Shown here: positions 1 through 64,000 of the stretch, piece after piece
How positions within the stretch are numbered: the first letter of the stretch is position 1
Layout: the number at the start of each line of letters is the position of its first letter
Assembly: GCA_026770705.1 (NCBI GenBank)
Contig: JANJGN010000008.1
Location: forward strand, 137,330,001 to 137,394,000
DNA: 64,000 nt
Source: Isurus oxyrinchus
Lineage: Eukaryota
Direction of reading: 5' to 3'
Program-made: the position numbers and the translations under genes
The notes under the pieces: model-generated
Told to the model about the DNA's origin: nothing
Databases searched by the model: none
What the model saw: the letters and a program-made list of their open reading frames with translations, nothing else

Positions 1-127
1 GCCAGGATTTTATGGCCCTGCCGCAGTGTGTCTTCCCCTGGCGGATGCGACGAGCTATTTAAATCTCCATTCAGTTTGGCAGGACCATAATATCCCACCA
101 GTTGGGAGGGGCCAGAAAATCCTAGCC
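1..127. mobile_element. Small Harbinger-type MITE (left end at window edge)
   Basis: GCCAGGATTTTATGGCCC ... GGGCCAGAAAATCCTAGCC terminal inverted repeats. Same size and ends as 53359-53470. Confidence 0.7.
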
Positions 128-980
128 CTGAAAATGCAATATTCTCTCCAAATGGTCAATCTAAAATTTCTTAAAAAGCTGAAACTGCTGCACCATAATT
201 TTGAATGTTGATCCTTAGTTTATAATAGACTGGACTGAGAGTGCAAACCATTTCACTTGTGACCTAAGCGTATCTGCAATTAAATACCACAAGTTTCTTG
301 ACTCCATCCCTAATTTAGATTTCTACTCAAGTTTTTTTTTAATTTTGTTCTTTATTTATTGATTTAATCTCAGACGATAAAAATACTGTCTGAAATACAT
401 TAACATTCACCTTCATGCACTATGTTAACAGTGTTGATCCTTAAGCTTCTAAAGACCAGTATTTCCTCCCATTTACTTTGGTGCTTTAGGCCTTTCTCTG
501 GTGAAAATTAATTTGTTTCAGCTATACAAAGATCATGCTTGTGTCTATAGAAGCTGCAAAAACATTATTATTTTCACTTAAGCAGGATGCATAACACCAT
601 GCTACGGAATCCATTTGGGCTAGATTTTATTTAAATAATGTTACCATGGTGAGCAATGATGGTGCTCAGAACATAGAGCTCGTAACCAGCAAAGGCCACC
701 TTGTCCAACGATCCCAGTCCTTCCATACACCATTATATTATCTACCTCATCCATTTTATCATTGGCAACAATTTGTACAAAGATTTTCATTGGCCCTTAA
801 ATGCAAATCAGGTGGTGAAGTTAACTTTGTTATTTATCCTTGACTGGTTGGCCGTCCTGCATTGGTGTTTTAATGGTTGCAACTTCTCAGAAACTATTAG
901 ATGCCTTGGAGCGTTTAATTATTTCTCTTGCATATAATCCTATAATTCTGCATTTTATTCCAAACCATATAGTTAAACAA

Positions 981-1622
981 GGGCAGAATTTTACATTCGG
1001 CATGCAGGTGCACATCTGACACACCGGGACGTAAAACGAGGTGTGATGATGTCAGGCGTGAGTCCCCATGTCATTGCAAAGTCGCGCAATATTTCGTACG
1101 GCGGGCGCGCACCAGAGCCAGCTGCCTGCCCACTTAATTAATAGGCCTATTAAGGCCATTAACCAGGTAATTAACCCAAATTTTACGCTGCCCGTCCAAC
1201 CTTATGGTTGGCGGACAGGCGAAATCGCCAAGTGGCCTTTACGTTTTTTAGGAAACCTCATCCACGATTGGGATGAGGTTCCCTGAAGCTATTAAATAAA
1301 AAGTTGCATTTGAACTTAAAAACATGTCCCATCTCATGGGACAGGGGGATATGTTTCATTGAATTTTTCTGCTTTTTATTTATTTTTTCAGAAAGCACTT
1401 CAATTTCCCTGAGGTAGCTCCATGCTCTTTCGCGCGCATGTGCAAACTGCTCACTAGTCCTGGTTCTCCCTCCCCCCTGCTGTCCACACAGGCAGCGCAG
1501 AGCGCTGCCGCTCGCAATCCACGCAGGGCAGGCCTTAATTGACCCACCCGTGTGAAATCGCAGTGCGGATCCGATCGCGGGTGGCTCCCACCGAGCCCTC
1601 CGATGAATGGAAAACCCTGGCC
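981..1622 (+). mobile_element. Non-autonomous Harbinger MITE of the 23742/59103 family
   Basis: TIRs GGGCAGAATTTTAC / GGAAAACCCTGGCC, TSD CAA on both sides. Subterminal motifs (TAAGGCCATTAA, AAACCTCATCCA, GGCCTTAATTG, GTGTGAAATCGC) are shared with the long elements. Confidence 0.85.
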
Positions 1623-2243
1623 CAACTCTTTTGAAAATAACATTAATAATCACAGCATTAACTGCTTTAACTGGCAATCTGTTCCTTATTAGTTTTGCAT
1701 TTGTACCCTTTACTGCAGCATTCAAAACTTAAATTATCTACATATATGTACAAAATCTATTTATCTCATTGTTACTTAAATCAACAGCATGTCTCCTCTT
1801 AATTTCTTTTTGTCACATGAAGGTAAGTTCAGATCTATAAGCCACTTTCAAACATAAATCCTTAAAATCCTTGAATTATCCTTGACACTCTTTTTGAATA
1901 TGTTAATAATCTTTGGAAAAAGGGGTGATCAAAATGTTTGTTTGATTCCTAACCAAATGCTCTTAAGATATTTGACTAACGCTGCAATAAAGATTGACTT
2001 TAGTTGATACTTATGAATGGACCACATTTCCGACTCTTCTAGTCAACACACTTTCACCTACGTGTGTATTTGACAGCTCAAGTGATGGAAGGGAGAGCTG
2101 CTATGCAAAAGTAAAATAACTACTCTTAGTTTAATCTTAGTTTAACTGGTTTAATCTCAGCTCAAAGGAGGGACAGTGTTTAGCCTACCTGATGATGAAG
2201 ACAAGTAAGTAATAGAGCCACAAAGAGCATTAAGATCCCAGAT

Positions 2244-2298
2244 TCAATATTCTGGCTGTGGTAGAAGGATGGAGGGAGGTTCAGAAGGTTGTTGCCTG
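2244..2298 (-). CDS. Host gene exon 5: cytoplasmic tail (C)RQQPSEPPSILLPQPEY*
   Basis: Acceptor actttattttcAG (tandem CAGCAG), phase 2 matches exon 4, TGA at 2246-2244. Confidence 0.75.
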
Positions 2299-2739
2299 CT
2301 GAAAATAAAGTGATTCCAACCAGAAAATATTTGAGACTTTCTGCCCCATTCCTGTCATCGCTGCAACTGCAGTAAACTTGCCTCAGGCCTACCACTATGC
2401 AACTGGGGGTATCTGACTGAATCAATGGTAAATCCTTATAACACATAAATTGATCAACATAGCACCCTGTTCTCCATCTTAGGACTTGGCAGAGATCATG
2501 GTGTATTGTTGATAGTCCACCCAAAGGGGAATATGCTGTAAGTCTTATTGCATGATTGTGGGCTGGGAGAAGTGGAAGTGTTCTCGCAGACCAGGGGTCC
2601 CTGGGATTCTGTACCACATTGGCAGTGCCTTTACCCTCATAGAGCAACCGTGTAGATCAGTTTCAAATCACCCAACAGAAATGCTCAATTATGAGGTATT
2701 CACTCAAGTGGAGTTTACTTATCTAGAACTTAAACTTTA

Positions 2740-2924
2740 GGGGTCATTTTAACATAAATCACTGGGCAGGAAATCCACTGGATTGCACAGAATGCCTGTT
2801 TTCCACCCTGCACAGTCACACTTGCATTGACTTCAATGGCACACTTAATTGGTCATGGTGTAAACCAGTATTGCACCCAATCCTGTCAGAGGTCCGACGA
2901 TGACTTATGTTAAAAACTGTCCCC
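2740..2924. mobile_element. Palindromic MITE
   Basis: GGGGTCATTTTAACATAA ... TTATGTTAAAAACTGTCCCC ends, central palindrome CATTGACTTCAATG. Lies in the last intron of the host gene. Confidence 0.65.
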
Positions 2925-2998
2925 ACTGTCTGCGCAGAGGCTGGGCTTTTTGAAGATGGTTACATTTGCAAACAGGATAGATCCACAACACTACTTAC

Positions 2999-3143
2999 CA
3001 TGTTTTCTTTGCTTTTGAAAACAGAACGAAGAGGATGATGGCATTTGCTATTACTAAAAGGATGAAGATAATAGTCATAACTGTAATGACAACTTTCAAG
3101 TTTTCTTTTCTGGCTAAATATCCACAGTCACATTTTTCAATTT
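2999..3143 (-). CDS. Host gene exon 4: juxtamembrane CxC plus transmembrane helix, (E)IEKCDCGYLARKENLKVVITVMTIIFILLVIANAIILFVLFSKAKKT
   Basis: Acceptor cttttttcttcacAG, donor ATG|GTAAGT, 145 nt, phase 1 to 2. About 25 hydrophobic residues followed by a basic stop-transfer (KAKK). Confidence 0.88.
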
Positions 3144-4642
3144 CTGTGAAGAAAAAAGCCTGAAATTAGTTGAAAATTCCAAATTGTATGAAGAGTTCCA
3201 AACTGTACACCTTAGGTTTAATGGAGAAATACCAGTAAGTGTTTAATGTATTGTTGCATTTGAAATATGTTATCTTAGAAAGCTACGCAATAAGGTGGAC
3301 ATTCAAATTTTATAAGTGATAGTTTCTTGGCTGCACTGTATTCATCCAATTACTGGAAAAAGAACTGAGAGTTTTGGTTGCTGACCAAACTTGTCAGAAT
3401 GGAGGGTTATTCTGCCACATAAATAATCAGTGCTTCAAGAGACAAATGAGGCATTTTGCTAATGAGGATTATTCAAGAACATTAAGTAGAGGTTCAAGGA
3501 TAAACTTAAGGGAACTAAGGATGAGTTCAGAAGGAATGAATATGATTAATTGACTTGCATGTTCTACAGGCTGCACTGAGCTGTTCCATGCATATCTGAG
3601 ATTCGTCAACAACCATAGATCCAGTATGTCCTTTGTATCTATATCTGCCTAAGTAGCAACATAGTTCGACTAGTAGGATATTCTCAGGACTGTCTTATTT
3701 ACTGTCATTAAACCTACTTCGAAGTGGCAGAAACAATAAAACAATTAGAGTGTACATGATGGGTTTTTAATAGCACAGAAAAAGAACTTTGCTTTGCATT
3801 ATGGAACTAACTTCTGATCTTGTTTTGACCTTATTGTCTTGTCCTGTACCTTGTAAAAAGATTTCAGGAAGTCCAAGCGGACAATGTCTACTGGGCTTCC
3901 CTCATCTCCAATCTTGGTGATTTCTTCAAAAATATAACCTGATTTGTTAGACATTACCTCCTATTTTTGAAGCCATGTTGGATGGTTCCTGTCTGTCCAA
4001 GTAATCATATATTGCATACCTAATGATTCCATTAAGCCTCTTTCCTATTATTGATGTAACCAATGGTTACTCAGTTGTACTGTGTCTCTTTTTTAAAGCC
4101 TGGGACATGCAGTGAACAATCAAAATAAAAGCAAAAAAGAAAAGGTTCCCACAGTACATGCTCCATTTTAAAGAGGACCCTCAGGTGGATATTATTTATC
4201 TATTTTCAAGTTCTTAACTCCAAATAAAACAATCTGTTATTATTCATTTTGTTGTCAAAATCTTCATTCAGTTTTAACAGTTGAACATTATCTTCAAGAG
4301 TGAAGACCAATACAAAGTACTTATTTAATACTTCCACCATACCCAGTGAGTCTTTCATTATCTGCCCTTCAAAACCCTTCTGTGGCCCAAAACAGCCTCT
4401 GACAATTCTCTGACATAACACAAGAACAAAAGAAACATTCCGTCCTTTGTCACTGCTCCATCATTCAATACAATCTTCACATAACTGACAAAGCTTTCAC
4501 CATTTATTCTACAATTCTCTATGATCCTCTTTTCCATTATCCTTTCATGATCTAATAAACAACTTGTGTTTTCTAGCACTTAATTTTGTTTCACTGAGTA
4601 CTCAATGCCGCTGATTTGTAGAAGCATTTTTGTTTACACCTT

Positions 4643-4960
4643 AGAACCATAGAACCATAGAAAAGTTACAGCCCAGAAGGAGGCCATTCGGCCCATCTCA
4701 TCAATGCCAGCCTGAGGATACCCAGCCGCCCTTTCTAATCCCTCCTTCCTGCACCTGGCCCATAGCCCTGCAGCTTACAGCACTTAAGGTGCAGATCCAG
4801 GTACTTTTTAAAAGAGTTTAGAGTTTCTGCCTCTACCACCAACTTGGGCATCAAATTCCAGACACCCACTACCCTCTGCATAAAAAAGTTCTTCCTCATG
4901 TCCCCCCTACACCTTCTGCCACTTATCTTGAAACCTATTTCACCTGGTTCTAGAATCCTT
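4643..4960 (-). mobile_element. CR1 LINE 3' end
   Basis: (AGAACCAT)n microsatellite tail, GGCCATTCGGCCC hairpin, ORF2 C-terminal MRKNFFMQRVVGVWN motif. Confidence 0.8.
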
Positions 4961-5152
4961 CACCTTATCTGTCCTTGTAAATACCTGACCAGCCACCTTG
5001 ACATTTTCTTACCACACGCTTTTCTTTTCACTTTGGGTACATGTTTGCTTCCTGTTGCTGCTTTATTCTCAACTTAGTTATAATTACAGAGAAATTACTG
5101 ACTCTTTCGATCACAAAACTGGGCAAAGTGCAAAACTGGTGTCTAATCTACT

Positions 5153-5239
5153 CACCTTCTCAGGGGCAATTAGAGATGGGTAATAAATGCTGGCCTTGCC
5201 AGTGATGCCTACATCCTATGACACTTGAATAAAAAAAAA
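5153..5239 (+). mobile_element. 3' tail of second LINE family
   Basis: CACCTTCTCAGGGGCAATTAGAGATGGGTAATAAATGCTGGCC...poly(A). Matches the 3' ends at 6290 and 28720. Confidence 0.7.
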
Positions 5240-5326
5240 TCCAAATTTTCCCCATTCCCATTGGACAGTTACACTTGGGGCTTAAAAATTTGAAAGCCAC
5301 ATAACTTTTTTTTTCATAATAGCTAC

Positions 5327-5383
5327 CTGTAGAGGGAGATCTCAGATCATATTTATAAATTCTTATAAGTTCACCAGAGAATG
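5327..5383 (-). CDS. Possible cassette exon of host gene: (A)FSGELIRIYKYDLRSPST
   Basis: 57 nt, phase 1 to 1, open in the gene's frame, AG/GT flanked, but the donor (CAG|GTAGCT) and polypyrimidine tract are weak. Confidence 0.3.
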
Positions 5384-6289
5384 CTAATTGTACAGAATAC
5401 CAAACATAAAATCATTTGCAGTTACCTGAGATTCAGTACACCTGCTGGATGTAAAATATGGAAGTGGCAATTTGCAGATAAAGGTAAGGTAGTGAAAAAT
5501 ATCATGAAATAGTGTATTAAAAAAGGGCTACTGCTATTTTACTCCAAAATACATGGCACATCATGTTTCTTTGCTGATAATACTTCCACACCTAGATTTT
5601 TTTGAAAGAGAGATCTCAATTGTGTGAGCATGCTGGGCAGTAATTTTGCCACCTTGAGACAAGAGATCACAATAGGTTCTTGAGTCACTTCTTAATTAAT
5701 TATCTGCACTCAGTGCTTAGACCATTGAAAATTCTTCAGAAGAGAGGGAATGATATAGGACTGATCAGTCCATAGAAAAGATTGGGATTTGAGTTTTTCC
5801 CATACATAAGAATTATTGACAAATCAAATTATTTCTAGTCTTCATGTCCCAATTCAACCTTTTTCAACACAAGCTGACAAATTATTCAGCCGTCAAAGCA
5901 AACTGAAGATTGTGTCACGCTATGGGGGCTGCATGCTAAATTGTGAATTGGATTCCGATTGTGCCTCCAAAAGTTACTATATTCGCTAAGAATGTTGATG
6001 AGATTGATTCCCTCATTGAACAAATCAAACGTTCTGAGTTCAACCCTTCTGTGCGGCACAGCTGTGTAAAGGATTTTTTTTACTTCAGTCTAAGATAAGA
6101 AACCAAAACACAATTGGTCACCACTGAAATGGGGAATGAAAAAATTGAGAAAAGGCTTTGCTTCTGGTTGTTCATTTGTCCAAACTATTTAGATTAGTAG
6201 AAAGCATCCGTTTTAATTCCTGTCAGTCTGAAAACTTAAGTTTCTTCATTTCTCTCAAAAATGATTTTTAAAAATTCAGTTTTTAAAAG

Positions 6290-7412
6290 TTCAGTGAGTG
6301 TCGCTGGCTAGACCATCATTTAGTTCCCATCCCTAATTGCCCTTGAGAAGGTGGTGAGCTGCCTTCTTGGATCTGTTGCAGTCCATGTGGTGTGGGTACA
6401 CCCACAGTGCTGTGAGGGAGGGAGTTCCACGATTTTGATCCAGTGACAGTAAAGGAACGGCAATATATTTCCAAGTTAGGATGGTGAGTAGCTTGGAGAG
6501 GAACTTCCAGGTGGTGGTGTTCCCATGTATCTGCTGCCCTTGTCCTTCTAGATGGTAGTTGTTGTGGGTTTGGAAGGTGCTGCCTAAGGAGCCTTGGTGA
6601 GTTTCTGCAGTGCATCTTGCAGATGGTACACACTGCCACTGTTCGTTGTTGGTGGAGGAAATGAATGTTTGTGGATGTGGTCTAGATAGTGAAATGATCC
6701 AGATTGTTTCCAACGACTGAAAGTGGGGGAGGTACGATAGAACGTTCTCATTATATTCACTTTATGATGGAATCCTTGATTTCAGGGTTTATTAAGTGGG
6801 CTGCTTTGTCCTGGATGGTGTCAAAGCTTCTTAAGTGTTGTTGGAGCTGCACTCATCCAGGCAAGTGCAGAGTATTCTATCACAATCCTAACTTGTGTCT
6901 TGCAGATGTTGGACAGGCTTTGGAGAGTCAGGGGGTGAGTTAGTTGCCATAGGATTCGTAACCTCTGACCTGCCCTTGTAGCCGCAGAATTTATATGGAT
7001 AGTCCAGTTCAGTTTCTAGTCAATGGTCAGCCCTCAGGATGTTGATGGTGGAGGATTCAGTGATGGTAATGCCATTGAATATCAACGGGCAATGGTTAGA
7101 TTCTCTCTTGTTGGAGATGGCCATTGCCTGGCACTTGTGTAACATGAATGTTACTTGCCACTTGTCAGCCAAAGCCTGGATCTTGCCTAGGTCTTGCTGC
7201 ATTTGGATATGGATTGCTTCAGTATCTGAGGAGTTGCAAATGGTGCTGAACCTTCCCACTTCTGACCTTATGATGGAGGGAAAGTCATCGATGAAGCAGC
7301 TGAAGATGGATGGATTTAGGACATTACCCTGAGGAACTCCTGCAGTGATGTCTGGAACTGAGATGATTGATCTCCAACAGCCATAATCATCTTCCTTTGT
7401 GTACGTATGACT
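6290..7412 (-). mobile_element. 5'-truncated LINE, second family (CR1/L2 group), RT C-terminal region
   Basis: AGVPQGNVLNPSIFSCFIDD RT motif and C-terminal KKAAHHLLKGN. Homologous to 28720-29750. Interrupted at 6684-6792. Confidence 0.85.
6684..6792 (+). repeat. 109-bp direct copy of 7504-7612 inserted in the LINE
   Basis: 107/109 identical by eye. Confidence 0.9.
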
Positions 7413-9032
7413 TGGTTGGTTGAAATTAAAAGTACTGAGCAAAGAATCGCTGAACATACCCATTTACTGCTGAGAAGTTCCATGTTGAATTTTCTAAAAT
7501 GCAAGATAGTGAAATGATCCAGATTGTTTCCAAAGACTGAAAGTGGGGGAGGTACGATAGAACGTTCTCATTATATTCACTTTATGATGGAATTCTTGAT
7601 TTCAGGGTTTATATTTTTTGAGGCAGACCCTAACAAAAACAGAAACTGAAAAGGGAAATTAAAAAAGGAAACATAGAAAAAGAACTGACCCTCCCAGTGT
7701 CTAAGGAAATAAAAACTGAAACAGATTTGGAAACCAAAACTTCTGGATATATTGAGACTTGTTGAGGCTATATAAAGGGACACAGAGCCTCTAAGCTCAG
7801 TAGCAGCAGTTGATGAGCCCAGTGATGCAGAACAGGTGAACTAAAGAGAAAGAGTAGAGATCCAGAAGTGAGAATAAGTTGCTGCAGCTGTTCCTGTTAC
7901 ATGAAGATAACGTTGGTGGATCTATACCATCCAGATCAAACTGGGGAGATTCTGCCAATGTGTGCCATTTGTGCCAATGGAACTTGAGTTGGTTGTCTGC
8001 TGCTGTTAGCTGGGGATCAGGTGAGCTCCTAGAAGGAGAGGAGCTGAAATTCTTTGTGAGGAAGACAGAGTTTAGAAGTTCTGAATTTGAATTTGTGTGG
8101 ACTGCTGATCTGACTTCATTACACCTGCCACTTAATCTGTACTTCATTGTTTATAACTGACTGCAATTTGCCTGTTACTTCATGTTTAACTTATATTTTG
8201 GATGCTAGAGTATAGGAGGTTATCTAAGATAATATATAGTGTTCGCTTGTTTGCTTTGTTTGACTCTTGTATGGTAAGAATTTTAGGCCAGGATTTTGCC
8301 CTCATCGGGAGGGCTTGACAGGAGCAATCGGGAAGCTGGCTGCCCAACATGAAATGCATGCTGCAGCGTCCAGTGCTGCCTTTGGGGGGGGTGGGGGTGT
8401 GTGAGCAAGGGTGAGTGGGAGACTTTGCTTATGCACGTGAGTGCACACAGGATAAGCTCCTTGAGTTCCTGAGGCAGAGAGCTACCTCAGAGAGATTGAA
8501 GATTTTAAAAATTAGAAAGAAAGAACTTTAAAGTGTTAGAAACCATGCCTCCTCATGAGGCTCTGTCACATGAGCAGGGATATGTTATTAATGAAATGTT
8601 AACATTTTTATTTAATTTTTTAATAGCTGTTGGAAATCTCATCCCACCCGTGGATGATGTTTCCTAAAAAATCCAAAGGCCACTTGGCTTTTCGCCTGCC
8701 CACCAACCGTAAGGTTGGACAGGAATGAAAATGTAATTAAATTATTAGTTTACTGGCCTTAATAAGCGTTTTAATTGTAGGCAGGTGTACTGCTGACTCC
8801 CACTTGTGCCCACCGACCGAAATATCACGCGAGTGCACAATGACGTTGGAACTCTCGCCCAGCATCATGATGTGTCATTTTGTGCTCAATGGAGTCGGGT
8901 GCCTGCCTGCCCGACAAGCTAAGAATTCTGGCCCAAATGTTTTAAACCGAGCAATCTTGTGGCTTCATTCTTTTAGTAAATAAATTGGATTTCTTTTTTT
9001 TTTAATTACCGGTCTCTACTGAGATTGTAACA
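7413..9032 (+). mobile_element. LTR-like interspersed repeat (split by MITE 8286-8933)
   Basis: Contains TATAAA (~7771) and ends ...GAGATTGTAACA. Homologous in inverse orientation to 9176-11880. Left boundary uncertain. Confidence 0.55.
8286..8933 (-). mobile_element. Harbinger MITE, inverse copy of the 981-1622 family
   Basis: TIRs GGCCAGGATTTTG / AAGAATTCTGGCC. Internal similarity to 981-1622 on the opposite strand. TSD not conserved. Confidence 0.8.
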
Positions 9033-9875
9033 AGTTATAAGTCACGCATGGAACCCTTCAGCATCGGGGCTATTGTCATGAGCCCATTAAAATGATTTAA
9101 ACTAACATACAAGAATATTATTTGTTTACACCTTGAACTTCACTTTTGTAAAATTGGTTCCAACTGTCTTAATATTGTTGCCGTTTCAGTAGAGGCCAGT
9201 AACTTTTTATTTAAAGTAGACAAAATTTGTAATTCTAGTTATTTACTAAAAACATAAAGTCACACGATTCAGTGGTTTTACTATACAAGAATCAACAAAG
9301 CAAACACAAAATACGATCTATTCTGTATTGTTACGGTGAGAATTAACATACGTTAAACATGAATTAACAGGCAAGTTATGGTCAAATATAAACTATAGCT
9401 TGCACATTAAATGGCAGGTACAACTAAGGCAGATCTTGTGAATTGACTCAGCCATCCACTCAGACTTTGGTGATCACATTCAGTCACAAAGTCCTTCAAA
9501 ATCTGTCTTCCTCATGAGGAATGGTCAAGCTGAAGCTTCTCTCTTCTACAAGTTAGTCTGATCCCCAGCTGACAGCAATGTATAACCAACCTGAGTTCCA
9601 TGGGCACGGTCTTCACCACAAATGGCATATGCCAGCAGAAGCTGCTCAACTCAGTCTGGGGCCATTGCATTGACTGAGATTGACCCACCAATGTTATCTT
9701 CCAGCAACAAATACAGCAACTTATTCTCAGCTTTTGGATCTGGACACTACCTTCTCCAGTCTTCTTCAGCTTGCCTGTGCTGAACCAATGGACTCAACAA
9801 CTTGGACTGATTTATGACCTTATATATTTTTCAACCAGGATCAGTTTGCCCAGAAGATTTGCTTTCCAAAACTCA

Positions 9876-11734
9876 GGGTAGGATTGTCCCAGATTTGCAC
9901 TAAGTGCGGTAATGGGCAAGAAAAAAGACATTCTACCTGCTGGCCACTATGGCAGGTTTTCACGCCATTTTGTCACATTACCATTTTGTTAATTGTGCTT
10001 TCCCAGAAAACACGCCAGGTCGCTGGTGGGGCATCTTCTGATTTGCCCACCCTGCCATTGCCTCAGGCCTTTAGTAAACTGGGTGCCATATTTAAAGACC
10101 ACCCCTGCAAAGAGCTAGCACTCTTCAAGGTATAGGAAGATGTTGGGAACTGATGGCTTCCAAAGGGAGAAAACATGCCGCCCCCAGATTTAGCAATGCC
10201 TCCCTCGAGTCCCTACTCAACGTATGATGTCCTTGATGTCATCCATGCGATGTCCTCTACACCTGCTCGGGGCGAAGGCCAGCAAGCAAGGTCACCGATC
10301 CAGCAGGGGAGGAAATGGCATCAGTGGTCAGCGCCAATGCCCTGAAACAGAGGACAGCCACCCAGTGCTGAAAGACAATGAATGGTCTCATCTGTTCTGC
10401 CAGGGTAGGTTTCTCTTCTCATCACTCTCAACTCACTCACAAACCTATAACACATCCACAGGGATCTTATGCCACTAACTCTCACATCTCCATCAGTCTC
10501 ATAACCTCTGGAGCTCATGTCATCATCCCACCCATGGCTCTGCTCATCCCACAAACATTACATGCAGTGCTATACATCCTGCTCACACTCTCTTCATCTA
10601 TTTTCATGCAGGAGAAGCTGGCTCACAACAACAGGGAGAGGTCCAAGAGTGAAGTTGGAGTGGCCCACATTAGACCCCTCACTCAGTTTGAGGAGCATGC
10701 CATCACACTGATTGGTGAGGACGTGGACCGTGCCTGTGGTGACAGTGACGTCGGTGGCAAACGCCCTCTTGAGGATTCTGCGCCACATCATCCCTCCCTC
10801 AATGCAACTCTGAGTGCTCTCTCTCCTGCTTTTGACTGTGCTGCCATGTACTAATTATCTCTACTTTGGTTCACAAGGAGATCTGCCAAGTGACCGACAC
10901 TGTCAGCCAGCCAGTCCCTCAACTCCATCCAGGTCCTCACCTCCAGCAAAGACGACACCTCCTCCATTGAAGAGCTGGAAATAAGCAGCCTGGAAGACCC
11001 ATCATAGCACTTACCCACACCCTCCACCAGCACAGAAGCATACACCTCGGTTGGACTTAGATCCCGAGCAGGCTTGGATTTACAATCTCATGGTCACTGC
11101 ACAGACACATGTCCGCAGCAGGAGGAGGCAGGTTGAACTGAGTTCCCCGGCATTCTGAGGACCGCTGGGGAAGTGGTATCTGTGAGGTCCATGTCAGATG
11201 ACGAGCCTCTGGATTCAGCCTTCCAACTCATCCTGGAGAGTCAGCAGAAGGTGGGGGAACATCACGCAGAGTTGTTGGGAGCCTTCAGTAGAATGGCATG
11301 TGAGTCAGAGGAGTGTGTCTACCTGCTCTCTGATTAAGTGGTGCCCATGTGTGCGTATGTGGAGTTCTCCACTGAGAGGATGGTGGACACCATGGAGACC
11401 CTGGTCCAGCAGAGCACTGCGATGTACGCAGACCTGCATTCCATCGCGGTAGCCGTGGGTGAGTTCCTGCAGTGGCAAGGTGAGAGGGAATCGTGGCACC
11501 TTGATGTCCCTCCAGGTGCTCCTACCCCTCAAGGAGTCAGGCCGGTGCATTGGGCACCTGAAAGGAGGAGGAGCGGCAGCTGGACACCCTGGGTCACCCA
11601 CTCAGGTATCTCAGAGGCTGTCCTCTCCCTCCGAGTCCCCTTTGCAAGTGAGCCCCTCAACCTCATCCTTTGTCACTCCAGACGGAGCAGCTGGACCACA
11701 GAAGGGCAACCAATGGGGAAGGAAAATTCCGGCC
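9876..11734 (+). mobile_element. Harbinger deletion derivative carrying only the Myb/SANT-like gene
   Basis: TIRs GGGTAGGATTGTCC / GGAAAATTCCGGCC, TSD TCA on both sides. No transposase sequence. Confidence 0.85.
10153..11700 (+). pseudogene. Spliced Myb/SANT-like (NAIF1/MSANTD4-type) Harbinger accessory gene, degenerate
   Basis: MASKGRKHAAPRFSNASLESLL..., donor AGG|GTAGGT ~10405, acceptor ttcatgcAG ~10611 followed by EKLAHNNRERSKSEVG...PLTQFEE, then a coiled-coil region. Frameshifts and stops present. Confidence 0.8.
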
Positions 11735-11914
11735 TCATTTTATTTTTGTTTCTTTAGAAACTGGAAGGACCAGTTTCCTTTCTATGTTTACCTGTTCTCT
11801 TTCCCTTTCTGCTTCTCTTTCCAATTCAGTTTCAGTTCTAGTTAGAGTCTACCTCAAAAAAATACAAATTAAATTTAAAACTCAGATTCCCTCACAATAT
11901 GCTACCATAGAGAT

Positions 11915-12330
11915 CTTGGCAGCCAAGGAACAACACCTCATCTCTCTATGAGGCAATTTTTAGTGTTCCAGGCTGAACACCAAGTTCAGCGGTTTTTGAT
12001 CTGCTTAGATCATTTTTTAATGTTGCTCTATACCCATCTTTTGTTTCATTAATTGTGCCATTACCATCGCGTGATCCCTTGCACTATTATCCCTTCCTTC
12101 CATCCTAGCACTGACCTCTCCCGTTGTTTTTACCTTCCCCTCTCCCAATTTCCTTTCCTCTGTACTTACTTAAAATCTGTTATAGCTGCAACATTTTCTA
12201 GTTCTGACAGAAGGTCACCAATCTGCATCATTAATCCTGCTTCTCTCTCCACAGTTGCTGCAGGACCTGCTCAATGTTGTCAGGATTTTCTGTTTCTATC
12301 TCAGATGTGCATCATCTGCAGTTTTTTGCC
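11915..12330 (+). mobile_element. Penelope-like element 3' fragment
   Basis: KEQHLISL...LNTKF resembles the C-terminus of a GIY-YIG endonuclease. The downstream tail CTCTCTCCACAG.TGCTG..GACCTGCT.. matches 61057-61188. Confidence 0.6.
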
Positions 12331-13433
12331 CTCATTCCAATTTTTAATTTTACTTGAAATTGGTTCATTTTAACCTTGGACACTCTAGTTCTCAGGCAAC
12401 TTGGAAGGTGAAAGATCCACATATCTGCTAAGCTTCAGAGGAGTGACACCCAGGATTTAAAGAGCTGGTTTACATGCCTCTTCTATCTTCTTTTCTCCAG
12501 TGAAACAAGTCTCAGTTTAAAACTCATTTGTACCCAGTTGGTCAGCTGTCCATTCAAAATGAAAAGCTGTACACCAACACCAGGGTAAGTTATGGAGTGA
12601 GCCATCTTGCGGGTAGGGAGAGGATAATTTGTGCCAGCAAACTCACACTTTACTTGTGAAGCCTGTGGGAGCACTCTCACTCCTCCTGGCCCCAGTTAGG
12701 AAAGTTTTTGGTTTACCTCAGGTGGGTCACCTTTTCTTCCCTGCCAGATTTTACCATCCAGGCCCTGTCGACATCCTAGGACCACCATTTGCATATACTT
12801 ATGAGTTCCCATCTGCTTTTGGCAGGCAGGGGAGCCTCTTTAAAAGGTACGTGCTTAAAATGGTGGCTGGCAGAAACAGAGAAGGGAATGGGCCATGAGT
12901 GCTCCATAGCCATTTTAACTTCACTGCCACCCTGTTCTTGCCTAATGGGGTAGATGGAGAGTGTCCTTCTAGAATTATTATTAAATCTGAGTCATATACC
13001 CATGTGGTTTTTCCCAATGGTTGGTTAGTTTAGCTAAGAATTTTGTCTTGAACGTAAACTGTTAGTAGTCACACCAAAAGCTTTTTTTCCTTTTTTAGAT
13101 TTATTACTGGTTTCTACAAGATACTATCTCCTTTATTCTGCTTGTAAAATTCTGCTCAAGGATGCAAGGATAGCACAGCACAATAATGATGCACATTAAT
13201 GACATCAAAATATTGCATACAGAAGCAAAATTAAAACACTATATTAGAATGCTTCAGTATAGTCACAATGGCAAAATTATGTTTGATTGGCAAATGAAAA
13301 AAATACATAATTCAGCATAAGCCATCCAATCTGCAATCCACTTTACAAATATCTCAACATTTAGATACAAAAAAACTGACTCTGCTATAAGTATTCTGCG
13401 AACTGTGAGACATAAGATCATCTTGATATTTAC

Positions 13434-13491
13434 CGTTTGCTATTTCTTTCTTCAGTTTTTCCAGGAACTTTGGCTTTTCTTTCATAGGTTT
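13434..13491 (-). CDS. Host gene exon 3: KPMKEKPKFLEKLKKEIAN
   Basis: Follows a 94-bp GT-AG intron. Acceptor cattattttAG, donor ACG|GTAAAT, 58 nt, phase 0 to 1. Confidence 0.85.
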
Positions 13492-13585
13492 CTAAAATAA
13501 TGAGAGAGATTTGAGAAGAATTTACAAACAATGGATCTTTTAATAATTTTCATGGAAACCTTTTCGGTAGAAATCAAAGATTTAC

Positions 13586-13707
13586 CTCAAGATTGTCAAT
13601 GAATTCATCCACTGCCTCCTCCATATTTTCCAGGTCATTGCGTGCTTTGATTGCATCTATATTCACCTGATTTTTGAGGGCTTCACTATCTTGTTCAATG
13701 CAAAATA
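13586..13707 (-). CDS. Host gene exon 2: (V)FCIEQDSEALKNQVNIDAIKARNDLENMEEAVDEFIDNLE
   Basis: Acceptor tattgtatttgcAG, donor GAG|GTAAAT, 122 nt, phase 1 to 0, open frame, unique non-repeat sequence. Confidence 0.85.
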
Positions 13708-13909
13708 CTGCAAATACAATAATAGCAGAAATAGAAATGTAGGCTTATACAAGTTCGTAAAATATCAGTCCAGCTAAGGGTAACTAACACTCATCTCAAT
13801 TTAGTGTGATTGGGATGAATAGGCAAAAAGGGGGGAAAAGTGCTTGTGTTGCTTTAAACTGGCTTAATAAGTCCTATGGGAGTCAGCATTTTACTTCCAA
13901 TTAATTCTA

Positions 13910-15090
13910 ACATAAGAACATAGAAATAAGAGGAGCAGTAGTAGGCCATTCAACCCGATGAGCTTGCTCTGCCATTCAGTAAGCTCATGGCTGACCTACC
14001 TCAACTCTGCCTTGCTACCCTATTTCTTGATTTTATTAGTATCTGAAAATCTGTTGGTCTCTGTCCTGAATACACTCAGCAATGGAACATTAACAGCCCT
14101 CTGGGATATAGGATTCCAAAGATTCACAACCCTTTGAGTGAATAATTGTCCTTGGGACTCTCTTCCTGAAAAGGTGGTGGAAGCAGAGTCTTTGAATATT
14201 TTTAAGGCAGAGGTGGATAGGTTCTTGATAAGCAAGGAGGTGATATGTTATCGGGGGTAGGTGAGATGCAGATTGAGGTTAATACTGGATCAGCCATGAT
14301 CTTATTAAATGGCAGAACAGGCTTGAGGGGCCGAGTGGCCTACTCCTGCTCCTTGCTCGTATTGTCCTCTACTTTCAGCCCTAAATGGCTGAACCCTTAT
14401 TCTGAGGCTGTGACCCTGTGTTCTAGACTCCTCAGTTGGTGGTGGGAAACCAGGGGTACATCCACCCAGCATCTACCCTATCAAGGAAAGCCCTTTGTAA
14501 TTTTGCATGTTCCAATAAGATTACCTCTCCTTCTAAAGCCTAGGAAATAACTCCTGTTTGAAAAATTTCCCCCTCCCAGGAATGCAGTTGTTCCCATTGT
14601 AATAAAGACTAACATACCATTTACTTTCCTTGTTGCTTGATGTACCAGCATTTTAACTTCCTATGATACATGTGCAAGGGCACCCAGGTCCCTCTGGATA
14701 TCAATATTTTCCCCTTTCTCACTTTTAAAGTGCTTATACTTGTGTATTGTTCCTAACCAAATGGATAACCTCATATTTCTTCATATTATGTTCCATTTGT
14801 ATATTCTTGCCCATTCGCTAACCTTGTCTATATCATTTACAGATTCTTTGCAACATCCTCACAGCTTACTTTCCCCCATAGCTTTGTGTTATCAGCAAAC
14901 TTGCAGGCATCACATTCGGTCCCTTCATCGAAGTCATTCATCTCATGCAAACTGCAGAGGGGCAAGCACTGGTCCTTTGATACAACACACCAATACAAAA
15001 ATGACCCGTCCATCCCTTCTCTCTGTTTCCCGTCTGTTAACTAGTCCTCAATCTATGCTAATATTTTACCCCCAATCCCGCAATCCAACA
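13910..15090 (-). mobile_element. Degenerate CR1 3' portion
   Basis: ACATAAGAACATAGAA tail, FTQRVVNLWN motif, RT remnants. Confidence 0.75.
14151..14361 (+). mobile_element. CR1 3' end nested antisense in the preceding CR1
   Basis: WDSLPEKVVEAESLNIFKAEVDRFL plus 3' UTR, flanked by duplicated ATTGTCCT. Confidence 0.8.
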
Positions 15091-15784
15091 ACTATTTAAA
15101 AAGGTTGAGGTTATAGTACTTTTTAACATTCTTCTCAGTCAGCTTTGCCAACTCTAGAGTTTGTGGTGTATGTACAGCCCTAGGTCTCTCAGTTTCTACA
15201 TTGCTCTCCTTTAAAATGATACCATTTAGTTTGCATTTCCACTCTCATTCTTCTGGTAATAAGATGTTCCCTTACTATCAGATTGCTAATTATTTCTGGT
15301 TCAATCTTCACAACTAATTGGATGTCACCCATATACCCTGATCTACCTATTATTTTGTATTTTGTGACTGCGAGGTTTATAAATGATACACTCTCCATCC
15401 CCCCCCCCCCCACCACCCCACCCCCGCCACACAATTTTCTGTCCTTCCGAAGGCATTGACTAAGGTCCTTAGAAAAATTCACTTTACTGAAGAATGTTTT
15501 TAACAAATTAAACATCATAAAAAATTGCAGGCTCAAAGGCCTGCATAACCAATCCCTTGCTCTAATGCTTTACGTTCTTATGTTCCTTGAACATCACATT
15601 TTTTGTGTTTTCTCAGTCTAAAAAGATCTCTTTTTTGTATTTTTTTAGTGTTTAAAAAAACCTATTGTTTGATATGTTTTGCCAGGAACTATCAATCAAC
15701 TATCCAGGTGATATCCAGGCAGCAGATCAGACAACTGGGTGATATCCAGAGTATAACGAGCAGCTCAGAGGGAATTTAAGGAGA

Positions 15785-16080
15785 GAAAAGAAAAGGGAAA
15801 TAAAGGAATTGCATTTATGTAGCATCTTTAATGAGCTCAGAACATCCCAATGGGTCAAATCAACCAGTAATATACTTTTTGAAATGCATTCCAGTGTTGT
15901 AATGTTGGTAAACATGGCAACCGACTATGGTAAAGTGGCAGATAAGTGTTGCGCAGGACATTTAGTAAGTACCACTGCTCATACCCACCTGTGAGGATTT
16001 TGGCTTAACATCTTAATTCAACCAAAACAGAACTGCACTGGAGTGTCAGCCTTAATTGTGTGCTCAAACCTCTGGAGCAA
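15785..16080 (-). mobile_element. Deu-domain SINE (SacSINE1-like), degenerate
   Basis: Reverse complement similar to 36345-36780 (GCACTGGAGTGTCAGCCT, TTGCATTTATGTAGC tail). Confidence 0.6.
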
Positions 16081-16099
16081 GTTAAAAATTTTGAATTAG

Positions 16100-16935
16100 A
16101 GTTATTGTCATTTGAAGCAGTTTAGGAAGTATTGATCACAGTATAATAAGCTTAAAATAATGATCGATCGGATATATATGTAGTACAGGCTAAAGTAATA
16201 ATCTGGAAAGAAGCCAGCCATGAGTAAATGAGGGTGAAGCAAAAGAAGATAAACTGGAGAAAAATATTGACAAAGGGGTAGAACTACAGTAGACAATGTT
16301 TAAGCGTGAAATCAATAGTGTTCAGGAGAAATATAGTCCACTGAAAAATAAGAACAATCTAGCCAAGAATGAAATGCTATAATATATAAAGATAATGAAT
16401 TGAAAATAAAGTTGAATCTAAAGAAAAAAGGCACATGCAAAGTACATAAACAATACAGCATGACCATGGGAATATGGTGAGTTTAGGAAAGGGACTAAAG
16501 AGGCAATCAGCAATGCAAAGGGAAAATATGAAATGAAAATATCAAGCCATATGAAAAGAGGTAGTAAAATATTCTGTAGGCACACACAGTAACAAAAGAA
16601 TGAAGGTGTGCTCACAAAGGGATGATCAGTATAAATTCACAGGAAAGTGACTAAAATTATAGGAATAGCGAATAGATATTCTGACCTCAGTTTTCACTGA
16701 TAAGACAGAGAATAACAACAGTAGAAGATTTATAGATGGATGTTACAACAGTTAAGAAGGAGATATTAGGTAAATAACCATGCCTAAGGAGGTCAAGTTC
16801 CAAGGTCCAGGTGGGTTGCAGATACTCAACTTAAGAAACTAGGGAGAAGATAGCAGAGGCACTATTATCCATAATTAATGATTCAATTGAAAAGCAGAAA
16901 ATGGACTGGTGTACAGCAAATCTAATTCCTATCTT
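16100..16935 (+). mobile_element. Old CR1 ORF2 fragment
   Basis: Remnants of the KxFxR, SVFT and K.PGPxG motifs, with many stops. Confidence 0.5.
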
Positions 16936-17348
16936 CAAAATGTTTTTGGCAGTTCACACAGTGAGATAACAAATACTTTAGTCCATGCTTCAAACAGAAA
17001 AAAGGAGTAGAAAGAATTAGAAAGTGGAAGTACAGAATTATAGGTTGAAAAGGGTACACTCATTTTCTTCATCGGAGTGCAATTTACATTTGTTTGAAAG
17101 ATATAGTGAAAAACATGCAAAAACATCCATGTTCCTTCTGATAAAGCGCTCACTGTCTGGTTGGTTTGAGAGATGAATTAATGAAGAAGTAGTTGCTCTG
17201 GTCTCTATGTGTAGCAACATTATAACCATGTTTTTGAGTTTAGAGCTACTACAAATGGCAACGAGGTCATTTCTTCCCAACCTCCCCCCCCGCCCCCCCC
17301 CCCACCTTTGTCATCTGATGAAATTTATTCTGTCATTGCCGAACCATG

Positions 17349-18448
17349 GGCCAGAACTTCAGTGGAGTAGCCATCACTTTCAGATTGCCACTCCGCTCCT
17401 TCTCACTGAACCTTAGTCCGGAGCTACACCTTTCTTGCCTGATCTTCCGTCCCAGATCTGGTGGGAAATGTGCAGTCGCTCCTGGGAGTCTTCAGTGCAG
17501 AGCATCGGGAATAAAGCCTTTTTATGGTGTTGGGCGGTCAGGTGGGTGTTAGGTGCTTAGAAGGGAAGTTCAGGTGGTCAGGAGACGGCTGGGTGGTTGA
17601 GGGGCTTTGGGCCATGAGAAGTGGTCAGGGGCGGTTCAGTAGTTGGGGGGATGGTCAGGGGTGTCAGGCGAGTTGAGGGGGCCAGGGGTGTTAAGAGGGT
17701 AGACGAGGGGTGGGCAAGGTAGTCGAGGAGGGTGGTCGGGATGTCAGGAATAGGAAGGGCAGTCGGGTAGTGAAGCGGTTCTTGGAGGGTCAGGTGGTCA
17801 GGGGGGTGGCGAGATGGGATGGTGGTCAGTGGGCTGGGGGCTGGTTGTGGGGGTAGCCAGGGTGGGGACAATAGTCGGGAAGGTGGAGAGGGTGGGCGGG
17901 GGGTGGGGTTGGATAGGAGAATTAGGGATGTTTGTGAGGATAGTCAAGGGGGAGGGTAGTTGGTGGGGTAGGGTGTAGTCAGGAGGTGGGGAGATGGTCG
18001 AGAGGTCAGACGGTGTTCAGGGGCTGGCTGGGGTGTGGCCAGGGATGTAGTCGGGGGATCCAATGGGGGATTGTGGGGTAGGGTGGAGGGCAGTACCGTA
18101 GTTACCCAAGGAGTCAGAAGTGTTTTTTAATCCTAACTTTTCCTGGGTAGCTATCCTGATAAGAGATTTGGAACCATCCGAAGCCTTCAATTTAAATCAG
18201 AATTTTGAATGGTTCCAGGTGCTGGGTAATTGCCCATGGGAAATTTAAACTTCCCAGGCAATTCCTGTGTAGTCCTTGCGTGGGGACATCCGGGGGGCTC
18301 CCACAGCACATTTTCTGGGATAACCTCTGGCGTACAACTCTGCCAGGAAATGAAAATTTTGAGCTCATATATCTATGTCCTCACATTGAATTTAATTCTT
18401 ATGATAACTCCCTCACTTAGTTCAGATGCAAGTCCTGAAATTTCGACC
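17349..18448. mobile_element. Non-autonomous Harbinger-type element with G-rich core
   Basis: TIRs GGCCAGAACTTCAG / CTGAAATTTCGACC. 17540-18090 is a strongly G-skewed degenerate repeat (GGTCAGGG-like units). Confidence 0.55.
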
Positions 18449-19199
18449 AAATAACTTAGCGGGTGTGAATGTGCTTTATACAGCAAGCTCAAAAACGTTT
18501 CATCTTCTCATAGCAATTTTCCACAGCAATTATTGTCATACAACAGAGATTGTTCACTGCACAGAATTCTGATAAAAACATAGCAACATTCTCAGAAAAT
18601 TGAACTGAGCTTGTTCTTTGGAAAAATTAAGAGATTAATGTGAAATCTTTTTCCACACAGGTTAATTCACTCCAGACGATGTTTTTCTGGCTGCAAGCAA
18701 TGAAATGACTTGAAGGGATTTCTATGTCCTCCTGTCAAAATACTGAAAGGGATACGAGCAGATAAACGAGACAGATTGAGGCTTAAGTGGTTCATAAATT
18801 ATCAGAACAAGGAGAACAATGTTTTGCTGTTAGTGGTGAAATTCTTGGATTGGCGTAAGAGAAACAAACAAAATGATTTGTCCAATATTTTCACTTTGTT
18901 ACCTTTGGGTTGAAAGTCTGCGGTGCGATATTTGTAACACATGAGCATCAAATTATTGTACCAAATATATTACCTGGACTTTCATCCCACATCTCACTAA
19001 ATACGCAGTATACACATTTACATTTGCTCTTTATCTGCCACAATCCAGATAGCACAAGTGTGTTAGAGGAGCCTCGGCCCCTGAAATTGTCCAAGTTATG
19101 AGGTTCTTGCAAGCTGGACATGAGCAGGGACTGCAGGAAAGATGAGCGAACTGACCACGACACCATGGTACAGGGAGCCATTCAAGTGGGTGGGGGAGG

Positions 19200-19710
19200 A
19201 AATAGGAACGTAATAGTGGTAGGGGGACAGTATAATTAGGTACTGTTCTCGCAGTCTTGAGCATGAGTCCCGAAGGCTGTGTTGCCTGCCTGGTGCCAGG
19301 GTTGAGGAATCTCCTCAAGGCTGGTGAGGAACTTGGAGTTGGAAGGGAAGGATCCAGTTGTCGTTGTCCACATTGGTATCAACGACATTGGTGAGACTAG
19401 AAAGGAGGTAATGCTGAAAGAATTTGAACAGTTAGGAGCTAAACTAAAAAGCAGAACCTCCAAGTTAATAATCTTGGGATTACTACCTGAGCCACTGGCA
19501 AACTGGCATAGGGTAAATAAAGTCAAGGAGTTAAATGCGTGGCTCAAAGATTGGTGTGGGAGCAATGGGTTTCAGTTCATGGGACACTGGCACTAGCACT
19601 GGGGTATAAGGGAACTGTTTCAGTGGGACAGGCTTCACTTGAAACGTGGTGGGGTCAGTGTCCTGGCAAACTAAATAACTAGGGCTGTAGAGAGGGCTTT
19701 ACATAAATGG
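19200..19710 (+). pseudogene. CR1 ORF1 SGNH/GDSL esterase domain, disrupted
   Basis: NVIVVGDSIIR, CCLPGAR, VVVHIGINDI, GLLPEP and WDRLHL motifs. Confidence 0.85.
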
Positions 19711-19944
19711 TGGTGGGAGGTGGGGGTGGGGGGGGGGGGGGGGGGGGGGGGGGGAGGTGGTGGGTGGTCGGATGGTTCTGGAGAGGGAATACATAGGCTT
19801 ACAAAGCAAAAGGATATGGCAGCATTGCAGGGCAGCTATTTAGGTAATGATACCCAGAGTGTGACAGGAAGGGACAGAGTGTACAAACATAAAAATGCAG
19901 CAGCAAATAATTCAAAGGGGGAAAATAGTAAAAAGGCAAAATTA

Positions 19945-22700
19945 ATGGTTCTTTACTTAAATGCACATAGTATTTGGAACAAAATAAATGAACTAACAGC
20001 ACAAATAGAGGTTAATGGATATGATCTTATAACCATTATGGAGACATGGTTACAAGGAGATCAAAGCTGGGAACTTAATATGCAGGAGTATGTGACTTTT
20101 TGAAAGGACAGGCAGGAATGAAAGGGTGGTGGGATAGCTTTGTTAGTATGAGATGGAATAAGTACGATAGCAAGAAATGATCTTGGATCAGAAGATATAG
20201 AATCCATATAGGTGGGGGGAAGAAACAACAAGGGGAAGAAGACATTGGTGGGAGTAGTCTATAGGCCCCCTAACAGTGGCTATACTGTAGGACAGAGAAT
20301 AAATCAGGAGATAATGAGGGCATGTTAAAAAAGTAGTATATTAATCATGGGTGACTTTAATCTTCACGTAGATACATAGATTGGGAAAAGCAAATTGGCA
20401 GAGATAATCATGAGCAGGAATTCATAGCGTGTATATTGAACAGTTTCCTAGAACGATATGTTGTGGATCCAACCAGAGATCAGGCTATTTTGGATCTGGC
20501 AACGTGTAATCAGACAGGTTTAATAAATGATCTCAGAGTAAAGGATCCCTTAGGAAACAGTGACCATAACATGGTAGAGTTTAGCATTCGGTTTGAGAGT
20601 GAGAAACCTGGGTCGGAAACAACTGTGCTAAACTTAAATAAGGGTAATTACAAAGGAACGAGGGCAGAGTTGGCTGGAGTGGACTAGGAAAGGAGTTGAG
20701 CAGAAAAGATGAACAATAGCAGACGTTTAAGAAAATAGTTCATGACTCACAAAAAAGATATATCCTAGTGAGGAAGAAGGATTCTAGGAAGGGATAAACC
20801 AACCATGGTTAACCAAGGAAGTTAAGGATAGTATCAAACTGAAAGAAAAAACATACAATGTGGCAAAGATTAGTAGTAAGCCAGAGGATTGGGAAAGTTT
20901 TAAAAACCAACAAAAATGACCAAAAAAATAAAGAAGGAGAAAATAAATTTTGAGGGTAAATTAGCAAGTAATACAAAGACAGACAGTAAGAGCTTCTTTA
21001 AAAATATAAAAAGGAATAGAGAGGCCAAAGTGAACTCAGGCCCCTTAGAGAATGAAGTTTAGGAAATAATAATAGGGAACCAGGAAATGGCAAAGGAGTT
21101 GAATAAATACTTTGCATCAGTCTTCACGGTAGAACACACCAATAGCATTCCAAAAATACCAAATAATCAAGGGGCAAAAAGCCCGGGGGTGGAGGTGGGG
21201 GGTGAGGAAATAAATACAATATCTATTACTAGAGAAAAAGTACTAGGGAAACTAATGGGGCTGAAGGCCAATAAGTTCCCTGGACCTGATGTGTTGCATC
21301 CTAGAATATTAAAGGAATAGTTATAGAGAAAGTGCATGCACTAGTAGTAATCTTCCAAGAATCCTTAGATTCTGAAAAAGTCCCAGAGGATTGGAAAACT
21401 GCCAATGTAGAACCTTATTCAAAAAGGGAGGGAGACAAAAACAGGTAACTATAGGCCAGTTAGCTTAACATCTGTCATTGGGGAAATGTTAGAGTCTATT
21501 ATACAGGTTTTATTAGCAAGTCATTTAGAAATACATAATATAATTAAGCAGAGTTAGCAGGGCTTCATGAAGGGGAAATCATGCCTGACAAATTTACTAG
21601 AACTCTTTGAGGAGGTAACAAGCAGGATAGGTAAAGATGAATCAGTAGATGTAATATATTTGGATTTCCAAAAGGCATTTGTTAAGATACTGCAAATAAG
21701 GCTACTTAATAATATGAGAGCCCATAGTATTGAGGATAGTATGTTAGCATTGATAGAGGATTGGCTAACTAATAGAAGACAGAGTTGGGCTAAGGGGGGC
21801 ATTTTCAGGATGGCAAACTGTAACTAGTGGAGTGCCACAGGGACCAGTGCTGGGGCCACAATTATTTACAATATATATTAATGACTTGGATGAGGAAAGT
21901 GAATGCACTATTGCCAAGTTTGCAGATGACACAAAAATAGGTGGGAAAGCAAGTGGTGAGGATGACACAAAGTATACAGCGGGATATAGACAGGTTAAGT
22001 GAGTGGGCAAAAACTTGCCAGATGGAATATAATATGGGAAAATGTGAGGTTATACACTTCAGCAGGAAGAATAGAGGAGCGGAATATTATTTAAATGGGG
22101 AAAGACTGCAGAAGGCTGCAAAACAGAAGGATTTGGATGTCCTTGTGCATGACTTGCAAAAAGTTAGCATATAAATTCAACAGGTAATAGGGAAGGCAAA
22201 CGGAATGATGGCCTTTATTTCAAAGGGAATGGAGTATAAAAATAGGGAAGCCTTGCTAAAACTATACAAGGCACTAATTAGATCACAGCTAGAATACTGT
22301 GAACAGTTTTGGTCCCCTTATCTAAGGAAAGATATACTGGCATTGGAGGCAGTCCAGAGAAGGCTGATCCCAGGTATGGAGGGATTTTCTTATGAGGAGA
22401 GGTTGAGTATGTAGGGCCTGTACTCGTTGGAGTTTAGAAGAATGAGAGGCAACCTTACTGAAATATATAGGGGGCTTGACTGGGGAGATGATGAGAGGTT
22501 GTTTCCCCTTGTGGGAGAGTTTAGGGTATAATCTCAGAGTAAGGGGTCACCCATTTAAGACAGAAATGAGGAGGAATTTCTTCTCTCAGAGGGTATTAAA
22601 TCTGTGGAATTCAATACTGTAAAGGCATTAAGTATATTCACAGCTGAGATAGACAGATTTTTAATCAGTAAGGGAATCAAGGGTTATGGGGAAAGGGCAG
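19945..22700 (+). pseudogene. CR1 ORF2 endonuclease/reverse transcriptase, disrupted
   Basis: [46 protein letters not shown] and KFADDTK motifs, with stops and frameshifts. Confidence 0.9.
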
Positions 22701-23214
22701 GAAAGTGGAATTAAGGATTATCACATTAGCCCTGGTCTCAATGAATGGTGGAGCAGACTTGATAGGCCACGTGGCCTACTTCTGCTCCTACGTCTTATGG
22801 CCTTATGATCTTATGGTGTGTTCCAAGTGCAAAACAGCCTTAGAAAAACATAGCAAGGAAGATAGCTGGGGCTTCAAAATGAAAAGTTCCCATACCAAGC
22901 AATAATTTAACTCTGATGGACCTAACAATGTGTTTAGGTAAACATCATGGGTCAGAATTTCCTGGATTAGACTTTGTACACATCTACACCCAATGTTGTG
23001 CCAATCTTGTCATTGGCAACTTGCAGCAAAAAGGTAAATCTATTGGCATCAGAGTGTAGAAATTTGGTGTAAAACAAATGGAATTAAGTGAACTATCAGA
23101 GTTCAAGGAAACTGCAGCATGTAGACCATTTCCTCTCTTATGACCCACTTTATCTTATTTATGTTAAGAAAATTAAAGTTTGAAGTCAGCAAGCCATTGT
23201 TTATGCACAGTTAG

Positions 23215-23460
23215 CACAACAACAACTTGCATTTGTGTAGCAGCTCTAACATAGTAAAATGTACCAAGATGCTTCATAGGAGTGCCAACAAAGCTTAACA
23301 CCAAACTAAATAGGTAGAGATAAGTTTGATTATCAAAAGCTTGGTGAATAAAATAGGTTTCAAGCAATACTTGAAAACAGAAAAGAGTAATGGACAAATA
23401 AGTAAAGATATTTGGGGAGGCAGAGCTTAGAGCATAGACTGATTAAGTCACAGCCACGAT
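23215..23460 (-). mobile_element. L2-like LINE 3' end
   Basis: AACAACAACTTGCATTTGTGTAGC tail, resembling the Deu-SINE tail. Confidence 0.5.
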
Positions 23461-24247
23461 GATGAGCTGTATATTTTTGTATTTTTTGTGATTATGTTTC
23501 CTGTGTAGAAATCTGTAGGAGGGTGTGTGTCCAGGGTTAAATAAACAAGGGGAGGTTACTAGAGATTGGTGGTTTGTGAGGTCTAAGATATGAAAGGTTA
23601 AAGATGTTAGGTTTGTGTATTTGTAATGAGAGTTTATGATGGGTTTGAGTTACAAGTAAATAGGTTGGATCTGAAATTTGCATTTTGAGTTAAGTTGGGA
23701 AATTGATTTTTTTTAGCTGTGAATTTCAAAAGGGAGTTCGGGGACAGAACTTTTTGTTCGGTGTGGGGGTGCGCGCCTGACACATTCGAGCATAAAATAG
23801 AGCATGATGATGTCTGGTGAGCATCCTGACGTCATTGCCCACTCATGTGATATTTTGCTCAGCAAGTGTGGGAACCATGCCCACCCATTAATTAAGAGGC
23901 CAGTTAAGGCCATTAAAAAGTCAATTGGCATCGATTTTTCTTTGCCCATGCAATTTTGCCCTCATCGCACGGGCAAAAATGAGCAGGCGGCCGGTAAAAA
24001 TGTCAAAAACCTCATCCACAGGTGGGACAAAAAGAGTGAGCAGAACTGCCAGTGTGAGTAGTGAGGAGTTGGTAGATAGTCTGCTGCTGGTGACTTACTG
24101 GTGCTTGGCAACTCCATCTCTGTTTGGGGCTTCATTGTTAGCATTGCCAGGCTTCATTTCAGGACTTCATGGTATCTCCAAGGACCCCTGAGAATTTAGA
24201 CAGTGTGGACTCTTCCAGGTATCAGACAGCCTTCCTTTACCCTGGTA

Positions 24248-25445
24248 ATGGGGATTGTGCTCTCCACTGGTGGCACCTCCTCCTCTGAGGAAGAGAGGGA
24301 CAGAAGGGAGAGGAGGTCAGGTGTCCCCATGCAGCTTCCAGAAGAACAACCTGTGGGAGGAGAGGGGCAGGCAGAGGGTGGGGCAGGGACAGCTGGTAGT
24401 TCAAGGTGGAAGGTGCTGCAGAAGACGCCACTATCCTGCTGCCAGGGTTTACAGGCAGTGGTAGAGCTATTTCAATATTCATGAGGTGCAATGCTGAAGG
24501 AGGCTTTGCTTCTCAAGGGAGTCAGTGAATCCATCTGTCAGTTGATTGGGCCTGAGATCAGCTCTGACTGTGTGGAAGGACACCCCATGCCAGTGGCCCT
24601 GAAGGTCACAGTGGCCCTCATCTTCTATGCCTCTGGCTCTTTCCAGGGTTCAGTGGGGAATCTGTATGGAGTCTCCCAATTAGCTGTCCACAGTTGCATC
24701 AAGCTGCTGACAGAAGCTCTGTTCAGGTGGGTATTGACTTTCATTCATTTTTGTATGGAGGAGGCCAGCCAGGCTGAGTGAGTCAGAGGGTTTGTAGCGA
24801 TTGCAAGGTTCCCCCTCGTTCAGGATGCAATCAATTGCACACATGTGGCCCTCAAGGTGCCAGTAGGTCAGCCGGGTTCCCTCACTAACAGGAAAGGGTT
24901 TCACTCCATGAACATGCTGATAGTGTGTGACCATAGGATGCAGATTCTGCAAGTGTGTGCAAGGTACTCTGGCAGCTCCCATGATGCGCACTCCCAGGTC
25001 CCGAGGCTCTTCAATGCTCAAGCCCAGCTGGATGGATGGCTGCTGGGTGACAAGGGCTATCCCTTGAAAAGGCGGCCTATGATGCCTCTCTGCCACCCAA
25101 GAACAGAGGCAGAGCAGCGTCATAATAGAAGTCATGCCTCCACAAAGATGGTGATAGAGACGACCATTGGCCTTCTGAAGACTTGCGTCCGATGCCTGGA
25201 CCATTCAGGGGGAGCACTACACTACCCACCCCAGAGTGGTCACATGCAGCACTCTCCACAACCTGCATCTGGCAAAGAGGGACCCACTGGGGAAAAAGGA
25301 TGTGGATGCAGCTGTACAGGCCATAGATGATGAATCCACTGGTGAATCAGAGGAGGAGCACAGTGAGGATGTGGAGGCAGACCTCCGTAACCTCCCTGGA
25401 GGCAAAGAAAGCAGGGATGCCTTGATTCAATGTTCCATCAGCTAG
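24248..25445 (+). pseudogene. Harbinger (HARBI1-like DDE) transposase, disrupted
   Basis: FYASGSFQ...GVSQ HTH, AINCTHV, NRKGFHSMN, GSSHDA, LLGDKGYPL, HNRSHASTKMVIETTIGLLK and LHNL motifs. Confidence 0.92.
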
Positions 25446-25739
25446 GCTGCCAAATAAGTGCTACCACCTCATGCCAGGGCTGCCGCATCCATGCCAGATG
25501 TCTGAAATGGCGCTTTCCTTTGACCATAAAGTCCATTCAGCACCTGTGCAACGAAGTTTCAAGCCACCCATGTCCAGCATTACATACTGGCATACCCTGC
25601 GCCACATTAAATAAAAAAGATGAAGCATACTCAGGCCATTACAACAAATGAAAATTTATCTCCAACCCAGACCAGTTAAAATAAACAAAATGTTGCAAAG
25701 CAAAAGATCACCTGTGACCAGTCTCTCCTGTGCTCATGG

Positions 25740-27235
25740 TGCCTTAAACTTATGTTTGCCAGTACTGCGTCTTTGTGCCCCCCCGCCCTCGCTGACTCTG
25801 CTGTCCTGTTGACCTTGATGACCTTAGTGATCATCCTCTGGCCAGTGGAACATGTCCTGGCCTGGTCATTGGCACATGGGCAGAGGAGATGCTGCCATCA
25901 TCAAAAGCACCCTGACAGGAACCCATAGAGATGACAGGCAGCTTGTGCATCAACATGAGGTCGTTCTGGACCTCCCTGCTCACCATTGATGGACTTAGCT
26001 GGGATACTGGGTACCTCATCCATCTCCACAGACACTGACCATCTGAGGTCATTACCCATGTGAAGGCTTGCAGGTCCCCTGATTCTTTTCCTCGAGCTGC
26101 CTCTCCATGAGAGTCGCCACTCTCTCAATGGAGGAGGTTGTGCGCTTCGCCGTGAGGGTCAACACAGTGCTTATGCTCCACGTGGAATCCTCCATAACGG
26201 GGACCGTGGCACACATACCCTCATGGAATCCTGTCAGATCCTCCAACACATCTCACTGGACATCCAGCATCTGCTGCCTAATGGACAACTCCGGAGGCTC
26301 ATCATCGGCCTTCGACTCAGCATTGTTCTGGTCTCCAGCAGCCCTCTGACTGCTGGCACCCTGAGCATTCTCTCCCTCTGCCTGCGACTCAAACAATTGT
26401 GAAGCGCCCTCACCACTGTTCACCAACATTCTAGCCAAAGATCTAATGCCCACCGAGGTGCTGGTATCTGCACTGGTGCCTGGTTCAGAGAGCAGGTGCA
26501 ATGCAGGTGCATCTGGAGCCTGGGGTCCTCTGGCATCAGAGGTGTGTCTTCGGAGTCCTGTGATTGGCTGTAGGGTGGCAAACCTAAGGGAGAACAACAA
26601 CATGTCATTAGTTTAAGTGATCACACTGTCGCTGTGCATGCCAGGCACCCTGGTGAGACCATGGAGATCTGCATCATGGTGCCATCGTCTTTCAACGATC
26701 AATGGGGAATCCAGTTTTGAGGCTCCCATCAATGATGAGACTACAGAAGAATGTTTGCACCATCCGAAACTCTTACCTCAGTGCACTGCACTCTTACCTT
26801 CATCTGACACCCCAGCCTCCCTGCAGCCGGTTGACCTAGGTGCGTGTCGCCTCTCCAGCTCCAAGGCGTCCTACTCGTATCTGGATCAGATTTGAAGGTT
26901 AGCTGGTCCACAACCTTTCAATATTGTAATGGACCGTCTTCCCCTGAAAGGGTAGAGGAGCACTCTCTACCTGCAGCGCCATTGCAGCCTGGCCAACACC
27001 ACCTGAGGAGCACCTTGCAGAGCCCTCCAAGTCGTGGCCCTCAAGCCACAAGGCACTCAGTCCGAGCAGCCAGGGCTCACCCTTGGCCAGCTCCGGCATC
27101 ATTGACAGTTGGCACTCAGACTCTAATGCTCTTGAGCTCCATGGGGGGTTGGCCACACTTAACACTTCAACACACCGATCCATGCCAACACAGTACTCAC
27201 CCATCCTGAGTGCAGCAAGTTGTAATCATGGCTGC
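25740..27235 (-). pseudogene. Harbinger accessory gene, Myb exon largely deleted
   Basis: Homologous to 61200-63043, with donor GG|GTGAGT ~27200, acceptor ~26585 and a coiled-coil SIRQQMLDVQ...SIERVATLMERQL. Lacks the PRFS..W Myb segment. Confidence 0.75.
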
Positions 27236-28289
27236 TGACCAGCACTACCGGTTTTAAACAGGCCACCAAGTCACCATTGGATCTAACAGCTGACATGCAC
27301 CCGCCCGCCCCTTCCCGACCATTGGGGTGTTGCCATTCATGCTTGGTGGGCCTTAATTGGCCTGCCAGTGTGAAATCGCGGTCGGGGGCCAATCACAGGC
27401 AGCGGGCCATTTCCCAGGCCCTCCCTGGCCCACTGACCGTGCCCACTGCTAACCTCAAAATTCTGACCCAGAGGTAACAAGGAACATTTGCATCTTACAG
27501 GGGTTCCATGAGTAAATAGGGGAAGGTACATTCAATTTTATTGACCCAAAGTCGAGGCAAAACAGAAAACATGAAAGATTTTTATATTTGGAGAAGTTGA
27601 ATTTCGAAGAGGTGTTTGAGGGCAACGGAACCTGAGATGAAAAGGGAAAACGATATTTAAGGATAGGGGCATTTAACTGTTGAGAGTTGCTGTGAGGGAA
27701 CCCACTGAAGACCAGCTTCTTTTTGTGTGAGCTGGTGAAAATCTGTGAAAGTTTCAATTGGAGGCAGCCATCCACTGTTAAGCCAGGAGAGTCTTTGGTT
27801 TAGGAAACGCTTTGTTTCTAGACCACCTTTTGGAATTCCACATCAGAGTGGAAGTATCTGAGAAATCGTGATTATTAAAGTGACAACAAAATCTTGACTT
27901 GGGTAATATTTACTGGATTTTTATGATTAAAAATCTTTAAGGGGTTTTTGCCAGAAAGGTAGTCTAATTGTGTACTTTTGACCAAACACGTTTTTTGGAG
28001 GTTGTTCTGTAAGATTGTTTTAACTGTGGAACTTTTATCTTGTGTGTTGTGTAAGGTACTATAGTGCAGAGAGAGGCCATAGCTCCTGGCCACATCAAAA
28101 AACCTGGCACATCTGCATATTGGGCTTCTTAAAGGGACATCACTCTTAAAACAATATTACAACATCAACGAGGGGAAATAAAACCAAAAATCACTTACGA
28201 AAACACCATAAAACATCAGAAATAGTGACTTCATGTTTACTTCACCTAAGATGCTAGGTGACAGAGAGAAGGTAAGACTCTAGGAGAAG

Positions 28290-31200
28290 GATTGCCATGC
28301 GTCGCTAACTAAGCAAGTTAAAAATAGTACTAAATTGAAAGAAAAAGCATGCAATTCTGCGAAGATTAGTGGCAGGTTAGAAGATTGGACAGAATATAAA
28401 AAAAAACAAAGAATGACTAAAAAATAATAAAGATGAAAAAATTAGAGTACGAGAGAAAACTAGCTAGAAATATAAAAACAGATAGTAAGTGTTCCTACAA
28501 GTATCTAAAAAGGAAAAGAGTAAATAAAATGAGCATTAGTCCTCTATAGAGTGAGCCTGGGAAATTAAAAATGGAAAATAAGGAAATGGTGGATGAATTA
28601 AACAGATATTTTGCATCTGACTTCACAGTAGAGGATACAAATTACATCCCAGAAATAAGTGTGAAAGAGATGAAAAGGAAGGAGGAACTTAAAACAGTTA
28701 CAATCACCAGGGTGAGAGTTTTTTTTTACTCACTCACGGGATATGGGCTTCGCTGGCTAGGTCAGCATTTATTGCCCATCCCTAGTTGCCCTTGAGAAGG
28801 TGCTGGTGAGCTGCCTTCTTGAACTGCTGCAGCCCATGTGGTGTAGGTACATCCACAGTGCTGTTAGGAAGGGAGTTCCAGAATTTTGACCGAGGGACAG
28901 TGAAGAAACGGTCATATATTTCCAAGTCAGGATGGTGAGTGACTTGAAGGGGAACTTCCAGATGGTGGTGTTTCCATCTATCTGTTGCCCTTGTCCTTCT
29001 AGGTGGTAGTGGTCGTGGGTTTGGAAGATGCTGTATAAGGAGCCTCTGTGAGTTCCTGCAGTGCATCTTGTAGATGGTACACACTGCTGCTATGGTGCAT
29101 CGGTGTTGGAGGGAGTGAATGTTTGCGGATGTGGTGCCAATCAAGTGGGTTATTTTGTCTTGGATGGTATCAAGCTTCTTCAGTGCACTCATCCAAGCAA
29201 GCAGGGAGTATCCCATCATACTCCTGACTTGCACCTTGTAGATGTTGGACAGGCTTTGGGGAGTCAGGAAGTGAGTTACTCGGCGCAGGATACCTAGCCT
29301 CTGACCTGCTGTTGTAGCCACAGTATTTATATGGCTAGTCCAGTTCAGTTTCTGGTCAATGGTAACCCCCAGAATGTTGATAGTAGGGGGATTTAGTGAT
29401 GGTGATGCCATTGAACATCAAGGGCAATGGTTAGATACTATCTTGTTGGATATGGTCATTGTCTGGCACTTGTGTGGCGTGAATGTTACTTGCCACTTGT
29501 CAGCCCAAGCCTGGATATTGTCCAGGTCTTGCTGCATCTGAGGAGTCAGGAATGGTGCAGAATATTGTGCAATCATCAGTGAACATCCCCACTTCTGACC
29601 TTATGATGGAAGAAAGGCCATTGATGATTCAACTGAAGATGGTTGGACTGAGGACACTACCCTGAGGAACTCCTTCAGTGATGTCCTGGAACTGAGATGA
29701 TTGACCTTGAACAATGACAGCCATCTTCCTTTGTGCTAGATGTGACTCTAACCAATGGAAATTTTTCCTCTGATTCCCATTGACTCCAGTTTTGCTGGGG
29801 CCCGATACCACACTCGGTCAAATACAGCCTTGATGTCGAGGGCAGCTACTCTCACCTCACCTCGGGAGTTCAGCCCTTTTGTCCATGTTTGAACCAAGGC
29901 TGTAATGAAATCAGGAGCTGAGTGGCCCTGGCAGGGTGCAAACTGGGTATCAGTGAGCAGGTTATTGCTAACCATGTGCCGCTTGATAGCACTGTTGATG
30001 ATTCTTTCCATTACCTTACTGATGATCGAGAGTAGACTGATGGGGCGGTAATTGGCCGGGTTGGATTTGTCCAACTTTTTGTGTACAGGACATACCTGGG
30101 CAATTTTCCACATAGCCAGGTAGATGCCAGTGTTGTAGCTGTACTGGAACAACTTGGCTAGGGGTGCGACAAGTTCTGGAGCACAAGTCTTCAGTACTAT
30201 TGCCGGAATATTGTCAGGGACCATAGCTTTTGCAGTATCCAGTGCCTTCAGCTGTTTCTTGATATCACGTGGAGTGAATTGAATTGGCTGAAGACTGGCA
30301 TCTGTGAAGCTGGGGACTTCTGGAGGAAGCTGAGATGGATCATCCACTCGGCACTTCGGACTGAAGATTGTAGCAAATTCTTCAGCCTTATCTTTTGCAC
30401 TGAAGTGTTGGGCTCTCCCATCATTGAGGATGGGGATCTTTGTAGAGCCTCCTCCTCCAGTGAGCTGTTTAATTGTCAACCACCATTCATGACTGGATGT
30501 GGCAGGACTGCAGACCTTAGATCTGCTCCGTTAGTTGTGGGATAACTTAGCTCTGTCTATCACTTGCTGCTTATGCTGTTTGGCATGCAAGTAGTCCTGT
30601 GTTATAGCTTCACCACGTTGACACCTCACTTTTAGGTATGCCTGGTGCTGCTCCTGGCATGCCCTCCTTCACTCTTCATTGAACCAGGATTGATCCCCTG
30701 GCTTGATGTTGATGGTAGAGTGGGGGGATATGCCGGGTCATTAGGTTACAGATTACTGAGGAAATTATTAGAACTAAAAGCAACTAAAAGCTAACAATTC
30801 CCCAGGTCCTGATTGACTTCTTCCTAGGTTCTCAAAAGAAATAGCTGCTGAGTAAGTGGATGCATTGATTTCAATTTTCCAAAACTCCCTAGATTCTGGA
30901 AAGGTCCCACCAGATTGGAAAGTAGCAAATGTATCTCCTCAGTTCATGTTAGGAGGAAGACAGAAAGCAGGAAACTGCAGGCCAGTTAGCTTAACATCTG
31001 CCTTAAGGAAAATGCTGGAATTTATTATTAAATAGGTTTAGAGGGGCACTCAGAAAATTTTAATTTAATCAGGCAGTGTCAACATGGCTTTGTAAAAGGG
31101 AAGTCATGTTTGACTAATTTATTCGGGTTCTTTGAAGAGGTAACAAGCAACCTGGATAAAGCGGAAGCTGTGAATGTGGTGTACTTAGATTTCAAGAAGG

Positions 31201-32365
31201 CATTTGACAAGATGCCACATCAAAGGTTACTGCACAAAACAAGAGCTCATAGTGCAGGGGGTAACATGTTAACATGGATAGAGAATTGGTTAGCTAAAAG
31301 AAACAGAAAGCAGGCATAATTGAGTCAATTTTGGGTTGGCAAAATGTAACAAGTAGAGTGACAGGGATCAGTGCTGGGCCCTCAGCTATTTACAATCCAT
31401 ATTAATTACTTGGATAATGGGATTGAATATACAGTTGCTAAATTTGCTGATGACACAAGGATAGGTAGGAAGGTAACTTGTGAAGAGGACATAAAACATC
31501 TGCAATAGGATAAAGATAGGTTAAGTGAGTGGGCAAAAATTTGGCAGATGGAAGATAATGTGGGAAAATACAAACTTGTCCACTTTGGAATATTGAAAAA
31601 ACAGCATATTATTTAAATGGGGAGAGATTGCAGAACTCTGAGGGACAGAGGGACCTGGGCATTCTGGTACACGCATCACAAAAAGTTAGTATGCAGGTAC
31701 AGCAAGTGAATCAGAAGGCAAATGGAATGTTGTTGTTTATTGCAAGGAGAATAGAATATAAAAGTAGGAATGTTTTGCTATAGTTGTATTTCGGGTTGGC
31801 TAGACCGTATCGAGAGTACTATGTACAAGTTTGGTCTTCTTATTTAAGAAAGGGCATCATTACGTTAGAAGTAGTTCAGAGAAGGTTCACTTGACTGATT
31901 CCTGGGATGAGGGGGTTATCCTTTGAGGAAAGTTTGGACAGATTGGGCCTGTATCCATTGCAGTTCAAAAGTTTGGGAGGTGATCTTAGTCCTGAGGGGA
32001 CTTGTCAGGGTGGATGCAGAAAGGACATTTCGTCTTGCTGAAGAGACTAGAACTAGGGGACACAGTTTAAAAATAAGGAGTTTTCAATTTAAGATGGAGA
32101 TGAAAAGAAATGTTTGCTCTCAGAGGGTCATGAGTCTGTGGAACTCCCGTCCCCAGAGAATGCTGGAGGTAGAATCATTGAATATTTTTAAGGCTGAGTT
32201 AAATAGATTCTTGATTGACAAGGGAGTCAAAGGGTATAAGGAGTAGGAAGGAAAGCGGTGTTGAGGCCACAATCAGATAAGCGATAATCTTATTGAATGG
32301 CAGAGCAGGCTTGAGGGGCTGAATGGCCTACTTCTGCTCCTAAGTATTTTGTTTGTGCATTCATA
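28290..32365 (+). mobile_element. CR1 LINE (5'-truncated), split by LINE 28720-30755
   Basis: ELNRYFAS before the insertion. PGPD, KSCLTNL, YLDFKKAF, KFADDT and 3' UTR after it. Confidence 0.88.
28720..30755 (-). mobile_element. 5'-truncated LINE, second family, with long RT ORF remnants (29748-30479, 28782-29411)
   Basis: NYRPISLLSIISKVME, LDIKAVFDRVW, GVPQGSVLSP and KKAAHQHLLKGN motifs, plus an A-rich tail. Confidence 0.9.
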
Positions 32366-32379
32366 TGTAAGCTCTCAAT

Positions 32380-33228
32380 TAATGGAAAGCCTCAGTAACC
32401 TCCCATTAGCAATAGTGGATGGCAAACTGTGAGATGTTTCAAATATCTTAAGTTCCAGTCTGGAAACAGCCAGATGCAATGCCACAACCACTGTCAATGC
32501 CATCCTTGCTCTGCTCTGAGTTTGCAGTTGTGATTGCTAAGTTGGCAGATTTCAGTGAGGACATGCTACTTGAAGTGTGGACCTCTCACATATTTTTCCT
32601 CACTGAGCCTCATCTTTCCATTGATGGAAATGGCTTCCTGTTTAGAGCTCTTCTCCCCCTCCTCTTCCTTTCTCTTCCAGCAGCTTGTCCTGCTCTGCGT
32701 AACCTCTGTTGATTCCCCAGTCACACTGTATTCCAAGGGAATGGCTACCAGCACACCATCTCTTGGTTTATGCAGAAGCACTGAAGTCGGAAAAAAGCCC
32801 TTCATCACCTGCCATACCACTCCCTGTAGAGTTGTGCAACTTGAAACAACCATCAAAGGCAACAAACACTTGTACAATTTTCACAGCAGCCAGCAGAAAG
32901 CATTAGAACACTAACCTGTAAGCAGTTGATGATCCCCTTGAATAGCACTGGTGGAGGTCTTTCCTACCACTGAGTATATATTCAGCTGTGCGGGGTTAAG
33001 AAAGTTACCTGCAGCATCGAGCTCCAAAATGGCAATGCTGACATCAAATCAGCATGGTTTGATCTGCCTGCTCTGCATACATCTGCTGGCCGTTTACTGA
33101 TAGCATATTAAAGCCCTCATCAATCTGGTGTCTGGTGTGTTTTTCCCACACCGTGATTGCCATTTTGGAGGTCTACGGGCAGTCATGTCACCCAAAAAAC
33201 AGGCACAGACAATCCCAATTTTGTGCCC
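32380..33228 (-). mobile_element. Old Harbinger left end with N-terminal transposase remnant
   Basis: Terminal GGGCACAAAATTGG. Minus strand reads LSEEKYVR..VLTEICQL..ASGCFQTG..NISQFAIH..EVTEA. Confidence 0.6.
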
Positions 33229-33487
33229 ATTAAATTGCCGATCTACAGCCCCATAGTTTAGGAACCTTCCGGTACCTCACCCAAATGTTCATTCTTTGTG
33301 TGTGAGTCTCAACAGGGGCTGTTGGCAAAACACCCGCCATAGGAGGCACCACGGCTCAACTCCATTGGGTTAAGAGCAAAAGGGACCGTAATCAAAGTTG
33401 CCACCGGGTGAAATGAAACCACGAGAAATTCATAACCACACATGGTTCAAAAAAATAAAAACCTTCCTCAACTGACAAGTTACTTAC

Positions 33488-33527
33488 CAGAGGTCAGCAC
33501 AAATAATAGAAAGATTAGTGCTGTCAT
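33488..33527 (-). CDS. Host gene exon 1: signal peptide MTALIFLLFVLTS (phase 1)
   Basis: ATG in gtcagcATGa context (A at -3), hydrophobic leader, strong donor CTG|GTAAGT. An in-frame upstream ATG at 33575 has a poor context. Joins exon 2 as ...VLTS-V-FC|IEQ, completing a typical signal peptide. Confidence 0.75.
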
Positions 33528-33639
33528 GCTGACATTGTATTTTTGTTTTCCCAATGGTGTTTTAACACAAAGCATTCAATTACAACTTAAATGGTGCCAA
33601 AGCTACTTTTTCTTGTCATGATTGATTGCTGTTTCTAGG

Positions 33640-33835
33640 TGGATTCATAATGTAACTAAGTGGATTATTCATTTGGCCAGTTAGATTGTTACATCACAGA
33701 ACACAGACAAAAGAGTTATTGTCAATGAGTTTGACCAAGCGTGATTGAAAGATGTACTAACCAATCAGCAAGGCTGTCCCTTGTGAAAACTATCTATAAA
33801 AAGCCAATCTCTGTAGCTGTTGCAAAGGCAACTGC
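33640..33835 (-). promoter_or_regulatory. Putative promoter of host gene
   Basis: Unique sequence just upstream of exon 1 with CCAAT (33771, 33804), a CRE/ATF-like TGATGTAA (minus strand, ~33690) and an RFX X-box-like palindrome GTTGCAAAGGCAAC (33819-33832). Motif evidence only. Confidence 0.35.
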
Positions 33836-33869
33836 AAAACTGGTAAGAATGTGGAACTCACTAACACGT

Positions 33870-34562
33870 GGGATGGGCTTTTTCAGGCGTGGGTGTTTTT
33901 CTCCCCGCTGCCACAAAAGTTGCCATGAATCCCACCTCCACTCAGTCTTGCTGCCCCCATAGCCAGTTAACCCTCTGGGGAGGAGGACCCGCCTCCAAAA
34001 GTTGCTGGTAAATCAGATTGGCTGGCGGCTTCCTGCTCCTAGCAGCACCCTGAGGAGTGGTGGCCACTAATGGGACTGCATCTAATTCCGATGAAGAATA
34101 GCCCAGGAGCCAAAGACAGGTAAATTGGTGGAGGGTGGGGAGGGCGGTTCTCAGTGGAGCTGGGAGATGAGGCCCCAGGTGGTGGGGAATGTAATGGGGT
34201 GGGGGCTGAGGTGCACATGATAGGGATAGGGTGGGTGGTGCCCAGAGAAGAGGAATGGCAAATATTCTGGGGATGCATCTGATTGGAAGGCAGCAACCCT
34301 CTTTTCCAGGCTGAGGCTCAAGCATGCTTATCTGTCAGACTTACCGCCCATTGCCAATCTCCTTCTGATAGCCAACAATTTGCAGCTACGTGGTATGTAG
34401 CCATTAGTTAGCCACTTAAGGGCCTCAATTGGCACGAGAGTGGGTGGGTTGCCCAAGGTTTTGCCTGCAGGAGGGCAGGCAGGCAGCAGGAAAGGCAGAA
34501 TTTTACCATGCCCACTACCAACTGCAAATCCACCCACAATATTCTGCCATAAAATTCATGCC
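33870..34562. mobile_element. Harbinger-type MITE inserted in a CR1 3' fragment
   Basis: Imperfect TIRs GGGATGGGCTTTT / AAAATTCATGCC. The flanks rejoin as CR1 'VRMWNSL..EIVE...DVFKGKL'. Confidence 0.55.
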
Positions 34563-35577
34563 AATGAAATAGTTGAATTGATTAACATAGATGTATTTAA
34601 GGGGAAGCTAACTGCATGAGGATGAGAGGAACAGAAAGATACGTTGGGTATTGGGATTAAATGAAAGGGGAGGCACATCTCGAGTCTTGACACCAATTTT
34701 GACCAGTTGGGCCAATTCCCTGTTTCTGTGCTGTAAATTCCATGTGTTTTTATATTATTTCTATTTTAAATATCATACTTTTTATAGTAAGAATTCAGGC
34801 ACAGTATGCAGTGAGCTATAAATAAGAAAACCAACACAGTGAAGTTCAGGGGACTTAAATTTACAATTCACGAATAGTAGAATCCCTCCAAATAGAAATG
34901 AATTCTGAAGTACAGTCTTCTGTCAGATACTCTGGGCAGAATCTCCTCACCCCACCAGCAGCTGGAAGCTTGGAGTGTGGGGGAAACTTAATTTGACGTG
35001 AAGCCCAAAATCAGTTTTCCGACAGCGGGATGAATTTCAGCGGATCCAATTTTCCAACGAGCAATTTCGGGAAAGCCTTTTGCATGAATTAGCATGTCAT
35101 GCATGTCACGCGAGAAATAAGAATGGTGACATTCACAGCTGCACATGGTGTGCCCCTGGTAAGGTTGACTTTGTCCATAATTAACTGCGAGTTTCTGCTG
35201 CATTTTCCTCTTTGGAGAGTGTCTGTAAATGCTTGAAGCCAGGCGGTGGCAGTGCAAGTTACATGGAGGATGTCCAAGAAAGGGTTAGTGAGGAAGGATA
35301 GAGCAATGGCTGGCGAAGGTGGAAGGGATAGTGCAGGCTGTCCGGATGCTCTTTAGATATGGTGCCTGGACCCTCGACCACATGAAGAAACAACGGGAAT
35401 GGTGACTTCCTGCTTGTCCTGCCGCGAGCTCCTCAAGGATGCATATGCAATCAGCTGTACAGCAAGATAGTGCGTGGTCAGCTCTCCTGCTCCACAGCCG
35501 AAATCACTCTCACTTCCGCGCCCACCTCTGAATAGAAACTCCAGAACAGAAGGTTCTGGCCTCTGTTCCCTTCCTAT

Positions 35578-35900
35578 GGGGTGGTGGTGGTGTAGTGGTA
35601 CTGTCACTGGACTGGTAATTCAGAGATCCAGGGTAATGCTCTAGGCACCCAGGTTTAAATCCTTCCACAACAGATGGTGGAACTTGAATTCAATTTAAAA
35701 AGTCTAATGGTGACCATGAAGTCATTGCTGATTGTTATGTAAAAAAAAAAACCATCTGATTCCTTTAGGGAAAGAAATCTGCTACATGTGACTCCAGACC
35801 CACAACAATGTGGTTGATTCTTAAATACCCTCTGAACAAGGGCAATTAAGGATGGATAATAAATGCTGCCCCAGCCAGCAACACCCACATCCCATTAATA
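35578..35900 (+). mobile_element. tRNA-derived SINE sharing its 3' tail with the second LINE family
   Basis: A box GGTGTAGTGG, B box GGTTTAAATCC, 3' AAGGGCAATTAAGGATGGATAATAAATGCTG...CACCCACATCCC as in the 5153/6290/28720 tails. Confidence 0.8.
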
Positions 35901-36344
35901 TTTTATTTTAAAAATCCCCCCACCCCCTCCAGTCAGCAATCACTCACGCTCAGGTACAATCCTAATGTGTACCTAACCTGTTGGTGCCCAGCCATTCTTT
36001 ATGCATGAGTCCAGGCAATGGGTGTTAGCTGTCATTACATTGCACCATCCAGCCTAACAAAGCCACTCTCCTTGACCTGATCTTGTCAGCTTGGTTTCCA
36101 TACACTTAGTCACCAAATGGGTAATCGGACAGTGATTAGAATTGGGACCCAGATTGGTTTCCCACATTACATTCACACAATGTTATAGTCATTTTCAGCA
36201 TCACAACTTTCAGAGGGTAAAGATGATTGCATATGGTGCAGATCAGGATTAAGCCCAGGGCTGGCTCTTTTCTGCGCTCAAAATCACATTCAGCAGCACC
36301 TTCTCCACTAAACTATTAAGGGAGCTAAGCTATCTTGTTTACCT

Positions 36345-36780
36345 TGTCATCTATGAGTTAGAAGGTTGCAGTTTTAAGATCCACTACAGTGACTTGAACA
36401 TTATCTAGGCTGACACTTCAGTGCAGCACTAAGGGAGTACTGCACTTTTGAAGGTGATGTCTTTTGAATGAGATAGTAAGCTGATGTCTTGCCTGACCTC
36501 TCAAGTAGTAGAAAAAAATGCCAACACTTGACGAAGAACTAAAACGATAGCTGTGGGGAAGTGGTGTCCTGGTCAATGTTTATCCATCAAACAATATCCC
36601 TGGAACAGATTAGACGGTCATTTATCTCTGCTGTTTAAGGGACCTTGCTAAGCACGAATTGGCTGCTGATTCCCTACTTTAGAACAGGCACTGCATTTCA
36701 AAAATATTTAATTGGCTTTCCAGCATTTTCTGATGTCCTCTGGTTATGAAAGGTGCTGTATCAATGAAGTTCTTTCTTTC
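36345..36780 (+). mobile_element. Deu-domain SINE (SacSINE1-like)
   Basis: GGCTGACACTTCAGTGCAG, GGTGTCCTGGTCAA, GGGACCTTGCT...AATTGGCTGC, GAAAGGTGCTGTAT..TCTTTCTTTC. Confidence 0.75.
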
Positions 36781-38022
36781 TATATTCTCTTTATGCTAAC
36801 ATCTTGCTTTTTGAAATTCATCCACAGATACCGACATACATATTGCCAGATGAAAGCTGCAGGAAAGATTGTGCTGAAGGGATCACGGAAAAAATTTTGT
36901 CTGTATTGAATCAACAATTATACTGCTTGATTTTTTTGCATGTATTCATTTTATGATTTAGTTTCTTTCCAAGTTGATACATTTTGTTTGTTTTTATTGT
37001 TAATGTATTGATAATTTGGTAGGATTGTAAATTAGTTTTGGACTGACTTGCCTTGGTCTCCCGATGTACATCCCTCTGACCCCCATACAGCGTTTTCACT
37101 TTTCTGGCCTCACTACTAACATTTACTCAGTGTCTCAACCTTCCTACCAGCAAACACTCGGGCTCCAACTTCCATAACCGCACAATCGGCCTGTCCCCAT
37201 ACTGGCCTCTTGACTCGCATCCAGACCAAAGTTACGCTTCTCTGGGCCTCTTAATTCCTGCCACCAGATTTAAACACTTCCATGATTCGTTCCTCATTGC
37301 CTGCTTAACCCAAGCTTTCCCTCATGCTTTCTGACATTCATAACACCAACCCTAGACATTTAGTCTCTCTGGTCTCCCAAATTCACATCCATGCATTGTA
37401 ACTTTCTTTCCCCTGGCCTGCTGGCTCACATCACTATATAAGAGATATTGGGGGAGTGACCAAAAGCATGGTCAAAGGAGGTGGATTTTGAGCAGACTCT
37501 TACAGAAAGAGAAGGAATAAGGCTTGACGGAGTGAATTACAGAGTTAAGAACCTAGGCCACTGAAAGCTTAGCCACTAACTGTGGGGCAAAGATAGAGGA
37601 GTAAACACAAGAGGCAAGAGTTAGAAGGACTTTAGGTTTCTGGGTGCAATTGTTCATTTGGAGGAACTTACAGAGAGAGGGAAAGCTGAGGTCATGAAGC
37701 TTTTTAAGTATAAAGTTGAGAATTTTAAATTGGAGCTACCAAGGGATCAAATACCAATGTAGGTCAATGAGGACATGGATGATCAGAGAGATATAGGCCT
37801 GAACTCTTGAGGGAATGTAAGGAGTCTTCGGCTTAGCCAAATGGCACCAGAACCTCGACTCCAGTAGTCTTGGCCCTGAACCCGGCACTGACCATTTTCA
37901 GCAGCGGGGGAGCAGGGACATTGTAGTTTGCACATCCTTGGTTAACAGTCTGTTATCATCATTGTGGGTCTTAGATGAGGTTTTTCTTGGTCATGATTGC
38001 TAGAGGCTGCTGGAGGCAAGGC

Positions 38023-39010
38023 TGTTAGTAAACTTTACCTTGTGCTATGTACAGCATTAGGCTTCACATAGAACTATCTCACAGCATATTCTGTTGTCAT
38101 AAGACTTTACATCACTGATGATGTAGACTGTCTACTTACATATTTAACATTAACCCTTTATACTACATCTCCCCCCCAAGTCTCTGATCATATTAAATAC
38201 ATTATTTACATTATACTACATCTCCCCCCCTCCCCCCAAGTCTCTGATCATATTAAATACATTATTCACATTATCCTACATCTCCCCCTGAAGTCTCTGC
38301 TTTCATCCCTGGTTCACAGAGATAGCTGTTGTGGTAGTTTCACCAGTCTCCCCAAACTTCTTCTCAGCATTCTCAGGGGATGTATACGATTCAAGCTCCC
38401 CACGCTCTCTCTTGAACTCAGTAGAATGTGAATCATCAGAGACTATTAGTTCCCTGTTCAGATTGTCTTCCTGATCGTCTGGGCAGTTGGTCCATTCCAT
38501 TGAAGATCTCCTTGTAGATATGAGTGCACTTCTGTTTCTTCTCACGCTTCCATTTTCAGTCTCAACAAGATAGGCTGTAGTGTTTTTTCCAAAAATTGAC
38601 CTTTGCAATTCTAGCCATGAGTCCATACTGATTCACCTGGCTCAATTTCTGTTAAATCCTACACTCTATGGCATTGATTGCAGTTTCTGGTTTGACTTGC
38701 ACAATACTCATTCTCTTTCTCCCTTGCTCTCTCTATATCTGCTGCTTTGAGACATGGCATAAGCGCATGCGGAAGAACAGGAAGTTAGGTTCATAGTCAT
38801 CCTCCCATTAGAAGTTCAGATGGAGCCAAAATGTTCTGGGATGGTGTGGAACGGTAGCTCAACAGTGCCAAGTTGGTACTGTCATTTTTCTTCACCAAAG
38901 TCTTTACTGTCCTTACTCTTTATTCAGCCTGTCCATTAGCTGGTGGGTGAGCTAGCCGTGTGGACAAATCTAAAACATTTGTTTGCAAACTGTGGGCCAT
39001 CATCTGAAAT
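38023..39010 (-). mobile_element. Gypsy/Ty3 LTR retrotransposon 3' remnant: integrase, PPT, 145-bp 3' LTR (38167-38023)
   Basis: ISDDGPQF, ANGQAE.RVRTVK, LLSYRSTP, APSELLMG and YLVETENGSVRRNR motifs. PPT GGGGGGAGA abuts a TGTAGT...CTAACA LTR. Confidence 0.8.
38161..38299. repeat. Tandem repeat, ~2.5 units of 53-60 bp spanning the PPT/LTR junction
   Basis: TACTACATCTCCCCCCCAAGTCTCTGATCATATTAAATACATTAT repeated. Confidence 0.9.
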
Positions 39011-39999
39011 GTTTAGATCATGAGGAGTACGTGGTGGGGGTGAGAGGGTGTTAGGAGTGAGGGCTAGAGGGCTGCTTTTCATTTCATTCTTTTTCTTACA
39101 AATCCCGGTACACCGAGGTTGGTCTTTCACACAGCCCACCTCCACACCCAGCAGCCCCTGTGAGTTCCTCCTCACTCTTTCCCTGGACGGTGGGCCTGAC
39201 TCCCGTCAACTCCCGTGCCTCCTTCCCTGGAACGAAAATTAGAACATCCAGGGCACTTTCTCCCAAATTGGTTTTGTGGAATCGGGAACTTTCCAGACTC
39301 TTGTGCTCTCGACTCGAGAGCGAAAATTCAGCCCATAGTCTGAAAAGATTGGGCAGCAGTGTTTTGGATGAACTAAAGTTTATGGAATGTGGAGAATGCA
39401 AGCCCAGAAACTTTCCTTCTAAACTGCGTGCATGTGTCCATGCAGCAATCTAGAAGTTAGCAAGTTATTCTTTAAGTTACATGAGCGAACAAAAAAAAAA
39501 TAAAGGCACTGTATATTTAACTGAAAATGTCTCACGCCACAAGAAAAAGAGAGGATATTGGAAGCCAGCTAATAGTGCAAATGGACAGTCAAGCCTGGAG
39601 GTGACAAAGGAATGGATGATGGTTTCGGTAGCAGATGGACAATGGTAAGGACAGGGCTGGGCAATGTCATGGAAGTGGAAATAGGTGATATGCAGTTTGC
39701 AGGTAACGACAGTGAAGTTGGGGGGGGCGGGTGGATTCAATGGGAAGGGCATGCAATGGCTGTTACATGCTCTCAAATTAACTGACCTTCTGTTTTCTTG
39801 TCGGTTTCAATATTCATGTCCTACAGAAGAATCCACACTCAACAAATATCTCATCACTCAGTATTGTCATTGTCCAATTAATCAGCCTCCAGATGTTTCT
39901 TTCCCTGCATCATACATCATATGTACTATTGCCTCACACAACAAAACAAAGCTCCTAAGGAATAAATAGTGAGTATTAAATATTGCATTTCTGGAGTGA

Positions 40000-40320
40000 A
40001 CTAGGTAGTGAGATAGATTAACAACACTGGTCTTTCATCTCTGTGACTTAAGTCTGAATTCAACCTAAACAGTTGGAGCGAGGTTTTTGTTCATTTGTTG
40101 ACCATAAGGATCCGACATAAACCGAGTTTGAGAAGAGCTCACTGAATTCATATTTGGCAAGGTGGCACAATACGAAACTGCCTCAAATTTAATTAGTATT
40201 AAATGGGCAGCCATTCAAAAGTGCCAGAAGGATGGCTGTCTTGGGAAATGCAAAAATTTCATTATGGAACACTTGGCTGAGTGCACAGCTCAAAATATAT
40301 TATCAGGCGATGTCTCACTT
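40000..40320 (+). mobile_element. Ancient SINE remnant, LF-SINE-like
   Basis: GTCTTTCATCTCTGTGACTTAAGTCTGAATTCAACC resembles the recalled LF-SINE 5' region. Not aligned computationally. Confidence 0.3.
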
Positions 40321-40554
40321 TACAATGCATTTCTCCATGACTGAATTGGGTGAGGCTGGCTGCCCAACTTGGTGATTTGTTAATTTTTTAGAAATAACAT
40401 TTGTCAGCCTGATAAGCACAAAATATGAAAAAAAAAAAGGTTTATTTAAAGACTGATAGCCCATGGAATTATTTTTGATTTTGTGGCTAAAGGCTGAGCT
40501 CTTAGTGCAACGATCTCCAAGACAGTAAAGAGTATTTTTATTTCAAAAAAAGTA

Positions 40555-41340
40555 CATAGAATTTACAGCAGCGCTATGTATGTTGCAGTCACCTCAAAAT
40601 TATGAGTGAACTGAGGCCTGACTTGTATACGCCACCCCTTTTCAAACAGGTTTGAGACCGATGTAATTTCCCACTGGCATGAGGCAACTTTGGAAGATGT
40701 GACAGGATTCTGGCGAGCAGCTATTTTACTGAACTTTCATGAGGTGTTAATGAATGCAAATGGCACTCACGCCACTAGCTGGCAGGATAACCGATCCGCC
40801 AATAAACCGCGATCGGGAGAATTGCAAACTGTCTTTACGCCAATGGAAACAGGCCATTTGTCCTACTGACCCATGCCAATGTTAATGCTCCACATGATTC
40901 TCCTCCCATTATATCAGTCTAACCTTTTACTCTGTTCTCCTTCATGTTGTTATGTAGCTTTCCCTTAAATTCCTCTATGCTGTTTACCCCAATCACTCCA
41001 TGTGATAGCAACATATACATTCAAACTACTCGCTAGGTAAAGGAGGTTCTCCTGAATTCCTTATTGGATTTATTGGTGGTTACCTGGTCTTGTTGTCCCT
41101 GACAATTAGGAACATCTTCTCCACGTCTATTCTATCAAGCCCCTTCATAATTTTGAAGGCCTCTATCAGTGTCGTCCTCTGGAGCAAAGAGTTTGTTCAG
41201 TCTTTCCTGATGGTCTCTTATTTCTGGTATCATCCTTGTAATTCTCCAGTGCCTCTATAGCCTTTTTAACAATATTGAGACCAGAAATAAGCACAATACT
41301 CCAGATTTTAGCTAACTGTGGTTCAATACATGTTTACCGT
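40555..41340 (-). mobile_element. Degenerate CR1 3' portion with inserted Harbinger fragment (40571-40840)
   Basis: ACATAGAATTTACAGCA...GAAACAGGCCATT tail split by the insert, then ORF2 C-terminal remnants. Confidence 0.65.
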
Positions 41341-42769
41341 AATGGGTGGGATTTTTCACATCCTGCCTATGGCGGGTTTAGTGATGGACGGGAGTGGAGA
41401 ATCCAGTGGTAGGCAAAAAGTCAGAAATCCACCAGCGTGAAAACAGTTTGCAATTTTCCTGATGGCAGGTTAATGATGGGTCTGTTATTCTGCCGACTAG
41501 TGGCGTGAATGCTATTTGCATGCATTAACATCTCATGAATGCTCATTGAAACAGCTACTTTCCAGAATCCTGTCACGCTTTCCAAAGTTGCATCACGCCA
41601 GTGGGAAATTATATCGGTCTCAAGCCCGTTTGAAAAAGGGTGGCATGCACAAGTTAGACCTCAGTTTGATCATAAATTCGAGGTGAGTGGAACATACATA
41701 GCCTACCTGCCATAGTGCTGTGCCGGTCTCATTGAGATGAATGCCACACCAGTGGGGCTGTAGGTTTGGTCTGCCCCAAATTTACCTACATTGTTCCGAG
41801 GAACACCACTGTGCTGCGGTACTCATGCAGGCCTCCACTTTCAGACAGCAACCAACAATACGGCCTTGGTTTGGGAGCATAGGGGTCTTCTACTCCTGGT
41901 GGTTGAGACCATTGTCCACAAGGACACCACTGTGCAGTGGTAGTCAGGCAGAACTCCACTTTCCGAAACTAACACTTTGACCAGCAGTGGCTTGTGAGGC
42001 GAGGGTGGAGATGTCGAACACAAGCTGGGCAATGGGGAAGGAAGGTTGTGTAAAAGCTGTGAGTGGGAAGGGCAAACACAAGTGGGCCTTTCTGGGGTCG
42101 CCCTCTAACTTGTTGCCGCAAGAATGAACAGGAACCTGTTTAGAGAGAAAGGCGGAAGACCTCCTTGGGATGAAAGCTACTGAAAGCCAATGGTTTTATT
42201 AGCACTGTTAAAGGGCTACTTAGAACTCAGTGGCTTCACATCATAGATGCTGCCCCTCAAGAATAACACATAGGAATTTAGAATTTGGGAATGTAGGCAA
42301 TAGTGAAGGAGGTACAACTACATCATATATGGCATTCTGTCAATGACGACCTGTCACATGTTCAACAGATGTGACACTCCTACTGGGCCAAAGGGCATCT
42401 ATTCATTGACCATGAGTAACTGTTTGGTCATTAATATGCCACATCAGAGATTGGAGCACGGAGCTAGGTTGGGTCACTCATTTCCATTAAACCTTAGCAC
42501 TCCACACAGGGCTCAAGATGTTACATATCTGTGATGCCTCTTTGTCACCTTGATGTGTGTGCTGGTGTCTCAGGGACAAGGCAGCATCAGCCATCAAGCA
42601 AGTAGGGCAGGAAAACCTATGGACCCTTACAGTTTCCAAACGTGTCATCCTCTGAGCTTCACTTTCTTACCCCTTGAATCATTAATGACTTCAATGTTTC
42701 CTTTCAGAGAGAAGGCAAAAGCATATGTGGATCCAGGGCTCAATTCTGCCTTTGTCAGGGTCCTAATGA

Positions 42770-43870
42770 AATGGAGAGAGCAAGGAGGGAGAGGCAATGC
42801 CATGCACAGCTCCAGCAGAAGGCCACGTCTGAGGGACATGAACAGGAGGGCCAGTAGGAGAGACCCAGACAATGGGGGTGACTTGCTAGACCTAGGGTTT
42901 ATTGTAGAAGAGTGTCTATTTACAAATGAGTGAGAGGCAATGCCATGCACATCTGCGATTGTCCTAAGCTCTGGTACATCACACATGCCACATTCTTTCT
43001 GAAGACCTGATGCCACGTGGAGTTGGAGGGTATCCCCTGCCGGCTTTGAAAGTAACCGCAGCGCTCAATTTCTTTGCCTATGGGTCTTTCAAGGATCAAC
43101 AGGAGACCTGTGCAGCATCTCTCAGTCCGTAACACATCAATGCATAAAAGAGGTCAAAGATTTCCCTTACAGGAAGGTTTGTCTGGATGAAGATGGCCAG
43201 GCTGCAAGATTCACCAATTTTGCAGCCATCTCAGACTTCCCTAGAGTGCAGAGTGCAATAAACTGCACACATGTGACTATATGGGCCCCATGGCAGCAGC
43301 CACTAATGTTTATAAACTGCAAGAGCTATCATTCCATCAATGTACAACTGGTGTGTGATCACCGGAAGCACCCATACTGCACCTTTGTGCATGATATCCT
43401 GGGAGTTGCCATGATTCCTACATTCTGAGTCACTCACAATTTCCTGAGATTTTCAAGAGACCATTACGTCTGCAGGAATGGCTGCTTGGGGATAAGGGAT
43501 ACCCACTGAAACACTGGCTGATGACATCGTGGCATTGTCCTCAGAGTCATTCCAAAGAAGGTTACCTTGCTGATCAGAGAGCTTCTGACAATGCATTTAA
43601 GATGCTTGGACCGCTCAGGGGGCTCACTACAATACATTCCTGACAGGGTTTCCCACATCATCGCAGCGCTGCACCCTTCACAATCTGGCACTGCAAAGAG
43701 ATGACCCCCTTCCTGAGGGTGAGCTGGAGGAGAATGAGAGCTCACTGGAGGATGAAGAGCTGGAGGCGCAGGAAGCTTAGGAGGCTGCTGAACGTCAGTA
43801 TGAACGTGATCACACTGTGGAGGAAGGAAGACTTGGGAGACATGCCCGTGATACTTTAATTCCAGCAAGA
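42770..43870 (+). pseudogene. Harbinger transposase, disrupted
   Basis: ALKVTAALNFFA.GSFQGSTGDLC, FPRVQSAINCTHV, KSYHSINVQLVCDH, LLGDKGYPL and FRCLDRSGG-like motifs. Confidence 0.88.
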
Positions 43871-44559
43871 GTAAAGTTAAATGAGGGAATATGGCTACAT
43901 ATTCCCTAGCCCTCAATATAATTCCCTTTCATCTCAGAGGATCTCCAACCACTTGCAGCGAGAACGAGTCCTGTATTCACACTTGCATGTTCTGGCCTCC
44001 TGCATCGCCAGGCCATGATCTCTGCTTTGGCCTGCGGTGCCCTGTGAGTGAACTCACTCTGGGAACGGAGAGTGCACTGAGGAACAAGAGTGATGCGAGA
44101 GAAGACTTGAAGCTTTTGGTGCCATCTAATGATGCAAATACTGATGCAGCTGAGATGTGGACATGCCTAGGGATCTCCCCCGTGCATGTCTTTTCTTCTG
44201 CCACTACCACTGAGGAGTCATAATTGCTGGTAAAATATCAGTGCTGATGAGCTGCCCTCATTCGACGGTGTTCCTTGAGGAAGAAGGGTTAGAAGCACTT
44301 ATGTCACACATTTCAAATAAAGCTTTAAACACATCTTCCTGACATCACACAAGAATGCAGAGACTAGTTCATCTGAGGCTGACATAACATGAATGATAAT
44401 CTCACAGTGGGACACCATGACTGAGTGGGAGAAAGGCTAAACTTCGACATAAGAGGATTCCAGTGTACAAATTCACTGCACCTTCAGTTGGCCAAAACAT
44501 TCACATAACCATCAAATAAATTCACATAAGTGCAATTTCTTTACAGTTACAACACACCT

Positions 44560-46337
44560 GTGATCCAAAAGTGACATCAAAATCCCTTTACTTTCCTAAC
44601 TCTGCTGCTACGCCTGGGTGTAGCCCCGACATCCGCAGCAGAGATGGAGGCAGCCTGCTGACTACTACGTCCTGATGTCTGTGATGACCTTAGCAGGCGT
44701 ATTCTGGTGGCCTGAACCCTGGAGGGCCCTGGCCTGATAAGTGCATCCTGCAGTGGTCTGAGTAGCTGGAGTGAATGGGGTCACATGCAGAGGGAACTAT
44801 AAGCCCATGCACACCCTTGGAGTGTCCTTACAGGAGGCCCCTGGGGTGTCCGGATGACACTCATCTTCCCTGTGGGTGCCTGAGGGCCCCATCCTGACTC
44901 CTGCAGGTGATGGCGCACCTGGAGGGAGGTCAAGGTTCCTCGTCCCCATGTCACCTACATCCTGATTGTGCCCACCAGGCTGTGTGGCCAAGGAGTGCAG
45001 AGCAGAGCACAAATCCAGCAACAGCTGCTGGACCAAGGTCTCCATGGTGGTCGCCAGCCTTCCCATGGTGACCTCGAGGCGCTCGCATGATGGAGCCATG
45101 ACATCAGACAGAACACGGATGGACTCCTCCATCATTCGCTCTAGTCTGCTAAGTGACTTTTGAATCTGTGCCTGATGTTCATCCACCTGTCATTGCATCT
45201 CCAGCATTGAGTTGGCGGCTGCTCCCAGAGGCTCATCATCTGACTCGGACTGAGCAGGTGGCTGGTCTCCAGCAGCCCTCCGAGTGCCAGAGACCTGTAC
45301 TGTCCCTGCCTCTGACTGCTGTGGGAAGGATTTAGTGAGGTGTTCTCCAGAATGTGAGCCCGAGCCTAATCTACATCTGTGCCCCACTGACATGTGTGTC
45401 TCTGAACTGGTGGAGGGAGGGTGTGTGTGCGTGCTGTGACGGTTCTTCCAGAGTTTCCTCTTTGGACATGGTCTGGCAGCTTGGACTGGTACTCGACTGG
45501 CTTGTGTGCATCGATCTGCTGATACCTAGAAAATAGAACATAGAATTTCAGTTAATGATCATGAGCATGAGCTATGTAAAACTGCACATGACTCACTGTG
45601 ATTGTCAGGATGATGATTTGGTGGAGCTGTGATCCGTATTGGGTTGGTGGGAGAGGCTGATCTCCTCTTCTCCACAGGAGTGATCCCTGTCCTCCCCAAC
45701 CAGCTCGGCTGCACCCTCCTCAAACTCAGTGAGGGCGATGATGTCGGCCATCCTTCTCCCAGTCTGCGCTCTCTCGTGTCTGTTGTGTGCCAGCTTGGTT
45801 TATATGAAGAAGAAAGAAAGGCATGTGATGAGAAGGGACTGAGCAGAGGTTGGGTGAGATGCATGTCCCCTGTGTCTGGTGAGCCCTCCCCTGAAGGGCC
45901 AGAGGATGGAGGATGAGCAGATGGGGTGGTGGCAATGTGAAAGTCTCGGTGAGTGAACGAGTGTTGATATGTCCCCCTCTAATGATTGTGTGAGATCCCT
46001 GAAGAGAGTAGCTGATTGACTGCATGATGCCATGATAAGAGTTTGACATTGGAGGGAGTTGAAGGATGACTTACCTGATGGAACAGATGAGATCCTTCAT
46101 CCTCTTATTGCACTGGATGGTGTTTCGGGTGTGGTTGCCCACTATGCTGACCTGCTCTGTGACAGCCTCCCAGGCTGGAGACATGAGGCTGCTGTGCTTC
46201 CTGGAGCCATCCTTAGGATACAGGACATACCTATTTGCCTGCACCCCTCTGATCAAGGCCTGGAGTGCCTAGTGGTTGAAATGGGATTCTGCCCTCTTCT
46301 TGAGGCTTTTTGCCACTTTCTCGTGGTTGGAAGACAT
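44560..46337 (-). pseudogene. Spliced Myb/SANT-like Harbinger accessory gene, disrupted
   Basis: Exon 46337-46075 (KKRAESHF..LQALIRGV..AWEAVTEQVS..RNTIQCNKRMKDL, donor AG|GTAAGT), then LAHNRHERAQTG..LTEFEE and coiled-coil exons. Confidence 0.85.
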
Positions 46338-47019
46338 CTCTGCACATGTCCTGAAGATAGTTGCACTGGAGAAAGTGAGATTATGTTTTGGTCTGACATT
46401 TGAATGTGGTGTCCGGGTGTCAACCCCTCCAGCTGTCAGCGGGCAGATGAATCAGCTCCTGGCCCATCGGGTGATTTGGCCTGATACTTGTCTGTGTGTA
46501 ATGAATAAGTTTCCAAGCGCGGAATCAGGCACAAGTTCCAGCCATTCCAGTACTGCCAAAACAACCCATCGCCACAGTTAGTCTCAAAATTGGAAAATTC
46601 CACCCAATGTCTCTGCTATTGAATGATCTTGTTGGCCTGTGATGTAAGTAGTTAAAGAGAGAGTAGCTATACTATACAGACCAAGGCATCCTGAATTGTG
46701 TGAGCTGATCTCAGCCAAAGCAATGGTAGGAGCTACGCAATTGGCCTCAGCCTCAGGGTTGGTGAGGCAAAAGAGAATGCAGTGCTCCCAACTGCAGGAC
46801 AATGGCCACCTACTTAGGCGCAAGCATAGCAGAGCAGATTGGCCATGCCTGTTGAACTGTACACCAGTGAACACTTTTTGGGGGTGAGGGATAGGGAGAA
46901 AATGAATGGAGTCAAAGGGGAAAGAAAGAAAGCTCCCACTCCCTGAGATCAGCTGGCTACCCAATTGGTTAAACAGGAACATGAAGGAAAAAGAAAGATG
47001 CCTCAAGGTGCAACAAACA

Positions 47020-47540
47020 TTTGGATATTATGTTAAAGGTGTACAGATTCTGATTAGACTCCAATTAAACTCTTGCACTCAGTCTAGAGCACCACACTTC
47101 AGGAAACTTTGAAGGGGGTGCAGTGCAGTGCAAACTGATAGCAAGGCTAAAAGGATTAAATAATGAGGACAGGTTGCATAGGCATGCCTTGTATTCCTTT
47201 GACTGTAGGGGTAATTTACTTGAAGTGTTTAAGATGACTAAAGTATTTCACAGGGTAGATGGAAGGAAAGGATTTCCTCTTGTGGGCGAGAGCATAAACG
47301 TACAATTAGAGCCAGGTTATTCAGGAAGCCCTTCTTCACACAAAGGGTGGTAGAAATGTGGAGCTGTCTTCCCAGAAAAGCTCTTGAGTGGGGCGAGGGC
47401 GGGGTGTCAATTGAAAATTTCAAAGCTGGGATTGCTAGATTTTTGTAAGACAAGGATATTAAAAATGATGGAAGTAGATGGAGTTAAGAAACAGATCACG
47501 GAACTGACTTGAGGGCTGATTGGCCTCCATTTGTTCCTAT
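47020..47540 (+). mobile_element. Old CR1 3' fragment
   Basis: GNLLEVFKM, FFTQRVVEMWS motifs and 3' tail. Confidence 0.65.
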
Positions 47541-50500
47541 GGTCCTTCCTTTGAATTTAATTAGTTATTAGTTAATGGCATGATTGTATTTTCAAAAGCT
47601 AGAAGCTTAGAGGAGCAAGAAAAAACTGAAGGAGGTAGAAAATGTTCCAGCTTTGAAAATATGTTAGAGCAGGAGACTGAAAATATAGGGAAGAGGAAGA
47701 TAATGCAAAACACTATATTTGAGCTTTAGAAAGAGTCAGAGTGAAATTTTCACTTGTGCACTGACCAAAGCATTATCAATAGAGAGAGTGACAATCAACA
47801 AAGATTATAATGGAGAAAGAGTGGTTGGACCCGAGTGTTGAAAATATTTGCTAAGTTATCGAGGTGGAATTGAAAAAGATAAATGGGTGCTTTTAGTGTG
47901 ATAGCATTGTTGTTTACAACTGCATGAAGAACAATGCCTTATAATTTAATTTAAGGTTAACATAGGTGTTAACATGACTCTGGCACCACCTAAGCATTTT
48001 GCCCAATTCTTTTTATATGTTTACATAGCATCCCAAAATAAAATAGTATGCAGCTGTTACAGATCTTCTATGAACAAGAAAGCAATTAGCAGGCAGGTTT
48101 TCTAACAAGACAGCATCCCTTTAAGATGCATAGGTCTTCGGGCTGGTACAATTTCTGGTTAATGTAAGTCAAAGTTATCATCAAGAACTATCTGAAATTG
48201 TGAAATGCAATGCTGATATATCTTTAAGAACCATTAGCTCAGGCTATGCTAACATAACCTTTCAATGGTTAAAATGGCATTAGTTTAGATGTTAATGCTT
48301 ATTTTGTCCGCCACAGAAGGAAAATATGAAATAACTGGGAATAAACTGGGGTACAGGGATCACACAGCTACTGCACTTAGACTAATCAAATGCAATCTTT
48401 TCCACTGCTTTCATTCTGTCAACAAAGTAACTTAAAACTGCGCCTGCTGGCTCGGGAACTCTCAAAACCTGCAGAGTCAACAGAAGCTAAATCATGATGG
48501 AATGGGTCTGACACCTCACACACAGTCCTTCATTCAGCCCGAATTGCTTTGAAATGGATTCAAATTTAATCTTAAATGCAATACAGCAGATCGGTTTTGA
48601 GGTGTATTTTCTTAGTAATGAATTCGTATCTGTTATGGAAAAAAAATAAAAAGTTGTTTGTTTGCTTAAGGCCAGTAAACTTATGATTAGTTAGCACTGA
48701 GTCACAGATGAAGGCACTGAGCTGTGTGCCTAAAAGCCATTAAAAGAATAAAGAAGGCCAAAAAAATCTTGTAGATTTCTGCAATATATCTTTAAGTTCA
48801 CCTTGTTGAATGTTTAAACATTTTAAGTGCCAAGCTATTTTTAGGATGCTTGTGCGTCCAAATATTCAATACAAGTGATTAACAATGAGCAATGAGCAAA
48901 TAATTCTAGAGTTGAACAATCAGGGAGAGTTGCTGCTTTATTAATTAATTCCTTTTGGCTTTTATTTATCCAGGACAATGTGACCTTTCAGCCAAATGAG
49001 GGGGCAGGCTGGATGATACAAACTATCAATGGAACCGTGACTGGTAGAATGATAGAAGGAGCCCATTTGCCTTATTGTGCCTGTACCTGTCCATAAACCT
49101 GCAAAACTCTCCCCTTTCAAATATTTGTCCAATTCCCTTTTGAATGTGATTAGTGGATTCACTTCCTTCACCCTTTCAGGCAGTGCACTCCAGATTATAA
49201 CAGTTTGCGATCTAAAAGCGATTCTCGTCACCTGGCCTCTGGTTATTTTGTCAATAACTTTAATCTGTGACTTTTCTGTCGCTGGCAACAGTTTCTTCTT
49301 ATTTACTCCATCAAAACCCTTCATGATTTTGAAAACAGCTATTAAATGACCCCTTAACCTTTTCTGCTCTAAGGGAAACAACCTCAACTTCTCCAGTCTC
49401 TCTACATAACTGAAGTCCTGCATCCCTGATACCATTCTAGTAAATCTTCTCTGAAACCTCTCTGAGGCCTTGACATCCTTCCTAAAGTGTGGTGCCCAGA
49501 GTTGGACACAATACTCCAGTTGAGGCCTAACCATTGTTTTGTAAAAGTTTAACACAATTTGCTAGGTTTTGCACTCTATAGCCCAGATTTTTATGCCTCC
49601 GTCCATGTTGGAATGGAGGCGGGGAGATCAAAAAATGGTTTCGGAATTCCCATCTCTTCATATGGGATTTTTATAACCATGGGATAAGGTGCGGGTAGTG
49701 AGGCCATACTCGACAATCCCACCCTTGCCTATTCCATTGCAGAAGTGGGCATTTCAGAATGAAGAACCAAAAAGTGTCACCTGCTCCTGGAATTCTTTCA
49801 TTGACAGGTTTTGAAATACAAAAAAATGTTCTTTCAGTTTCAATAGTTAGATGATCTTTTGTAAACTAGATGTGTTTTCAATGTAATAATTGATTATTGG
49901 TCTCTGTCCTGCAAATTAAGTTGACCATTACATTGAACATCATTTGGTAAGTGTTAACATGCTTTATAGTACCTTTCCAATTGAAGAAAGTGCTATAGTG
50001 CATTCAAAACTGTAAAAAAATGTGCTGGGAAACTCCCCTGTTATGTTTTGGGTACAGATTTAAATGTCCAACAATCTTTAGCTTTGAAGAAGATGCTCCT
50101 GCTGTTGAAATTTTTAAAAATATCTGAGCATCTGCTGCACTCTATTGATTAACAGCCAATCTACTTTGAAATGTTAATGAAACAGCAGCTTGCAGCTTTA
50201 AAAAAAAGCCAATAGTTATTTCAGTTTCAATGGACTCCATAGATGACATTTTCCAGGATTTGCCTTTTTGTTATGAAGGCTTGGCTCAGTTTCAAAATGT
50301 TCAGAAACATTTATCACAGCAGTGCAGCTGCATTTACATTTTGATTGACAGTTTTAAAAGGATATTAAAGGATGAGTGTTTGTTTTTATAACTGATTGAC
50401 TATTTGAGTGGATTTCCATTTCTTTTAATGGATTTTATGGATGAGAGTTTTTTCTTCAGTATGTAGTGTCCTTGAATATGAGAGTTTGATTAGAATGTTC

Positions 50501-50579
50501 GAAGTTTTCATTATGTAAGAATAAGAAACCCTTGCCTAACAAGAATCTATCTACCTCTGCCTTTTTTAAAATCTACAAT

Positions 50580-52633
50580 TTTTTTATTTGTTCATGAGAT
50601 ATGGGCATCGCTAGCTAGGCTAGCATTTATTGCCCACCTTTAATTGCACTTGTTCAGAGGGCATTTAAAGGTCAACCACATTACTATGAGTCTAGAGTCA
50701 CATATAGGCCAGGCCAGGTAAGCACAGCAGATTTCCTTCCCTAAAGGACGTTAATGAGCCAGATGGGTTTTTACAGTTTCGTAGTCATCTTCATTCCAGA
50801 GGGTCGTAGATAGGGCTTTAAACTAAATAGTTGAAGGGCGGGTTCAGTTGCATGGAAATACAAAAATTGAAAGTGTAAGGAGAGGGTAAGAGTGACGAGG
50901 CTGATTGCTATCAAAAGGTGAAAGGAAGGGACAGAGTGTGTGAATGCCATATCGCACCAAAGAATTACAAAAGAGTAGGGAAAATTGACAATAGGGGAAA
51001 CTTAAAGGCTTTGTATCTGAATGCACATAGCATTCGGAATAAAACTAATGAGTTAACTGTGCAAATAGAGATAAATAGGTATGATTTGGTGGTGATTACT
51101 GAGACATGGTTACAAGGAGAATAGGTCTGGGAGTTGAATATCCAAGGGTACTCAATGTTTCGGAAGAATAGGCAGGAAAGAAAAGGAGGTGGAGTAGCTT
51201 TGTTAGTAAAGGAAGAGATCAGTGCTATAGTGAGGAATGATATAGCCACTGGAGATCAAGACATAGAGTCAGTCTGGGTAGATATAAGAAATAGCAAGGG
51301 AAAGAAGTCCCTGGTGGGAGTAATCTATAGGTCCCCAAACAGTAGTTTAGCAGTAGGCACAGTATAAACCAGGAAATACTGGGAGCATGTAAGAAAGGCA
51401 CGGCAATAATCATGGGTGATTTTAATATGCATTTGACTGGACTAATCAAATTGGCAAGGGTAGCCTTGAGGGAGAGTTCATTGGGTATATTAGAGATTGT
51501 TTCTTGGAGCAATATGTTGTGGTTTGGTCCTTGGGCCCCAACTATTTACAATCTATATTAATGACTTGGATTCAGGGATAGAAGGTACTATAGCTAAATT
51601 TGCAGATGACATCAAAATAGGTGGGAAAGTAAATTGCAATGAAGAAATAAGAAATTTACAAATGGATATGGAAAAGTCAGGTGAGTGGGCCAAAATTTGG
51701 CAGATGGAGTTTAACGTGGATAAGTGTGAGGTTATCCATTTTGGTTGGCAGAATAAAAAGGCGACTTATTATTTAAATGGAAATAAACTTCAGAATGCTT
51801 CAGTGCAGAGGGATCTGGATGTCCTCGTGCATAAATCGCTGAAAGCTAGTACGCAGGCACAGCAGGTAATAAGGAAGGCAAATGAAATTTTGGCATTTAT
51901 TGCCAAAGGAATAGAGTATAAAAATAGGGAAGTGTTGTTGCAATTGTACAAGGCATTGGTGAGACCACACCTGGACTGTGCACAGTTTTGGTCCCCTTAC
52001 TTGAGGAAGGATGTAGTTGCACTGGAGGCAGTTCAGAGGAGGTTCACTAGATTAATTCCAGAGATGTGGGGCTTGTCTTATGAGGAGAGATTGAGCAGTT
52101 TAGGCCTACACTCGCTAGAGTTTAGAAGGATGAGAGGAGATCTAATTGAGGTATATAAGATGCTAAAGGGGATAGACAAAGTAGAAATGAAGTGGATGTT
52201 TCCCCTTCTGAGGCATTCTAGAATGGGAGGCCATAGTTTTAGGCTAAGGGGTGGTAGATTTAAATCAGAGATGAGGAGGAATTACTTTTCCCAAAGGGTT
52301 GTGAATCTGTGGAATTCACTATCTCAGAGTGCAGTTGATGCCGGGACACTGAATAAATTTAAGGAGGAGATAGACAGATTTTTGATTAGTAATGGGTTGA
52401 AAGGTTATGAGGAGAGGGCATGAAATTGGAGTTGAGGCTGAAATCAGATCAGACATGGTCATAATGAATGACAGGGCAGGCTTAAGGGGCTGAATTGCCT
52501 ACTCGAGCTCCTAGTTCTTATGTTTATGGAATTCAACTTTCACCATCGGTTGTGGTGGACTTTGAACCCAGGTCCCCAGACCTGGGTCTCTGGAATACTA
52601 GTCCAGTGACAATACCATTATGCCACCACCACT
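50580..52633 (-). mobile_element. tRNA-derived SINE (35578 family) split by CR1 50800-52527
   Basis: 3' half at 50580-50800 and 5' tRNA-like half at 52528-52633, both reverse complements of 35578-35900. Confidence 0.8.
50800..52527 (+). mobile_element. CR1 with ~1.4-kb internal deletion, RT C-terminal ~300 codons open (51521-52423)
   Basis: ORF1 end, EN (LYLNAHSI, ETWL, MGDFN, FLEQYVV) joined directly to [20 protein letters not shown], then 3' UTR. Confidence 0.9.
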
Positions 52634-53358
52634 TCAAAGATATCCTGAGATCTGCCTATAGTGGATACTGAGTGAGTGTCTATGGAGGGCATGGGGGTAG
52701 AACCATTGAACCATAGAAAAGCTATGGTGCAGAAAGAAGCCATTCATCCCATCATGTCTGAACCGGCCATGGGGCATGGAGGTGGTGGCCTGGGTGTATT
52801 GGGGGCATTGGGGTGGTATGGGGCATGGATGGATGGGGAGTGATGTGTAAAGGTTTGAGGCCCTAACATTCATTGTTAAAACTGGGCTGACGTCACAGTG
52901 AATGAAGGCGGGTATTCCAGCTCGCTGGCCTGATCATCCAACCACCCCCATTGTCAACTTGAGCCTGCCTCCAGAGGTAATGGGCCTAAACCATCCCTCT
53001 CCCACTTCCCCGGAATGAAAATATGGTGGATTGGGGTCCTTTTAAAGGGGACGGGTCTGCTGGTTGGGAAGATTCCTGATTCAACCTTCCCACCTCCTTC
53101 ACAAAACTCTGTCCCCATGCTTCTGTTTATAAAGCCAAGGATCCAACATGTTTCATTTTTATTAATTTTCTGAACTTTTCCTAGCACCTTCAAAGATTTG
53201 TGTACACACAGCCCCAGTTCTCTCTGTTCTTGCACACCTTTAAAAGTGCACTATTTTTTCATGTTGTCTCTACTAATTCTTAGTACAAAAATGGATCAAT
53301 TCACACTTTTTTGCATTATATTTTATCTGCCATGTGTCTATCCATTTTACAAGTCTAT

Positions 53359-53470
53359 GGCTGGGACTTTCTGGCCCTGCCGTGGGCAATGTGACAAGCC
53401 AGCCAAAAATCCATTGACTTTCAGCGGGACCGGACGATGCCAGTGGCAGGTGGAGCCAGAAAATCTGTCC
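53359..53470. mobile_element. Small Harbinger-type MITE
   Basis: TIRs GGCTGGGACTTTCTGGC / GCCAGAAAATCTGTCC, TSD TAT/CAT. Confidence 0.75.
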
Positions 53471-53559
53471 CATGTCCTTCTGTCCAACATGTTACAATCT
53501 CCCTCATTGTTTGTTATATTTTTGAGTTTCTGGCCATTTCCAAACTTTGAAATCACAAT

Positions 53560-56500
53560 ACCACAGAATTTTAATGTCACAGAAAGAGGCCATTTGGCCC
53601 ATCGTGTCTGCACCGGCTCTCCAAATGAGCATTATGACCAAGTGCCACTGCCCTGTCTTTTCCCTATTCCCCTGCACATTGTTCCTATTCAAATAATCAT
53701 CTAATGCCCTCTTGAATGCCTTGATTGCACCCACCTCCTCCACACTTCTGACAGTGGGTTCATGACCTGAATCACTCTTTGTGTGAGTAAGTTTTTTCTC
53801 ACGTCACATTTGCTTGTTTTGCAAATCACCTTAAATCTGAGCCCTCTCGTTCTTGATCCTTTAGTGAGTGGCAGCAGCTTCTCCCTACTCTGTCCATGAT
53901 TTTGAACATCTCTGTCAAATCTCGCCTTAGCCTTCTTCTCTCCAAGGAGAACAATCCCAAACTCTCCAATCTATCTTCGTAACTGAGGTTTCTCATCCCT
54001 GGAACCATTCTTGTAAACCTCTTCTGCATTTCTCCAATGTGTTCACATCCTTCCTATAATGTGGTGCCCAGAATTGTACACAATACTCCAGCTGAGGTCT
54101 AACCAGTGTCTTATATAAATTCAGCATATCCTCCTTGCTGTTATCCTCTATCTCCCTATTAATAAAGCCCAGAATACTATATGCTTTATTAACTGCTCTC
54201 TCCACCTGTCCTGCCACGTTCAATGGTCTATGCATATATACACCCAGGTCTTTCTGCTCCTGAAGCCTCTTCAAGATTTCACCCCTTATTTTATATTGTC
54301 TTTCCATGGGTCTTTCTTCTCTGGGTGAAGAAATTTCTCCTCATCTCAATCCTAAATGGTCTATCCCATATCCTTAGACTATGACCCCTGGTTCTGGACT
54401 CCCCCACCATCGGGCACATCCTTCCTGCATCTACCCTGTCTGGTCTTGTTAGAATTTTATAGGTTTCTATGAGATCCCCCCTCATTCTTCTGAACTCCAG
54501 TGAATATAATCCTAATTGACTCAATCTCTCCTCATATGTCAGTCCCGCCATCCCAGGAATCAATCGGGGAAACCTTCGCTGCATTCCATCTAAAGCAAGT
54601 ACATCCTTCCTCAGATAAGGAAACCAAAACTGTACACAATATTCTAGGTGTGGTCTCACCAAGGCCCTGTATAATTGCAACAAGACAGCCCTGTTCCTGT
54701 ACGCGAATCCTCTGGCTATGAAGACCAATATACCATTTGCCTTCTTTACTGCCAGCTGCACCTGCATGCTTACCTTCAGCGACTGGTGTACAAGGACACC
54801 CAGGTCTCGTTGCACATTCCCCTCTCTCAATTTATAGCCATTCAGATAATAATCTGCCTTCCTGTTTTTGCTACCAAAGTGGATAACCTCACATTTATCC
54901 ACATTATACTGCATCTGTCATGCATTTGCCCACTCACTCAGCTTCCCCAAATCACACTGAAACATCTCTGCATCCTCCTCACAGCTCACCCAGCTTTGTA
55001 TCATCTGCAAATTTGGAGATATTACATTTAATTCCCTCATCTAAATCATTAATATATATTGTGAATAACTGGGGTCCCAGCACCGATCCGTGTGGTACCC
55101 CACTAGTCACTGCTTGCCATTCAGAAAAAGACTCGTTTATTCTTACTCTTTGTTTCCTGTCTGCCAACCAGTTTTCTATCCATCTCAATACACTACCCCC
55201 AATCCCATGTGCTTTAATTTTACAATCTCTTATGTGGGACTTTGTCGAAAGCCTTCTGAAAGCCCAAATAAACCACATCCATTAGCTCCCCCTCATCAAC
55301 TCTGCTAGTTACATCCTCAAAAAATTCCAGTAGATTTGTCAAGCATGATTTCCCCTTCATAAATCCATGCTGACTCTGTCCGATTCTGCCACTGTTTTCC
55401 ACATGCTCAGCTATTAAATCTTTTATAATGGACTCTATAATTTTCCCCACTACTGACGTCAGGCTGACTGGTCTATAATTCCCTGTTTTCTCTCTGCCTC
55501 TCTTTTTAAATAGCGGGGTTACATTAGCTACCCTCCAATCTAGGAACTGTTCCAGAGTCTATAGAATCTCGGAAGATGACCGCGAATGCATCCACTATTT
55601 CTAGGGCCACTTCCTTAAGCACTCTGGGATGTAGATTATCAGGCCCTGGGGATTTATTGACCTTCAGTTCCATCAACTTCCCCAACATCATTTCCCTACT
55701 AATACTGATTTCTTTCAGTTCCTCCCTCTCACTAAACCTTGTATTCCCCAACCATTTCTGGTATGTTATTTGTGTCCTCCTTTGTGAACACATGTATGTA
55801 TTTAGTTGGTCATCCATTTCTTTATTCCCCATTATAAATTCCCCTGTTTCTGACAGTAAGGGACCTAAATTTGTCTTCACCAATTTTTTTCTCTTCACCT
55901 ACCTATAGAAAGTTTTACAGTCAGTTTTTACGTTCCCTGCAAGCTTACTCTCATACTCTATTTTCCCTTTCTTAATCAATCCCTTGGTCCTCCTTTGCTG
56001 AATTCTAAACTGCTCCCAATCCTCAGGTCTGTTATTTTTTTCTGGCCAATTTGTATGCCTCTTCCTTGCATCTAATACTATCTCTAATTTCCCTTGTAAG
56101 CCATGGTTTGGCCACCGTTCCTGTTTTACTTTTGCGCCAGATAGAAATAAACAATTGTTGTAGTTCACCCATGCGCTCTTTGAATGTTTGCCATTGCCTA
56201 TCCACCATCATCCCTTTAAGTAATGTTTCCCAATCCATCATAGCCAACTTGCGCCTCATACCATCATAGTTTCCTTTATTAAGATTCAGGACCCAAGTCT
56301 CAGAATCAACTACGTCACTCTCTGTCTTGACGAAGAATTCTAACATATTATGCTAACTCATCCCCAAGAGGCCTTGCACAACTAGATTGCCAATTATCCC
56401 TTTCTCATTACACAATACCCAGTTGAGGATGGCCTGTTTTCTCGTTGGTTCCTCAATGTATTGGTCCAGAAAAACATTCCGTCTACACTCCAGGAATTCC

Positions 56501-58600
56501 TCCTCTACAGTATTGTTACTAATTTGATTTGCCCAATCTATATACATATTAAAGTCACCCATAATTACAGATGTGGAATTCATTACCACAGAAAGTAGTT
56601 GAGACCAAAACATTGTATGTTTTCAAGAAGGAGTTAGATATAGCTCTTGGGGCAAAAGAGATCAAAGGATATGGGGAGAAGGCGGGAGCAGGCTATCGAG
56701 TTGGATGATCAGCCATGATCATAATGAATGGTGGAGCAGGCTTGAAGGGCCGAATGGCCTACTCCTGCTCCTCGTTTCTATGTTCTTCCTACCAAAATGC
56801 ATCATCTCACACTTCTCCACATTGAGCTTCATCGGTCGCCTATCTGTCCACTCCACCAACTTGCCTATGTCCTTTTGAAGTTCTGCACTGTCCTGCCTTC
56901 GTATCATCTGCAAATTTTGAAATTGTCCCCTGCACATCAAGATCTAGATCATTAATATATATAAGGAAAATCAAGGGTCCCAATACCGACTCCTGGGGAA
57001 CTCCACTACAAACTTTCCTCCAGCCCAAAAAATATCCATTGACCATTAGTCTCTGCTCCCTATTGTTCAGCCAATTTTGTATCCATGTTGCTACTGTCCC
57101 TTTTATTCCAGGAGCAATAACTTTTCTCACAAGTCTGTTGTATGGCACTGTATCAAATGCCTTTTGAAAGTCCATGTACACCACGTCAACTGCATTACAC
57201 TCATCGACCTTTTCTGTTGTTTCTTCAAAAAACTCCAGCAAGTTAGTTAAACATGATTTCCCCTTTAGAAATCCACGCTGGCTCTTCTTTATCACCCCAT
57301 ATTTTTCCATGCGACTACAAATTCTATCCCGATAAATGTTTCTAGATTCTTGCCAGCCACTGAAGTTAAACTGACTGGTCTGTAATTACTGGGCTTATCC
57401 TTATAACTTTTTTTGAACAAGGATGCAATGTTTGCAATTCTCGATTCCTCTGGCACCTCCCCTGAGTCTAGGGAAGATGGAAAATCATGACCAGTGTCCC
57501 TGTAATTTCTACTCTCACTTCCTTCAATATTCTTGGATGCATCTTGTCCAGTCCCGGTGCTTTGTCAACTTTAATTACCAACAGTCTATTCAACACTTGC
57601 TCCTTATCAATTTTGAATCCTTCTAGTGGCAGAGTTTCCTCATCTGTCACCATTGCCTTGGTTGCATCTACCCCCTTGGTAAAGACTGATGCAAAGTATT
57701 CATTTAATACCTCAGCCATGGCCCTTTCTTTCATGTGTAAATTCCCTTCTAGGTCCCTAATCGGTCCTATTCCTCCTTTTACAACCATTTTACTATTTAT
57801 ATACCAATAGAAAACTTTGGGATTCTCCTTTATGTTGGTCTGCCAAGTCTTTTCTTATAATCCTTCTTCACTTCTCTAATATGCTTTTTCACCTCCCCTC
57901 TGAACCCTCTTGGTTCTCAATTGTATTTTCTACCTGACACCTATCATGAGCTTTTTCTTCTTTATTTTAATTTCAATCCTTTTTCATCCAGGGAGTTTTG
58001 GATTTGTTTGCCCTACCTTTCCCTTTTATATGGAATATACCTTGACTATACTGTGCCTGAACCAATTCTTTTTTGAAGGTAGCCTATTGTTAAGCTACAG
58101 TTTTTCTCATCAATCTTTCCTTCCAGTTTATCTAACCCAGCTCCGTTCTTGCCCCATCAAAGTCGGCTCTTGTCCAGTTAATTATTTTTACTCTGGATTG
58201 CCTTTCATTTTTTCTATCATCATCCTAACATGTACAATACAATGATCACTGTCTCCTAAATGTTCCCCTACTTGATCTACTTGGCCCACTCATTTCCAAG
58301 AACCAGGTCCAACAGTGCATCTTTTCTTGTTGGATTGGACACATGCTGCTGTAGAAAATTTTCCTGAACACAATCTAGGAACTTTTGCCCCTCTCCATCC
58401 TTTACACTCTCACTGTCCCAGTTTACATTCAGGTTACTGCTTTATAATGCTTGCATCTCTCTGCAATTTCCCTGCAGATTTGTTCTTCTACGTCCTTCTC
58501 ACTTGTTGGCAGTCTATTGACTAAATTGATCAATGTAATTGCACCCTTTTTGTTCCTTAGCTCCAACCAAATTGATTCTGTCCTTGAACCCTCTGGGACA
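53560..58600 (-). mobile_element. CR1 (EN to 3' end), split by insertion 54309-56782
   Basis: ESIWLELRN, LNEYFASVFT, YMDFQKAF, KFADDTK and HFGRKN(56783)/MERQYKI(54308) continuity. Confidence 0.88.
54309..56782. mobile_element. CR1 with inverted 5' segment (54317-56574 minus, 56572-56782 plus)
   Basis: The minus part runs from EN (TSVIMGDFN) to RRNFFTQR. The plus part resumes at WNSLPQK through the 3' tail. Flanked by TTTCCATG/TTTCTATG. Confidence 0.85.
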
Positions 58601-59574
58601 ACCTTTTTCTCCAGCACTGCAAAGAAATTATGCTCTGTATATCAAAATTAAGTTCATTAATATTTATCAATAAGAGCAGTGGGCCTAATACTAACTCCTG
58701 GAAAGAATATACTTTCCTCCGGTCCGAAAAACAACTGCTCACCACTACTTTCTGCTCTTTGTCTCTTAGCCGATTTAGTATCCATGTTGCCATTGCCCCT
58801 TTAATTGCATGGACTTCAACATAGCTAACAGGTAATTTGTGTCATACTTAATAAAAACCTTTTGAAATTCCATATGCATAACTTCTACGACACTATCCTC
58901 ATCAACCATCTCAATTATTTCATCAAAAAACTCAATTAAGTTAGCCAGTCACAATTTTCCTTTCATCAGTCCTTTCTGGCTGTCATTTATCAACCCATAT
59001 ATTTCTAAATAACAATTAGTTATATCTTGGATTAATGGTCCAGATTTATCAGTGGCAGCAAAACTGTCAGCTTTCGCCATCATGACTTCACTGGAACTTA
59101 AGGACCAGAATTTTACGTCATGTGGGTGGGCACGCGCCTGACCCAAATGGACATGAAATAGCACGAGGTGACATCAGGTGAGAATCCTGACATCATCCCA
59201 CACACCAGCAATCTTCAGGTCGGTGGACCACATAAGGCCATTAAAGAGGCAATTGATCCCAATTTTACGCTGTCCTCGTGATTTTGCGCTCGTTGCACAG
59301 GCAAAACGGGCAGGCAGGCAGCCCACTTTTAATGAAACCGCATCCAAGTGGGGGATAAAAACAGTCTGCAGCATTGCTATTCTGAATAGTGAGGAGATAG
59401 GGTTTAGTTTGCTGCTGGTTGTTTATTGGAACTTGACAGCCTAATCTCTGTTCTGAGCTTCAGTCTTAGCTTTTCTGGGCATCATTTCAAGACTCAGTGA
59501 TGTCTCCAAGGCCCCTGGAGGATTCGGACTGCATGGACACTTCTAGGCACCAGGCAGCCTTCTATTACCCGAGT

Positions 59575-60723
59575 AATAGGGATTGTGGTCTCCACTGGTG
59601 GCACCTCCTTTGAGGAGGAAGAAAGGGACAGAGGGAGAGGAGGCCAGGTGTCTTTATGCAGCTTCCAGAGGAGTGACCTGTGGGAGGAGAGGCCCAAGCA
59701 CAGCAGGTAGTCCACTATCCTGCTGCCAGGGTTTACAGGCAGCGAGGCAATTACCTCACTATGTCCAAGGTGCAATGCCAAAGGAGGCTTCGTCTCTCAA
59801 GGGAGATCGTGACCTCCATCTGTCAGATGATTGGGTCTGAGATCAGCTCCGACTGTATCGGTGGACCTTCCAATTCCAGTGGCTCTGATGGTCACAGCAG
59901 CCCTCAACTTCCATGCCTCCAGCTCTCTCCAGGTAACAGTGTGGGATTTATGTGGAGTGTCCCAACAGCTCTCCACCGTTGCAAAAAAACTGGTGACAGA
60001 AGCTCTGTTCAGGCAGGTTCATTTATTCTTTACTGTACAAAAGAGGCCAGCAGGCTGCGCGAGCCAGAGGCTATGCAGTGATTGCTGGGTTCCCCCGCAT
60101 CCAGCATGTCATCAACTGTACACTTGTGACGATCAAGGTACCAATCGGTCAGCTGGGTGCCTTCCTCAACAGCAAAGGATTCCACTTCATGAACGTACAG
60201 ATAGTCTGTGCAAGGTACCCTGGCAGCTCCCATGGCGCTTATATCCCGAGACACTCCCAGGTGCCGAGGCTCTTCAGTGCTCCAGCCCGACTGGATGGTT
60301 GGCTGCTGGGTGACATTGAAAAGGTGGATTATGACGCTTCTCTGCCACCCAAGAACAGGGGCAGAGCAGCGTTACAATAGGAGTCATGCCTCCACAAGTG
60401 CAGTAGTAGAGAGGACTATAGGTCTTCTCAAGATGTGCTTCCGATGCCAGGACCATTCAGGGGGTGCACTATAATACCTAGCCCAGAGCAGTTGTCACTG
60501 ATAGTGGTTGCATGCTGCACCTCCACAATCTGGCACTGGCAAGGGGGGACCCACTGGAGGAAGAGGATGTTGACACAGCTCCACAGGCCACAGAGGATGA
60601 ATCCAGTAGTGACTCAGAAGAGGAGCACAGTGAGGAGAATGCTGAGGGCACAGAGACAGAACTCAGTAACCTCCAGGGAGGCAGGGACACCAGGACGCCT
60701 TGATCCAATGCTCCTTCAGCTAG
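59575..60723 (+). pseudogene. Harbinger transposase, disrupted
   Basis: QCQRRLRLSRE, ALNFHASSSLQ, FPRIQHVINCT, YPGSSHGA, WLLGD and YNRSHASTSAVVERTIGLLK motifs. Confidence 0.9.
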
Positions 60724-61056
60724 GCTGCCAAAGATCTGCTTCCACCTCATGCTGCCGCTTCCAGCCCGGATGTCTGACATGACCCTTTCATTTGCACCCA
60801 AAGTCCACTCAATGTCTGTGCAATAAAGTATCCAGCCACGCATGTCCAGCATTACATACTGGCACCAGAAAGAAAAAATGTGAAGCATACTCAGGCCATC
60901 AGAACCAAAGCAAATTTAATGTTATTTTCACACTGAATGCATAATGACATTACCATCGCTAGTGTTGATGTCCACACCAGCAGATATATAAACCAACAGA
61001 AATAAACAGAAAATCAACTGCGGATCGAGCCTCTTATGAGGGCTTGCAGATCCACT

Positions 61057-61188
61057 CCGAAGAAGAGTCATACAGATAGAAACGTTAACTCTGTTTTTCT
61101 CTCCACAGATGCTGTCAGATGTGCTGAGTTTTTCCAGCATTTTCTGTTTTTGTTTCAGATTTCCAGCATCCACAGTATTTTGCTTTTT
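61057..61188 (+). mobile_element. Penelope-like terminal-repeat fragment with degenerate minimal hammerhead motif
   Basis: CCGAAGA-AGAGTCATACAGATA-GAAACGTTA-ACTCT followed by the tail also seen at 12200-12330. Absent from Harbinger copy 1. Confidence 0.65.
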
Positions 61189-61199
61189 TCCCCTTTTGT

Positions 61200-63043
61200 T
61201 CATGGTGCCTTTAACTCAGGTTTCTGAGTGCTACGTCTTGGTGCCCACCACCACCCCCACCAAAAAAAATGTCGCTGGCAGTAGCATTGAAGTCAGGCAG
61301 CTGACTCTGGTGTCTTGATGACCTTGGTGGTTGCCCTCTGGCCAGTGGAGCCTGTGCTGGCCCCGCCTGGTAGGGAGTGGCCAGTGCCATGGATGGCATC
61401 TCCCAAGTTATTGCAGCCTAATTAGATGCCACAGTCATGGGTGGAGGGACAGAGGGGCTGCTGCTATCACCCAAAGCATCGTAAGAGGAGCCTGCAGAGA
61501 TGACAAGCAGCTTGTGTGCCGTGAGGTTGGTCAGGGCCCCCCTCCTTGCCATTGATGGACGGGCACCTAGCTGGGATACTGGGTGTCTCATCCATCTACA
61601 ACACTGACACTGACAACCTGAGGTCAATGTCTGTGTGAGGGTTTGCAGGTCAGAGCACAACACCAGGAATCCCTGATTCTGTCCATGGAGCTGCCTCTCC
61701 ATGAGAGTCACCACTGTCTCAATGGAGGAGGCAGTGCACTCAGCCATGAGTGTCAAAGCAGTGCTTATGCTCCGCATGGACTCCTCTATATCAGAGACAA
61801 TGGCACGCATACCCTCATGGATTTCTGCCAGATCCTCCCATGCGTCCAGCTGCACATCCAGCTTCTGCCGCCTAATGGACGACTCCAGGGGCTCATCACC
61901 TGCCTTTGACTGAGCATTGCCCTGGACCCGGCCAGTCCTCCGACGGCTGGTGCCCCGGGCCCTCTCTGCTTCCTCCTGCATCTCAAGTGAGTTTGAAGTG
62001 CCTTCACCATTGTGCTCTGACACTCTGGCTTCTGATCTATTGCCAAACTAGGTGCTGGTATCTGCACTGGTGCCTGGTTCAGAGAGTGGGTATGAAGCAG
62101 GCCCAAATGAACCCAGCCATCTTCTGGTGTCAGGCGTGGCCCTTCAGGGTCTAGAGAGTGAGTGTGTGCTGGTGAATCTAAGGGAGAATCTGAGGACATG
62201 TCATTAGTCTAAGTCATCACACTGTCACTGTGCATGCCAGGTATCCTGGTGAGACAATGGAGATCTGCATCTTTCAATGATCAATGGGGACTCTAGGTTT
62301 GCAGCTCACATCAGTGAAGAGACTACACTGGATTGGTTGCACCATCTGAAACTCTCAACTCTGTGCACTGTGCTCTTACATTCATCTGGCACCCCTGCCT
62401 CTCCACGCCTGGTTGCACATGGAGCACGCCAGCTCTCTAGCTTTAGGGCGTTCCGCTCGAATCTGGTGAGCATCAGCAGGTTGGGCAGGCCTCCACCTGA
62501 CCTTGACTTCTCAAATTGGTGTTATGGTTTGTCTTCTCCTGAAACGACAGAGAAGCACTGATTTGTCCACTCTGTACCTGCAGTGTCATTTCAACCTGGC
62601 ACCTTGCAGGGCACATCCGAGTTGTGGCCCTCGAGCCGCAAGGCACTCCAGCCAGGCAGCAAAGGCTCACACCCTTGGCTGGTCCACTGTCAGTGACAGT
62701 TGGCACTCAGACTCTAACTCCCCTGAGCTCCATGACTGGACAGCCGTGCACTTCTCCACACTGATCCATGCCAACGTGGTACTCACTGAACGCAGACAAT
62801 TTTGCAGAACAGCACCCATGTGCACCACACAATGTTGTGGTCACTGACTTCGGCTGCCACCCCCTCCCAGGCGTTTTTGGTCAGGTGCAGTTGCCTCCTC
62901 CTGCGATCCCTAGGTACTAGAGTGTTCCGCCTGACACCAACCTCCTCCACAAGGACTGTGAGGAACTCATCCGAGAAACGGGGGACCGAGTGCCCACCAG
63001 ACTTGCCCGTCCGCCTGACATTCCCGGCCACTGGTGAGGCCAT
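61200..63043 (-). pseudogene. Spliced Myb/SANT-like Harbinger accessory gene
   Basis: Exon 1 MASPV..PRFSDEFLTVLVEEV..AWEGVAAEVS with GTGAGT donor ~62785, acceptor ~62180, coiled-coil ORF 61418-62023. Confidence 0.85.
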
Positions 63044-64000
63044 TGTTTGAGTGAAATGGCCTCATGGACAGACTCTAACGTTTCCCCCCTGGCAGCCTTC
63101 AGGGAGTTGCCTCTGCCGGTTTTAAAACGCCTGTCGGTCACTATGGACCCGGTACCCAACAGGCTACCACCACCGCCCGACCCTTCCCAACCATTAGGCA
63201 GATGCATTTCAGGCTGGATGGGCCTTAATTGGCCATCCAGCCAGTGAAATCACATTTACAATGCAGCCATAGCTAGGAACCGATTAACATCCGCTTCCAA
63301 TCCCACCAACCTGGCATGCATGTCAAGTGTGAAATTCAGGCCAAGGAGTCGACACATGTGCAGAACAATGTAGAAATGGCAGAAGATGACAGTGATTCTG
63401 CACTTCTCCAGAGGGTATGCTTTGTGGTAGCCCCCATTTTCACCAACCCCCAACAGTCCCCAGACTGCAGTCAATTAGAAATCTTATTGATTGGCAAGAG
63501 CTGTCACTTTTACGTTGTTAGCTTTGCGATAAAAACTCTTGAAAATGTTGCACCTCATTGAAGGAGGTGTAACTGGGTTTTAAACAGTGTTCTAACTTTA
63601 TAACTACTGCTAAACATTCTCACCAGCCCTGAGAAGCTTATTTTATGTTTGTGGGAGTTCAAACTTCTCAGTAGTGCTAAAAAGATTCCACATATTCAAC
63701 TTTATCTTAGCTTCCATCTTAATCCAATCATAATCAGTCACTTCATTACGAGAAAATTTAAATTAAAAGTGAAGGATAATCAATGCTTTTAACTTTCTAA
63801 TTTGTATTCCGTGAGAATACTTCAATGTGATTGAGTGCTTATCCTGCTTGCTGCCATCGCTGCTGCTGTAGGCCCAGATATCCCATTGACTTTGTGCCAT
63901 ATTTAACACTGCTGTTGGCAAAGGGGGAAATCCATGCTACAGAGATGGCTGGGTCTTTGGGCAGCTTTTTCAAGGTCAGCATGAGTACCATTGCTTCACT

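Follow-up and report, generated by a model that had tools for sequence, protein, structure and literature searches.

A 64,000-nucleotide stretch of the mako (Isurus oxyrinchus) genome, here called the window, raises the question of whether five short and widely spaced segments on its minus strand belong to one gene, and what kind of protein that gene would encode. A preliminary description had joined them into a single-pass membrane protein. On the sequence evidence set out below, we regard the locus as a genuine shark gene, whose small membrane-protein product belongs to no known family.

A five-exon gene and its bamboo shark relative

The gene model consists of the following features:

33488..33527, minus strand: exon 1 (coding part), 40 nt; start codon plus the core hydrophobic run of a probable signal peptide, with a phase-1 donor
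13708..33487, minus strand: intron 1, 19,780 nt; LINE reverse-transcriptase and DDE-transposase debris
13586..13707, minus strand: exon 2, 122 nt; end of the signal peptide and an acidic amphipathic helix
13434..13491, minus strand: exon 3, 58 nt; Pro-containing turn and a basic amphipathic helix
2999..3143, minus strand: exon 4, 145 nt; Cys78-x-Cys80, transmembrane (TM) segment 91-116 and a basic stop-transfer patch
2244..2298, minus strand: exon 5 as first proposed, 55 nt; Pro-rich tail with an acidic dileucine-like motif

The five exons total 420 nt and encode 139 residues, a translation identical to that first described, and all four introns (19,780, 94, 10,290 and 700 nt) are GT-AG with phases 1, 0, 1 and 2. 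Under a rough splice matrix, the donors of all four introns lie at the 96.1-99.8th percentile among 6,655 GT sites and three of the acceptors at the 96.8-99.3th among 8,864 AG sites, the weakest acceptor being that of the proposed exon 5 at 2298 (92.1 percentile). The splice sites of exon 4 are strong, its donor being near-perfect (99.7th percentile), and none of the five exons overlaps repeats found twice in the window. The earlier remark that no exon appears in the ORF track holds for the usual track only: exons 2 and 4 each sit in a 56-aa stretch free of stops, and are missing there because such stretches are too short.

A search of 1.84 billion cluster representatives gave just one relative, GCC24930.1 (chiPu_0003333, UniRef100_A0A401S3G2), from the bamboo shark Chiloscyllium punctatum. 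This hypothetical protein of 81 aa forms a one-member cluster and carries no name or function. It is probably the ortholog of the mako gene, judging from an alignment in which 71 of 81 residues are identical and which runs colinear, uninterrupted by gaps, over both the exon 2/3 and the exon 3/4 junction. The Chiloscyllium model begins at an internal Met, has no signal peptide and takes its end from read-through of the donor; lacking the N-terminus, it is therefore a truncated prediction. Homolog support is confined to the final third of exon 2, exon 3 and exon 4, leaving exons 1 and 5 uncovered. Identity is 10/13 over the last 13 codons of exon 2, 14/19 in exon 3 and 46/47 in exon 4, which holds the CxC motif and TM segment. 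This gradient between exon 4 and the matched ectodomain of exons 2 and 3 (24/32) is significant (Fisher p=0.0025), as a comparison of two protein sequences, mako and bamboo shark, and the ectodomain substitutions at hydrophobic positions are all conservative. The suggestion that the protein is fast-evolving thus falls away, since the CxC-TM exon is nearly invariant and the ectodomain is still 75% identical.

The gap-free match over two junctions, together with intact splice sites and frames, bears out the proposal of a real gene of chondrichthyan origin. A pseudogene or chance chain of exons would suit the absence of the gene from nearly all searched protein sets and the fact that transcript support was not seen; we give that reading almost no credence against intact splice sites and reading frames, the 71/81 match in a second species and a significant conservation gradient. 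Restriction of the family to sharks is plausible. Simulated relatives at least 60% identical to exon 4 were recovered in 100 of 100 cases, and those 45% identical in 9 of 100; absence from the protein sets is nevertheless weak evidence, because no shark protein other than GCC24930.1 was found in them either. A search confined to the open-access literature turned up nothing on the gene or on GCC24930.1 among the papers listed, those on TMEM9 and sharks being judged by title or abstract.

Elsewhere in the window no neighbouring gene was recognised: when 179 of 761 ORFs of at least 42 aa, those less than 30% repeat-masked, were scanned against Pfam, exon 4 gave the sole match. The window contains no paralog of the gene and no Rfam match, and the one tRNA-like call by ARAGORN lies in repeat sequence. 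Intron 1 carries RVT_1 at 29751-30530 and DDE_Tnp_4 at 24782-25327, and its sole symmetric phase-1 candidate exon begins at 29899, within the LINE ORF.

Ectodomain and membrane-spanning exon

Exon 1, which lies beyond homolog coverage, is the best candidate for the start exon. Its donor is at the 99.8th percentile, and it ranks first among 21 upstream minus-strand ATG-to-phase-1-donor candidates (3.69; next independent site 2.11), compared with 2.44 for the best of 28 plus-strand control candidates. It has no CpG island (CpG o/e 0.2-0.4). The hydropathy of the N-terminus fits the signal peptide proposed for it, which we take to be cleaved after Cys16 by the -3/-1 rule. The amphipathic helical ectodomain also stands, with a hydrophobic moment of up to 0.68 and a net charge of -9 followed by +3, acidic then basic as described, and the hydrophobic residues between positions 30 and 55 are heptad-biased (0.71 vs 0.16). 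No N-x-S/T sequon occurs in the 139-aa protein, and the only cysteines outside the membrane are 16, 78 and 80, of which Cys78 and Cys80 remain after cleavage at Cys16.

These two residues form the juxtamembrane CxC that had been noted, Cys78-x-Cys80 of exon 4. An AlphaFold2 model of the 81-aa ortholog (single-sequence, pTM 0.39, with the N-terminal 25 ectodomain residues outside it) predicts a helix break followed by a long helix, H20-79 in ortholog numbering, and no strands, which places both cysteines inside a continuous helix. An intrachain disulfide is unlikely for cysteines so placed, and Cys78 and Cys80 may instead link chains.

Exon 4 also contains the 19-mer of highest hydropathy in the window (3.07; next 2.56, among 2,170 six-frame stop-free stretches). 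Its TM segment spans 26 uncharged residues, with Thr94, Thr97 and Asn107 as the polar positions. Long TM segments are described as typical of plasma-membrane proteins, and buried polar TM residues as flagging unassembled subunits for Rer1, in PMC5166505; according to PMC13107469, polar TM residues, Asn included, drive the assembly of single-pass receptor complexes.

The last exon and its alternative readings

The Pro-rich tail ending in Tyr is present as described, but it is one of at least four possible C-termini. Its acceptor is a tandem CAGCAG that can be used at 2298 or 2295 in the same frame, the latter giving a form one residue shorter, and the rough matrix scores the two at 0.96 and 6.44, respectively. 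At least five Pro occur in 1.6% of 4,645 background 17-mers, and the tail (2244..2298) contains no YxxPhi or PPxY motif. The other readings involve three further features:

2189..2295, minus strand: alternative exon, 107 nt (67 nt from acceptor 2255); another frame, with a 13-14-residue hydrophobic stretch
2011..2100, minus strand: possible further exon or 3' UTR (candidate), separated by an 88-nt intron; 29 codons open in phase
2995..3000, minus strand: donor read-through (isoform C); Trp then stop, giving a KKxx-like end as in the Chiloscyllium model

None of the alternative tails examined contains Tyr. ATTAAA occurs at 2155 and 2135, and in a scan for polyA hexamers the copy at 2155 was the first below the stop of the Pro-rich frame.

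The single-pass topology first proposed is supported by the long TM helix of exon 4 and put in doubt by the possible second hydrophobic segment near 2189..2295, which would alter it. The protein might go beyond a single pass if splicing to acceptor 2255 added a second hydrophobic helix down to 2189, making a hairpin or two-TM protein that possibly extends to 2100 or past the left edge of the window; in another version exon 4 is skipped and exon 3, whose end phase suits the alternative exon, is joined to 2298/2295-2189 as a lipid-anchor or short-TM exon. The segment is stop-free and bracketed by splice sites in the top 1.5% (acceptors 2295 and 2255 at the 99.5th and 98.6th percentiles, donor 2188 at the 99.4th), its hydropathy of 3.06 is in the top 0.16% of 2,558 background stretches, and of the window's 55 candidate open exons only exon 4 ranks above it (next 2.17). 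The Pro-rich-frame stop sits 55 nt above donor 2188. Acceptor 2255 is accompanied by a C/T-rich tract and, 26 nt above it, a branch-like motif, so that the Pro-rich codons may themselves be a pyrimidine tract. Set against this, a run of 13-14 residues is short for a TM helix, about 20 acceptors were examined, which brings the corrected chance nearer 3%, and the splice matrix is rough. The segment has no Pfam or homolog support and no likeness to exon 4, and no protein of 84-2000 aa with exon 4 was found, which disfavours a long known multi-pass gene. The residues ahead of the run presumably make a poor GPI cleavage site. Overall we consider these readings unlikely.

Read-through of the exon 4 donor would instead yield a resident of the ER or early Golgi, retrieved by a C-terminal KKxx and acting in the manner of a p24/ERGIC-type chaperone or cargo receptor whose luminal part is a coiled coil. 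The KKxx end appears in both the mako window and GCC24930.1, dilysine motifs are the main retrieval signal for ER membrane proteins according to PMC5166505, and the lack of an N-glycosylation sequon would suit such a protein. The dilysine at -4/-3 exists on the read-through form only, however, and not on spliced forms, and the donor that would have to be ignored is the near-perfect one of exon 4. Agreement with Chiloscyllium is weak evidence, because a phase-2 donor after TG gives Trp-stop automatically, and the Chiloscyllium model is a truncated prediction. With a TM segment that is long for an ER protein and no polyA hexamer seen between 2994 and 2300, an ER role appears improbable.

Family assignment, proposed function and known systems

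The earlier statement that no family is recognisable agrees with searches of Pfam, the PDB, Foldseek and VIA-align, none of which gave a supported match; the queries for remote and fold searches were single exons and the 81-aa ortholog. Word-based protein searches matched 0 of 11 candidates for exon 2 (against proteins of 71-2000 aa), 0 of 20 for exon 4 (84-2000 aa) and 1 of 3 for the ortholog (44-142 aa), this being itself, while an exact look-up of two exon ORFs found no match and is uninformative. The ESM Atlas gave no usable feature match for exon 4, and for the ortholog a best score of 0.80, which is chance level, with generic helices as structure rows. PDB sequence searches returned nothing for exon 2, rows only at E>=0.6, mostly GPCR first-TM helices, for exon 4 and the ortholog, and one profile row at E=1.9. 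Structure prediction followed by Foldseek, suggested earlier as a check, produced 0 matches for the ortholog model; in VIA-align the best Z was 5.5, with 0 of 48,161 chains at Z>=8 and all rows uninformative long helices, and NCBIfam gave a single row at E=0.07. A GPCR or adhesion-GPCR fragment was dropped for want of support, as was a likeness in cysteine spacing to the T-cell-receptor hinge and secretoglobin.

The top Pfam match for exon 4 is Tmemb_9 (PF05434; E=0.011, 16.0 bits), which is also the top match for the ortholog (E=0.00087, 19.6 bits; residues 20-64 to profile positions 21-66 of 145). It is the lone match at E<=0.01 among the 179 non-repeat ORFs, and with the dileucine-like motif of the Pro-rich tail it could indicate a branch of the TMEM9 family that has diverged strongly, keeping the CxC and TM and its binding to an endosomal CLC exchanger while exchanging its luminal domain for another. 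Both queries, exon 4 and the 81-aa fragment, miss the gathering cutoff of 28.6 bits, and the alignment ends at profile position 66-67. The luminal domain of TMEM9 is a three-stranded sheet with two short helices and four disulfides (PMC12403049), against helices and at most three luminal Cys here; TMEM9B is N-glycosylated at luminal N60 (PMC11355779), and a cytosolic helix and C-terminal plug of TMEM9 bind ClC-3, whereas the mako protein has no sequon and shows no apparent conserved cytosolic helix. The deposited TMEM9 chains 9DNX-9DNZ were not matched at E<=10 in PDB sequence searches, and no TMEM9 protein is among the phmmer matches, so that descent from TMEM9 seems very improbable. By analogy with small helical-ectodomain fertilisation proteins, the product might be a tissue-restricted surface protein, for example of gametes, whose exposed helices engage a soluble ligand or a second cell, the TM merely clustering it. 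An ectodomain that changes faster than the TM, a start exon without a CpG island and a rarity in protein sets suggestive of narrow expression would all fit, and IST-superfamily proteins are found in sharks according to PMC12615630, which gives a pair of CXXC motifs as their hallmark. The 139-aa protein has zero CXXC and one CXC, and an ectodomain that remains three-quarters identical; the ortholog model, covering part of the ectodomain, has two helices and no strands, showing neither a four-helix bundle nor a beta-hinge. Such a role is improbable.

Our tentative preference, short of an established case, is for a type I membrane protein whose chains are disulfide-linked and which, as a subunit, uses its TM helix to dock on a conserved partner. 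The signal peptide, once cleaved, would place a helix-turn-helix ectodomain of about 60 residues outside the cytosol, its second helix continuing through the CxC directly into the long TM helix. Chains would assemble in the ER as a disulfide-linked dimer or trimer, the TM packing through buried Asn107, Thr94 and Thr97 against a slowly evolving membrane partner, and the protein might serve as an accessory or assembly subunit that controls how the partner is trafficked, or how active it is, in endosomes or on the cell surface. The working part would then be the CxC-TM segment, rather than ectodomain or tail; the difference in conservation between exon 4 and the ectodomain argues for a function beyond that of a mere lipid anchor. 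High TM conservation also fits a homo-oligomer or channel-like role with no partner. The docking proposal predicts that a partner binds the TM.

It is a long shot that the gene founds a cartilaginous-fish-only family of auxiliary transporter, channel or receptor subunits in shark-specific physiology, its last exon read in two frames; one gene would then give a Pro-rich-tailed single-pass form and another whose hydrophobic anchor is additional or alternative. If absent from bony vertebrates, it would be an ancestral gnathostome gene since lost, or else one that arose in sharks. The protein's architecture is ordinary and so far has no tie to an open biological question, but there is an annotation gap: a TM exon 98% identical in two sharks is represented in the searched collections by one truncated hypothetical model. 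Small single-pass proteins often regulate channels and transporters as subunits that go unnoticed; for TMEM9, the assignment to ClC-3/4 dates only from 2024-25 (PMC11355779, PMC12403049).

Among known systems, TMEM9 and TMEM9B (PF05434), beta-subunits of ClC-3/4/5, share the type I topology with a signal peptide, predicted here, and a CxC ahead of the TM. TMEM9 is a single-helix beta-subunit that docks on ClC-3 by its TM (PMC12403049), a mode proposed for the mako protein by analogy. Unlike TMEM9, the mako ectodomain is helical, Cys-poor and sequon-free in place of a four-disulfide beta-sheet domain, and no long conserved cytosolic domain is apparent. The IST superfamily (IZUMO1, SPACA6, TMEM95, TEX51) likewise combines a signal peptide, helical ectodomain and single TM, and is further marked by spermatid-enriched expression. 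The mako protein lacks the CXXC pair and shows no sign of a beta-hinge, and the shortness of its ectodomain speaks against an antiparallel four-helix bundle. Immune-receptor modules assembled through their TM segments, of the DAP10/DAP12 type and others, are also small single-pass chains whose assembly is driven by polar TM residues, with a disulfide-linked stalk, as described in PMC13107469; for the mako CxC such a linkage is only proposed. In contrast to these modules, its TM segment 91-116 has no acidic or basic residue, its Pro-rich tail has no ITAM or PI3K motif, and its helical ectodomain is much longer.

Exon chain and its surroundings

The five-exon gene for a 139-aa single-pass membrane protein proposed in the preliminary description was reproduced exactly, the spliced sequence amounting to 420 nt and encoding the same protein.

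Exons of the proposed gene
33527-33488, minus strand: exon 1
13707-13586, minus strand: exon 2
13491-13434, minus strand: exon 3
3143-2999, minus strand: exon 4
2298-2244, minus strand: exon 5 as originally proposed

The four introns (19,780, 94, 10,290 and 700 nt; phases 1, 0, 1 and 2) are all GT-AG. On a rough, untrained position-weight matrix, the donors of exons 1 to 4 stand at percentiles 99.8, 98.5, 96.1 and 99.7 among 6,655 GT sites, and the acceptors of exons 2 to 5 at 96.8, 99.1, 99.3 and 92.1 among 8,864 AG sites. Of 21 upstream ATG-to-phase-1-donor candidates exon 1 scores best, and it beats all 28 plus-strand controls. Exon 4 contains the top hydrophobic 19-mer of 2,170 six-frame stop-free stretches. 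Repeats that occur twice in the window touch none of the exons.

An upstream ORF of three codons (33535-33524, minus), its start in good context, has a stop overlapping the main ATG, and an in-frame ATG in poorer context lies 48 nt above it, at 33575; either could tune translation of the main ORF. Neither a TATA box nor a CpG island was found above exon 1 (33528-33900, minus), where motifs that we take to be CCAAT/Y-box-like and Onecut-like were seen by eye.

Self-similarity masking covers 38,834 of the 64,000 bases, and intron 1 holds LINE and DDE-transposase remains. Several related, broken DDE-transposase elements, presumably Harbinger-like, occupy 24680-27200, 42500-46400 and 59200-62800 (DDE_Tnp_4 matches at 24782-25327 and 43003-43425), and degenerate LINE reverse-transcriptase ORFs (RVT_1) lie on both strands at 28700-30600 and 50500-57900. 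An ARAGORN tRNA-Thr call at 52548-52632 (minus), in repeated sequence at a LINE edge and with no Rfam match, is probably spurious. A 60-bp tandem duplication (two copies, 96% match) lies at 38158-38299. No neighbouring gene emerged for synteny, exon 4 alone reaching E<=0.01 among the 179 low-repeat ORFs, of 761, scanned against Pfam; the 30 kb above exon 1 (33528-64000) gave no coding gene among low-repeat ORFs of at least 42 aa, a scan that misses short exons.

A bamboo shark relative and uneven conservation

A phmmer search with exon 4 against 1,835,955,588 cluster representatives returned one protein at E<=0.001, GCC24930.1 of Chiloscyllium punctatum (E=2.9e-20), an 81-aa "hypothetical protein chiPu_0003333" in a single-member cluster. 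The alignment covers residues 42-122 with no gap and spans the junctions of exons 2/3 and 3/4; from the colinearity of the proteins, intron positions appear common to both sharks. This match shows that the gene's core is real and that its source is a cartilaginous fish. Identities amount to 10/13 in exon 2, 14/19 in exon 3 and 47/49 in exon 4. Conservation is uneven: the ectodomain shares 24/32 residues and exon 4 shares 46/47 (p=0.0025). The exon chain of the preliminary description is confirmed and its reading partly supported; the suggestion of a fast-evolving protein is wrong, and the tail it gave is uncertain.

Three word-based protein searches yielded no further relatives. In simulations the scan recovered 100, 82, 26 and 9 of every 100 relatives at 60, 55, 50 and 45% identity, and a similarly constrained bony-vertebrate ortholog should therefore have surfaced if present in the collection. 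Since the scanned representatives included no further shark or ray protein at E<=0.001, the gene is evidently overlooked by gene predictors, and any absence elsewhere is tentative. GenBank already lists a fragment as a hypothetical protein. The collections searched contain neither the signal-peptide exon nor the full N-terminus nor the alternative 3' ends, and listings and beginnings of abstracts in the open literature gave no mention of the gene.

Protein anatomy and alternative tails

Residues 1-16 are signal-peptide-like by hydropathy, and Val14 and Cys16 agree with the -3/-1 rule for the predicted cleavage. An acidic stretch (residues 15-54, net charge -9) and a basic one (55-77, +3) follow; both are amphipathic, and residues 30-55 show heptad bias. 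Once the predicted signal peptide is cleaved, Cys78 and Cys80 would remain as the sole extracellular cysteines, and the protein contains neither a CXXC nor an N-glycosylation sequon. The uncharged 26-residue span 91-116 holds Thr94, Thr97 and Asn107 and is followed by three lysines. An AlphaFold2 model built from just the ortholog (pLDDT 74, pTM 0.39) shows a short helix, a loop and a single helix running from exon 3 through both the CxC and the transmembrane (TM) segment; fold searches with this model were uninformative.

The Pro-rich tail first proposed is one candidate 3' end, with rivals that had been missed. Its acceptor at 2298 (score 0.96) is one half of a CAGCAG pair whose twin at 2295 scores 6.44, the highest value for any acceptor within the 3 kb that follow exon 4; its use shortens the tail by one residue and leaves it otherwise unchanged. 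Read-through of the exon 4 donor adds Trp and a stop, producing a KKxx-like end that matches the Chiloscyllium model, a mechanical consequence of the phase-2 donor. The segment 2295-2189 (minus), which ends at a strong donor (99.4th percentile), also has a second stop-free frame. This frame encodes a hydrophobic 13-mer that stands within the uppermost 0.16% of 2,558 background stretches, and of the window's 55 candidate open exons only exon 4 outranks it. It can be reached from exon 4 through an acceptor at 2255 (98.6th percentile), which has a branch-like motif 26 nt above it, or from exon 3 with exon 4 skipped. The probability of such a signal by chance is about 3% once some 20 examined acceptors are allowed for, which is suggestive, not proof. 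By estimate rather than computation, and for options that overlap, the original frame as main tail and use of the hydrophobic frame each fall somewhat short of an even chance, and read-through is unlikely.

Proposed action and comparison with known families

We tentatively favour, at a little under even confidence and with every mechanistic step inferred, a disulfide-linked accessory subunit. Cys78 and Cys80 would link chains into a small oligomer, the TM helix would dock it on a conserved membrane partner, and the oligomer would serve that partner as an accessory subunit. Selection centred on the CxC-TM stretch, tails that are short in every model and buried polar TM residues argue for this, as does helix geometry, which for cysteines two apart favours interchain over intrachain bonds. 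It is further consistent with polar TM residues, including an Asn, organising single-pass receptor complexes, as one report describes (PMC13107469). Rer1 retrieves unassembled subunits that carry such residues, and a long TM is a usual feature of proteins of the plasma membrane (PMC5166505).

A form that makes a hairpin, has two TM segments or is anchored in another way would suit the hydrophobic frame and is the least improbable rival, if still rather unlikely. An ER-retrieved KKxx protein, which would fit the read-through end, and a tissue-restricted surface or gamete protein are both regarded as improbable. A pseudogene is very unlikely.

An adaptor of DAP10/12 type should carry an acidic residue within its TM as well as a tyrosine motif; the shark protein has neither and was rejected as one. 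The IST superfamily, whose members according to PMC12615630 have paired CXXC motifs and a bundle of four helices, was likewise set aside on the CXXC test. The top Pfam match is Tmemb_9 (exon 4 16.0 bits, ortholog 19.6 bits; cutoff 28.6), confined to the CxC-TM stretch. In TMEM9 the domain facing the lumen forms a three-stranded sheet and carries four disulfides (PMC12403049), and TMEM9B bears an N-linked glycan (PMC11355779); neither applies to the shark protein. PDB sequence searches matched no deposited TMEM9 chain at E<=10, assuming that the searched copy includes them. TMEM9 membership was rejected, and a TMEM9 offshoot, which the confined match would favour, is more doubtful than either the retrieved or the surface protein. 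The product is a small single-pass membrane protein that fits no family tested, its architecture is of a known kind, and by analogy it may work like TMEM9.
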